From assembly GCA_905178155.1 (NCBI GenBank), contig CAJINV010000016.1, positions 1,625,102 through 1,689,101 on the forward strand: DNA of 64,000 bases, written 5' to 3'. This document shows positions 1 through 64,000 of this stretch, one piece after another; positions within the stretch are counted from its first letter, which is position 1, and the number at the start of each line of letters is the position of its first letter. Source of the stretch: Amoebophrya sp. A120. Lineage: Eukaryota > Protista > Dinoflagellata. A program made the translations under genes and the position numbers. The notes under the pieces are model-generated. The model saw nothing but the letters and a program-made list of their open reading frames with translations. It was not told where the DNA came from and did no database searches.

Positions 1-2486
1 CGGGGTCAAGACAATGGATTCGGGGATGTACGACCTCCAGGACTTGGATCAAAAGAAAACAAACACCCATGATCCATTTTTTGCATGACAAACACATGCA
101 CAGGCGTCGATACATGTTTTAATAGATGACAAATTGCTACATTGGAACAATGGGTCTTTTTTTCTTCTAAACCATAACTCGAACACAGACGTGGACATTC
201 CAGATCCGAAGGTGAAAACGTGGTCCCGTCCCCGACTGCGCTTGAAATACGGTAGTTTGTCCACCAAATCGATGTAGATTTGGTCAATCTCTTCCATCTT
301 CCAAATGTTCCCCTCCAGCATGCAGATCGCGTAACCCGGCACGTAGAAAAAATCCGCTTCGTCCGGATCTAACGTTCGGAAAGAGGAGGCGCGGAAAAAG
401 TCGTGGATCTGCGTCTCCATGCCCCACTGCCCCCGGCCGCAAAACATCGCCCCGATGGTAAGCTTTTTCAGCTCCGGAACTTCTTCCTCGTCGTACACGT
501 AGACTTTGATTTTGTCGTGGAAGCTGTGTTGCAGCGTCTCGTCTTGCTGCGCAAGCAGGCTGGAATAGTGGTTGGGAAGTCTTGGTAATGTGTGTTGATC
601 TACTCAAGTTGTAGTGTTGTCGTTCTCGTTCTCGATCCAAAATTTTTTTCATGCGTTTTTACGTATCAACAGCTTCAGCGCAACATGAACATTGTAAGAG
701 GCTGCACGATTAATCGACCCCCTTTTCGATACCGAAAAGGGGGGTAGAAGCGGGAATCTGACCGAGTTTACCCCCCCACGCCCCCCTTTTCGAAATTCGG
801 GGGCTGTTTATCGCGAAGCCTATCGCGAGTCTGAATCCCGGCGGCACGGCGCGTATCATCCCTTTCGCCGCTTTGTTTTTGCAAAAGCGCAGCGGCAGCC
901 ACATGCGGCACCCAGCTTCGCTGGATTGCAAGGCGCGCTACAGTGCGCAAAGTACACATCGCCGACGCTATGGAGCGAGTTCTCGTTTGTTGTTTTTCTT
1001 TTCGGAAAAAAAAGCGCAAGGGAAGCAAAGCGTAAGCGACGCGCTTTCTGCTTCTCAAAATAAAGCCGGCTCCCGATATCCCAAAACAAAGGGGGCGGCT
1101 TTCTTTCACAGAGCCCACCAGCAGCACAGCTGCCCAGGAGTAAATCATCTCCAACTTGATAGCAGTCCCAGCTGGTTGCAGACGTAGGCCGTCGACCTAC
1201 TGCGCAGAAAAAGAGCTGCTTCGCAGTAGCTTGGGCGCAGTTTGTAGAGGTAGACCAACTGCGGAGCAGCTCTACTGCTAAAAAACGGAGACGGTTCGCA
1301 ATGCGTCATGGCGAAGCTTCTTCGCCTGCGCACAAAGACAGGGCTTTCACAATTGCACAAAAACAGGGCTGCCACACAATAGACCACCAGGGGGGAGGTA
1401 CTTGTGACGCAGCATTGCACAGCCAGCCTCGGGATGTTGCAGCGACCACCTCAGCACTTCCTGCATTTGGAAAAGCTGAGGCGGCCACTTCGACCACTGG
1501 GGCGGCACGTTCTCCGCTGCATGTTCTCCGCTGCGCGCACGTAGCAGCGCGCGCCGCGAGCTTAGCTTTTTTTCAGTCTGCGCGCGCGCATTGCACGCTT
1601 GAAGCGTTTTCTGTTGTTGCACCCGTATGCCGATCCGCGCGCGCGCGCCGCGCGCGCCCAAGAAAATTCTGCTGTTGTGTTTCATTTTGTTCCAGCCACA
1701 CCGCAGAAACCGCAGCAGAAGAGAGACGCGCTGGGAAGCCGCAATAAGAAAACGAAACTTTTTTGCCGGGGCGGGGAAATTGCGGATTTAGATTTGAGGT
1801 CCGAGAAGGAAAATTGGTTGGGTCCGGAGGGACCCGGCCATGTCTGGATACGGCCCGCCCGCCAGACGACCGACCGCACCTACCCCCCCCTTTTCGGTAT
1901 CGAAAAGGGGGCCCATTAATCGTACGGCCTCTAAATGATGTAATGCCAGAAAATAAAGACCACTATACCGATAGGTGTCGAGTAAATTCTGTCTTAGCCT
2001 CCGGATGTCCTCGTCCATGATGGGCCACTTTGAGTTATCCAACAACCCCGGGTGCACGGCCGACAGGTAATTTTCCAGAACGCTGTACTGCGAGATCGCT
2101 TGCTGCAATCCGCGGAAGTCGGTGTCTTCCGTCACGCGGCCCTGGTCTTTCACCGAGTCCAGCGTCCACCGGCACGTGTAGTAGAACAGCGTGGAGAGCC
2201 CCATCACACATCGCTGCGCCTCCTGGTCGAGCACGTGGGAGATCCGAAATTGCTGAAACAGGGGTATGACAAGCTCGATGTTCAACGGGTAGGGGATCCG
2301 GCTCATCTGCTCACGGAAATCGAGCCAGTTGATGTGCTCGCTGACCGCATTGTCGCAGTTCGGCGAGCCCCAGAGCTGCCGTTTCTCCTCGGCCGAGGGG
2401 TCGAGAATGGCCTGCGTGAGCGTTGTCAGGAGTGCGTGGAAGAGAAGAAGGAGAAGGTTGAGGGTCGTGGTCGTCTCTGCGTTCAT
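1..2486 (-). CDS. Exostosin-family (GT47) glycosyltransferase with N-terminal signal/anchor; 3' end runs off the window
   Basis: Hydrophobic N-terminus (MNAETTTTLNLLLLLFHALLTTLTQA). Putative GT-AG intron 581-1968. GT47 motifs KIKVYVYD, FRTLDPDEADFFYVP and LPYFKRSRGRDHVFTF; after the 47-176 element the frame continues SWRSYIPESIVLTP. Joining of exon 1 to the GT47 exon is inferred. Confidence 0.8.
47..176. mobile_element. Degenerate IR/DR introner in the GT47 gene
   Basis: Imperfect terminal IR; DR ACTTG/ACTCG; removal of element plus 5 nt gives ...SVFESWRSY in frame. Confidence 0.65.
698..1931. mobile_element. Non-autonomous DNA transposon (MITE), PIF/Harbinger-like, in a putative intron
   Basis: About 50-bp imperfect TIRs (GAGGCTGCACGATTAATCGACCCCCTTTTCGATACCGAAAAGGGGGG vs GAGGCCGTACGATTAATGGGCCCCCTTTTCGATACCGAAAAGGGGGG on the opposite strand); TAA at 695-697 and 1932-1934; no transposase ORF. 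Confidence 0.85.
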
Positions 2487-3072
2487 CTTTTTGAGGCAGT
2501 GTGCTGGGTGCTTCTGCTGTTTTCGACGGCGACGGGTCCATTTCGGATGGAGGAGAGAGCAGAACGCAAAAGGTGAACGACGGGAAAACGATTTCATTTT
2601 GTTGGCCTCAGTACGAGTCGTCACATGACGATGACCACTGTTTGGCTTGGCCTACTTCCATCTCTATTTATTGCCGCTGCGGCGCACCAGCTACGCCTAG
2701 GGCCGCGCGCACCTTAAGAATTTGGCAAGCAGATGAGCGGGATCGAAAAAGAAAAACTAAAACTGCAATCACTGTCTCATAGAACATCAAGGATGCAACA
2801 AAAACAACGATGATGAAGGTGATCAATCTACTACTCGCGTGCGGTTCCTGATGCTTGTGGAAGGCGAATGGGACGAGCTCCCACCCGTTCATTGGAACTT
2901 GAATCTTCAACACTGTTTACAACACCACCCGCAGGAAATAACAAGCGAGTACCAGGGCGGAGCAGTAAATACTATATTGTTCTTGCGAATCCATTCATTG
3001 CTCAATGTAGACCTAAAAACACTTTATCGACCGGTTTGCGCGACGAGCCGAGCGTGCCTTCTAGACAGAGTA

Positions 3073-6000
3073 CTACAGACTGACACCACCGCCCGCACCA
3101 CTCGTTCCCCCATAGACGCTCGGCACCACGCCGCCTCCGCCCCCCGGGTCGACCTGCTTTACGGAGACATACCTAAAATCCTCGCGCCAGAAGGATCCAA
3201 AGCCGAACCCTCGACTACTTCGCTGGTTCTGTATTCTACTTGATGATGTTCTTGTTCCCGTGCCGCCGAACAAGTTAAATTCTTGCTCGTCTTCCTGCTC
3301 ACTGAAACCATCAATTACACTTCCATCATCCATGATTCCAAACTCCGCCTCTTCCTTACTCCGGTTCCTGCTCACCCTCCCCGAGCCGAGAGACGCAACA
3401 GAAGTTTTGCTGCGGGTTTTTCTGTTCGAGAATGACCCGAACGCGGCTCCACTTCCTGTTGCCCGCTGCGCCTGTTTTCTCACCGCACTGTAGAGCCGCT
3501 CCACCCGTGTGGTTGTTGTATTCTTTCCACCTCCGCCTGTGGTAGTTACCGAACAGAAGCTGTGCTGCGTCGCCTCAGTCTTCAACAGAACGCCGAAGGT
3601 GATTAACAGCAAGACTAGCAAACAGCCAAAACTGATGCTGAACCAGTAGAGCGATGATTCCATCGCAGAAATGTGCGCCAGGTTCTTGCACTCGTGCAGG
3701 GAAATCAGGGGAACTTTATAGTAGTTTTGTTGTGGCATATTAATCTTGTTCCGACGATGGTCTTGATCTTGACCTTCTCCGCCTGGTGCTGAGGAATCAA
3801 AGCGCCCGGGCCGCGGTGGAAGGTGGCTATTTGTGATCTGCTGGATAAATTGGCTTGCTATTCTCGCCACCGGTTGCCCAACTTCGGCGTCGAAGACCAA
3901 AATGTCAGACTCCGAAGATTCCCCCGAAGCGCCTCCTGTGTTCGACGTCCCGGAAGAAGATGAAGAAGACCCAACAGCTTCCGAAGACGCAGATGTTGAC
4001 ACACCAGCAACGGCGCTCGCTGCGGAAGAAGCTACAGATCCAACCCAGGACGATGTAGATGTTGAGTCACTACCTGAATTCCGCTCGTCCTCTTCGTCGT
4101 CCTGTGTCACCGTCAGTACTAGCCGTTCCACCGTCTGCTCCTCGATTACCTGTTGGTTCGAGCCAACACCGTTCTTCGAGATGCTGTTTTCGGCCAAGAA
4201 ATCACTGTTTATCAACACCGGCTTCTCAACCACCGTCCATTTCAACTTCGCGAAGATCTCCGCGGCCATCGCATCCGTGGATTGCTGCGCGGAAGAGGTA
4301 CTAGCTTCTGTTTGGTCGTAGCTCGTCGTCCCGGCCTCCCCATAATTCATCTGCTGCGAACTAGAGTAGAAACTAGTACCTTGGCCCCCGCCCCCGCCGT
4401 CATTCGCCACCACAGCCGCAAGTTTCGAACTGTCTTGCTGAAGTTCTGGCAACACAAATTTCGGCGGTCCCAAGCCGAGCTTCTGCCACGTCCGGTAGGT
4501 CGCAATGATGTCATTCGTGAGTTTTTGCTTCAAGGAGACCACGCCATTCGCTAGACTTAACAGATTGAACTGCAGCTGGCTATTCTCATCTTCACTGCTC
4601 CTGTACGCGCCGCGTGGCTGCAGGTCGAAGCCTTGCTGGGTCCAGAGCTGGAGAATTTGTGGGTGCTCGAGGAGAAAAACCGGATACACGAAGAGGGTAG
4701 CGCGAAGTTTGCTTCGTCTGATAAATGACGAGGAAGACCTCGTGCTGCTCTGCAAATTCTTCTTTTTCAGCTCCTCTTGAGAGAAAACTGCATATGATCT
4801 TGATTGATGGGCCCCCGCAGTAGTGCTAGGTTTCTCTAACTTGTTTGCAGTGGAGGCGGAGGCTGGAGAAACACCAGTTGCTCCTCCATCGGCGGCGCGG
4901 CTTGGGCTTCTGGTTCTGGTGTAGTTCTCCTTCTCGTCCTCAAAATTGTCCATACTGTACACCATCAACTGCACGAGCACGCCGGTGAGCCGTAAATTGT
5001 TTTGCACATTCATCCCTAATTTCGCCGTTATAGCGATGTGGCTGCGAGGAGCACTGCTGCTGCCGCTGTCTCCATCAATATTGCCCGAAGTAGAGCCGGC
5101 ACTTACGCCAAAACACTTCCGCAGCTGTGCCTTGGGGAAAAAAGTGTTTAATTTGGCCGCGACAGCATTCGACGCGGAGGTGGTGGCGGAGGAAATAACG
5201 GCGTTGGGTTGGTGAGCAGCTCCTCCACCTGTACGCCCACTTGCGATCGCGGTTGCTGTACTACCAGAGCCGAATCTCTGCACCTCCTCTACAGCCAAAG
5301 CCAAGGCGTCCTGAAACGAATCTGGGCTCCAGGAAAGCAGCGGTACGCTTGTTTGGAGGATTTTCAGGATCAGCTCTGCCTTCTCCGAGGTGTCGAGTGG
5401 TTGAAGGGGCGGAGACGAAGCAGCAGAAAAGCTGCGATGTTGTGCACTAGCTGTATCTTGCTGCGATGAAGTACTATCAGTCGCAGAAGATTTCTTTAGA
5501 TTTCGTGCGTTGCCGCTGTCTTTAGCAGCACCTGTGCCCGCCTTCTTCTTCTTTTTTGTCGCCCCCAGCTTTCCGAACACTATAGCATCACGCATGTAGA
5601 CCTTATCTATGATTCTGGTCCCCTCGTCAAAAAGTCCCGCTTGAAGCAAGTGCCGGAGGAGAAAGTAGCTCGCGTCACGGGCCGGTATGCGCGGACTCGG
5701 GTCACGCAGTGGCTCCGCAGCCATTGTTGCAGCAGATGACCCAGCTGTCACCTCGACGGCGGGCCCACCGTCAGAGGACTGCGACTGGGATGAGCCTGCT
5801 GGCGCTCCGGCTTGCTCAGCGGCGCTCGTTGCCCGTACAACTGACCCACTTTCACTTTTCGCTCTGGAACCACTTGAAGTAGATACAGCTGTCGTCAAAC
5901 TATGACTACCTTGAATCAGCACCACAACGTGGTCCCTATCTTTCGAAAACCTCGCTGAGAAGAAATTCGCAACCCTTGCCAAATCCGATTCGCGCGTCAA

Positions 6001-6666
6001 GCACAGTTTCTGGACGCCTTTGTCAGGAGGAAGGGGATGAAGATCTGCATCTGGTTCGGCTTCGGCGTGTCGAGGACGATGTGTGGTCTCCTCTAGTTCG
6101 AGTTCCCGATCGCGTGCGCGCCTACTTCCTGGCGGTCCCATTCCCACGACTTGATTGAAATTCGCATCACAAGTTGCTATCCTTACCACGTTGTACGTTT
6201 CTCCGTCAGGGTACAGCTCCCGGAAGAGCCGAACAGGATCCCTCGCCAAACTGTTCAATTTTCCACTGCCAGACCCAGCTGCAGACGAACGGGCAGGGGA
6301 GGACCTTCCAGTCGCCCCACCATCTACATCTGCGGCTCCACCGCCAGCGCCTGTAGATCTTGTTGCGCCGATGATAACAAATGTTTTTCGTTGCTGCGCG
6401 GGGCCAAGGTCTTCCATACTAGGGAGGGCGGATATTAATCCTGGGGTCTTTATCTTCTCCAAATGGACTTGAGTTGGAAGAACGAGAGCAGATGAAGATC
6501 CGGTTGTTGTACCACGGTCGCTACTCTCACTTGGCGCCGCGCTGTTCTCGGCGTGGTCGCAGAGCTCCCCCTCCAAATGCGTCCAATACACTGTGGTCAC
6601 AAGCACGCCAAGGGATGCGAAAAAGATGCCCACGGCTAAGCCACGGAGAAGCAAGAGACTCGTCAT
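3073..6666 (-). CDS. 1197-aa membrane protein with degenerate FkbM-like methyltransferase and polysaccharide-deacetylase (CE4/NodB)-like domains
   Basis: Single long ORF with N- and C-terminal TM helices. Ordered NodB-like blocks: HIAITAKLG, KLRATLFV, EHPQILQLWTQQGFDL, PPKFVLP, DILVFD, YKVPLISLHECK. FkbM-like blocks: KTFVIIGA, DHVVVLIQG, LLRHLLQAGLF..IIDKVYM. Domain calls made by eye. Confidence 0.6.
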   Translation of the reverse strand: MTSLLLLRGLAVGIFFASLGVLVTTVYWTHLEGELCDHAENSAAPSESSDRGTTTGSSSALVLPTQVHLEKIKTPGLISALPSMEDLGPAQQRKTFVIIGATRSTGAGGGAADVDGGATGRSSPARSSAAGSGSGKLNSLARDPVRLFRELYPDGETYNVVRIATCDANFNQVVGMGPPGSRRARDRELELEETTHRPRHAEAEPDADLHPLPPDKGVQKLCLTRESDLARVANFFSARFSKDRDHVVVLIQGSHSLTTAVSTSSGSRAKSESGSVVRATSAAEQAGAPAGSSQSQSSDGGPAVEVTAGSSAATMAAEPLRDPSPRIPARDASYFLLRHLLQAGLFDEGTRIIDKVYMRDAIVFGKLGATKKKKKAGTGAAKDSGNARNLKKSSATDSTSSQQDTASAQHRSFSAASSPPLQPLDTSEKAELILKILQTSVPLLSWSPDSFQDALALAVEEVQRFGSGSTATAIASGRTGGGAAHQPNAVISSATTSASNAVAAKLNTFFPKAQLRKCFGVSAGSTSGNIDGDSGSSSAPRSHIAITAKLGMNVQNNLRLTGVLVQLMVYSMDNFEDEKENYTRTRSPSRAADGGATGVSPASASTANKLEKPSTTAGAHQSRSYAVFSQEELKKKNLQSSTRSSSSFIRRSKLRATLFVYPVFLLEHPQILQLWTQQGFDLQPRGAYRSSEDENSQLQFNLLSLANGVVSLKQKLTNDIIATYRTWQKLGLGPPKFVLPELQQDSSKLAAVVANDGGGGGQGTSFYSSSQQMNYGEAGTTSYDQTEASTSSAQQSTDAMAAEIFAKLKWTVVEKPVLINSDFLAENSISKNGVGSNQQVIEEQTVERLVLTVTQDDEEDERNSGSDSTSTSSWVGSVASSAASAVAGVSTSASSEAVGSSSSSSGTSNTGGASGESSESDILVFDAEVGQPVARIASQFIQQITNSHLPPRPGRFDSSAPGGEGQDQDHRRNKINMPQQNYYKVPLISLHECKNLAHISAMESSLYWFSISFGCLLVLLLITFGVLLKTEATQHSFCSVTTTGGGGKNTTTTRVERLYSAVRKQAQRATGSGAAFGSFSNRKTRSKTSVASLGSGRVSRNRSKEEAEFGIMDDGSVIDGFSEQEDEQEFNLFGGTGTRTSSSRIQNQRSSRGFGFGSFWREDFRYVSVKQVDPGGGGGVVPSVYGGTSGAGGGVSL

Positions 6667-7564
6667 GATCCCTAAAAGTACTGTCGACCAGTGAACACGT
6701 CGACGCGAATCGAAAAAGAACTCTGAAGCGTGTTCATCTTCTATCTAGTGGCTTCGTCATGTAAGTATGCCCTCTTGAAGCTCTGTGGCGGATCATTTTA
6801 GTATATCTTGATCTTGATCTGACACGATGAAGCAGTGCTGGATGTCGTGATCTCTTGCGTTGACGTGGTCGTGCAGCACGAGCAAAAAAAGCCTTGAGAA
6901 TGGTAAACGTAAACATAAACGACCACAACCAGAATGACATTCCGTGGCAGATTCCAACAAGGCGATGGATCTTGTTCACTTTCATGATCAGATGCAGAAC
7001 GCATGCCACTTTGATGCACACTCATATTGCACAACGTCCGCTGAAATTCTTCCAAACAAACGATCCACTTCTAACTATTCCCTCATCGCGAAGAACAAGA
7101 CTCGTCTGGGGGCCCTCCATATAGTCGAAGAGGCACGAGCTACAACGAAAAGATTTGGGTGGGAAAGCAATCTGCTGGAATCGATCTGTCCCTTGTTGCC
7201 TGTTGGCAGCTAGCCTTCTCCTTCTCCGCTGTCAGAACCGCAACGGGTCCTGAACGACGAGCGCTGAAATATTACGGGTACGACAAAACACTAACACTTC
7301 TATAGCGTGGTCTTCTACTAGAAGAAGCTGCTTTAATTCTTGAGAGGGATAGAATGGGGAAACGGGAGATGAAGAGATCAAAAGAAAAGCTTGCTAGTGA
7401 AATAAAGATATTTGCAGCCTCGGCCTCCACAAACAGTACATTGAAAAAACTTTACTTAAAAACTGGAACTGTTGGTGGAAAATATTGCGAAACTGGGAAA
7501 ATAGAAAATGGTTGATCATGAGCGGACAGCGAGTCTCCTTAAAAGTAGATTCAAAGCCTATCAA

Positions 7565-10500
7565 TTAAGGATCCCCACCAGCACGATCGTTCTCCGGCCG
7601 CTCCGACGACGGTTCTTGTATTTTCAAAACTTTATCCCGCGTGTTCTGCTTTTTCAACTGCTTAATGGCCAACGTCTGCTGATGGTCGCCGCGCGCGGAT
7701 AAAGCGTTGACATTCAAAACCACGTCCTCGTCGTAAAAACTACCCCGATCGTGTTGTTGTTTTCTCGCAACATTTTCCGCAATACTCGCCATGTGGCTGA
7801 TGTCAGCAGCCACGTGCGTTCCGTCGTAATTATCCACACTGGCTTTGCTATTTGGGTAACCATTTTTCCTCTTTTGGTTTTTCCGCACACCAGCGATATC
7901 GATCGACGCGTCGGTGCTCGCGGTCGCCGCGCTGCTTTCATTCGTCCCTCGCTTTAACATCTTTTCGGCGCCAATCGTCATATTTTCCCCATCACCACCT
8001 TGGCTACTAGAGATTGCAAGAAAGTTCTCGAACCCCGAAACACTCAACCGATCACCCTTCATCTGCGTCTGCCCCGCGTCTGTTACAGACCCGGTGCCTG
8101 CTCGTGCAGCAGCACTAGAGCGGGCGGTGGAGTCCTCACCTTGCTTACTTCCGTTCTTCGAGAGTCCGTCCTCTCCTCTGCTACCTTTTCCTTTGTTGCT
8201 CTCGTTGATCCCCTTCCGAACGTGGTCTGGCAGGGAAACGTTCATCAACGCCCCGATTTCGCGCACTTCCTTCTTCCACAGTCTCCGCGCCGTTTTCTCG
8301 GACGCGGCTGTGGAATAAAACATTTCCCACATTTCGGTCTTGCAGTACGCGTAGACCATCATGTCTGTCATCGCGACCGCCGTTTGCGTCTTCTTCACTA
8401 TAAAATCGCAAGTCAGCGAGAAAAAGTGCTGGACGGTCAGGTTAGCGAGGATCGCAGAGAGGTCTAGCCGATCTTCCATTGTTCGCTTGATGTAGTACAA
8501 GGAAAACGCGATCAGCGCGATTAGAATGAGCGTCTGCACGAGGTATTCTACCCAAACGACTTTGTACCCCTGCCATCTGCTCTCTTGGTCGTCGCCCTTT
8601 TTATCAGAGCGCATCGTCTTCAAGAACCTGCCTGCTGTCGCAAACGTCGCGCCGATCCAGGACAGAATCAGTAACAAAATCAGCGTCAGCACCCAATCTC
8701 CCCCCATCGTGGCCTGCTGGACCAAAGCGAGGGCGCAGCCGTAGAGGGTGATGGTTAGTATTAAAACACACAGCATCAACACATATCCCCCGTGCTGCGA
8801 CCCTGGGAAGAGCGCTTTTTGGTTCAGCAACGCCTCCGCGAAACCGTTCGCCAATGGGACAGCGATGGGCAGCAAGGAGAGGAACGTGGTCCCGGCCACC
8901 GCCAGGCTGAGCGAAGACGTGATCGCGGTTTCGGTCTGGGCTAGGGACCAAAGGGCCGCAGACTTCATCCGCCGGATATCTTTCTGGGCACTGTGGAAGT
9001 CCTCCTCCAAATTCCGAATCGCCTGCTCTCTCTCCCGTTGCGCAAATTCCGCGTACGCGGCCAGCTTTTCTTCCAGGGTTAAAAACTGTGGATCGTGAAG
9101 ATCCGTCGTGTTGCTAGATGAAGCTGCTGCGCCATCTTCTTGCAGTTCACCAGTTGCGGACGAAGAGGGAAGTAGAACGTGGTTGGTGTTCTTCGTCGGA
9201 TTTACATTTGATCTACCTCCTGCAGTCGTGTCGCCGTGCAAAGTTGAGTGATCTTCGCGTTGATTTTCATTTTTGCCAGAATTTTGACTCACATAGTGAC
9301 CCACCTTGTTGCCCTCCTCTTTCGCTAGAGGTAGAGGCGTAGGCAGGTGGTCTCCTGCTGGATTAGTTGTTGATATTGTTGTTTCCTTATTTTCCATGCT
9401 TGTTCTTCCAGGGCTTGAACTAGTACCGCTTGCTGTTCCTTCGTCCTTGAAAAACACAACAACATTCGGGCTCGGGGCGGGTAGGCCAACGAAGGGCGTA
9501 TCAGCATCGTGAAGTAGTGAGGTTTTGTTTTGCTGTGGTCCTCCTCGGGAGGATGACGACTGGACCGGGAGCCCTTGTTGGAGCGGGTGGTCAGTCGAAA
9601 CACTGTTTTCAGCTGAAGAACCCAGTAGTCCACCAGAGGACAACGAGTCGGCAGTTACAGGTTCTGCAGGCTTTGCGTTCTGTTCCTGATCATGGTTCAT
9701 CTTTACGATGCTTCTGCTGTGCATCTGCAGCTCCTGTGTCTGCTTCTCCTTTATCTCACCCGGCAGCGATGGACTTTTGCTTGTCTTTGTCTGTTGGATT
9801 TTTCCACTGTTCTGTTGGTGTTCCAAAAAACCAAGACTCGCAGAGAAGTCCTGTCTCTTCGAGAGAAAAGATTTGGAAGAGGAAAGAATTTGGTTCTGTT
9901 CTTCCGCCTCAAGTCGCCCCGCGTGGTGGTTGTTTACGGCGCGAATCCACCGGAGAAGGTTTTTGTCTTGATCGCTAGAAGTAGTACCCGCAACATCTTC
10001 TGGGTTTTCATTTCCATTAGGAGCAGAACTCGGAGAAGTCGATGCAGGTCCTGTAGTGCCACCACCAAGTGATGTGGCTCCTTCTTCATCCATTCGCGTG
10101 GAGGAGGTCGTGGAACCAGCACCTGCGTCAACACTGCTATCGGCTACGCCACCAGGAGGTGGAGAAACTGCAGCCGCTACGGCTACGCCCGCGTTAGGCT
10201 GTTCATCTGGCGCACTATGCAAGGACAACGAAGATCCAAGAAGTCTATCCTCACTATCTTCCACCACATTTCCTAGCTCTGTAGTTGTCCTACCCTCTTC
10301 TACTGAAGATCCCGTAGCTGCAATAGTACTCGGCGTCGACAATTTTTTCGCCGTTGTCCTCTTTAGCTTCCTGCCCAAGGGCGAGTACAATTCTTGTGCG
10401 GAGGGGGGAAGGACCAATGACTCCGGGTTGTTGTGTTGTTCCGCGTTTAACAACCTGTCCACCCGTTCCACTTCCTTCTCAACCGCGAGAATCAACTCAT

Positions 10501-13500
10501 CCGCCTTCAGTTCCGCGTTCTTCCGGATACTCATTTCCATCTGTTCAATTTCTTCCGTTGTTGGCACCGTTTTGTCCGGAACTTCCGTGAACTTCATCAT
10601 CGTCGACACGATGGACTCCGCCTGTCTATCGACTTTGCTCCTGGTCGTTGGAAAGTCCCCCTTTTCCAATGTCGCCCGGAACGCCAACGTGGCCTGGCGA
10701 ATGGTTCCTCTGCTGACAAAGTGCGGGGGAAGCAACCAGGTGGGGATGAGATCGAGAGATTGGACTTGCTCCGAACTCTCCCGGTCCGGACGGGAATCGG
10801 CGTCGGCACCGTGGGTCGTGCGGGTGCGATTGGAAGCTGCGTCACGTGCTTTTATTTCCAGGAAAGCTGTAGTTCCAGCCTGCGCCCCCTCTGCATCTGC
10901 TGGATGTACTTCTTCTGGAACGGAAGTTGGAAGTAGAACTGCTACATCTTCTACTGGCTCTTCGATTTTTGTCCTGTGCCGTGCATTGTTGCTGTGTCTG
11001 AGGTAGGTGCGTTTACTTTTCAGGTTGCTGTGCCTGCTCAGCGAAGAAGCTGCTGTGGCAGGAGCTTGAGCTTCTGCGTCGTCTATTTTGTCTTCTGCTT
11101 TTTCTCCTTCCGCTTTATCATTGCCAGCAAGTGCAAGCTGCGCTTGCTGCGCCAGTGGTTCTTCGACGTTTTTTGTCGTCTTTTCGTTTGGCCGCCCTGC
11201 TGCTACCTGATGGGAAGGCGCTAAAAGCAACTCGTTCTCCAACACTGGCGCAACCACTACATCCGCTTCCTCCGCGACACCCACACCAGAGCTGCCCGAG
11301 ACCGCATCAGTATCGTTCTCGCCGCCTGATGAAGATCCTCTTGTGCTGCTCCTGACAGAGTTCTTGTTCGTAGCACGCTTCTCTGAAACTTCTACTGGAG
11401 ATGCTTTATCACCCTGCTCAGAAGCTTCATGATTCTCCCCCAAGACCACCTTCGGCACCGCCATACCGCGTCCCCCGGTCAAGTCGCCGAGCCACCCACC
11501 CTTCCCCGCCGGGGGACTCAAATACGGGGGCAGACCAGCACTCTCCTGCAGCGGCGCGCTTGTTGGAGGAGGGGCCTGTGGCGAAATGTTGTTTCTCCTC
11601 GATGAACCTGTTGAAGTATCAGCTCCTTTCCCCCCTGCGACGGGATCTTCGCCCTTGCCATGAAGACCGCGGTGGTACCGAGTAGACGGTACTACCGGAC
11701 CAGAAGTATCTCCCGTTGATGGCGCGAGAGATAAATCTTCTTCCACACTTCTGTGCGCCGGAGTAGACCCCGGGGGTATAGGATTTAGGTGGATTGTGAT
11801 GTTCGGGCTCTTTCCAGCCTCTGAATAGCCTTGCGCGAGTTGCACCTCTTCCTTTTCCGCGTAGCCCAACGCGACGCAGACCTGCATGTAGTTCATGGCC
11901 GCCTCAAACATCACCGGGTTCGTGTAGTCCAGACACTGATTCCCCGCGGAATTCGAAATCTCGGACAATCCCGTGCTTGTCTGCTCAAAACACTGCTCAT
12001 ACGCCGTCGTGAGCTCCGCCGGAATGGGAATCGAGGACGTGGTTCTTTCCACACCGACCGCGTCCGCGAACAGTGCGATCGGGTCATCGAGAGATGATAT
12101 CAAAAGAAAAAAGTTCGTCACGATCACTCATGGGCATTTTTGCAATACAAAATTGTCTATCATGCGTAAAAATGCATCACAGCCACACTTCATAAGGGAT
12201 TTCCCTAGTGTTTCTGCAATACAAGGAGAAGTTGTGATGCTAAAAAAATTTGTAATGCAAAACCTGCAACTTAGTGACTGTGACAAACTTTTTTCTCTCC
12301 ATAGATGAAGATGAGGCTGCACTACTTGTTGTAGAACCGATTTTATTCGAGCTTGTAGAAGTAGTTCTATCGTGGATGCACAACTCCGTGATACAAACTG
12401 CGGAGAGCGTTAGTGCGCAGTCCAGTTTGATGTTGTCAAACGCGTCCAGCCAGCGGCTCCCGTGGTACGTGCACCAATTGTTCTGTGCCTCCTCGACGTG
12501 CACCGTCAAAGCGGAGAAGGGATTGGTCGCCACCGCGGGAACTTCCACACTATCGTATGCAAAAGTATCGCACTCGTAGTAATCGCATTCATGCATTACA
12601 AATCTGGTTCCCAAGGCAAATCAGCATGACAAATTCAATTTGTCGTGCTGAGCGAATTTGTATTGCAATTACTACTAGTACGATACTTTTGCAGTTCATA
12701 CACACCCTCCTGAGCCGACTTCTCTCGCGCCGGTAGGTCCCGCAGCCAAAGTGAGTTCGTTCCGAGGAGGTCAAAGCGGGCGTTGGATTTATTCTCGACG
12801 TCTATTTTTTCGTTTTTCTCCTCCTGTGCTTGTTTTAAATATCCGAGGTTTTCGGCAAGCACCAAGGTGTGGTTCAAATTCGCGCGGGCGAAAATCGGCG
12901 TGTGAAATAACTGGGTCAGCCCCTGTTCGCACAAGACAATGTCCATACCGTTGCGGTCGATGAAGGAGCGAAACGGAATGGCTAAATACAAAAGGAGCGG
13001 GATACCGATCTGGAGGGCCCAGGAAATCCACAGGATCACCTGAGAATACCAGGTAAGTTTCAGAAGGGATTTTCGGTACTTCTCCTGTTTGTTGCTGGCT
13101 GTCGTTCTGTGGTCTCCACCTGGAGGACCCCCGGGATCTTGATGCTCCCCATCTGCACGACCGTCAGGCGAAGTCGTGACACCTGTGGTGGTGACGTTAC
13201 CATCCTGCTCTGCAGCGATATGAGCAAGACTCTGTTGCTGGGCGTGGTCTACTTCAACATCTTGCGTGCCCTGCCTTTGACTTTGCACTAGACCGGATAT
13301 GATTCCGCGGTGACTACTGCTGTCTGGCGCAATGGTCCCGGGAGCGCCTGCTTCTCCACCTAGTACGTCAGCACGGGGACCACCGCCAGGTGGCGCTATG
13401 GTCTCCGGGTACGTCGTGCCGCCGCCGGCACGGCTGTTCTCCGTGGACGACAAAATAAATCCGTGCATTCCGCGGTTGGAAGCCAGAATGGACGCGTCGT

Positions 13501-15673
13501 AACTTTGCGGCGCGGAGCGCAGATCGTGGCCGGATTGCGGCGGGAGGATCAAATCCGATTTCAAGTTGGGAGTCATATTCCCCTGACGATGCTGGGACGA
13601 TGGTGGTGCAGCAGCAGTAGTTGTAGCTGCTACTGGGAAGTTGTATTCGGATACATCCGTTTGCTCCGACACACCCGCGGCGGCAGCTGCGTGTGGCCCA
13701 GAGGGGTTTGGGGGAAGGTTGACATCAGAAGTCTCCTCGTCGTAGAAATGGAACGGGTTCTTGTCTGTTGTAGTTCTTCGGGAATAGAAATTGTAGTCGA
13801 CGGCCGCCGGTCCTGGTTCCTCTACCGCACTAGTACGACGGGAGAACATAAAAGCTGGTTGTATCCTAAGATTGTCAGAAGTTCTTGTCACACGACACTG
13901 TGGCTCCTCGTCCAAAACTACTTCCACCACCTCATCCACTACAGACTGGTCTGACTCCTCGAAAAGTCTTTCCGGCGTCCCAATGTAGAAGTCACTCCTT
14001 CCTGGTCCGAAAGCTGTAGGTAGTGCTGCAGCTGCACCGGGCGCTGCTGCTGTCGTGGGCCGCCCGTCGTTTGTTCTAAAAGTCATGTTGGCCGAGGATT
14101 GTCCCGATGAAAAAGTTGATGCAACTCTTGCGGTAATCACGTGCTGTCCACTTTCGCTGCCCGAAAAACTTGGCCGAATCAGGAAACTGGACAAATCTTG
14201 ATCTTCGTCCTGCTGTTCGAGATAGTCATAGTTATTACCCGAACAGGAACTACTGGAGCTACTGCTACTACCGGATTGTGACGACGACTGAAAAGCGGCT
14301 ATATGCTCGCCTTCGATATTGAACCCCGAATGATCTTCGCGATCAGCGGTCCCTTTCCTCTTCACGGACCCAGCAGCTTTGATGTTCACATTATTCCCGC
14401 CCTCAATATTCCGCGTCCGCCGCCCCGGAAGATCTTTATAGTTTGCCGATGTCATCAAACTTTGGTGGATTAAAGCGTGCAGTTTGTCCTCCTGCTCCCC
14501 GTCCTCCCGCTGTTTCGTAACGTGGGCGTCATGGTCCTGTTTACTACTCTCGTCGCTGGTACAACTCCCGTGGTGGAACAAATGGTCTTCGTAGTCATCG
14601 TGGTCGTGCCCCCGGGGGGTTGACCTTTTCGCCGCCGCACTGCGCTTCGCGCGGGCCGACAAAGATTTAAACTTCGACGCGGACTTGCCCAACGACGCGA
14701 GAAACGTGCCGGTGAGGGCTTGCCCGTGATCGATTGATGGGTCGACATCGTGATGATGTTCTGCTCCCGCTGGTGCATTTCTGTCCGCTAAAGCTGAAGC
14801 ATTAGTCTCGTCTTTGGAATCGGCAGGAACAACAGTGTTCCACTTTTTCGTCTTCAAGTCAAACGTCTTACTGTTTTGCTTGTTGCTGGGCGAAAGGCGC
14901 AGGAATGAACTGGTCGTACTGTTCCCCGCAGCGCCCGCAGCAAGCTTCGCGCCGGTGGCGGTGAGAGTGATTGTCGTGTCGTAGTCTTGGTCGACGTCGC
15001 GTTGATCCTGCTCCTGCACAACGATGGCCGCACCTCCTGCTGCGCTCGGTCTAGTTATGCTCCCATGACTCGCGACACTCAAGCCACTTACAAGCTTCAA
15101 CGCTGAGCTGCCCTCGGGGTTTTGGTCCAGCAAATGTTGCCCACGCGACCGGAGAGCGGAAGCCGCTGGTGGACCATCATCATCTTTTTGCTCGTCTTTG
15201 CTTTCCTTATACTCCCCCTTCTTCGGACTTTCCGCCAACAAAAAACTGGGCCCAAACCCTAGGACAATGGCGAAGCACGTTCCTAAAAAGGAAACCAAAT
15301 TCACCGCGAACAGAATCCACTCATCGACAACCAGCACGGTGACGAACTTCTCCAAATTTTTCGCGATCTTCGCCCCAAAGCCGGAAGGCCCCCCACCGGT
15401 TGAGCCCGGTAGGTCCCTTTCCAGAATCGTCGCCAAATCATGATGGTGCCCGGACTTCACGACCGCGAAGTCTAAAATGATTTTGATGAAGTAAAACAAC
15501 GGGACGCCGCACAAAAGGTAGCTGTAGCGCCAGGTCAAATACCGCGAAACCCGTTTCGTTTCGAAACCCGCTTTGTCGGACTGTTTTTGGAACCTGGCGT
15601 GGACGGGGTCGTGGGTCGCCGTGGCGGGGTCTTCCCACAGACCGTTCAGGAAGACGGCGAACGGGTGAAACAT
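7565..15673 (-). CDS. About 2580-aa multi-pass membrane protein of unknown function, 3 exons (paralog of 16687-22026)
   Basis: Exons 15673-12701, 12545-12304 and 12092-7565 join in frame (7743 nt). Conserved blocks are collinear with the neighbouring intronless paralog. Confidence 0.85.
12098..12303. mobile_element. IR/DR introner, family A
   Basis: TAT...ATA, about 30-bp IR, DR GATGA; closely similar to 52721-52927; splice gives AASSSSLDDP. Confidence 0.9.
12551..12700. mobile_element. IR/DR introner, family B
   Basis: IR TGCAAAAGTATCG/CGATACTTTTGCA, DR CACAC; splice gives QEGVEVP. Confidence 0.9.
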
Positions 15674-16686
15674 CGTGGGAGGTTCTTGCTGGACGGGTCG
15701 CCGTGGGAGCAGCTCGAAATCAACTCATATGTTTACCTTTAGTTCCTTAAGAACAGAGATGAAGTTTATCTGATAGTCCGAACTGCTTGAAGAGGGCGGG
15801 CTGCGACCGTGGGGGGGGTGAGGTTTCTGGGGACGAACAGGGGGCCGCCGCTGCAGCTGCAGCGTGCCAAATTTTTGCAAATGGGTTTTCATTCTACAGT
15901 TGGTTCTATCAGAAGAGTCCATGGGTTAAAATGAAAATTCAACAGCAGCTGCAGTACTACTGCATCTTCTTAACTGTTTATGTTTTGTGTTTGATGTTGT
16001 ACATGTTACTTGGCTTTCTTGCGAACATTGGTTGCTGGCCCCAGAACGACCTATTTCTCGGCTATACCATCAAATAAATGCGCCAAACCTAAATGCGCTG
16101 CGGATAGTACGAATTGGTGCTGGAGGAGTCACTGACGCATCAAGCGCAAGAGCAAGACGTTCTCCATCATAATGCTGATCGGGGCAGGCAGCAGAACGAA
16201 ATTCATATACTTTGAACGAAGACGAACCATGAAATGAATGCGAACGACAAGACAGGGCTATGCTGGCCAATACTGTGTGCGGTGGACGAGCTGCAGTGAT
16301 GAAGATAGGCCACAAAACTCACGAAGAAGACGATTGAAGTAAGTAGTACTGCGGCAACAATCGACCATTGACGAAAGACGAAGATACAGAACTTGTCCCT
16401 GAAGACAAACAACCGCAAACCGGACAGAGACGCCAGAAGAACGCGGCTTAGCTCGAACAACACAGCACCCACCTGGTATCGAGTGTCATGATTTTCGCTA
16501 GTCGTAACCAGACAGCTTCACATACAGACCCGCATGATCGGAATGGACAATCGACAAAAACTGTTTTCAGAGAAAAGCAAAAGCTCAACAAGACGAGGCA
16601 GCAGCAGCGACTCTGAAATAAATGTATGCATATTCAGATTCACGAGCTTACCTTGTTAATCTTTGCTATCGTACTTACAGTTTTCT

Positions 16687-19600
16687 TCAGCCTGTACTCG
16701 ATGTCACCGGCTGCAAATCAAACGAGGCTGCCTTGGTAGTTGACAACACCTTAACCTTTTCTAGTTTTGATGTGGTTTTTCCTTCTCGCCCAATATTGTC
16801 CTCCTCGTTTCCACTTGTAGTCGTCGTCGTCGTCGTATAGTAGTGATGATGATGGTGAACAACAGTCTCAGATGGCTTATTCGGTGTTTCCCCACCACCA
16901 CGAGTAGTACCAGGTGCAACTCCACCTGCAACTACACCAGGACTACTGCTCTGGTTGTGATCGTGGTTATGGTGGTGATGTTGCAAATGCTCTACCGGGC
17001 CCATAAACCCCGCGATCCCCAAGTCTTCCGCCGAGGGCGCGGGCACCTTCATGAGCGTCGCGACTTCCCTGACTTCTCTTTTCCACAATTTCCGGGAAAA
17101 TCTTTCCGACCCGGCGGCAAAATGCATCATCTCCCACAGTTCGGTTTTACAATACGCGTAAACCATCAGGTCCGTCGCGGCTATCGCCGTCTGGATCTTT
17201 TTCACCATGAAGTCACAGATCAGCGACAACACTTTCGTGAAGGTCAGATTCCCGAACACCATGCCCGCCACGTCAATTTCCACGTCCTCGGGCACCGCGC
17301 GGACCGCCCACCAGAAACCGAGCGACACAATCAGGATGATGACTACCGCTCGCGCGCCGTAGTCAAACCAGATGATAATGTACATCTTCCACCGTTCCTT
17401 GTCGTCGCCCTCGTCAAATCTCGTTTTTTGGAGTTTCACTGCCGTGACAGCACCTAAGAGAAACCAAATGAGAATCAGCAGCAAGACCGCGGTCAATACC
17501 CAATCGCCGCCGATAAACTGTTGCAGTAACGCCAGTCCGGAGGCGTAGAGCGGGACGGAAATCAAAACGCACAGCATCAAAACCCACGATCCGTGTTGAC
17601 TGCCCGGAAACATGGCTTTCTGGTTCAGCAAAGCCTCCGCCAAACCGTTTGCGAGGGGGACGGCGATGGGGATTAACGAGAAAAACGTCGTGCCCGCCAC
17701 CATCAAGGACAAAGCCATCGCGATGCTGTCGTCCGATCGAGCGAGGGTCCAGAGCATCGCGGATTTTAGCTGCCGGATCTGGATCTGCATCAGGTGGTAC
17801 ATATTCTCCATTTCCCTTTTCGCGTACGCTCTCTTCTCTGTCATGTAATCCAAGTAGGAAAAGGTGGGCGGGGCTGCTGCTGCAACATTCTGTGACTGTG
17901 CTCCACCTCCACGTCTGTTCAGATCGACAGACGGCGCGCCGTGTCTTAGAATGATTTTCTCCTCAAATCGTGGCCCAGTAACTCCAGCACTTGCACCTGG
18001 AGGTGCGTAATGCTTTGGAAAAAGAAGCATTTTCTGCTGCCGCACTGGTCCTGCTCCAACGTCGTGCGCTTGCGCAGTCTTCGTCGTGTAATCTTGTCCA
18101 GAAACCACATGACTTGTCAGCGGTCCACCCGGGGCATGGCCCAGCTGCACCTCCTGGTCCTGCAAGAAGAGGGTATTAGCTACTGTTTTTCTTGCCCCTG
18201 ACGAATGTTGAAGCACTTCGGCTCCGTCTACTTGGTGTGCTCCCAGGGAGGTGAAGGCACTTGTCTCAGCTGCCGCAATTGTCGAAGATCCGCTGGCACT
18301 AGTAGTGCCCGCGTATCCATTCACGGTCGTGCTCGTGATCGGAAGATGGCCATGGCCATCGTGGTAATTTCTCCTACTCCTTCGCAGCAACAAACCGCCG
18401 CGCCTACCTTCACTGGTATCGGGCGAGATGGACAAGGAGCTGCTCTGTTGCACAAATTTTCCGCGACTGCGACCCCCGCGAAGGTTAAAGTACTGACGTG
18501 GAGACTGCGGTCCCCGCAGTAGAGTAGAACTAGATGCGTGGCTCAGACCAGGATCAGTTTCGAGATAGTGCTCCCCTCCTGGTCGCAGATCCTCTCGGCG
18601 GCCGCGGTGCAGAAAGCTAGTAGCCTCCTCGATAGTAATAGTACCTCCCTGAGCCTCCTGATGAAGTGGTTCGTCATCTGCGTCAGGGGCATCAAGAGCA
18701 GTTAAGCTGGTCGTGGAGCCTTCATCATGATTGCTTGCACTTGGACTTGACGGCGTGATCTTCGCTGTACTATGTTTACTGCGAATAACGTGTGAAGCAG
18801 AATCGGAGATATTCATCACGTTGCTACTCTCCGGAAAGTTGCCAAACGGAATGTAAAAGTCGTGGTCTGCTCCTGAAGTTTCTTCTACTGTGGTCGGCGA
18901 GGGCGTTACTAGAAGACCGGACTTTTTTATTTCCTGCGCAGCAGAAGTCATGCCCATGATCTCCGGCGCCGTGCCGCCACCAATCTCCATTCGCCCCCGC
19001 TCGATGTCCTCCATGGCGAGGAATTTTTCTTTCAACATGTCGACGAGTGATTTCGCCTTTTCCGCCGCAGCGTCAACGATTTGCTGCTCCAAGGTGCGCA
19101 GTTGAGCTTCGTACAATTCCGTTGCATTTCTCAACTTCATCTCAGTACTAGAGCCATCTTGATCTTCCGACATATCCGGGTTGTAGTTTTCCTCGTTATT
19201 GTACATTCGCATGTTTGCCAACAGCGTGTCCATCTGCTTATCCGCTTCCGTGAAATAGCTGCTGTAGTTACTCTTCCTCAAGGACTCTGTGAAAGCCAGC
19301 GCCGCGGCGTCCGTCGCTTTGCGGCTCACCGCGTGCGCGGGCAGCATCCACACGGGGATCAGTTGCAGGTTCGCAATGGTAGCGGTGGATTCTATCGAAG
19401 CTGCGGAAGGAGATGCTGCCGCGGCATTTGAGCTGCTGCTCGGGAAGAATGCTACACCTTCTGCAGGTGTTGCAAAATGGTGTAGTCGCTCATTTGGATC
19501 GTTTGGGTCTACTTCAGAGCTGCCAACGTATTGACTGGCCCGCAGCGCGTCCTCGAAGACGTGTTCCATTCCAAACGGGGGCGGATCGGCTGAGAAATCT

Positions 19601-22026
19601 TGGGAGGGTATTGGTTGTGACTCACGTGTCCCATTTGGATGATCATGGGCGTGAACGACCGCTCCTGTAGTTTCGGGAGCTTCACCGGGATCGTTTTCGT
19701 TTTCCGTTTCTTGTTCGCCTTCGCCTTCCTTCATCCTTTCGGCGTACGCCAGTTTCGCGCAAGTCTCCATGTAGGCCATGCCGGCTTCGAAGATAGCCGG
19801 GTTGCTGTAATCCAAACACGCTTCTCTGCTGGCGAAGCAGTGGCCGGTGTCGGAGGATGCCTCTCCGGGGAGCATGTCCCCCAAAACCGCCCCGTCGAAG
19901 AAAGCGCCAAAGGGGGAGGCGAGTGGATTGGAAGTTGTACTTGGTGAAGAAGTTGCAGCTCCGGGAGCAGCAGCAGCACTACTTCCAGGAGCAGTTGTGA
20001 CAGGACTACTTCCCTTGATGCACAGTTCCGCAATGCAGGTTGCAGCGAGGGACAACGCGCAGTCTGTTTCTACGCCGTCTAAATGGTCCATCCACCGGCT
20101 TTTGTGGTGCACACACCACTCGGCCTGGCTTTCCTGCCGCCACGTTTGTTCCAGCAGATCGACAGGAGCACTCGTAGTTTCTTCACTGTCATTCTCTTTA
20201 TCTTCCCCAGTATTTCTTTTCCGTTCCGTCCCCAGCAGGTCAAACCTCGGTGGGTTCGTGTTTTTCATGACCATTTTTGTTCGGTCCACGTCGAAAAACC
20301 CTTTTTCCTCCGCTAAAACTAGAGTCGCGTTGATGTTTGAGCTCATAAACACCGGAGAAGCGAAGAGCGTCCCCGTGCCGACTTCGCACAGCACCTCGTT
20401 CAGCCCGTTCACGTCGATCCAAGTGCGAAACGGGACCAAGATGTACAACAAAAACGGAAAGGTAATCTGCATCCCCCACGAGGTCCAGATGAACACCTGC
20501 GAAATTTGGAGCAGCTTGATCAGCGAAGTTCGGTACGCAATCTCTTGCTCCGAAACCTCATGGTTGTAGTTCCCGTCTGCGGGTACTAGGTGATCAACCG
20601 TGTTTCCCCGCGCTCCTGCGCCGACTGGGAGCAGACTGTCGTTGGCGCCGTTAGCTCCCCCTGCCTCAGGAGAAGTCTCTTGTTCTTCCATTGCGGTGAT
20701 GGAAATCAGCTCTCCCGGTGCTAGCCCCCCACCTCCTGAGCGCAGCAGACTCAAGTGCGGCGTCGTGTAGTTTGCACCGCGGGCACTTGCGCCTCCGGGT
20801 CCGGCTCGCATCGAACCGATCCCACCCGGCCCTCGCGAGGCCATCGACATCATGGTGGATCCCGGCGCTGCGGACCGCAAAGCACTGGCGTTCACCCCAC
20901 CGGCGGCGCTTCGTGTGCTGGTAATTGCCCCACGGTAAAAATCCTCGTCGTCATCACTGCTGCTGCTGCTTTCCGAGGAGATATGATCCCCGGCCGACCG
21001 GGGGCTTTCGTTGTCGTTGTAGAACAGGTGAAATTTGTCCTCCGAATCTACTCCGGCTTGTGTCGGGGGGCGCGCTGTAGGATGGTCTTCATCTTGTTGA
21101 CCTGTAGTTGAAGAATTCGATTTCTTTTTCAACGCTTTTGACTTGCTTTTCTTGATTTTTTTCTTCAACTTCGACTTACTCGAGTCCTTGTTTTCACCAC
21201 CCGAATGATCTTCCGAAGAGGCCGCTGCCTTGGTAAGCAACTCCTGCAATTTTGCTTCCTGCTGCGCGTCTTCTATTTCTTCGAGCGATTTGGGCCGCGT
21301 GAGCAGACTCAGGTCGTACGATTGTTCTTCGGATTCGTTCTTCTTCTTACTAGCGCGACCTGCACCAGAAGCAGTCATAACTTGCGAATTCTTACCACTA
21401 CTGCTGAAGTTCACCGCCCCCGGGAGCTTGTTCAAACTCTTTTTCCGCACAGAGGCACGATCTCGATCCGCTCCGTCTGGTGTAGAAGTTCTTGCTTCCG
21501 CCGGGGACGAGAGGGCCACGACCTGGTCATCTCCAAGTTGTTGCTGTACTGGGAAACCTTGGTCATCCAACTCCACATATTCGTAGTCCGCCAAGCAGCA
21601 GCTGGGCGCGAAAGTCAAAATCGTCCCAATAGTGAAGCTCAAGAAGGTGTTTACGCTTAACCCCGCCCAGATCCAGTTGTCCACGCTCAATGCGGTGAAA
21701 AACGCTTGCATGTTTTCCGCAATCTTGGCCCCGAAGCTCGCGGGCCCGGAACCTTCTGTCGCCTTTGGTAAAGCGTCGGAAAGCATCTGCGCGAGGCTGT
21801 CGCCCTCGCGCGCGACGGAGTAGAAATCCAGGATGCACTTGAGAATGATGAACAGCGGCACGCAGCATAAATACGAGTACCGCCACGTCAAGTACCGGGA
21901 AACCCGGCGGGTATGAAAGCCAGCCTTTTTGGAAATGAGGTCAAAACGGGCGAAAACCGGGTCGTGATCCGCGACCGCGGGGTCCTCCCAGATACCGTTC
22001 ACCAGGATAGCGAAAAAGTACCACAT
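16687..22026 (-). CDS. 1779-aa multi-pass membrane protein of unknown function, intronless
   Basis: Single ORF; shares NGxWEDPA..HDPV, RVSRYLTWRYSYL, a Cys-rich middle and IAVPLANGxAEALLNQKAxFPGSQHG with 7565-15673. Confidence 0.9.
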   Translation of the reverse strand: MWYFFAILVNGIWEDPAVADHDPVFARFDLISKKAGFHTRRVSRYLTWRYSYLCCVPLFIILKCILDFYSVAREGDSLAQMLSDALPKATEGSGPASFGAKIAENMQAFFTALSVDNWIWAGLSVNTFLSFTIGTILTFAPSCCLADYEYVELDDQGFPVQQQLGDDQVVALSSPAEARTSTPDGADRDRASVRKKSLNKLPGAVNFSSSGKNSQVMTASGAGRASKKKNESEEQSYDLSLLTRPKSLEEIEDAQQEAKLQELLTKAAASSEDHSGGENKDSSKSKLKKKIKKSKSKALKKKSNSSTTGQQDEDHPTARPPTQAGVDSEDKFHLFYNDNESPRSAGDHISSESSSSSDDDEDFYRGAITSTRSAAGGVNASALRSAAPGSTMMSMASRGPGGIGSMRAGPGGASARGANYTTPHLSLLRSGGGGLAPGELISITAMEEQETSPEAGGANGANDSLLPVGAGARGNTVDHLVPADGNYNHEVSEQEIAYRTSLIKLLQISQVFIWTSWGMQITFPFLLYILVPFRTWIDVNGLNEVLCEVGTGTLFASPVFMSSNINATLVLAEEKGFFDVDRTKMVMKNTNPPRFDLLGTERKRNTGEDKENDSEETTSAPVDLLEQTWRQESQAEWCVHHKSRWMDHLDGVETDCALSLAATCIAELCIKGSSPVTTAPGSSAAAAPGAATSSPSTTSNPLASPFGAFFDGAVLGDMLPGEASSDTGHCFASREACLDYSNPAIFEAGMAYMETCAKLAYAERMKEGEGEQETENENDPGEAPETTGAVVHAHDHPNGTRESQPIPSQDFSADPPPFGMEHVFEDALRASQYVGSSEVDPNDPNERLHHFATPAEGVAFFPSSSSNAAAASPSAASIESTATIANLQLIPVWMLPAHAVSRKATDAAALAFTESLRKSNYSSYFTEADKQMDTLLANMRMYNNEENYNPDMSEDQDGSSTEMKLRNATELYEAQLRTLEQQIVDAAAEKAKSLVDMLKEKFLAMEDIERGRMEIGGGTAPEIMGMTSAAQEIKKSGLLVTPSPTTVEETSGADHDFYIPFGNFPESSNVMNISDSASHVIRSKHSTAKITPSSPSASNHDEGSTTSLTALDAPDADDEPLHQEAQGGTITIEEATSFLHRGRREDLRPGGEHYLETDPGLSHASSSTLLRGPQSPRQYFNLRGGRSRGKFVQQSSSLSISPDTSEGRRGGLLLRRSRRNYHDGHGHLPITSTTVNGYAGTTSASGSSTIAAAETSAFTSLGAHQVDGAEVLQHSSGARKTVANTLFLQDQEVQLGHAPGGPLTSHVVSGQDYTTKTAQAHDVGAGPVRQQKMLLFPKHYAPPGASAGVTGPRFEEKIILRHGAPSVDLNRRGGGAQSQNVAAAAPPTFSYLDYMTEKRAYAKREMENMYHLMQIQIRQLKSAMLWTLARSDDSIAMALSLMVAGTTFFSLIPIAVPLANGLAEALLNQKAMFPGSQHGSWVLMLCVLISVPLYASGLALLQQFIGGDWVLTAVLLLILIWFLLGAVTAVKLQKTRFDEGDDKERWKMYIIIWFDYGARAVVIILIVSLGFWWAVRAVPEDVEIDVAGMVFGNLTFTKVLSLICDFMVKKIQTAIAATDLMVYAYCKTELWEMMHFAAGSERFSRKLWKREVREVATLMKVPAPSAEDLGIAGFMGPVEHLQHHHHNHDHNQSSSPGVVAGGVAPGTTRGGGETPNKPSETVVHHHHHYYTTTTTTTSGNEEDNIGREGKTTSKLEKVKVLSTTKAASFDLQPVTSSTG

Positions 22027-24917
22027 TTGGAACGCTTTTCGTTTTTCGATTTCGGATTCTTGTGCCTCAGGAGGGTGGAACTACGCGGGTTACGTCGGAT
22101 GAGTCGTAACAATGTAGAGAGACGAGGGAAGACATTAAGCAGGATGGTAAAACTACTGCCAGGGTAGTTGATGTACCTGTGCGTCCTTCACCTTCTTGCG
22201 CGCCAGATTGATAGGTAGCACGCAATACAGGTAGACGTAGTGGCGAACCGGTATTGCTAGCGGCCATAGCGAGACCCATAGCTACTAACAGATGATACAA
22301 CATTATACATGGGGTTAGGGGAAAACTGAGAGCTCATGATGTGGCACTGACTGCTATTGTGTTCAATGTCTCTGTTTTGAAGTTGAACTAAAGCGAATAT
22401 ACTTTAGTAGTAAGCGAGGCAATTTGTACTACCAAAACAGGACGACTTCCTACTTGAGGTGCTGAACTATGGTTTTGGTTTTCTTCTGAAGACGAACGAC
22501 AAGACTAACGGAAAAGAGAGGACGAGTGTGACCACGCGATGAAAAGACAACGACTGAAGAAGTGCTGACAGGAAAAATGTGGAGCGCGAAGCTCTTGTCG
22601 TGTACGATAAGGGACGAGGAGTGTTTTGACATTCAGTGTTTGATGAAATTGATTTCGCAAAACCGTGCGAAAAAAGTACGAAACGTGACTTGCGGTCATG
22701 GATGAATGACTTTTCGATCCGGCAGGGGCAAATCAAATGACATTGGACGATTAAGCTATCGTTATCGATGAAATCAATCACTTACATGTTCTCTTTTCCA
22801 GTCTGTGTGAGTGTGACTACTGCGTTTCGTTTGATAATATGTTGAGGCCTCCAAACGACGTTGGAAGCAGCTGCAACGATCACAGCAATTCCGACGGCCT
22901 GAAGATACGGCACCCACACCGATTTGTCCGACGTCGCCCGGCCCAACCACACAAGAACGATAAAGACGAGGTTGAAAAATCTCTTTCTCGTCTACCACTG
23001 CCACACAAATATACACTGCGGGCCGATGGCGGATGAAAAAATGACTTATTCACGAAGACACAAAACGAAGGAACAAACAGAAGCTGTGCTGCGTAGTTGG
23101 CGGTTAATATTTTCAACCTGCTCGTGGTGCTGGTGGTAGCTGTTGACCCCCTTGAGCTACGTAGATCTTCATCTTCTTCATTTGCTCGCCCGCCTGCTGC
23201 TGCGCTTGTTTTTTCAGAAAATTCATTTGTAAAAAATTTGTTTCTCAAGGTCGCACGAAGACCTTGACTGTGACTCCTGCACTTCAACTTTAACATCTCA
23301 ACATTTGGAAAAGATGACGCTCCTTTGTTCAGTTGTATCATTATCAACAACATCGAGAATTCATTTCAGTTCCTCTTTTTTTGTGACAGCAACCACAACA
23401 GCGTGATACAAAAAGAGTCTTTGAGTTTTCTTTTTCCACGTTCACATAAGATTCATTTCCGATCGGAGAGCTATCGACGTTTCATTACCAGCGCTTTTTC
23501 TTCGGTGCAGCAAAACCGCTGCATCTTCTGGTAATATACTTATGTCAGTAGATACGTTTCGAATTTTGAACCTGACAGCCAACTCGTGAAACTGTGTGCT
23601 GAAGAAATACAAGAAATATCAACAGCGCATGTCGTTTTTCCTGAAGCTTAACCAAGACGAAACCTTAACCTGTGCTGCGCGGAAGCAGACCAAACGAGAA
23701 GTACTCTAGTAGTGTGTCATCGAATTTTCCGCAGTCGAGGTAGTTTATTCGCACTACACAACTGCCGCCCGTTTGCACTGCCGAGATTCTGTGTTGTATT
23801 TTCCAAAAAGTTGTAGCTAGTTGTATTCTCTAGCAGCCGTCGGTCTATTCAGAAAAGTGTAGTGGTAGTTTCAGCAGTGTCTATTCGCCTCGAAGTAGAC
23901 CTAATCGATTTTAGCAGCCCAGAACTATCATGCCACTGCTGCTCTATTGGCAGCTTATAGTGATTCTCGATGTTTTTTTCACCTCGTCTAGAGGTTTCGC
24001 GTAAACATGATGCTGATCCTCATCCTGTTCTATCCAATAAATTCGCTACCGTAACAAGTTTAGCATTTACTTACAACCCCGTCGAGAAACGAAACTACAA
24101 ATAGGCAATCAGATAGGAGTTTTATGCCACTGTCTATCTCTTTCTGCTTTTCTTTTTTCATAAATTACACCAGGAGTCCTGTCGTGCTTCCTCTACCCTA
24201 CTTGTCGTGGGACTCTTTTTTTCTCATTTCTCTGCGTACCGTTAACCCATAGATGCAAGAAAAAAGCGTCATCCTATGGGACACAGCACACTCTCATCCT
24301 CACCAGGAGTGGCTGGAGTGAAGAGCTAAAATTCTTCATCATGGTGGCGTTTTTCGAGTTGTGTTGGTGGGTACCGGTGTAGGGTTTTGCTATTGCTTCA
24401 GAAACGGAATACAAGATATTCTATTGCGGACGGTGCAGTTGAGAAATCTAAATGCTCCTGTGTAAGCAGTATGACTTCATCCAGTTTTCTTGTGGTGCCG
24501 TGGTAGGTACAGGTACAGGTACTATTACATAAAACTCGCGCTATCACTAGAACCGGATGGATATTACTTAGCCCGTCCCCTGCAGCTCGGTCGCGCGAAC
24601 GATGTTGTTCGCGTGACTACTTGCCGTATGGTGCCTGAATCTATCCGACCCTGAGTATTGTTCTTGGTCATGCTCGCATGTGATCACTAGTATCCTTTTT
24701 TTCTACTCCCGTACGTACCTTCCTACCATAACTGCAGCGAGCGCCTCCTCCCGCTGGCATCAGTTGCACTACAAGGAAAAAGTCTTTGTGTGGTGGTGGT
24801 TTGTTGTGTTATACAGACTTATTACCTTGAATCCATCGCGCAGAAGTCCTCAGCGATGTAAAGTAATTATTGTCCTTGTGGGGGGCTACTCTACCAATCT
24901 TTCTTCAGACATCTCTT

Positions 24918-26170
24918 CTATTCCAACGCTCTTATAATATCAACGTGTACACGCATCAGTTTCTCGTCGGTAGTAGTTCTTTCGGTTGACGTTTTTGATT
25001 CCGTATCTTCTAAAACAAGTATCCAAAAAGCAGCTGATAGTTGATATTCCTTCTCCAATAAATCGGTATGAAAAAGCTTAAGTTTGCTCGAGAAGGAATT
25101 CACTTGAAACGCCATCAAGTGGTTGTAGTTCATCTCGGTTGAGACTATTCTATTCCTTGCAGCAAACTACTTTTCATCTCTTAGCTCGCCTCTGCTCCTT
25201 CTACCAACATTTTTTGGCATTTCTAACTCAAAAAATAGAACGTCAACTATTCGAGCGTGTACGATTAGAATTAAAACGTGCTGGCAATAAAGTACGGATT
25301 TCATTTTTCGGTTGCAATATTTCTATCGCAAGGTGCTCTAAGTACAACAGCAAGGCTCAAACCTATTGACCGCCGTCGTGGTCATCAACCACAACGCAGA
25401 AATTTTCCGTGACCAGAGCGAAAACTTGAAGAGAGATCGAAAACTCGTACGAGTTTCCGATCCCACTGCAAATGTTCGGACCGAACGGAAAAAGCCACGA
25501 AGGGGAAGTCGCTGACAAAGACAGCGCTAGCGCTAGGCTTTGTTCCTGATTTACTTCGTTTTGATATCCGAAGGCACCGGCGATATTTCTACCGCTTTTA
25601 TATCGTTGAGGATGTTCTAGTTGTACTACCCTGTGTAAAGAGAATTGCCAGTTATTGTCAACAGCTGTATACAGAAGTTTTATCTGATAAAGAACCATAC
25701 ATATTTGAGGGCGGTGAAACAAAGCATTTAGTAGTTCATATTTATCCAAAAAGTAATCATCTTCAATATCGAAAAGTCAACCTCCTAGGTGCATTTTTAA
25801 TTGGGAAAAATATGTTGGCAGAGAGTTGAGGAATTCTTGTATCTTGGTCAAAAGCCTATATCAGCTGCATTACAGTGACATCACTGTAATGAGAAAATAA
25901 GGTAGTACAAAGCTAGCTTCAGTGGTCAAAATATATCGGAATTATTTTTAACATTCGGTGGCGAAATTTCGTATATTTCAGTAAAGCTTGCCTTATGGGC
26001 ACTCCCACTAAAGCGCTCAGAAGTTCTATTTCGAAAATGATACGACCAAGACAGAAACATCCTGATCTTTATTTCGAAATAATTTTTCCATCGTACTATC
26101 CGTCGTAACAAGTATAACATTATCGTAGAAAATAAATCGGATCCTGTCGAGTCCTTCTAGTCTGTAATGT
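24918..26170 (-). pseudogene. Possible decayed AT-rich coding sequence, unidentified
   Basis: Protein-like stretches in successive minus-strand frames, broken by stops and frameshifts (e.g. ...KMHLGG*LFDIEDDYFLDKYELL...). Confidence 0.25.
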
Positions 26171-26518
26171 ACAAAACTAATGCTGCTGTGTTTGGTAAGA
26201 AAGAATTGTCAATTGTTGTTCTCGATCGTCGCTTCCACGTGTCTTGTTCCCCTCCAGTCTCACGTTCTTGGAAGATGTTTTGTCGGCTTTTACTGTTCTC
26301 CACATCGTATAATTTTTGCTGTTTTTCTTTTTCTTCTTCACTATTCAAATTTCGTGTCGCTTCTCGAACAACCGTTTAGCCTTGAGAGAACCTGTTTTTA
26401 GTTTGAAAGATTTCTTTATTTTTTCCCAATTTCGCGGTTCCAGAAAAAGAAAATCTAAATTTTCATGATGTGAAAACGAATCGGATTCACAACAAAAACA
26501 AGGCAAGCCCAATATTAC

Positions 26519-29460
26519 TTAAGCCTTGGACATTTCCGGTGACTCGCGCTCTGTCGGGGCGGTTTCCGGAGTGCCGAAGGGTCCCTTTGACATGACGCCC
26601 ATTTCGCTCGCAGCCCAGCCATGCTCGTCATGCTCCACACCAGCAGCGTCCTGGTCGATGAGATCGAAGTGCAAATGAAATTTGCCATGCACAGTTTCGC
26701 AAAAAAAAAATGCTTTCTTTGTCATACAACTACTCAAGCACAAAAGGAGAGATAAGACACAAAAATTTTTACCTTCGCTCGGTTCTTTCTGCGCATGTCG
26801 TTTTCTACCAAAGCAGCAATCATCTGGTGCGCACGGCAAGTGGCGCGCATCGTTCCCCGCAACACGACCTGGAAGTTTGATGCACAGCATGATTTTTGGC
26901 AAATTGATTCATTGCATTGTGAGTTCCGCGTGACAAGTTTCCACGTAGTAGTGTACTTATGTAGACCTACAGCTGCTGTACAACGATATCTCGTGAGCAC
27001 ATGAAACTTGTGATGCGCAATCAACACGACACCCCGGTTGTAAAAAAATTTCGTTCATGCTGCAATAAACTAAAGACGAATTCTACCTCTCTCGTCGGCT
27101 CATCCGGCATGCCACCTCGGCCGAGGCCCTGGTTGATAATCCCTCCGTGGTGGTTGGTCTTCAACGCTGCCGGGTCGCCCGGGTTGGTTCCAGACTCGAT
27201 GTCGATTCGCACTCCGGTGCACTCGCGACGGATGGTGGAGATGGTGTTGCCGCGGCGGCTATCAAGTGCAAATATGTCTGGGTCTGGAAGAATGCAACTT
27301 GTCATGCAGATTTTTCATGACCCATGAGGTCTGGAATGCGGGACCTAGCATGGCAAACTCTGCGAGGTCCTCTCTGTCATGCCCATCCTGCATGAGATAT
27401 CCCCTCCCAACTTGGTCGAAAGTGGAGAGCTTTTGGCACTCATACAACACAGATTTTAGCATGCTTCAGATTTAGCATCACAAGTTACTGTCTTCCAGAC
27501 CCAGACATATTTGCAATGCATAGCGGCCGATCAGCATACCGACGGTGTCGTCCGGGAGGCGCAGCACGCACTCGATGATCGGGCCCGTATCAAAAAGAAA
27601 AATCCCCCCTCCCCATATCGGAAACGAAATTTGTGATGCTGTATTTGAATACACAAATCGACTTGTCTTGCCAGAAGGCCAAGAGACGCAGCTGTGGCCT
27701 GCATTGCGGGCAATTTGTCATGCTGTTTCCCACTTCCAGTTGCCTCGTGTCATGCTGGAGATGCAACACTTTCCCACGCTAGCTAGCACTACAGTCCGCA
27801 TCTTTTGCCTTCTAGCATCACAAAGCTGATATGTGACCACAGATCTGCATCACAGATTTCCGTTTTGATATGGGGAGGGGGGATTTTCGTTCTTGATAGC
27901 CCGCGAGGGGGGATTTGTAGAAGGACTCGGAGACGCGCATAATGTTATACAAAGACGGAATTTCCTTAATGGAAGCCCACACAGCGCGCATCGCCTCGCG
28001 GATCTGGGGCAGCTTACCCGACAGCTGTAGTTGTGTGATGGTGCGATAGGACAATATCATGGTGCTTTGTTTTATTTTTGCATCAGTAGAAACATAATGC
28101 TGATTTCGCCAGAAAACCAAATGCTGAATTCTTTCATGTAATGCGTGCACCGCATGAGAGCGGATCTCTGTCATGCTTGATCAAGAAACACGAACAATAA
28201 GCTCTCTCAAATTAATATTTTCAAGTACCTGAACTTCTCCCTCTCCCTGGATCTTCACTGTGCAACCGGAAGTTTCGCGAATGGAGTGCGCACCCTGACC
28301 CCGGCGGCCAATCACCGCACCGATTTGGTTGCTCGCGACGTCTACCTTGAAGGAAAACAAGTGATCTATCCTGAGCAAAAACGTCCCAACCCCAGAGTTG
28401 TCATGCAGATCTGCAAACACAAGAGCATTTGTAATGCGCATCTACATGAGAGGCATTTCCCATTGTATTTTGGAACCTGTAATGCTGTAAACAGGATAAG
28501 GAGGTGGATTTGTTATGCGGCTTCCCTTGCTAAACTGCATTACACTACAGCCTGCAACTTGTCATGCGTGGCTCCCAAAACCTCGAGGTTTGTGTTGCAA
28601 AATCCCCATCTTGACTCTGGGGTGGGATCGTTTTTACTCAGGATATGATCCTCGCCCAGGCGCGCGAGTTGGCCCTTCGTCGCGTTTTATCCTGTGCAAA
28701 AGTATCCTAGTCGTAACTAATATGCAATCAATTTGTAATGCAGATTTGCCTTAAGAACTAGACTAGTTCTTAAGCCAAATCTGCATTACAAATTCAACTT
28801 GTAATGCTGAGCCAATTTCTGTTGCAATCTATACTAGTACGATACTTTTGCAGTGCATACGTTTTTCAGTTCCCGCTCGAAAACGTCGAACATTGCCTCG
28901 ACACCTGGGGAGCGAGAATGGGTTTGTTCTGATGAGGAACAAGCAAGGGGAGCGAGAGTAAGTAGAGGTTTGTCATGCTGAATAAAGCACAATGCAAAAA
29001 TACGGCACATTGACATTTTTCATTCTGCAGTTTTTATTTACGATGCGTACCTACGCATGAGAAGCTGAAACTCTAATGCTCGACAAGCAATGGAAATAGT
29101 ACCGGCCTCCACGTCCTTTGTGATAATCACCTGACGCATGTCGACGACGCGGGGGTCACGCGGAAAAACCTTGATCGTAGACCCGGAATCCGACTAGACT
29201 ATGAAAGAGCAAAATTTGTCTTGCGTTCGTGCCGATGCAAACAGTGTTTGTCATGGTGGTCGTCCGATATGCATATTAATGTGACCTGGTCGAACAGTTC
29301 AGACCACAGACATGTCATTTCTGCAGGGTTCTACTGCGCAAGACAATAAGTTTTTCCCTTTCTTATGAATCTTCCGAATGGTATCGCCTTGGTAACCAAT
29401 GAGGCCGCCCATGAAGGCAACCGGCACTCGGATCGACAATTCGGCACGGGAATACACCAT
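26519..29460 (-). CDS. Triple KH-domain RNA-binding protein, 10 exons
   Basis: Three KH motifs after manual splicing (GGLIGYQGDTIRKI; GAVIGRRGQGAHSI; GMLIGRRGNTISTI...REVVLRG). Five IR/DR introns plus GT-AG introns 28905-29102, 28025-28228, 26869-27086 and 26651-26772. Confidence 0.85.
27260..27522. mobile_element. IR/DR introner, family E
   Basis: Exact 25-bp IR TGCAAATATGTCTGGGTCTGGAAGA; DR GCGGC; splits the KH GxxG loop. Confidence 0.92.
27588..27898. mobile_element. IR/DR introner, family F
   Basis: About 50-bp IR (AAAATCCCCCCTCCCCATATC core); DR GCCCG; splice gives LAGPIIE. Confidence 0.92.
28367..28645. mobile_element. IR/DR introner, family D
   Basis: IR TATCCTGAGYAAAAACG..CCCCAGAGT; DR TGATC; splice gives GEDHLFSF. 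Confidence 0.92.
28688..28859. mobile_element. IR/DR introner, family B variant with internal palindrome
   Basis: TGCAAAAGTATC IR; DR CGTTT; splice gives LKNATKG. Confidence 0.9.
29200..29365. mobile_element. Degenerate IR introner
   Basis: IR GAAAG..AAAA..TTGTCTTGCG; DR decayed; removal of element plus 5 nt gives IRKIQSDSG. Confidence 0.65.
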
Positions 29461-30959
29461 TTTCGCTAGTCGATGGCTAGTATATGCAGCTAGTAAAGCA
29501 ACCGGTGCGGTTTAAAGTATACTTTAAAAAAAAGTATAAAGTAAAGAAGTCCTCAGGTGGGAGCGTTATTTTTTAAACCGAAAATGGCAAAAAACTACAC
29601 TAGAAGCAGCAGAGTGACTACAGTTTCGAGACACGAAGTCCGCAAACCTGTTGTGACTGAGCCTGTGAGACTAGGAAACCTGTTTTGATGCGCAGTTGGA
29701 GTTGGTGATGTAAGCAGTTTTGCTTTTACAGCGGTTTTGTTTATTCTTGTGCGAACCAATTGATTCACAAGGTTTGTTGATAGAGAGAACGAAAGCTAAA
29801 CGCAAACGCCTTCACTTGTATCTCGCAAAAAAAAGTACGAAAAAAAGCTCAAAACGCTGCCGCCGCCGCAAAACTGTACAATAGCTATCGAGTGTTCTTT
29901 AGCTTAGGAAAGTTTTCAAAAAATGTTGCGGATCAGAGATTTCTTGAATTCTACAAAGGCACCAGGTTGCTGTTGACTTCTACGGAGTAAGAGTAGTTTG
30001 CGTAGTCGAGTCTAAGGTGATAGTACAAAGACAGGCTTCTTCTACAACTGCTATAGTGTTCTAGTTCTAGGCCGTATAGCTCCTGCCGAGTCGCTATCGC
30101 TTGGTCGCTGCTCGCTGAGGATCCAGTATCCGAGATGGAAAATCTCCTTCCCTGTAGTTCGTTGTAGCGGTTCATCGATTTTTCAGAGGCAAAGTTGAGC
30201 CGCATGGTAATTGTGCAAGAAATGCATGCTCAACAACATGAACGGTTCCTCGTGCCGGAAGATGCACAAGCATCGTCACGCGCCGGAGAAGGACGTCTTC
30301 AAATTTATTTTTGTCCAAAAGCAACTAAGTTAGTATATGATCGACCTCATCGCAAATATCAAGTTGAGTCGCATCAAACCAGGCGCGTGAATACAAAAGG
30401 CAACTCAACAACACCGGCTGATCGAAAAAGATTCTTCATCAAAAGCATTTCCAGAGTGCTTTCTAGCATTGATCTTGAAGAGCAACGCCGCTGCACGCAA
30501 CAAGATCTGCAACATACATAATTTCTGCGATTTTCAAAAACGATCTTGAAAAGCCACAGGTCAGCATCAAACTTGTGACAAGGACAAAACTTTTTCAAAA
30601 ACATCTACGCACGAAATTTCTCAAAAGCTGTAGCGGTACCGGTAGCGGGAAGGGGAGCTTCAGCTTCATACTCATAATCTCGCTCTTTTATTTTGGCCAT
30701 CGGAATTAGTATCATGATCATGAGTAATACGCACAACTGCAGATCTATCTCTTACAAGTCTTGTCATGAGCGACGTGCAATAAGCACTATCTCTAGCTGA
30801 ATCACTATAGACACATTCTGCCCAGCATACATCGTCGCTCATTGCGAAACTAACAACAGACCAGCAGCAGAAACAAACATGCTACAAGGATCAGGCTTGC
30901 GAGCAGTCCAAGCGCAATTAAGACGCAAGAACACAAGCCACCAAGCCTATCAGCCACAA

Positions 30960-32830
30960 GTTAGTAAGCCCCCGGATGAAGGCGGGAGACCTATGACCGC
31001 CTGGCCCTACGGTCCGTCGGGGTCGGGCAAATAGAAAGACGGCGACAGGATATATACTCACTGCAGGGGCGAAGTAAGTATGTATTCCGGCCCATCCGCA
31101 AAATGGCGCTGCGGCAGACCGGCGCCCAGCCGGGCCGGCGAACACCGCGAGCAACCGCGCGCGGGCGCGACGTCGCGCCACATGCGCGCTACCGCCACAC
31201 ACAATAGGAGGGCATCAAACCTCTGTCGCTACTACGTACGAGCCCGCCGGGCCGGCGGGCGCGCAACTACAAGGCGCCACGGGGCGACCCAGGGTCGCGC
31301 TGGCGCTGCAGTGCCAGCGCGCGGGGGAAAAGGGCGCCACAGTTAGTAAGCGAAGCAAGCAACCAAACAAAGGCCGGCCCGGGGGGGGCGAACTGGCACC
31401 AAGGGCCGGCGGGGCATACACTAGCAACGCGGGAGGGGCCACCGCGCGCAAGCTGCCCCCCTGGGCCTGCGGCCGCGCCGGCCGCCCGAGGCTTGGGGGG
31501 CCCGCAGGGGCCTCAGCAAAGAAATAAATTTCCAGGCGGCCGGCCTGGTGGTCTTGGACCTGGTTGCGGCGCAATTAGGTCCATAACTGCGCGGGGGCGC
31601 TGGCCCATCGCCTTTGGGCGTTTTGCGCCCCCCTCCGCTACAGATTTGCGCAGGTGCGCCGGAAGCCCCACAGTGCCAGGCTGTTCGCCCAACAGCGGGC
31701 GCCGGCGAAGGGCCACGCAACCAGGAGCACAAAAATCCGCCGCGCGCCGGAGATGGAGCGGGCGCCTCTACGTACCTCCGGGAAACAGCCCAGATTTTCT
31801 CTAGGGCGGTCGCACCCAGTCCCTCCTTCCCCTCGTTTCAAATGCGGATGCAACAGTCCAAAAACTCGGGGCAGTTCTCGGGCCTCGGGCGAAACACGAC
31901 GGCCGCACCGCCCTGCGCCCACCGCGGGCATACTGGACCCGCCGGCCGACGCCGCAAATTGCCGGCCCCGGCCCCTTTTAGGGGCGAGGGGGCGGGCGGA
32001 GGGGAAACCAGCGCCGGGCCTGTGCCGGGTGACCCGCACGCCTTGGGGCCAAGCAAACAATCCATCAGCGCGCGGCGCCGGCCGCTCCGAAATGGCCACG
32101 AGCGCCAAGACTTTGCGGCATGACAGACCGAGCCGCGCCGCGCGCCGCTTCGCATCAAAAAGCGCGCCCCGTGTAGCCGCGCGACATGCGCCCTGATGCC
32201 ACAGCCGCGGCATTTATTTACATAGTCACTAGCGCAACTGAATCGCGATAGCAAACAAGGCAGCATGCACATTTGGTCGCTGTCGTCCGCCCGTCTGAAT
32301 TTCCAAAACAGTAACACTTCCAGCAGGGTTGTCCTCGGGATCGTTCACCGTAATGCAGGAGTGCCCGCGCCATGCGCGGAAGGCCCGCCGGGCGCGCTTC
32401 TGGGTAGACCGCCCGGATTTTCTCCATGAAGGTCGCCGGCATGCCTTCTTTCATTCCCCTCGTTCTGCAAACTCCAGTAGGGCTTCAGCAGTTCGGGGCA
32501 TTTCTCGGCAGTTTGGTGGAAGCAAAACGACGCGCGGCGGCGGCCGCTGAGAAAGCAGGGCCACAGGTGCCCAAGCTTTGCGGCATGGCAGACCCAGCGG
32601 CGCCACGGCGCCGCGCGGGCGTCGCGCGCCGTTTCGCATCAAAAACCGCAACAGCATGCGCCCCGACACTACAGCAGGCGGAGCGACATTTATTCACACA
32701 ACTTCAATTGCGCACAGAAAAACGAGAACGCATCTCGTTCACGAGCACCACGAACACAAACACCATCTAGACGGCACGCAGAAGCGACGTCAAGCCGAAG
32801 CCATACAAAACAGCCCCGCACGCACATTTT
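30960..32830. repeat. GC-rich non-coding island with an internal imperfect direct repeat; possible transposon remnant
   Basis: Abrupt GC rise, no coherent ORF; segments near 32105-32230 and 32570-32705 are diverged copies. Boundaries approximate. Confidence 0.4.
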
Positions 32831-33048
32831 CTGCTGTGGGCTCAGCAGATGAAAATGAATCAGGACTAACAAACGTCTATCTTACTCTTACTTTAGCCCT
32901 ACTATGATCAACATCCAAGCCCAGCTCCAGCTGCAGTATATGATACAGAAAGCAATTTCTCCTCCACTCAAAACCTGTAAAAGGCATTGGAGCATCACTG
33001 GCGCTTGACCATGTCCTCGTGTATTTCAGCTGGCTTGCCCCGCCTCAC

Positions 33049-36000
33049 CTACCACCCTACCTCATCCAGCACCGAGTTGAAATCGCACGGGTTGTCACTC
33101 GGCTCCGGCATCTCCCCGTCGCTCTGGGTCAGGCCGTTCGGTAACAAGTCCCGCATCGCCTCGTCGGGATCGTCCTGCCCGTCGAGGAAGTAATTCTTCA
33201 AATCATCCTGCTCCTGCTGCAGATTCGGGAGGTTCAGCTGTGCTTGTTGCTGTCTTGTGTGAGATGTTCCAGCAGCACCGTTCGGTGCCAAAAAGTGTCC
33301 GTGCGGCTGTTGCTGCTGGAGCATTACAGGCGGCTGCTGCGGCAATGCTGAGATGAATTGCTGCGGGGGAAGAAAGGGATTGAACTGCGGAATCTGTTGC
33401 TGCTGCTGCCCTACTTGCTGTAGTCCTCCTCCTGCAAGCCCACCTCCGACGCCTGTGTTTTGGAAATTTGGAACCGACAAATTTGGTGCATTGTGAAATT
33501 GGAATGGGGCTCCGCATGAACCCGGCGGAAGGAAGGATCCTGGCCCTGCAGGTTGCATCGCCTGATTGAATGGGAACTGGTTGAGTCGTTGCTGTAGCTG
33601 TGCTGGTTGTGGTTGCCCTTCTCCTGCATGAGCATGAGTTGGCTGGTGCTGCTGCTGCTGCTGCTGCAAGCTGGTTGCCAAATTTGGTGGCTGGTCGTTG
33701 AGTGGCGGAGCAACCGGTGGCTGCTGCTGCTGCTGCTGCTGCTGCACGACTTGGCTCTGGCCTGCCACGCCTCGAAATCCTTGCTGTAGAAGTTGTGATT
33801 GTGATTGCTGCGGCGCAACAGAAAAACCGCCTTCTTGTTGCGACTGCTGAATCACAGATTGTTGTAGTTGTGAATGTTGCTGTTGCATCCCGATTGTCCC
33901 AGCCCCATCAACGTGCTGCTGTTGCTGCTGCGAGCCCGAAAAGCCTCCTTCCCCAACCACCGGCGACTCAAAACCAAACGGATCGCCCCCCTCCGGCGCA
34001 CTTTGCGGAAAGAGCTTGGTCTGATCAGTTCGCGCAGTGCCGGGCATCAAGTTGTCCTGCTGCTGGCTATTATCGACGCCCATGTCGACGTCGATATCAC
34101 GATTATGAACTTGGTCATAATGATCGGCGTAGGAATCAAAAAGCTCGGAAACGCTGATCCGTCGCTCGGAGAAAGAGGGATTTTTGTTCATCTGTCTCAC
34201 ACCACTTGAAGAATCTCCAGGACCACCTGGATTCTGATGCTCCACTTTGATCATCTTTTCCGGAGGGCCGCGCGAGATAGCATTCTCATTTGCCGCACTT
34301 CCACCTGCAGCAGGAACTACGTTGGAAGCAGCAGCTGCAGCAGCAGCCCCACCTGCCCCTGCGCCAAACGACGTGGTGTCCAAGCCGGCTCCACCTGGAG
34401 CCGAAAAAGAAACTTGCTCCTGCTGTTGCTGCATCATCCCACCAGGCATTGCAGGAGGAAAGTAGCCGGCAGAGCCTTGTTGCTGAAATTGTGAAAATTG
34501 TCCCTGTTGAACCCCCTGGACCCCCGCCGAATTCGCGTTGAAGCTTGTTCCTGCTCCCGGAAAGCCGGCGAAAATATCCACATTCGCATTCGGGTTCGCT
34601 GCGGAGGAAGAAGAACTGCCGCCTGCCTGCATTGACCCGCCAGCTGCACCAGGAGCCACATTGTTGCTGTTATTTCTGGACAGGGGCCTTTTGTTATTCT
34701 TGCTCGCTTGCCTACTCGCGCTGCCGAACTGAAACGGCTTCCCCGCTCCCGCACGGGCGGGCGAGGGTTGCGGATTGTTGAAGTTTTGCTGTTGTTGCAA
34801 CTGCTGTTCATGCTGATGTGGTTGTTCTTGCTTTATCATCGCATGATGCATTCCAAGCCCCGACTGCATCGCCAGTTGCTGTTGTTGCACCAATTTTTCT
34901 TTCTCGAGAAAAACTAGCAGCTCTTTGCAGCTCGTCCAGTTCGCGTCGCACATACCCGGAAAGTGGCTCGTGGTTTGAAAAAGACTCAACTTGAAGAACT
35001 CATCATGTCCACAGGTCGCCACCTCCACAATTTGCCCAGGGTGACAGAACCTCAGCTCGACAGCATCGCGCAGCGGTGCGGAGGACGGATTCGGAGCGTT
35101 TTGGGACTTAAAAGAATTATGTGACGCCCCCTGATCTTGTGGTCCACCTCCTTCTTCGTAGTTTATGCTTGTACCAGTACCACCGTCGGCCGCAGAGGCC
35201 CCGCCCAACAGCCCTTGTTCCTGGCGTAGTTTCTCCGCGTGGCTCGGAGATCTGTGGACCTGGAACTCCAAAAACAAGAATTTGATGAACTCCTGCATAT
35301 GCATTGCAAAAGTACTGTACCGTAGCCGTACTAGTATAAATCGCATGACAAATTTCCTCAGCGTGTAATGCTGATTTGACTTGGCAAAAAAATTTGTGAT
35401 GCATGAAAGCGATTACTACGATTGCGCTACTTTTGCGCAGGATACTGCAGAGCTTTCGGCGACAAGACTAAGTCGTGCTTCCCAGGTTCAAAGAAGGCGA
35501 TTTGGTTTTCGTTTTCGTTTTGTTGTTCCTGCTGTTGTTGGGATTGATTCTGATTCTGACTCAACAATAAACCTCGTCCTTGGCCCTGCTGTAGTTGCCC
35601 TCCTTCTTGCGGAGGTCGTACACCGTTCTTTGCCAAACTTGCCTTTGCTGCGATAAACCTCCCCCGGTTCAATATTGTCGCATCCACGAATTCCGTCGGG
35701 TCGAGCGCAATTTCCTTGCGACTGTGCTGCCCTTTTGACGAAGAAGGATCTGGCAATTGGTCTTCGTTTCCATCTTGATCCATAGGATCACGATCAACGA
35801 CGTTCTGGTTTTGGTTTTGTACTCCATTACTAGTGCCCTCATTCATCGTAAAATCGAAACTGGGGTCGTTCGGCTGCAAAGAATTGTCCTGCGCCGCCGC
35901 CGCCCCAGCCGCAGCGGCCATAATTCCCGGCGTCCAATTTCGGAAGACAATCTTTTGCTTTTTTGTGTCGGGACAAATCGCAATGTCCGGGAAATCACTG

Positions 36001-37103
36001 CCCTGATGTCCTCTCACGTGGTCTGGAATCAGACCGAAGAGCACGTTTTGCAGCACGTGGACCCGGCAGCTCAACCTGAACCGGTTATCGATCAATTCCT
36101 CCGTGTCCCCGATTTGAACTCTCGTCTTGCACTCGTCGAGGGCCAATTCCCACTCTTGGTTAGCCATGACCGTCAGGGGTTCTAACAGTTCGCAGCCTCG
36201 CGTGAACAGTGGCGCCTCACACGGGGTGGAAGAAAAGTTTTCGGTAAGTGCGGCTGCGGAGTGAAAAAAAGACGCCGAGGAGGAAGAGGAAGCTGAGGAG
36301 GAACCGCTGATGTTAAGGTTGACGGGATTCAAATGCAGACTCACGTCACTGTTCGCATTGTTCTGCTCGTTCATCTGGTCTCCTCCTCCTCCTTCTCCCC
36401 CCGCACCGCCACCAAGACCTGACACTGTGCCACCCCCAGCACCACCCTCCGTAGATCCTTGTTGTCCTTCCAAAAACTCCCCATCATTTCCCTCCACTTC
36501 CATTTGCAAAAAATCGTCCGCCGCGTGACATTTCCAGGTGAACTGGCACCTGGACTCTTCAAATCTGATCGCTAAATCTGCTCCCTGCCGAATTTTGTAG
36601 GCTGTGCCGAGGAGAAACTGAATCAACGGTTTGAGCCGCATCTTGCACTCGTAGGGCTTGTTATTCAGCGGGATCATGTTTGTTGCATTTCCATCAGAGG
36701 TATCAGCATTGAAAAACTGCTGCTGCTGCCCAGGTAAATTGCTCATGATGTTGCTGTTCATCATTCCGTGCTGGTGTCCGGAAGATGAACTGGAGGAACT
36801 ATTGTTGTTCCCCAGGAGCCCTATCCCGCCAAATGCACCTCCTATTGAGTTCGCTGCATTGGCCGCAAAATGGTTCACATCGGCGAAAAGCGTGGGATCG
36901 GTGACGGTGACCTCCTCCTGAAAAAAACCGCTTTTGAAGTACATCTTCAGCACGTTCGACTGGCTCGCCTGGTTGCAACACAGCATCGCCAAGGACCTCT
37001 CGACCGGGTGAATTTGGAACATAACATCTTCCGCGAGTTTGTTCATCAAGACCGCGGCCTTGGAAAACACCTTCGCGTTCGCCTTCTCGATTACAAACTC
37101 CAT
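33049..37103 (-). CDS. RAD9: RAD9-like 9-1-1 checkpoint clamp subunit with long Gln-rich tail (about 1300 aa, 2 exons)
   Basis: N-terminus MEFVIEKANAKVFSKAAVLMNKLAEDVMFQ...LKMYFKSGFFQE and later blocks (YECKMRLKPL, KEIALDPTEF, LVLSPKALQEFIKFL, VELRFCHPGQ) follow the Rad9 motif order; exons join in frame (3903 nt). Confidence 0.7.
35298..35444. mobile_element. IR/DR introner, family B
   Basis: DR CTGCA; splice gives KALQEFIKF. Confidence 0.9.
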
Positions 37104-37929
37104 TTTGGTCGACGTGCTGCGGTTCTTGTATCTATGTGTTTCTCACAACTCGTGGATCATGGTGCACGAGGCCGACGAGAAGTAGAGGCTAGCAGTACGT
37201 GGCTGCTTGTCGTCTGATGTGCGAAAAGTGAGATAGTGGTGTGATGGTCGTGTCGGCGACATGTTAATGAGCTGGAGACCGGTCGCCCGGCGGTTCTAGT
37301 TCTAGTATGTTCATTTTGATAAACGATAATATTCCATATTCTCTCGTATTTGGCTGAGTTATATAGTGGCGAGGACGATCGGCATGCTACTTGTACCACC
37401 GGACATCGGCTGCGACAACAAGCCTATTGCATCAAAGGCCCCAAACATGGACTACAAACGTGAGGAAGTGGTCGCAAAGTAGTTACATCTACATGAAATA
37501 TCCACATCGCGCCAGGGGTCACAAAAGACATGAAAATGTCGAGCTCGAGCATCAATACAATAGCAATAGATCCAAGAGTGTGACGCGTTGGTGTTGCTGG
37601 TCCCTACTCACTACACGACAAAAAGAAAAGGCAACGCCATCACGTTCACGACCGCTGAGCAGGAAAATACAAATACTTGGGCATGAATTAATCGCGCCTA
37701 CTCAAAAACAGGATCATGATAAAGAAGAACTTGTTCATCTAGGATCTTGCTTTAGCAGATTCAACGCAACATGTTCATCACGTTGCTGTCCCGCCTCTGG
37801 ATCATCATACAGCTTCGGGCCTTCTTGTGAACGAACATCGCAAGATCCGCTGTGCCTCCGTCACACAACAAGGAAGGGCATGCGCCTTTTTCGACAAAAT
37901 CAACTCAAATCCATTGCGATAGGTAGAGA

Positions 37930-39170
37930 GCCGCGCAAGCCTCCGGGCGGGGCCGCTGGCAGGCCGCCTGAGCGGCACGCATTTATTTTCCGAGGGAAAG
38001 TGGGCACGGTGCGTACTACACTTTGCACACGAACCTGCGCCATTCCGTCCGAGGGAGCGCACATCAGACCCCTACTTACACAATGAAGGAATGTCCTAGC
38101 GTGGGGCCGACGGTCGATGCTGCCCCCCCCCCGCCAACAAGCCAGCAACGAGCGCGCAATCGCACACCAATCTATCACACACCGGCCGCCCGGAAGGAAA
38201 ATAGCTAGGGCGCCAATGGGTCGGCGCGCGGGTGCCACGGATGCGTGCCTGCGCTGCGAGCGTGGGCGCGCGCGGCACATACCCCCGGCGGGAAAGAAAA
38301 CACGCGGGGCCAGGGAGCCATCCAAAATAAAACGGGCCGGGGCCCACCGACCACGGACCAAAAGGGGCCCGGCCCCGCCCCAAACTAAAGGCGCGCGCGA
38401 GGTGCGGGAGGGCGGGCCCCAGCCCCAGGGCCGGGGAAACCTCTCGCGCACCTGCCTGGGCAAGGTAGGAAGGCAAAGGCCAGCCGACGGGCCCAGGCCG
38501 GGGCGCAGAGAGAAAGGGAAGCAGGGAGGCACAAGGGGGGCGAGGCGTTGGCTCATTGCGTTCGTGTTTGCACGTCGGCCGTGATGATCCGTGGCCCACA
38601 GATGCACGCTCTTGGAATACATAGATGCGCGGCCCCGGCGCCCCCCCGGGCCTCCCGCACATGATACGCCCTCGAAGGGCGCGGCGGCGAAGCCGGTCGC
38701 CTCAAGCTCCGCCCGGGCGCCGGATGCGTGCCGCGGGCGCGCGCGTGGCCCGGCGCGGCCGCGGGAGGTCACCAGATAGCGCCCCGGCCCAGGGAAAAAG
38801 AAAACCGCGCCGCCGGCTTCTTTGCCACCGCACCCCCCCGCGAAGGAAGCCTCGCGACCTTCTTCTTCGCGGCGCCCCACTACCACACCGCGCCACGCTG
38901 CGTGGCCACCTGCTTGGGTCAGTAAATCAAGCACAACCAACCAACCCCGGGGGCAATTTCTTCCCCGGCGCGGCCACATGCTGGCCCACTGTCCGGGCCC
39001 AATTAGCGCCCCGCGTGTCCCACACATATCCGCCCGGATTGTCCCGCGCTTTCTCAGGTGGGACGCGCGTAAGTCGGCCGCCCAGCGTCGGGGTCGGGCG
39101 GCCCGTGCCTCCGCCCCCAGCCGAGCCCAGGAGGTGCGCGGCTACGCAAACGAGTTGCGCCCACATCTAA
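37930..39170. repeat. GC-rich non-coding island; possible transposon remnant
   Basis: Very GC-rich intergenic block, only Arg/Pro/Gly-rich spurious ORFs; no TIR found. Boundaries approximate. Confidence 0.35.
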
Positions 39171-39479
39171 AGCAAAAAAACACGCAAAATTATGCTTCGT
39201 CTCCTTTTCGAAACCTAACAGCAGGCATCAGATCACTCATTCTTGCTTTGCGAACACCTGAAGCTACTTTCATTTCTCCTTCGAGCCAAATACTGCGGAC
39301 AGTTCCGCTCGTTTAGAGTCGTATCGAAACTTTTCCACTTTGCTCTATTCGTGTCCCTATCTTCTATAATCATGAGAGCCGCTTACTTATTTCTACCACC
39401 TTCAAAGCATCCGACGACAGCAAGACTTGTGCCCAACGGGTCAACAAAGTCGGGCTTATCACAACTTTGCAAACTTTGC

Positions 39480-40928
39480 TCAAGCAGCACCTATGCCATC
39501 CTTTTCGACGACCAATTCTGTTTCCTCGTCTTTCGGAAAGTGTACAATCAGCAGTTCTGGATTCACGATGTCCACGCTCGGTGCCAGTTTCCTAAAGAAC
39601 TCCAAATGAAAGTCATCACACAAAACACTTTTCTTCTTCGCCTTGGAAGATGTAGACCCGCCGCTGCTGTTTGTTCGTGTTTGTTCACTTAATATCTGCG
39701 AGGACGGCGGCGATGAAGCTGCCGGCGTCGCTGGTGACACGACCCGCAATTTGTTCCCCGTTGACAGGTACTTCAAGAAAAAGATCGGATCCACCGGCTG
39801 CTCGAAGATGTGAGTCCGCAGCGCCAGTCCGTACCGTTGCGTGCGGTGTTGCACCTCCTGGTCGTCCAGGGTCACGGGCGACTGCGCCAGGTCGATCAAC
39901 TTCGCTTGGGCTTTGTACAAGACCCCGTTCGGCGCGGACCAGGGATCGTCCCAATCGGAAAGGACGATCGGTGTATTTTGTCCAAGAATCTTCAACGGCG
40001 GTTTCTTGGCCCCCGTCGATTCAGTTTGATGTGGTCCTCTTGCACGACCGTGCACATCAGGATGATGTCGAAGATGTTCATCCTGTTCGCCAGCATGATC
40101 GTCGTGTGCTGAGCCGTCGGCTTCGTTCTCCTTTTCTCGTCCATCACCCCGACTGACGCTCCCTTTATTTCTCCTCCCCTCCTCTTCGTCCTGCGCACGA
40201 ACTACATCACCCATCGCACTTCGCCTCCGCTCCCGCCCCGCTTCCGTTTTGTCAAAAACCTCCGGCGCGTGGGGACACTGCAGAAAATTCGCCAGACACT
40301 TCGTCTTGCAGTCAGGCTCGAGAAGTAGCACTCCGTTCAAGTACAGTTGCAGTTCCAGCTGCCTCTTCTTCAAAAATTGCGGGTCTTTGTTGCCGATGTT
40401 GAAGAGCCTCCGACTCGGGAACAAATTACCCGGGTAGTTGTCGTTGCTGTTTGGGTACTTCACCTTCATGTGCTCGTGGAGCGTTCGGAATTCCCGGAAT
40501 CTCCGGTAGACGAAGTGCTGCTTCGCGGTCGACAGGTCAGTGACTTTGATTTTGTACACCGTGTGTGCTGTGTCTTTATTTCTGGTGCTAGAAGAAGAGC
40601 CTGGTGCGCTGCTTGAAGCACTTCTACCAGCAGTCTGGAGGGGGGCCAGGAAGGATTTACCAATACACCTTCTGGGTTCGGGAAGATCCTCGGGTGGTGG
40701 TGGAGAGTTTGGCCGGCCTTCAGGAGCATCGTTAAGGCTGTTCGCATTCGCTGCTGCTGCTCCTGAGGACGTCGTCGTCGTCCCCGGCTCGTCCTCAGTA
40801 CCGTCTTGTGTCTTCCCCTCAAAATCAACCTCATCCGCTCGGCAGTGGCCGACAATCTGAGCAACGAACTCGACCGCTGGTAAAGTTGCGGAGGTGCGGT
40901 AATTGATATTTGACGAGGACGAGGCCAT
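39480..40928 (-). CDS. PX (Phox homology) domain protein, sorting-nexin-like
   Basis: HTVYKIKV...VYRRFREFRTLHEHM...FPSRRLF...FLKKRQLELQLYLNGVL...LANFL; intronless; first ATG at 40928. Confidence 0.85.
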   Translation of the reverse strand: MASSSSNINYRTSATLPAVEFVAQIVGHCRADEVDFEGKTQDGTEDEPGTTTTSSGAAAANANSLNDAPEGRPNSPPPPEDLPEPRRCIGKSFLAPLQTAGRSASSSAPGSSSSTRNKDTAHTVYKIKVTDLSTAKQHFVYRRFREFRTLHEHMKVKYPNSNDNYPGNLFPSRRLFNIGNKDPQFLKKRQLELQLYLNGVLLLEPDCKTKCLANFLQCPHAPEVFDKTEAGRERRRSAMGDVVRAQDEEEGRRNKGSVSRGDGREKENEADGSAHDDHAGEQDEHLRHHPDVHGRARGPHQTESTGAKKPPLKILGQNTPIVLSDWDDPWSAPNGVLYKAQAKLIDLAQSPVTLDDQEVQHRTQRYGLALRTHIFEQPVDPIFFLKYLSTGNKLRVVSPATPAASSPPSSQILSEQTRTNSSGGSTSSKAKKKSVLCDDFHLEFFRKLAPSVDIVNPELLIVHFPKDEETELVVEKDGIGAA

Positions 40929-43112
40929 TGTGATCGAGTTGCAACAGAATTTCAACGCAAAATTTCAACGCTTTGCAATCAAAATTCCAAAAGTGGAAAT
41001 GCGCAACCAGGGTAACAAGAATGAAAGATTCAAAAAAAGGCGAACCAACACAGCAAAATGGCAAAACATGTAAACATAGAAGGAGGGCTGAGGCTAAGGG
41101 GATGGGTCTTCAAAAAGTTTACAACTGAGGGCTGCTGTTCGGCGTAGCAATCACCTTTGGACGGTATAAGATCATAGACGAAAAATAAAAGATCATGGTA
41201 AGAACGGTCGGAGAAGATGAAACTGCAAGGCAGGTGATGTAAACAGGATCCTTTGATGACAAAGCTCGTTCGGGATCTGAAAAGTTTCGCTCAGAAATGC
41301 AATGCTGTAGTTGCTCCGGCACGGCCACTCTAAGAAGCTACACATTACATTCGCTGTTTTTATCTTTTTGAAGATCTATGCTCTCTCATATTAGTCTCGT
41401 ACCATACGTCGAAAAAATGCACGTGCTGCGAAAAAAGAGCTGCCCGGAGGTCCGCCGTCTGAAAACTGACAGTCCCATCGGATGCTGTTCTGCAGCTTCT
41501 CGCGTCTTGTAGCTTTCTTGTGGAAAGAAGATAAAAGTGATACAGCTGGCGCGCATAGGTCAAAACAGAGTCTGAGACCGTTTCAGAGTGAGACTGTTGA
41601 TTTTTTTGATAAGTACATGTATAACAACTAGTTGTAGTAGCGTGGCGGCTTTAAAAATATTCCGATTATAGAATCAATCTCCACCTACTCCTTTCGTGTT
41701 AATCGCATTGTTCACCTCGTCCTAAGCTGTGAGAAATACAGCGCTGCAGTTTTCTCACTTTCTACTCCTCTTCATTTCTTACTATACCGTACTAACCACT
41801 TTCTTGCGTTTCGCTACCTAGTTAGGTGTACTTAGCGGCTTTCTTGTCGTCTCTGATTATTTCAATGCCATAACCGAGACGCGGTCGCGGACGCATCATT
41901 TGATGCATCAGTTTGCTGGTGCACCCTTATTACCACCTCAGTTTTTTCTTATGGCCGCTACAGAGCCATAGAAGTACAACAACTGCTAATCAGAAATGCA
42001 CAGGCGGGGTAGAGAAACCATATCTAGTTGCGCGGTCGTAAAGCTACAGATGATTCTAGAATTTGCAAGACAAAAAAACTTTCGTCTGACAAAACTAAAC
42101 TGTAAGCTTTGCCTCTTGTTCAATTAGAAAGGATCATGTCTACGCAGTTTGCTTCCTCTGTTGAAAAAGCAATCTTCTATACCAAAATTAACTCCTGTCA
42201 AAAATTGCAGTAGAGAACGCAAACCAGCCATGGATGCACAACAGATTAGATTGTTTTATTTATGCTACTAGCCGCCGTAAAAAGGTCGTAGTGCAGAGTA
42301 AAATCTGGGGAAAAAAACCAGCTCTACTTTTCTGACCGTTCCTTTTCTCGGCGATAGCAGGCGAGGTAGTTGTAAATGGAAATAAACGTGTTTCGCGGCG
42401 GGGTGACAGTAGTTGAAAAGAAGGAACAATACCACCACTTGGGCAAAACCCAGTGTTGGGGAAAAAAGATGAAAAAATCGGAAAAGAAAACAGCTTTGTG
42501 GCAGCGAATAGTTTCGATGGGCCCGTGCGCGACCCGCCGCTGCGACCGTAGTGATCACAGCGCGATTGGGGGCCATGGTCATGGTGAATAGCAAAGTATT
42601 CAGCAAATCGGACTTTCAACTTTAGTACGAGTGAGGGCGCGCGGGGTAGTACTAGTACAACATAAAGACACTCATCTAGGTGAGTAGGTCTAGTGTCGCT
42701 GTTCAGAATGTAGGTACATTAACAAAGCCTCTTGTCGCAGTAGTGCTCCAGACCAATATTTCAGAGTTCGTGTACAGTCGAAGGGTTGTAGGAGAGCCTA
42801 CAATTTTTAGACTCTCCTGTAGGACATTATGAATTGAGTAGGTCGATATTCTGAGCTAGTAGATCTGCCCCCGCGCCGCATGATGGCTGCGAAGCAGGTA
42901 CGCCCAACTACCACTACAGGAGCTCGACCATAAAAAACCTGATAAACTACTTTATTCAATGCCGACAAGATAGGGTATCGTGTTTTCTTTTTTAGGGTTA
43001 GATTATAGAGATACCGATAGTACGTGTTTGAGTTTATTTTCAAAACATCCGATACAATAACGACGAAGATTCATACCCAGCACCGGCACTAAGCATATTG
43101 TTCATTTGTGTG

Positions 43113-46100
43113 CTAAATCCAGGAAGGAGCAGGGACTGCAAAAGAAACCCACGCAGCTCGATGATAAGTCTGGCGATCATCGGCAACGGCAGCGGCTGCT
43201 GGTGTTCGTGTGGGAGTAAAGGGAGATAACCTATATTTACTTCTACTAAGATATACTGCAGCCCATCTCTGCTCCCTCGAAGTCAGCCTCTTGTTCTTCA
43301 GTGTCGTAATTTACTAACTTTGGCACGGTGACTTCTGCAGCATTTCTTCTACTACTTTCGCACATACTAACCGCGAACATGGCGATACTGACTTCTCTCG
43401 AAAATCAACATTGATTGTCCTGCTACCGATATCTTCGGATACCGTGTTCGCTCTACTATTAATGTACACACGACTCGCAACACGGTCAGACTCGGCATTT
43501 TTTCCAAACGACCTGGCATCGTGGTGCGCGGTAGTTTGGTTGTGATTTATTGTTTTGTTCCACGTCTTACTCGTTCCAAATGACATTTTTCGCCTGCGGC
43601 TGTCCCTTTGGGTTAAGTGTCGCTTGGAAATCACACGTAATGCCGGTCCGTGGATCGCCGTCGCCAGGCATCTCGGATTTGTGCACGTACCTGTAGTTTC
43701 ACAGCGATTTTATCGTTCGACGACGCAACACCTACCACTCTGCTGGACGGCGCAGCTGGTGCACACGAGTACTTTCATACTACTTGTATGCGGCAAAAGT
43801 CTCGAATCAGTCGAAAGTTCAAGATCTGCTTCACCACCTCCAGGTGGCTCAAAGAATGTAAGTGAAAAATCAATTGATTCTCTCCGCTGAAGAAACAAAA
43901 AAAAATTCAATACACGTCCCGCTTGTAGAGGTCCCATAGCTGTTGGCAGTGAATGAAGCCATATCCGCTATTCTGGCTGAACGACTTTAGGGACCCGTGG
44001 TACACTTTATTTTCCGGATTTTCTTCCCCGCCTTTGCCCGAAGATGATCCGTTTGCTGCGCCTTGCTTCGGAGCTGTGATTTTTCATTTTTGAACTTTTG
44101 TCCTCGTCTTGCCGAAGTTCTGCTTTTGTCTGGATTACGTTTACGATTAGCAGTCGTCATTAATATAATAATCTTCATGCACATTTATTACTTACTGCCT
44201 GCATGTACTACTACTACAAGTCGTCATGCAAAACTTACAGAACTGAATGAATCATGCCTCCTAAAATCATACCGTCTTTGTTTTCGCTCGATGTAGTTGC
44301 CCCTGGTGTCTTCGCGCCACTCTTGCCACCACTGGCTTTCGCTGTTTTTAGAGATTGTTGATAATGCTCGTCATGAACAGCATATAACAAATGCGTTGAT
44401 GTAGTGCTGCAAATATTGGTATCTATTGGAGAGCGACTTGGTTTTGACAGGTTGGGCAAGGTCGAGCGAAGCTCACAGATTGATGAAATAAAGTCAAATT
44501 ATACGACTTGTTCCGCCTTTGGACTTCCCGCCGGGTGAGGAACTGTCTTTTCCAGCTGCGCCTTCCATCTGGCTCGGATCAATTCGACCTGATGTTTTGT
44601 GTTTTTTTCTGTTACGCTTTTGTCCGTCTGCTACGCATGAAAGAGTCGATGCGCTACCGCTCTTGCAAAAATGCATCACAAATAGAAATCTGTTCATCTT
44701 TTTCTACTTTTTCGTGATGCAATTTCCATTTTGCCACGCAAACGAATCGGGTACCTGGCAGCCAGACCACATTCCGCGCCTGGGGTTGGCCTCTCTCGTT
44801 GGTTTTTACGACAAACTCTACCCACTGCCCAACTTCCGGCTCGCCGTCCTTTTTTTCCTCGACTTGGGCCCTGGGATTTCCAAGTGTTAGTGCTTTACCC
44901 TTGGGGACCCTATACACATAACAAAGTTCTTGGACGAGTAGTTCTTCCGAGTCAACATGTAGTTTTTACCAGGCAACCTTATCAAATCGAAATCTTGCAA
45001 CTCATGCAGCATCGGAAAATGAAAATCAATTCAAACTCAATACTTGTGGATAAAGACGTCCTGGTTGTGGATTTTGTGAGTTTCCAGGCAGTAGATAAAA
45101 CCGTAACCCTATCCAGGAAAAAAAGTGTGTAAGTGTAACTTTCTTTGAGGAACAGCATCACAAATTTGCTCTACATGACAGAGAAAACCTGTCATGCGTG
45201 GTTTGTAAGGGAAAACACACATGAAAAGAGGACTTCGTGGCTGTCTGGCATGACAGGTGTAACTCTGTTGGATCTTCTGCAACACAAATTTACACTTACA
45301 CAGTTTTTTTCTTGCATAAACCCTGCGCCTTGTTGTAACTCTTCAGGTAGCCCATGTATATCCTGTGCAAAAGTATCGCACTCGTATTGCAGTCATGCAT
45401 TACAAATCATCTTGTTAAGGCAAATCAGCATTACAAATTTTATTTCTCATGCTGAGAAAATTTGTAATGCATTTATACGAGTACGATACTTTTGCAATGC
45501 ATAATGTATTTTGGGATCCAATTGTTGGAAGCGTCGTAAAACCTGATATTCATATTGATGAGCGATGTAGTACATTTATGGAACTAAAACTATACGATCC
45601 TAATATCGGATATCTGGTGCTGTTCGCCAGCTCAATATAATTCCGCATGCCAAATGCAAGAAAAAGAATGTGAAACTGTTGAAATGTTGATATTGTGTTT
45701 AGGCATAGAACAAACCCTTCACTGTACCCTGGCAATTTCGAGTCCAGCGGGCTCCCCCCAGCTCCGGGCAGGGGTGGCAGTGGCGGTCCCTTCAACATGC
45801 CTGGTGCCATGAACTGAGCCTGCAGATGGTTTGGCGGCGGAATGGCGGGTGGCTGCAACGCGAGCGAATTCAGGGCGTTCGCCGGGTTATTCGCCGTGCC
45901 CAAAACGGTCGCTATCGGGGCGGATGCCGAGGTGCTTGGGGTTGGCGTGTGGTGACTGGGTGTCGTGCCTGGCGGTGGTGGCGCGCCGTAGTTGCCTGGG
46001 TAGGCGGAGTGACTGCTCTGCTGCATGTGCGCCGGCATAGCGGGTGGTGGTGGGGCCCCGCTGTTGCTGTAGCCCGGCGCGGCACCTCCACCGAAAGATG

Positions 46101-46983
46101 AACTACCTCCGTTGAGGTGGTGGGAGGAGGATCCGGGGGGCCCTGGCGGGTAGCCTGCAGGGGCTGTTGGGTTCGGCGGCGCGCTGTAGTGACCGGTGTA
46201 CTGGCTGTAGGCGGCGGAGTACCCACTGTCCGTTGGCGACGGGTGGTGTGAGGAGCTTCCTACAGAATTGGTATGCGCATAACCGCCGTCGCTGTAACCG
46301 CCATCGGGGCCGTAACTCTGGGTGTAATTCGGCGCGCCGGATGTAGTTGCGCCGTAAGTAGAACCTCCACCGTAAGAGCCCGCGGCAGCGCTGTAGCCGG
46401 GAGCAGGGCCAGCAGGTGGAGCTCCGCCTTTTGAGGACGACGACTTCATGCCGCCACCCTTCACTGCGCCAGCGCTTTTTGGCGAATAGCCGTCCTTTCC
46501 ACCGCCCTGGGCGGGGGCAGGAGCTCCCCACTTCCCACCTGATGGTGCAGCGGCAGCAGCTCCGGGGTAGGAGGTAGATGTTGCGCCCTGACTGTAGCCG
46601 CCGTAACCTGGTGCGGAATTTCCGTAGCCGGGAGCGGAGTTAGATGATGGGCCTAAGAAATAGTTTCAATTTGGTTTTGCTTGTAGTCAATAGAATAAGC
46701 ATGCTCACAGTTGACTCTAATTATGACTCTATTCATTGACTCTAATCATGCAAAATCGAATGGACTGAAAGTTTAAGTTTCGTCATGTTGCAACACTCTC
46801 AACATTCATCTTGCTATAGTAACTCCTACCATTCTGCTGGTATCCGCCAGTGCTGTAGGAGTCGTAGCTGGGTCCCTTACCCCCTCCTTTGTCGCTGTAA
46901 CCATAGGAATCGTTTCCGTAGCCATAGTTGCCACCACCGTAGCCGCCGCGGGCCTCACCCTCCGGTCGCATGTGGTGCATCAT
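43113..46983 (-). CDS. Protein with two cold-shock domains and a Gly/Tyr/Pro-rich N-terminus; last exon uncertain
   Basis: Spliced CSD1 YMGYLKSYNKAQGYGFIYC..DVFIHK..VEFVVKTNERGQPQARNV and CSD2 YHGSLKSFSQNSGYGFIHC..DVYVHK..NPKGQPQAKNV; 2 IR/DR introns plus several GT-AG introns. Confidence 0.8.
45110..45318. mobile_element. IR/DR introner, family C
   Basis: DR AACCC; splits the RNP1-like motif QGYGFI. Confidence 0.92.
45359..45503. mobile_element. IR/DR introner, family B
   Basis: DR ATGTA; splice gives IPKYMGY. Confidence 0.92.
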
Positions 46984-48780
46984 CTTCGTGAAGTAGATGC
47001 TAGGGTCGTTATACCGCAATTTTCGTTTGTTCTCACTGATCGCCGCGCAATAGAGTTGTATAGGAGGCGTAGGTAACTCAAAAATCGATCCGCAATTCTT
47101 GCGAAGAACCCAGTTTTGAAGATAATGTTAATGCGGTCGCCAGTTCTAAGGTTGCGGCGGTCCTACTCCTGATTTGATGTTTCTTTCCCGATCTTTTCAG
47201 TTTCCTCCCTATAAAACCGCTCGGCGTTGTTTGTTGTCGTGGGTTTCACTACTTACGTTTCGCCGGCTGTAAATTTCAAAAATTTTCGGAAAGATGTTTC
47301 TGTCGATCCACTGTTGCTGGCTGGTCGCGTTGTGGTTGTCCTTGAGAAAAGTCGTTGTCTTTCGCTTTCTTCTCCAAAAAGCTCCTTGCCGTCCCGCTAA
47401 ATAAAACCACCCAGCAGCTCTTCGTATTCTTCCCGTGTGGATGGTCACTCCGCTAAAGCAGTTAGGGAAGTGAAATGACGCTTCACCGAGCTGGTTCAGA
47501 GACGGCTAAGAAATACAGCATGGTAGAACAAGCCTACTGGGGCCAGGAGACTTCTTGCTCAAAGACAGATGAATAGTTTGTCGCGTGCTGTGAGATGAAA
47601 AATCTGTTTCTGCGAATAATGTTCTGCACTAGTGCCCTAATATCCTCTTTAATTTTGTTCTCGTCGGGTGAAACAGCTATGATTCGGGTTATGCTTCCTT
47701 TGAAGATGAATGAAAACTAGCTTTTTTCCACAACTACAACATAGTGTTGTACCAAAATCACTATTCGAAAGAACAGCGCCCACCAAAAATCTTTAATTTT
47801 TCGTCCACATCAATCTATGTGTATTGTGAAATGCGCCTCACAATACAGCACATAAGTACTTGGTCTAACTACGAAATAACTTTGATTTCCACCAAATGAC
47901 GTGCCTGTGATAGGTAATCACGTTCGCAACATGCAACATAGGGTTTTTTGAAGTGAGATTGAGATCCTTTTTCCGTTTTGGTTTTTATTTTAATTTTTCC
48001 GCGGAATCTATACAAGCGTGATGAATCCTCGCGTTGAACAAAGCCAAATACTAGGCATAAGTGCGACCTCATCATGCAGAAAATAGATCGCTCTCGTCTC
48101 AGAGTAGCAGCAATAGTACTGCGCTGAGTTTTTTTCTTGTTTTGTGTCTACCTAGGGTAGAACTGGAGCTTCTGCACTCTTTTTTTCCATTGCATTTTGT
48201 ACCTCAGAAAGCTGTCTTGTTTCCACCAGAAAGGCGGTCAGAAGCCAGCAGCTCGCGCAGTTACTCGTGCGTACTAGGCGTACCGAGACTGGAATCCAAA
48301 TACATGTTTGCATTTTAACACTAGCTCACACATCATCAGTGAAGATCTCCAAAGGTTTCACAGCCCAATTTGAATTAGTATACGGGTTAAAATTTCGTTA
48401 GTACTGTTTGGATCGTTAGATTTGTCTCTCAGGAGATGAACCTTGTTAAATCACAAGTAGCTCGCATCTTCGTATTAATCCTTTACTCTCACTAATTTTT
48501 GGTATACGGATTTTTATAAGACTTCTTAATTCGCACCAGTAGCTCGTACTGCTTTTATTCGTGTTTGAGAGCGATACTTGCAATTTTTTTTCGCAGGACG
48601 TACTTCTGCGCAACATCTTTTGTGATTTAGAGCGAAACTCTTTAGATTTAGAAACGGCTAACAGTAGTTTAGAGCGAAACAGAAACAAACTCGATGAACT
48701 TGATAAAATTGTAAAGAACGACTTGGCGTTATTGAAAAAAAAAATAGCAATGAATATTTTCGCAGCAACCAAGCTGGCTT

Positions 48781-51700
48781 TTACGTAACATCCGGCAGCG
48801 TGAGGCCGCTACTTCCTCCCCGTTTCATCCCAGCAGTATTACCACCAGTCACCCCACCGCCAGCTGTCCTAGGTCGCGACATGATCGGCTTGTTACCACC
48901 AGCTCCTCCTGTGCTGCTTTTCCATCCGCTGTGCGCCCAGAGTGAGCTCGGTGGGGGAGCGCCCATCCCGCGGAGTTTTTCCGGGGAGCTGGCGTCGTGG
49001 TCGTTTTCGATGTTGATTTTGTCCAAACCATCTCCCGGGTAGAACAACACTGGTCCTGCGGAATTCCTCTGCTTTGGTCCACCTAAATTCGCTGCTGACT
49101 GGCTGCCATTCATTGTCCCTCCTTTTTGCTCCATCGTTCTGAGTTCGTGCATTTTCTTTTCAAACAGAGAATTATCCTGATTGAAAACGTCCCCACACCA
49201 GACTCAATATGGGCAATCTGCTAGACAAATCAGCCAGCTTTGATTGTTTGGCATGACAAGTTTACCCTCGTAGTGTAACCCTGTTTAGCTAGTTCAGAAG
49301 CATCACAATCCAGCATAGCATGCTGATTCTAGCATCACAAATTCCAAAACACGAACAGAAACTGCCTCTCATGGGTCTCCGCATGAGAAACATTTTCAGC
49401 ATGCAGATTTGCATCACAACTCTGGGGTGGGGACGTTTTTACAAATGATACGACTTCTCACTCATTTGTTCCGGAATCGCCTTGTAGTTCACACTGTCCC
49501 TTCTCACATGCCCGGCTATGAATTGCAAAAGTAACGTACTAGCATAAATTGCAATACAAATTGGCTCAGCATTACAAATTAAATTTGTAATGCGGATTTG
49601 CCATAGGAACGAGATTTGTAATGCATAAATGCAAAGAGTACGAGTACGATACTTTTGCACAGGATACCGGCGGAGGGGTTCCTGCTCAATTGCGGCGTGT
49701 AACCTCCTCCGTCTATCGCGCTGGACATCCCTATGCATTGCAAATAACGTATCGCACTCGTATTAATTGCAAATATGCATGACAATTTTGTTTTTCCTAG
49801 GGCGAAACCGCATTACAAATTCCACTTTCCTTCTTGCCAAAATTTAAATTTGTGATGCATTTTATACTAGTACGATAACGATATCTTTGCAATGCATAAT
49901 CCCAGTACCCGTCCGATTCTTCGACGCGGCGCGACTTGACTGCCCGGAATTCGGTCCACTGGAGCCGGTGAACGGGAATTTTCCGGAGACGGAATTTTCG
50001 TTATCCAGCGTAAAAGTACGTATTGCACTGCAGCTCGCGCACGACAATATGCTCTGCTCTCTTTACCTGATTCTTTCTGCATGACAGAATTCATTTTTGC
50101 ATCTGGAAATAAAATTTGTCATGCAATTCCGACTTCAGACGGTACTTTTGTATTGCATATTCCTGATCCAAGGCCCATCTCATCGACGTCCTTCTCCCGA
50201 CTGCTCCGGTGGACGTCGCCGCGGAGTAAGGTCTACTCGGCGCGGCAGAGGAGAGATTTCCGCCCGCGGTGGAGGGTCGAGTTGATCCGCGGCTGCTGTC
50301 GCCGTGTTGACCATGACCACCAGGAACAGCAGCTCCGGAACTACCACCACCATAGGTCCCCGCAGCCCGGTATTTGCTCAAGTGGTCTCCGATGTTCCTG
50401 TTCGAAGCACTTGTTGTCAAATGCGGCATCCGCTGCCCCAGCAGGTTGAATTCGTACTCATCATTCGGATCTAATTCCGGCTCCCTCGCACCGTTCGGGT
50501 AGCTGAACTGTTGCAAGACCTGGGAAATCGGGGCGTTCAGCAAGTTGTCTTCCGACATGAGGCGGTTGTTTGCCGACGAAGAGGATGTTGCACCACCTCC
50601 ACCACCGCTTGATGTTCCACCACTTCCATCCGTCGTCCCAGCCTGCGGTAGATGGACTTGCAAGGTTGCGTTTTGAAACACCCCATCTGGACCACCAGAA
50701 GTTCCGTTCATCCCTCCATGCCTCGTCGTCGGCGGAGAGGAAGACCCCCTCGTCATGGTGCTGTTGTGTCGGTCTCTTGGACTCCTACTCGCGGACGGCG
50801 GTCTGATCATGTCCGCCTTGTCCCAAATCAGCTCCTCACCGGTGTAAACCGGCCCGCCCCGCACCGGCGTTGTCCGCAACTGCGGGATCACGCCGAAGTT
50901 CGTGCCCTATCCAAGAAAAAAACATTGTAGGTGTAACTTTTTTGGAGGAACAGCATTACAAATCTGTCTGGCATGACAGCAAAAACCTGTCATGCGCAGA
51001 TAGTACGTGAAAACGCCCTTTAATGGACCCTACCATGCATGCCAAGCATGACAGACGCAATCACTTTGCATGTTGCGCATCACAAATTTATACTAACAAC
51101 GTTTTTTTCGTGGGATATGCCCGGGTCACCTTTTACTGTGTCTCCTCGCATCGTCGGAGAATGTATCGTACGAAAAAAGCGTTTCACTGTAAGGATTTTG
51201 CAAGTTTGGCATGACAAGTTCGTTACACATGACAGGGAAAACTTGCCATGCGAGGTTCCTAAGGGAAAACACAGCTAAAAATCGCCTGTCTTGCATGTGT
51301 AGCAAGACAAACACTTCTGAGATACAGTTTCTGCATTACAAGTTTACAGTGAAACAGTGTTTTCTTGCGATAGAATGCGCGGGCGGGCTACTCCCGCGGG
51401 GCGCGTAGCTCGTGATGCTCAACCCCGGGCGACCGGAGGAGCTTATGAACTGCAAAAATGTCTGGGTCTGGAAACTTGTAATGCTAAGAATGAATGATAG
51501 ACGCACTGCAACAAGCAGCTATGCATGACAAATTTTTTGGCTGCCATGTCTTACGTATTCCGCATGGCAAACTGCGTTTTTGCATGACAGATACGAGGGC
51601 TTTTTCGTACCTATGCAACACAGATTCTCGAGTCATGCCAGACAAGCATGACAAACTTGCATTCTTCCAGACCCAGACATTTTTGCAATCCATAGAGCTG

Positions 51701-54700
51701 GGGCGGGACCGGCCTTCGGAGGAAAACTTCTGGGCGGTTTCTCGGAAGTCAAGGGGGCCGAAGTTCGCGACGCCAGGCATGAAGTTGTTGTGCACCGGGT
51801 AGCGATGGAGGTCGTCCACACTGTTTTTTGTGATAGTACAGTACAAATTTTGCACAAAATTATCATAGATTCTGAATCTATCAAATCAAAAAAGAGCTTT
51901 AGTGCACTAGATCGTATGACATACGATCTAGTGCACTAAATGCGTTTCTTCAAATCAAAATCCTCAAATAAATCGTAACAATACGTCAACGGCCTGTCCC
52001 GTTCACTCGTGAACGTCCCACTCGGCCCGGAAATCGGCCTCACTCGCGGTCCTATCGTCTCCGGTAGCTGAGTTGGCACACCCATCGGATACAGGGTGTC
52101 GAGCTGCTCGCGGGCACGCTTCAGAAGCTCGCCCTGATAGTTCTTTTCATATTCAGTAGAGTTTGAGTTTGCATATGCAAATTCATGCATGAATCGACGA
52201 TCCGAGAAAAATTATTTGCCATGCACAGAATCTTCAAGCATGTCCTCGGCAAAACATCAACTTTTGAAGTATACGTCTGTCAGCGAGTTCCCCCATCGGT
52301 TGTGTTGCGAAATTTCTTTCTGCTCCTTCCTTAATTTCGCCAACTCGTCCGCCAGGTAGATTTGGTAGGCCGCCTGCTGCTCCGCTTTCTCCTGTTTTCG
52401 CTTCAAGTGCCCCATTATCAAATGCAAAAATGTCTGGGTCTGGGAGATTGCAAGACTTGTCATGCATATTTTGCATGATCCATAACGCCTGTAATGCATG
52501 GCCTAGCCTCACAGATTTTTAGAGCGCTTCCTCATGCCTATTCCGCATGACAAATGCCATCTCGGCGGAGCACAAAATCTACTCCCCTTGGTGGTCATGC
52601 AATGCAAATCTTTTTCGAATTCAGAGACAGCATCACAAGTTTAGAATCTTCCAGACCCAGACATTTTGACATTTGATACCCATGTCGTCCTCGTACTGGA
52701 TCAAGTCGACCAGTTGCTCCTATCAAAAGAAAAAAGTTCGTCGCGATCACTCATCGGCATTTTTGCAATACAAAAAATGCCTGTCATGCGTAAAAATGCA
52801 TCACAGCCAAACTTCATAAGGGATTTCCCTTGTGTTTCTGCAATACAAGGAAAAGTTGTGATGCTAAAAAAATTTGTAATGCAAAATTTCCAAGGCAGTG
52901 ACTGTGACAAACTTTTTTCTTTCCATAGCTCTCGCTGCATCTTCATAAACGTTTGCCTCAGCACCTCCATCCTCGTCAGCCGGTCAATGGCATCGTGGTA
53001 GAGGCGGTCGAAGACATTTTCGTGTGTGTTCTTCACGACCCAATTCAGCTGCTCACCGAGCTTCTTGCGCATCGCAAGGGCTCCTTCTCGGGCTTTCTTC
53101 GGGTCGGCGAGCAGGGCTTCGATTTGCATCTGTTGTGGTGAGAAGGTGAGGAGTTCATTTGGAATTATTTGGCATTTGTGATGATCTGCGGAAGTCGAAA
53201 TGTCAACACAATAGAAAATCCGCGAAATTTCAAAATTTTATTTTTATCGGAGCTGTGAACAGGAGAAAGACATGAGAGCTGTCAAAACACTCCATCTACG
53301 TGAAACGAAAGCCTAACCAGGTGCTGGGATACAAGCCTTCAGCTCTGGACTTTTTTCTCACAACCTTGTTCAAAACATATCCGCGAAATTTCAAAATTTC
53401 ATTTTTATCGAAAAAGCAAATCCACGGAATTTCAAAATTTTATTTTTATTCGCATCAAAAATCACAACAAGCGCGTTTCTGCTGTAGCGAAAAACACAAA
53501 AAAAAAATACTATTTTTGTACCTGCAACTCCTGCAGCGCCGCCTGTAGCTTCTCAATTTCCGCTTTTAACCGCTTGATTTCCTCATCCCTTTGCCGGATG
53601 ATCTCCAGCAATTCCTTCTCCCTATCCTCCTGTTTTCTCCTCGCGGCTTCACTGCCCTCCCCGTCGGCATATCAAATGTAAAAATGTCTGGAAGAATGCA
53701 TGTTTGTCATGCTTGTCTGGCATGACTCTCAAATCTGTCATGCACGTTACCCAAGAGCGCCATTTTTCTGCCATGCAGAAACGCAGTTTGTCATGCAGAC
53801 TAGGCAACACCTAGAAGCTCAGAAACTTCTCATGCTGAGCCAGCACTTGTGGCTTCCTCATGATATGCCACCCAGCATCACAAGTTTCCAGACCCAGACA
53901 TTTTTACATTTGATACGGCAAGTTGTTTTTTCAACTTGTCCATCTCAGCCTGCATTTCTTTCCGGACTTTGTCCTCGACGGATTTCCTCGTATCGGAATC
54001 CACATCGCTCGTGTTCCCCTTCATGCCTTTCTTCCTCGCGTTGGCCATGAACATCTTCATGGCCATCCGCTCCATCTCCGCAATAGCCTGCTCCGCGCGG
54101 GATCGCTCAGCTTCCAAGGCAATTTCGAGGTCGGCGCACTGTCGTGGCGATAGAGTGGTATGGATAAGTTTCCTCAAAAAATCGCGTGACGATGCTAAAG
54201 CTTGTCATGGACCAAACTTGTCATGGACAAACCGTGCCAAGAGTCCGTTCTGTCATGTAGATATCGCACAGTCAAACTCAAAATTCGCAAGAACAGTTCG
54301 CACTTACCTTCTGCAGCGCCTCCTTCCTCCCCTGGTGCATACTGGACATGACAGCGCGGATCATCAACATCTTCGTCCGGTACTGTTTAAAAGTAGACCC
54401 GGGCTTCGGCAACATCTTCCCGACCGCGTTCCGCAATATCGTATCCTGTCTTTGCACGGGCGCATTTGCTGCACCCGCGCCAGACCCTGCTCCACCCTCG
54501 ACGGACACTTTTCCACCAGCGGAGGACTGCTGCTGTTGCAACTTCCTGGCTTCTTCCAGTTCCTTCTCTTTCTATGCAATACAACTTTCCTGCACATGTT
54601 CATGTACAAAATGCATCACAAATTTTACCAAGTTGGAGCATGCCACTTGTCATGCTGAATAGCATTGGAAGAAAAGTTTGTCATGCAGAAACCACATTTG

Positions 54701-57504
54701 TACGTCGTGTACGGGAAATTTCCTGTGGATACTTTCGCCATCAATGCCATGTCCTTCTCCTGCTGTGCCTGTTATGCAATGCAAAAGCATCGCACTCGTA
54801 TAAATTGCATTACAAATTAGCCCAGCATTAGAAATTGAATTTATAATGCTGATTCACCTTGAGAAAGAAATTTGTAATGCATGAATGCAATTACTACGAA
54901 TACGATAGTTTTGCACAGGGTACCTGTTCCTTCGCCCGGTCTGCTTCCTCCTTCCGCCGAGCGTCTTCTTCTTCCTATGGCAGTGCACAACTCCCTCGTT
55001 TGTATTGCATGAACAGCAAGACAAGCTTCAGCAAGAATACAGGTTTCGCATGACAAATTTGGACAGGACTGTAGTGCTGTTTGAGCTGCCAGAACTTGTC
55101 ATGCATAATAGTGACAGGAGGGAAAGCGGAAATGAGATGTTTTGCATGAGAAATGAGAACGAGGGGAAATTTTGCACTCTCATACTTCCTTCTTCAGTTG
55201 CATTTCCAGCTCCTCTTCGTGGCGTTGCAGTTCCTCTTTTTCGGTAGTTTCCGCCTCGGTAATCTTGGAGAGCTCCTCTTTCAGCGATTCTGATGAGGAT
55301 TTTTATTTTTTTGTCATGCACAAACCCGCTACACTCCTGAAAAGCGATTCTAGCATGCGTAGAGGACGTTATAATAGGACGATGAATCAAGAAAAATCAC
55401 TATCCCTACTGATCTCCGTCTCAATCTCCTCCACAGCCTGACTCAGCTGCATGATCTCGCTGGGATCCGCGCCCTCCTTCCTCCTCTGCTCGAGGTGTCC
55501 CGCTTGCCGTTCCAATTGCTTTGTTCGCATGTCTATCAAATGTAAAAATGTCTGGGTCTGGAAGAATTGATGTTTGTCATGCTTGTCTGGCATGACTCTT
55601 AAATCTGTCATGCACGTTACCCAAGAGCTCCGCTTTTCTGTGATGCAGAAGCGCAGTTTGTTATGCAGAATACATAGGCAACACCTAGGAGCTCAGAAAC
55701 CTGTCATGCTGAGCCAGCATTTGTAGCCTCATCATGAGACGCCACCCAGCATCACAAGTTTCCAGACTCAGACATTTTTACTTTTGATAATGTCTAATTT
55801 CTTCTGCACCATGTCTTTCGCGGCGTGGTGCCTAGAGAGATTCAGTTTGCACGCCTGAATATTGTGCTCAATCCTGGTAACCGCGGCCGACTGTTCATTC
55901 TTCTTGCTATCTTTCGCGAAGTTGTTCATACCAGCACCGATGTTTTCCAGTTCTGTCGCATAGGCCTTCGCGAGCTCTTCCAGTTCTACGACCTGCTGCT
56001 CCAGAGCCTTTTCGCGCTCGGTGGGAGCTGGTGTGGAGATGTTGACTTTTGTTTTTCAATTTATTCATGGCGTTGAATGCATGACAAAATCCTGCTATCA
56101 TGCGTCAACCACCGACCAGCAACGCAAATTTATTCTCTACCTTTTTCCTTATCACTCTGCGCATCCGCGGCCATTTGCATCATGCTCCGTCTTCTTTCCC
56201 GTTCCACCGGATCTTGTTCGTCCTCCGCTATGCGGATATGGTGTTCTCAAGCGTTACATTCTCAACTGTTACATGAAATTTGTTATGCAAGAATGGCAAA
56301 AGTGAAAGGGAGAAGGTTGCGCCTTTTGCATTACAGGTTTGAAGTAGATTATAATGCTATTTAGCGCGTCGAAAACTTGTCATGCGAAGCAGCTTGCTCA
56401 TCTAGATGCTGGTGCCAATTTTGCATGACAAATTCATATAACAGTTGAGAATGTAACGTTTGAGAGTCCCATAGCGGAATAGCAACAGTTTCAATTTCTC
56501 TTCCACGACCTCCGCGACGAAATGCCGGAGATTGTCCGGTAAGTACCGATATGCATTGCAAAAGTATCGTATTCGTATAAATGCATTACAAATTTCCTCA
56601 GCATGACAAATACAATTTGTAATGCTGATTCACCTTGAATTGAATTGAAACAGATTTGTAATGCATGACTGCAATACGAGTACGATACTTTTGCACAGGA
56701 TAACCGAGTTGGCTCGTAAAACATCACCGGTTGCTCGTCGGGCTGGCCTGTATCCTGTGCAAAAGTATCGTAGTCGTACTAATTGCAGTATATGCATGAC
56801 AAATCTTCTTTTCAAAGTAAAACAGCATGACAGATTCCATTTCTCATGCTGAGCAAATTTGTAATGTAATTTGTACCAGTACGATACTTTTGCAGCTCAT
56901 AGCCCGTACCGTAAACCAACTCCTTGATGTGTTGGAGCTGTCTCTCATCCAAGACCCGGATCTGGTCTCGCATCGCGGTTAATTCCTTCAAATACGACCT
57001 CCGGCAATCATCTAAGTCATCACGAAACAATTCGTTTTCCTCCTTCAACTGCTCGATGATTTGCTTCGGGTGCATTTTGTTGTGCTCGTCCAGAGTTCCC
57101 TCCACCTCCCACATGAGGAGGAGAGATTTCCACATAAATTCCGCATTGAATTTCAAAACCTGTCCAGCATCGACGTTCGGTTTTATTTTGCTCATCGCAG
57201 TGTTCGTCGTTTCTTCCAAAACTTGCGCGAACTTCTCGTTCCTCTGAACCAAATTCCGCAACTCCGCTTTGTCACGGATTGACGCGGGGGTCGCCGCTAT
57301 CCCGAACCCGCGGGAAGTCTGGGGGAGGTCTTCGAGCATGCCGCCCGTTGGCGAGTTGTTTCGGTTCGATTCAGTGCCCAAAACCGTGTTCGCCCGGGTT
57401 AGTCCGGAAGTAGGGGACGCCGGCCGCGGATTGCCCGCAACGCGGGAATTTTGCAGCAACGGGGGCGCAGGCCCCGTGGAGCTGTAGGAGGGGGTGCTCG
57501 GCAT
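48781..57504 (-). CDS. Large coiled-coil protein of unknown function, about 24 exons (17 IR/DR plus about 6 GT-AG introns)
   Basis: One reading frame traced from ATG 57504 to stop 48781 after removing each intron; E/K/Q-rich heptad segments, Ser/Gly-rich tail. Confidence 0.75.
49173..49450. mobile_element. IR/DR introner, family D (inverted relative to 28367)
   Basis: AAAACGTCCC..CCAGA IR; DR decayed (AGAAT/CGACT); removal of element plus 5 nt gives EKSLFEKK. Confidence 0.8.
49517..49666. mobile_element. IR/DR introner, family B
   Basis: DR CCGGC; in-frame splice PSAGHVRR. Confidence 0.9.
49732..49898. mobile_element. IR/DR introner, family B-like
   Basis: TATGCATTGCAAA at both ends; DR ATCCC. 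Confidence 0.9.
50002..50159. mobile_element. IR/DR introner, family B-like (diverged)
   Basis: AAAAGTAC IR; DR TTCGT/TTCCT; splice gives DQENSVSG. Confidence 0.8.
50908..51117. mobile_element. IR/DR introner, family C
   Basis: DR TGCCC; body similar to 45110-45318. Confidence 0.9.
51164..51372. mobile_element. IR/DR introner, family C
   Basis: DR GAATG; TAAGGGAAAACACA core shared with 45110-45318. Confidence 0.9.
51444..51694. mobile_element. IR/DR introner, family E (inverted relative to 53670 and 55534)
   Basis: IR TGCAAAAATGTCTGGGTCTGGAA; DR GAGCT. Confidence 0.92.
52416..52678. mobile_element. IR/DR introner, family E
   Basis: DR CCCAT; splice gives DDMGHLKR. Confidence 0.92.
52721..52927. 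mobile_element. IR/DR introner, family A
   Basis: DR GCTCC/GCTCT; close copy of 12098-12303; splice gives MQREQLVD. Confidence 0.9.
53670..53915. mobile_element. IR/DR introner, family E
   Basis: DR CGGCA; close copy of 55534-55789 with a small deletion in the left IR. Confidence 0.92.
54573..54731. mobile_element. IR/DR introner (diverged IR)
   Basis: TAT...ATA; DR CTTTC. Confidence 0.85.
54773..54922. mobile_element. IR/DR introner, family B, GT-AG compatible
   Basis: DR CCTGT (ACAGG on the coding strand). Confidence 0.9.
54976..55184. mobile_element. IR/DR introner
   Basis: IR AGTGCA.AA..T.CCCTCGTT; DR CTTCC. Confidence 0.88.
55534..55789. mobile_element. IR/DR introner, family E
   Basis: DR ATGTC; splice gives KKLDMRTK. 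Confidence 0.92.
56237..56473. mobile_element. IR/DR introner with about 60-bp IR
   Basis: IR core CGTTACATTCTCAACTGTTA; DR GCGGA; splice gives LLFRIAED. Confidence 0.92.
56550..56702. mobile_element. IR/DR introner, family B
   Basis: DR ACCGA; reverse orientation of 45359-45503. Confidence 0.92.
56751..56901. mobile_element. IR/DR introner, family B
   Basis: DR GCCTG/GCCCG; splice gives YGTGQPDE. Confidence 0.88.
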
Positions 57505-57788
57505 TTTTAATATATTTGGAGGTGTTTTGCTTATTCGCCTGGTTGTACAGGAGCTGCTGCTATGCGCCTTGTATCTTCGCGACTTTGAAAATCACCCGCC
57601 ACGCGAGGGAGCAGGAGCGAATGTTGCAGAAGATGCCTCTTCTTTTCTTTTCGGACGTCGCGGTGTTGTATGTAGCAGGTGTGATCGATGTTCAAGAAGT
57701 TGTTCCAGCTTCAGCTTGGTTATCTAGTATCAGACGGCTTCTGCGACGTCGGAGCGTAAAAATTGACAAACCGGAGGGAACACCCCTT

Positions 57789-58151
57789 TTACGCCAGCGC
57801 GCCCCAGGCGATCCGTGCTCCGTCAGTGACTAGGGCGTGAATCAGCTCCAGCTCCTCCTCTTCGTCAACTAACAGTGGTAAAAGAAAAATCAACGAACAC
57901 GTCGCCCACCAGAGGGTGCGGAAAAACACCTGGCAGAAATACTTCTCTTCCAACTGGGCGCAGTAGTAGTAGTGGACGTATTGACAGAGGAGGAAAAGCA
58001 AAGTGTCCGGGAAAAAGTAGTAGTTGGTGATGCACAGATTCGCGGAATTCCGCCCGAACAAGATGTCCTTCACTTCCTTGAAACTGAAATCCGCAAAGGG
58101 CGACCAACGAAAGCGGGCCGAGATGCGCTCCCAAACCCGACGGGCTGGCAT
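57789..58151 (-). CDS. Possible small hydrophobic protein (120 aa), hypothetical
   Basis: ATG-started ORF on the gene-bearing strand with a hydrophobic stretch; no recognised family. Confidence 0.25.
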   Translation of the reverse strand: MPARRVWERISARFRWSPFADFSFKEVKDILFGRNSANLCITNYYFFPDTLLFLLCQYVHYYYCAQLEEKYFCQVFFRTLWWATCSLIFLLPLLVDEEEELELIHALVTDGARIAWGALA

Positions 58152-59758
58152 TGAGTTGCTATGTGTTCTTTCTGCTGGTCGCGGTCGTTCTGCGGCGCCG
58201 CAATTTCCAAAAGAACTCTTGGATGGGTTTGGAAATCGAAATCTTCAGCGTTTCGATGTTGTAAGTATAGGAAGAAAATGTCGTTAGATTTGGTTATAGC
58301 TGCAACGCAAAAGTGCAAAATTTACGTACCGATAAGACTAGAATTTTTGTGCAATTAATTCGTTCAGGCAGTTTTGCAGAAAAACGCAACGACCGCGGCC
58401 GCGGGCCTCCGAGGATTGCTTGATGTGACCAGCACCACAAAATACAACTCAACTGCAATAACACCAACGACGGAAAGCAGCTTTGCTCGCTGAATCACAA
58501 TCTTCTCAACGAGACTGATTCACCTCTCGCTCTCACTCAAGATGGCTCTATACGAATTATCGCGAAGTTCAAAACTTCTACGTGCTGCCACCAGTAATTT
58601 TTGACTTCTCTTGTCGTTCTTGTTTTCGAACTACCAACTTTGTAACGGCTCGCGATTGCGAACCGAAGTTGCCAACCCGCCGCGCCTCGCCCCCCAGAAA
58701 GCTGCATCGGGTCCGGATGGTCCCACCTCCACTTTACCTTTAGATCGGTCAGTATATCTGTTGGAGTTTGATTCACATTCATATTGAGAAAAAACCGTTT
58801 TCAACAATCCTAACATAGTTCCAAGTCTCGAGCGGCCAGTCAATAGAACTAGACCAGTGGTAGAGAAGCAACGACCTGTCTTATCACTTGCTATTTCATT
58901 CGACTGCATCTTCTTGTTGCTTGTGTGGTTTTCGTAGGTGAGAGTGAAATCTGATTCTGATACTGTTAATTCTCTTAACCATCCGGTGTTACGCACTTGC
59001 GGTACTTTATTCTCAATTTCTACAAGGATGTAAAACAATTTTCATTCGATTCCGAAGTAAAAACATCATAAGTTGACCTAGATAGTTCATCACCAGAGTT
59101 CGTTAGATTTTTTCTTTTTTATCGCACAGGCACAGCTCATTCGATATCGATTGGGAGTTTTGGGTTTGGCTTTGGCATCAGCATCACGACCCTGCTCAGG
59201 CATTCAAAAATAAAGCTAGCAAAGAAGAAACCCTTATTCATGAAGTATAGCTTTCTGGCTGTGAAACTACTGCCAGGCGAGTGCATTTTTTAAAAACCTT
59301 TCAACTTCTGCATCCATCATAAACGCAGTAGGCGGGTTCATTCGTGAAATGAAAAACCGTAATCATCCGTAGGCAGCTTTGCCCAACTTTGAAAACCCAA
59401 AACGAGTTTCGGTTTCCGTAGATGGAACATCAATACGCAAAGCTGCCAGGACAAGCTGCATCTATATTCTATCGATTCAAAAAATGATCTCATTTCGTAA
59501 AGTGCATTCGTTGGTCTTACATTTTTGAAGACAAGTACTCGAGGAAGAAACAACTACCTACTTTCTTATCATAGCGATGGATAACGATCATACATAAGAT
59601 CAAGAAACGAAATAGAAACGTCGTAAGAAAAACCTGAAACAATCCTTGCAATTATGCTCCTTCGAAAGTAATCTTAAAATGAAAAACAGTCGATTTTTGT
59701 AAATTTTCGTACAGTTCTTGCATGCAGTTCCTCTCGTTGAAACACTTTGCCCCCGCCA

Positions 59759-62700
59759 CTACACTGCCCGCAGCTGCTGGTCAAAAACTCCTCCAGTGAA
59801 ACTGGTGTCATGTTCCATCGTGTAGCTACTCGCCCCGCCTGTGCTCGTCGCCCGAACCAGAATTCCGCTCTCCGCGAGCTGATTCGTGCTTGCAGTGCTC
59901 GTAGCGTGTCCCTCGGTCGTACTAGTGGTGACTGTTCTTGTCGTAGAGGCTGCAACAGCTGCTGCTGCAGCGGCTGCTGCCACCGTCGCGGACGCTCCAG
60001 CAGCACCCCCCGCCCCACTTCCGGCGTAGTTGTAGGCGCTATCCCAGGAGTCGCTCAGGTCCCAGCTCGCGTTGTAGCCGTAGAACGCACTGCTGGCGCT
60101 GCTCATGTAGTGGTCTGCAGCATTTCCGGAGTTATTCGTGGCCGCCGCAGTAGCAGCAGCACTACCATGGTTGGACGACCCAGCGGCGGCCCGGTTGTAC
60201 GAGGACCAGGAATTATGGTGCAAATGGCTACTATTTCCTCCACCGTATTTGCTCGCCCCATACTTGTGCTCTTCGCCATTGTAACTGTGGTACTTGCTTG
60301 GGACGAACTCCTCCGCCGAACTGGTCATACTGATGCTGTTCTTTCGACTGTTTGGTTGGAAAGTGTGCTTCTGGTACGACGCGGACACGTTGCTGTGATT
60401 CATGTTCTGCTGTTGTTGCGCATGATGTAATTGCTGCTGTTGTTGCAGCTGGGCTGCGTTTTGTCGTGCGGACGCGGCGTACTGGGCTGTGTAGTAGCTT
60501 TCGTAGCTCTGCGTGAGCCCGTAGTAGTTGCCGATTCTGTGTTGCTGGATCGGAGGCCGTTCTGGGCTGCTGTTGGAACAGCTACCTGATTGGTTTTTTC
60601 ACGAACAATTTGTTTGTGGTTTATTTTGTCATGCAGAGACAGGAACTACTACCACGAATGGTCATGCACAAGAACAAGAACACCACAAATTTATTGAAGT
60701 ATCCCAACAAGCACTGTGAACTAAAAATCATACCTTCATCACTATCGCAAGCAAAGCTCCCCTTCCGCCGGGTTCCCATCCAAAGCGCAACTTTCTTCCC
60801 GTTCCCCTTTGCCCCTGCGGACGTCGAGGCCGGGATGGGCAACGTGGCCTTCGGGGAGATGTTCGTCGCTCGGAGTTGTCCGTACTTCATCGCCGACCCC
60901 ACGACATTGAATTCGAAAACCTGTTGATGCAGTATATGCAATACAAATCTCGTCCCGCAGCACGCGCACAGGTACAAAGTGCTTCACAAATTTCGCCAAG
61001 TTAAAGAAGTGTAGAAACACACGATCATTACAGATACCTGTCCAATGGCCACGCCCTCCCCGCTTTTTGGCAAGTCTTGGAGTCTCACGTACACATCCCG
61101 GCCGGTCTGTGCGTAAAGCTCACGGCAGCGAAGAAAACCTGATAGGGTAAGAATGTTTTCGTTTTGTGTGTATATTTTTGTGCACAAGAACAAGACCACC
61201 TTTCACTTATCAGATGCTCTCGTGACTCGTCGTCTTCCGTAATCAAAAATCTTGCTGCATACAAGGAAATATCGTGGGTCGTGTCAAGTACCGTGCCCAT
61301 GCTCCTTCATGAAGCGCTTCAGAACGCCCGAATAGCGCAGTTGGTCGTCGATTTGGGGAAGCACCTCGGTAGCAACGGCGCCTCAAGATTCGAGTTTTGT
61401 TTTTTCGCAAGGTCGTGGACACTCACACTCGTCTCATCGACAAAATCACAAGAAACTGTAACTGAAAAAGTAAACTTTCACTTTGAACATCATATATAGA
61501 AGTCGAATTTCTACTCGCATCCCCAACTATGGTGCGCACTTCAGATTCTTTCCGCACTTCGGACTGCAAAGAGTCTAAAACTTGCAACTCGTCGAGCTTC
61601 ATTTCGTCCGAAGGGGAGGTGGTTGTCGTGGTGGTGCTGTCGGCTGCAGCCGCGGCTTCCGGCTCTACAGCAGCAGTAGTTAGAGCAGCTGGTGCCTCCT
61701 TCTCGACTGCTTCCTCCCGGCTTCTCATCGTCTCGACCAACGACATCACGTTCTCGTTCCCATCAACGGATTTTATCTCCGCAGACCCGTAGTTCGGAGA
61801 GCGGGTGCGGTTCAAAACCAACCTCCTTTGCGGTTTCATCTCAGCCTGTGATGAAGCAGAAGTAGTCTGTCCTCCGGTTGTGGTGTTGGCGCCACAGGTT
61901 TTTGATGATGCCTCATCTTCCGGGACCAGGTTATGCGGTTCTGTCGTGTGCTGGTCTGGCTCCTGTCCCTCTTGGAGAAAAACCGCTTTTTCACCAGTTG
62001 TCGTCCCAGAGGATGACAGCACGACAGGATCATGGAAAGCATTCTTCATTTCGATCGATGCAGTTGCAGCTACTGTGATACCCAAGAAGTTCTGGTGGTG
62101 GGACGATGTTGCCGCAGCAGCAGCTGCAGAACTACCCGATGCTGGCGCGCTGCTTTGTGTACTAGTCTTCGCATGAATTATATCGCAAGAAAAAAGTGTT
62201 ACAGTTACACATTGTGTTGCAGGCCAAGCAAGACAGACAAGCTCTGTCATGCCGGATATGCATCGGAGCCTCCTTTCATAGGTATTTTCCCGTAGGATTT
62301 CTGCATTGCAAGTTTTCTCTCTCATGCAGAGAAATTTGTGTTCGCTGAATTGACAACAAATGTGTAACTGTAACACTTTTTTCGTTCGATAAATTACCCT
62401 CGGCGCGACCGGGCTGTCCGGTAAAACCAAAACCTTCTTCTATCGTTTTCAAAAACGTCCCCGCCCCATAGTTGTAATGCAATTCTGCATGCTGCAAATG
62501 TTTCTCATTCGGAGCCCCATGAGAAGCGTTTTCTAGTCGTGATTTGGAATTTGTCATGCTCCAATCAGCATGGTGTGCTAGATCTGTGATGCTGCTCAGC
62601 TAGCTCAAACAGCACTACACTACGAGTCCATGTTTGTCATGCAAAACAGCCAAAACTTGTGGATTTGTCTAGCCGATTCCCCATCTTGACTATGGGGTGG

Positions 62701-64000
62701 GTACGTTTTTACATATGATATCTTCGGCGTTGGTGTGGTTTTCATCACAACGGGTTGTTTTTTGGAACTCTTCGTCCCTTCGCCTTCGAGCAAATCCGGT
62801 GTGACAACTACGTCGTTGAAGATCAATTTTTCGTCCGAGTTGTGGATCAAAACGGTCTTGCAGGTCGTGGTCAACGGGTCCGGAGAAGATTTCGTCACGG
62901 TTAACAAATCGTCTGCGGAGAAACAATCTGTTGTTCCCAGGGGGCTCGATTTCGTGCAGTCCAACGGACTGGCTTTGGTGGAAATCGAAGCGCCCAGTGG
63001 GCTGGCTTTGATCGTCGAGTTCTTACGGGAGATGAATTTTTTCGTCGCCGTGGTATTCAGCTGCAGTTGTTCTGGGTCCGATTGCATGGCTTCCTGCTTG
63101 CCTGGTGCAGTAGTACTAGTCGTGGTCCTCGTGTTGTTTGCTGTAGTGGTGCTCGTGCACGACGGTGGTCCTGCTCCAGCTGGTGGCGCACTGACGGACT
63201 TTTGCGTCACTGGGTAGTTGCTCTCGGTCTCGTCGATGCGATTTCGTCCGCACGACTCCAGAAGTTCACTCGATGATTTTCCACCACAAGAACCCTGTTC
63301 CTGCTTTGGCGATTCGATGATTTCCTCGTCCGTGGTCTGATTCAAACTCGTATAGGATTGTTGCGACGGCGATTTGTCATGCGAATCTACTTGCGAAACC
63401 GGAGATTTATCGTCGGAACTACAAGCGCCGGAAGATTCCTGCGACGGTGAAGATTTGCCGGCGTCCGATTGCGAAGAAGATGCTGCGGATAACTCCGCCG
63501 CTTCTCCTCGCCCGGAGGATGGGGAAATCAGATTGCTTTGATGTTCCGATGAGGCGGCGTTGCTGCTTGCGGCAGCTCCGGTAGTCTTTTTTGTTGCAAC
63601 TGCCGTCGTGTTCAGTGCAGCCGTCTTTGATTTCTTCAGATCGGAGGCTCTTTGCTCACTAGTTTTCTTCTTGCTGGTGGTCGTAGTTCCCGCCGACGTA
63701 GCCGCTGTGTTATTTGTTGACGAGCGTTTGGTCGTAGAAGTTGTAGTAGTCCCAGTTGCAGCTGAATTGGAGGTTGCTTTCCGATTTGTAGTCGTCGACG
63801 CTCCGGATTTATGCGACGGTGGCGCCGCGAGGACGGCACTGGTACTCGCCGAACCAGATCCAGTTTTCTTCGACTTTGAAGCTGCATTACTAACCAGCCG
63901 TCCGCTCTTCCGCATTTTCTCCTTCTCCATCTGAATTTTCGTGTAGTCTTTTCGTTCCACTACCTTCGGCGACTCTTTTTTTCCAAAACTAGCGTCCATC
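59759..64000 (-). CDS. Cold-shock-domain protein with Ser/Thr-rich N-terminal region and PAM2-like motif; 5' end probably outside the window
   Basis: Spliced RYSGVLKRFMKEHGHGFLRC..GRDVYV..GQVFEFNVV..GQLRATNI; C-terminal SMTSSAEEFVPS; 2 IR/DR plus about 4 GT-AG introns. Confidence 0.75.
60925..61036. mobile_element. Decayed introner now forming a GT-AG intron
   Basis: Perfect DR CCTGT, one intact terminus (GATA on plus), relic GCANTACAAAT-type motifs, IR largely lost. Confidence 0.55.
62181..62391. mobile_element. IR/DR introner, family C (inverted relative to 45110 and 51164)
   Basis: DR AATTA; splice gives PRVIHAKT. Confidence 0.9.
62441..62720. mobile_element. IR/DR introner, family D
   Basis: AAAAACGT.CC..CCCCATAGT IR; DR TCTTC; splice gives TPKKVLVL. 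Confidence 0.92.

What the first reader, a model, noticed from the sequence alone, without database searches (positions are those of the whole stretch)
12551..61041. Built-in route from introner to canonical GT-AG intron
Seen: because ends are TA...TA and the DR is 5 bp, a coding-strand DR of GNNNG gives G|TA..TA|G, a GT-AG intron that leaves 3 extra nt and stays in frame (12551 GTGTG, 49517 GCCGG, 54573 GAAAG, 54976 GGAAG). A DR of NNAGG gives an exact GT-AG intron (54773 ACAGG). The GT-AG intron around 60925-61036 keeps a perfect ACAGG DR and one terminus but has lost its IR. In my manual models 14 of 23 ordinary donors start GTAT or GTAC (G+TAY), and many of those introns hold TTGTCATGC-like relics. 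Inference: once GT-AG is available the IR can decay, so many canonical introns here may be old introners.
Basis: partly seen in the sequence, partly recalled or inferred. Interest (0 to 1): 0.8.

Follow-up and report, generated by a model that had tools for sequence, protein, structure and literature searches.

The report
Parasite introners skip nearby splice signal
In the marine parasite Amoebophrya, these already described transposon-like introns are cut out exactly in the main transcripts, skipping a standard splice signal three letters away, and one ordinary-looking intron here is likely a worn-down copy, so turning into a normal intron likely happens but looks rare.

Summary
The window is Amoebophrya sp. 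A120; the TAT..ATA elements are its published introners (Farhat 2021). Transcript contigs remove element+5 nt at 54573 and 54976 (4 of 4 runs) and at 49517 (length sum); the annotated protein does so at 12551. The exact route is real: 54773 (ACAGG) reads as GT-AG, and GT-AG intron 60921-61037 is a decayed family-6 element (32.4 bits, perfect repeat, no hairpin). The wider inference is unsupported. In 307 copies from a close relative, GT-AG-compatible repeats are not enriched and not more decayed; a nominal trend in this window (p=0.025) is family-confounded. Decayed copies mostly stay non-canonical. Only 1 of 20 canonical introns shows clear element homology, and GTAY donors differ from element ends. 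A GCATGACAA motif is enriched in canonical introns and remains unexplained. New detail, inferred: cuts sit at a fixed register, N|TAT...ATA-NNNN|, ignoring an in-frame TAG. Minor isoforms could not be tested.

The parts
12551..12700 (-). TAT..ATA introner, family 0, repeat GTGTG (GNNNG). Inferred intron 12547-12701, ends GT..GT
   Evidence: annotated protein P0001 equals the exact-excision model (2580 aa), not the +3 model. No RNA laid here
49517..49666 (-). introner, family 0, repeat GCCGG (GNNNG). Inferred intron 49513-49667, GT..CG
   Evidence: transcript anchors 987/1948 match the exact model; +3 would give 1951 (table 8)
54573..54731 (-). introner, family 6, repeat GAAAG (GNNNG). Inferred intron 54569-54732, GT..AA; in-frame TAG 3 nt upstream is skipped
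   Evidence: joint skips 164 in 4 of 4 runs
54773..54922 (-). introner, family 0, repeat ACAGG; exact excision reads as GT-AG intron 54769-54923; hairpin still present (z -6.1)
   Evidence: joint skips 155, CT..AC, 4 of 4 runs
54976..55184 (-). introner, family 5, repeat GGAAG (GNNNG). Inferred intron 54972-55185, GT..AA; in-frame TAG skipped
   Evidence: joint skips 214 in 4 of 4 runs
60921..61037 (-). 117-nt GT-AG intron with perfect ACAGG repeat (61041-61037 and 60924-60920), likely a decayed family-6 introner; no inverted repeat
   Evidence: joint skips 117, CT..AC, 6 letters fit either side (one run); fold z 0.08; terminal IR score 7
60935..61006 (-). relic of the 3' 60 positions of family 6 including its terminus, followed by a 10-nt near-copy of the last 9 nt before the second repeat
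   Evidence: 32.4 bits against a profile built from the relative's copies only, shuffle maximum 6.5; alignment to 54573
49173..49450 (-). introner with mismatched repeat AGTCG/ATTCT; still excised as element+5; shows the last base of the second repeat is exonic
   Evidence: transcript piece ends at 49168 with no other letters (table 8)
50002..50159 (-). decayed introner (IR score 21.5, fold z -0.6), repeat AGGAA/ACGAA, non-canonical ends, still excised as element+5
52721..52927 (-). introner with mismatched repeat AGAGC/GGAGC, excised as element+5
   Evidence: joint skips 212 in 4 of 4 runs
56751..56901 (-). introner with mismatched repeat CGGGC/CAGGC
   Evidence: transcript piece begins at 56902 (table 8)
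48781..57504 (-). host gene, 1361 aa (P0003), 17 introners and 6 canonical introns, no Pfam family; approximate lower bound
   Evidence: model equals P0003 and the 5500-nt contig; orthologs P0004, P0005
7565..15724 (-). host gene, 2580 aa (P0001), two introners (12098-12303, 12551-12700); stop-to-stop frame bounds

Best explanation
These are Amoebophrya A120 introners that the main transcripts lose exactly (element plus one 5-nt repeat), likely cut at a fixed spacing from the paired TAT and ATA ends rather than at the nearest AG, so they read as GT-AG only when the repeat happens to be NNAGG, and such a copy can likely then decay into an ordinary-looking intron, as at 60921-61037. SHOWN: exact excision in RNA contigs; skipping of an in-frame TAG; element homology of intron 60921; no enrichment and no extra decay of GT-AG-compatible copies. 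INFERRED: cut-and-paste insertion with a 5-bp target-site duplication; the register N|TAT...ATA-NNNN| (one base before TAT, four after ATA); that the termini themselves set the cuts; that GTAY in host donors and N-TAT in elements are one shared donor signal, not ancestry; that conversion is a by-product affecting a few percent of copies.
For: All 21 elements in 44.1-64 kb fit element+5: 10 by direct joints and 11 by length sums. Nine of the 21 have an in-frame TAG 3 nt upstream of the used end and none uses it (5 direct, 4 by sum). Register: RNA gives 1-3 (49173, 50002, 56751; table 8), and only register 1 fits all 10 junctions of L029 against the A120 ortholog P0006. All nine top A120 non-canonical motifs in Farhat Table S4 have T second. 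Repeat composition equals flanking exon: NNAGG 5/307 vs 1.6%, GNNNG 21/307 vs 7.9%. IR score by class, within family, p 0.2-0.7. G before TAT in decayed vs intact copies 18/51 vs 90/307, p 0.41. Repeat mismatches are not directed toward GT or AG, n=78. In L029, low-scoring copies at 2192, 2624 and 3101 (38-46 bits) end GG, TG and GT. TAT[CG] starts 309 of 335 elements but only 9 of 53 canonical GTAY donors.
Against: In the window alone, GT-AG-compatible copies have lower IR scores (37.7, n=5, vs 46.0, n=23; p 0.025) and so do G-preceded copies (39.2 vs 47.5; p 0.005); not family-corrected, post hoc and not replicated. GCATGACAA is enriched in canonical introns of both data sets, and the relative's 60 predicted canonical introns have slightly raised terminal complementarity (10.2 vs 8.7 +/- 0.6; the window shows none). 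G after the 3' end showed a borderline link to decay (p 0.055). Farhat report IR+DR in 15% of canonical A120 introns, more than my roughly 4% compatible share predicts. Copies decayed beyond 18 bits are invisible to my tests. The register rests partly on a cross-strain comparison with an annotated protein. The relative has no RNA, and its strand calls are computed (26 of 28 correct in the window).
Confidence: 0.78

Rival explanations
1. One reading: GNNNG copies are spliced as G|TA..TA|G and add a codon; together with NNAGG this is a built-in route that releases the inverted repeat.
For: The geometry is real and in frame. Nominal IR deficit in the window. Codon-adding introners exist in Aureococcus (PMC9860276).
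Against: Exact joints at 54573 and 54976 in 4 of 4 runs, at 49517 by sum, and at 12551 in the annotation. No enrichment or extra decay in 307 copies.
Confidence: 0.05
2. Most strain-specific canonical introns are very old introners converted by the exact route or by later mutation of the intronic repeat to end in AG, with GCATGACAA as the last surviving trace.
For: Intron 60921. L029 1565-1961 reads GT-AG with GCAG in the intronic repeat where the exonic copy has GCGG. Motif 4.8/kb in canonical introns vs 0.39 intergenic and 0.06 coding. Fungal precedent (PMC3609843).
Against: 19 of 20 window introns score under 14 bits. Donor +4/+5 bases differ from element ends. A perfect 5-nt junction repeat occurs in 1 of 20 and 0 of 60, and ATA at -7..-5 in 1 of 20 and 0 of 60. 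No directed drift to AG. 98.6% of positions shared with A25, whose introner ends differ, are canonical, about 19% of all introns against 35% canonical, so roughly half of the canonical introns predate the split (my arithmetic).
Confidence: 0.2
3. GCATGACAA is a functional intron or chromatin signal used by both intron classes; elements carry it on both strands, and it says nothing about ancestry. This is compatible with the best explanation.
For: The motif survives where flanking homology does not, occurs in GTAR introns too, and CATGAC is 11 sense to 1 antisense in the window's canonical introns against 27 to 24 in elements.
Against: The strand bias was not reproduced in the relative (11 vs 12); positions range from -29 to -191 from the acceptor. 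No binding partner was tested.
Confidence: 0.35

Closest known systems
Amoebophrya A120 introner elements (Farhat et al. 2021, PMC7789003)
   Same: Same organism; ends TAT + 7 nt + AAA; inverted repeats; 3-5-nt direct repeats; IR+DR already noted in 15% of canonical introns.
   Different: The passages read leave the border position as variable or unknown. Here it appears fixed, and one converted intron is shown. Supplementary figures S19-S25 are images that I could not see.
Polarella glacialis class 12 introner-like elements (Roy et al., bioRxiv 10.1101/2020.10.14.339549)
   Same: 5-nt duplication NNAGG, donor made of the last G of the duplication plus the element's first base: the same geometry as 54773 and 60921.
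   Different: There the duplication supplies the acceptor consistently; here the repeat is unconstrained and about 96% of copies have no exact GT-AG reading (12 of 307 do).
Euglena nonconventional introns (PMC12501133, PMC4770533)
   Same: [quoted passage not shown]
   Different: Motif TAT/ATA with inferred spacers 1 and 4; no shared ancestry tested; not tested genetically here.
Fungal introner-like elements decaying into regular introns (PMC3609843)
   Same: Loss of length, sequence identity and structure until indistinguishable.
   Different: They are described as spliceosomal introns from the start (that their ends are GT-AG is recalled); here most copies are non-canonical and decayed ones mostly stay so.
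Aureococcus codon-adding introners (PMC9860276)
   Different: Not what the A120 transcripts show at the sites tested.

Membership tests
Amoebophrya A120 introner elements | ends TAT + 7 nt + at least AAA | tested here: met
   a few families lack the A run
Amoebophrya A120 introner elements | terminal inverted repeat forming a hairpin | tested here: met
   median fold z -7.3 for 28 elements vs 0.0 for 20 canonical introns; not met by relic 60921
Amoebophrya A120 introner elements | 3-5-nt direct repeat at the borders | tested here: met
   24 of 28 perfect 5-mers, 4 mismatched
Amoebophrya A120 introner elements | repeated in families and spliced out of mRNA | tested here: met
TIR DNA transposon / MITE | cognate transposase or an empty-site allele | not testable with these tools
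   no genome held; no ortholog DNA for the window's genes
Codon-adding introner (Aureococcus type) | mRNA gains codons at the insertion | tested here: not met
   (dominant isoform only)
Polarella class 12 type | duplication consistently supplies the AG acceptor | tested here: not met
   NNAGG 5 of 307, at background
Euglena-type nonconventional intron | fixed spacers between cuts and a paired motif | tested here: inconclusive
   register 1 inferred; no direct mapping or mutagenesis
Introner decayed to canonical intron (fungal ILE model), for 60921 | GT-AG intron with residual family homology and lost structure | tested here: met

The most novel reading that the evidence does not exclude
A120 uses a Euglena-like ruler code (N|TAT...ATA-NNNN|) that overrides an in-frame AG, plus a GCATGACAA signal shared by all its introns; copies that reach GT-AG in that one register switch to ordinary splicing and erode, so a large share of its strain-specific canonical introns are converted introners.
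Probability: 0.2. Interest if true: 0.65.

Novelty: new member of a known kind. Interest (0 to 1): 0.35.

Why it matters
Farhat et al. left open how A120 places cuts at 65% non-canonical introns with no U1 snRNA detected. A fixed register that ignores an in-frame TAG narrows the mechanism and can be tested with existing reads. Intron 60921 is a concrete non-canonical-family element that now reads as a plain GT-AG intron. The headline claim, a built-in +3 route that explains many canonical introns, does not hold on the data available.

Tried and rejected
One exon is 94% identical to an A120 protein. 2) No RNA holder was listed on record. Raw-read runs X9-X11 lay only on element copies, so minor isoforms could not be counted; X3-X6 are spliced contigs whose RNA status is the tool's guess. 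3) In one search, 28 joints were hidden; one search covered 52000-55500 (2 rows hidden). 12551 was never laid. 4) A GAG acceptor at 52128 that would have masked two +3 junctions was excluded (skip 141). 5) 'A GT donor relaxes the hairpin' looked real in the window (p 0.005) and by eye in L029, and was rejected. 6) 'CATGAC is a strand-specific branch signal' was not replicated. 7) Automatic boundary calling on 81 orphan hits was noisy and fed only 5-nt, IR>=30 cases into. 8) My gene finder forced GT-AG on 26 of 86 predictions with element homology of 18 bits or more; these were dropped, and one checked against the ortholog (L029, 155 nt) was a false call. Others (L079, L127, L072, L050) remain unverified candidates for conversion. 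9) Five coordinates were off by 1-2 nt and were corrected. 10) Rfam found nothing in the window; no earlier findings came back.
Full report
Identity. Exons of the window match proteins named Amoebophrya sp. A120 at 100%. The elements start TAT, seven variable bases, then As, the A120 introner motif of Farhat et al. (PMC7789003 section 11). I found 26 by terminal scan and 2 more by reading, all in minus-strand genes. The elements are therefore known; the question is the proposed route to GT-AG.

Observation. The five cited elements, their repeats and both GT-AG readings are in the sequence. I count 13 of 20 canonical donors as GTAY (15 RNA-supported introns and 5 predicted).

The +3 route. Transcript contigs skip 164 nt at 54573 and 214 nt at 54976, element plus 5, in 4 of 4 runs from 2 samples of one study. 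At 49517 the joint row was hidden, but contig anchors (987, 1206, 1948, 4083, 5500; table 8) match the all-exact model, while +3 gives 1951 and 5503. At 12551 the annotated protein equals the exact model letter for letter; this is annotation, not reads. All 21 elements in 44.1-64 kb fit element+5, 10 by direct joints and 11 by sums. Nine have an in-frame TAG 3 nt before the used end and none uses it. Contigs drop rare variants and the raw-read runs did not cover exons, so only the dominant isoform is tested.

Where the cut lies. Mismatched repeats bracket it. The RNA keeps the last base of the second repeat at 49173 and the second base of the first repeat at 50002 and 56751 (table 8), allowing registers 1-3. 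In locus L029 of the relative, compared with the A120 ortholog P0006, register 0 fails at two junctions and register 2 at two; only register 1 fits all 10. That gives N|TAT...ATA-NNNN|. All nine leading A120 non-canonical motifs in Table S4 have T in second place, which agrees but could partly reflect aligner preference. This step is inferred. It resembles the spacer code of Euglena (abstract). In this register only NNAGG yields GT-AG.

The exact route. 54773 is spliced as element+5 and reads GT-AG with its hairpin intact (z -6.1). Intron 60921-61037 is spliced GT-AG (one run), has ACAGG at both ends, folds no better than shuffles, and aligns over 60 profile positions, including the 3' terminus, to family 6 (32.4 bits, shuffle maximum 6.5; profile built only from the relative's copies). 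This is good evidence for one conversion. Family 6 hairpins are weak anyway (mean IR score 31.8). L029 1565-1961 is a second candidate (23 bits, GT-AG reading available).

Is decay released by GT-AG? In the window, compatible copies score lower (5 vs 23, p 0.025), but three of the five belong to family 0 and one to family 6, both low-scoring. From the relative, 424 calls gave 375 unique copies, 323 with confident strand and 307 with at most one repeat mismatch. Repeats match exon composition (GNNNG 21/307, NNAGG 5/307). Class does not predict IR score (30 vs 277 copies, 45.0 vs 44.7; within-family p 0.51). A profile-based measure on 384 regions that includes decayed copies finds G before TAT in 18 of 51 decayed and 90 of 307 intact (p 0.41). 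Repeat mismatches do not drift toward GT or AG (78 copies). Decayed copies with non-canonical ends exist: 50002 in the window and three in L029.

Are canonical introns relics? One of 20 exceeds 14 bits; 13 of 20 beat their shuffles at p<0.05, mostly through short motif matches. Canonical GTAY donors rarely continue like elements (TAT[CG] 9 of 53 vs 309 of 335; TAC 22 of 53 vs 11 of 335; the relative's donors were restricted to GTA by my finder). GCATGACAA is enriched (16 vs 1.5 and 22 vs 4.3 in shuffles) but unrelated to donor type. Slightly raised end complementarity in the relative's 60 predicted introns favours some relics. Farhat's figures imply that about half of the canonical introns sit at positions shared with A25, whose introners end differently. 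The motif may be a relic or a functional signal; I cannot separate these.

Literature seen. PMC7789003: abstract, passages, sections 11, 12, 16, supplement search and part 3 of 5; figures S19-S25 not visible and may bear on the register. bioRxiv 2020.10.14.339549: parts 1-2 of 4, supplements not requested. Passages: PMC12130899, PMC11282704, PMC12005148, PMC3609843, PMC9860276. Abstract or opening: PMC4770533, PMC12501133. Five searches showed no listing that states the fixed A120 register or a converted A120 intron; coverage is limited to the open library.

Verdict. Known elements; +3 route not used in dominant transcripts; exact route real but expected for about 2-4% of insertions, with close precedents in Polarella, fungi and euglenids. 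What is worth keeping: the inferred AG-blind register, one converted intron, and an unexplained shared motif. Interest 0.35.

Noticed in passing
window 52-175 (minus strand, approximate): A further decayed element (family 12, 28.5 bits) with a likely CGAGT/CAAGT repeat and TT..AG ends; not in my list of 28 and not covered by RNA.
   Followed up: partly
window 697-1932: 1.24-kb intergenic segment bounded by 48-nt inverted repeats (92%), no obvious target duplication, no Pfam match in its 193-aa open frame; possibly another TIR element.
   Followed up: partly
window about 31000-32650 and 37900-39170: Two very G+C-rich intergenic stretches with many overlapping open frames, unlike the genes around them.
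   Followed up: no
window 35298-35444: Repeat TGCAG puts a CAG one base beyond the exact end; using it would shift the frame. A good test of the ruler; no RNA laid.
   Followed up: no
window 26521-29460: A gene that looks like a KH-domain protein (GxxG loops, by eye and recall) with 4 introners and at least 4 predicted canonical introns.
   Followed up: no
window 51821-51984: Canonical intron with a strong internal palindrome (fold z -6.7) unrelated to the element profiles.
   Followed up: no
L029 230-4077: Ten element-derived introns in one gene, several heavily decayed, two with the terminus changed to ATG, still fitting element+5 against the A120 ortholog.
   Followed up: yes
window 53249, 53407, 55190 (loose ends): Contigs from elsewhere match part of canonical intron 53130-53521 and the exon beside 55190, so these stretches recur in other transcripts.
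   Followed up: no
window 39483-40964: Single open frame with a PX domain (E 1.5e-12).
   Followed up: partly
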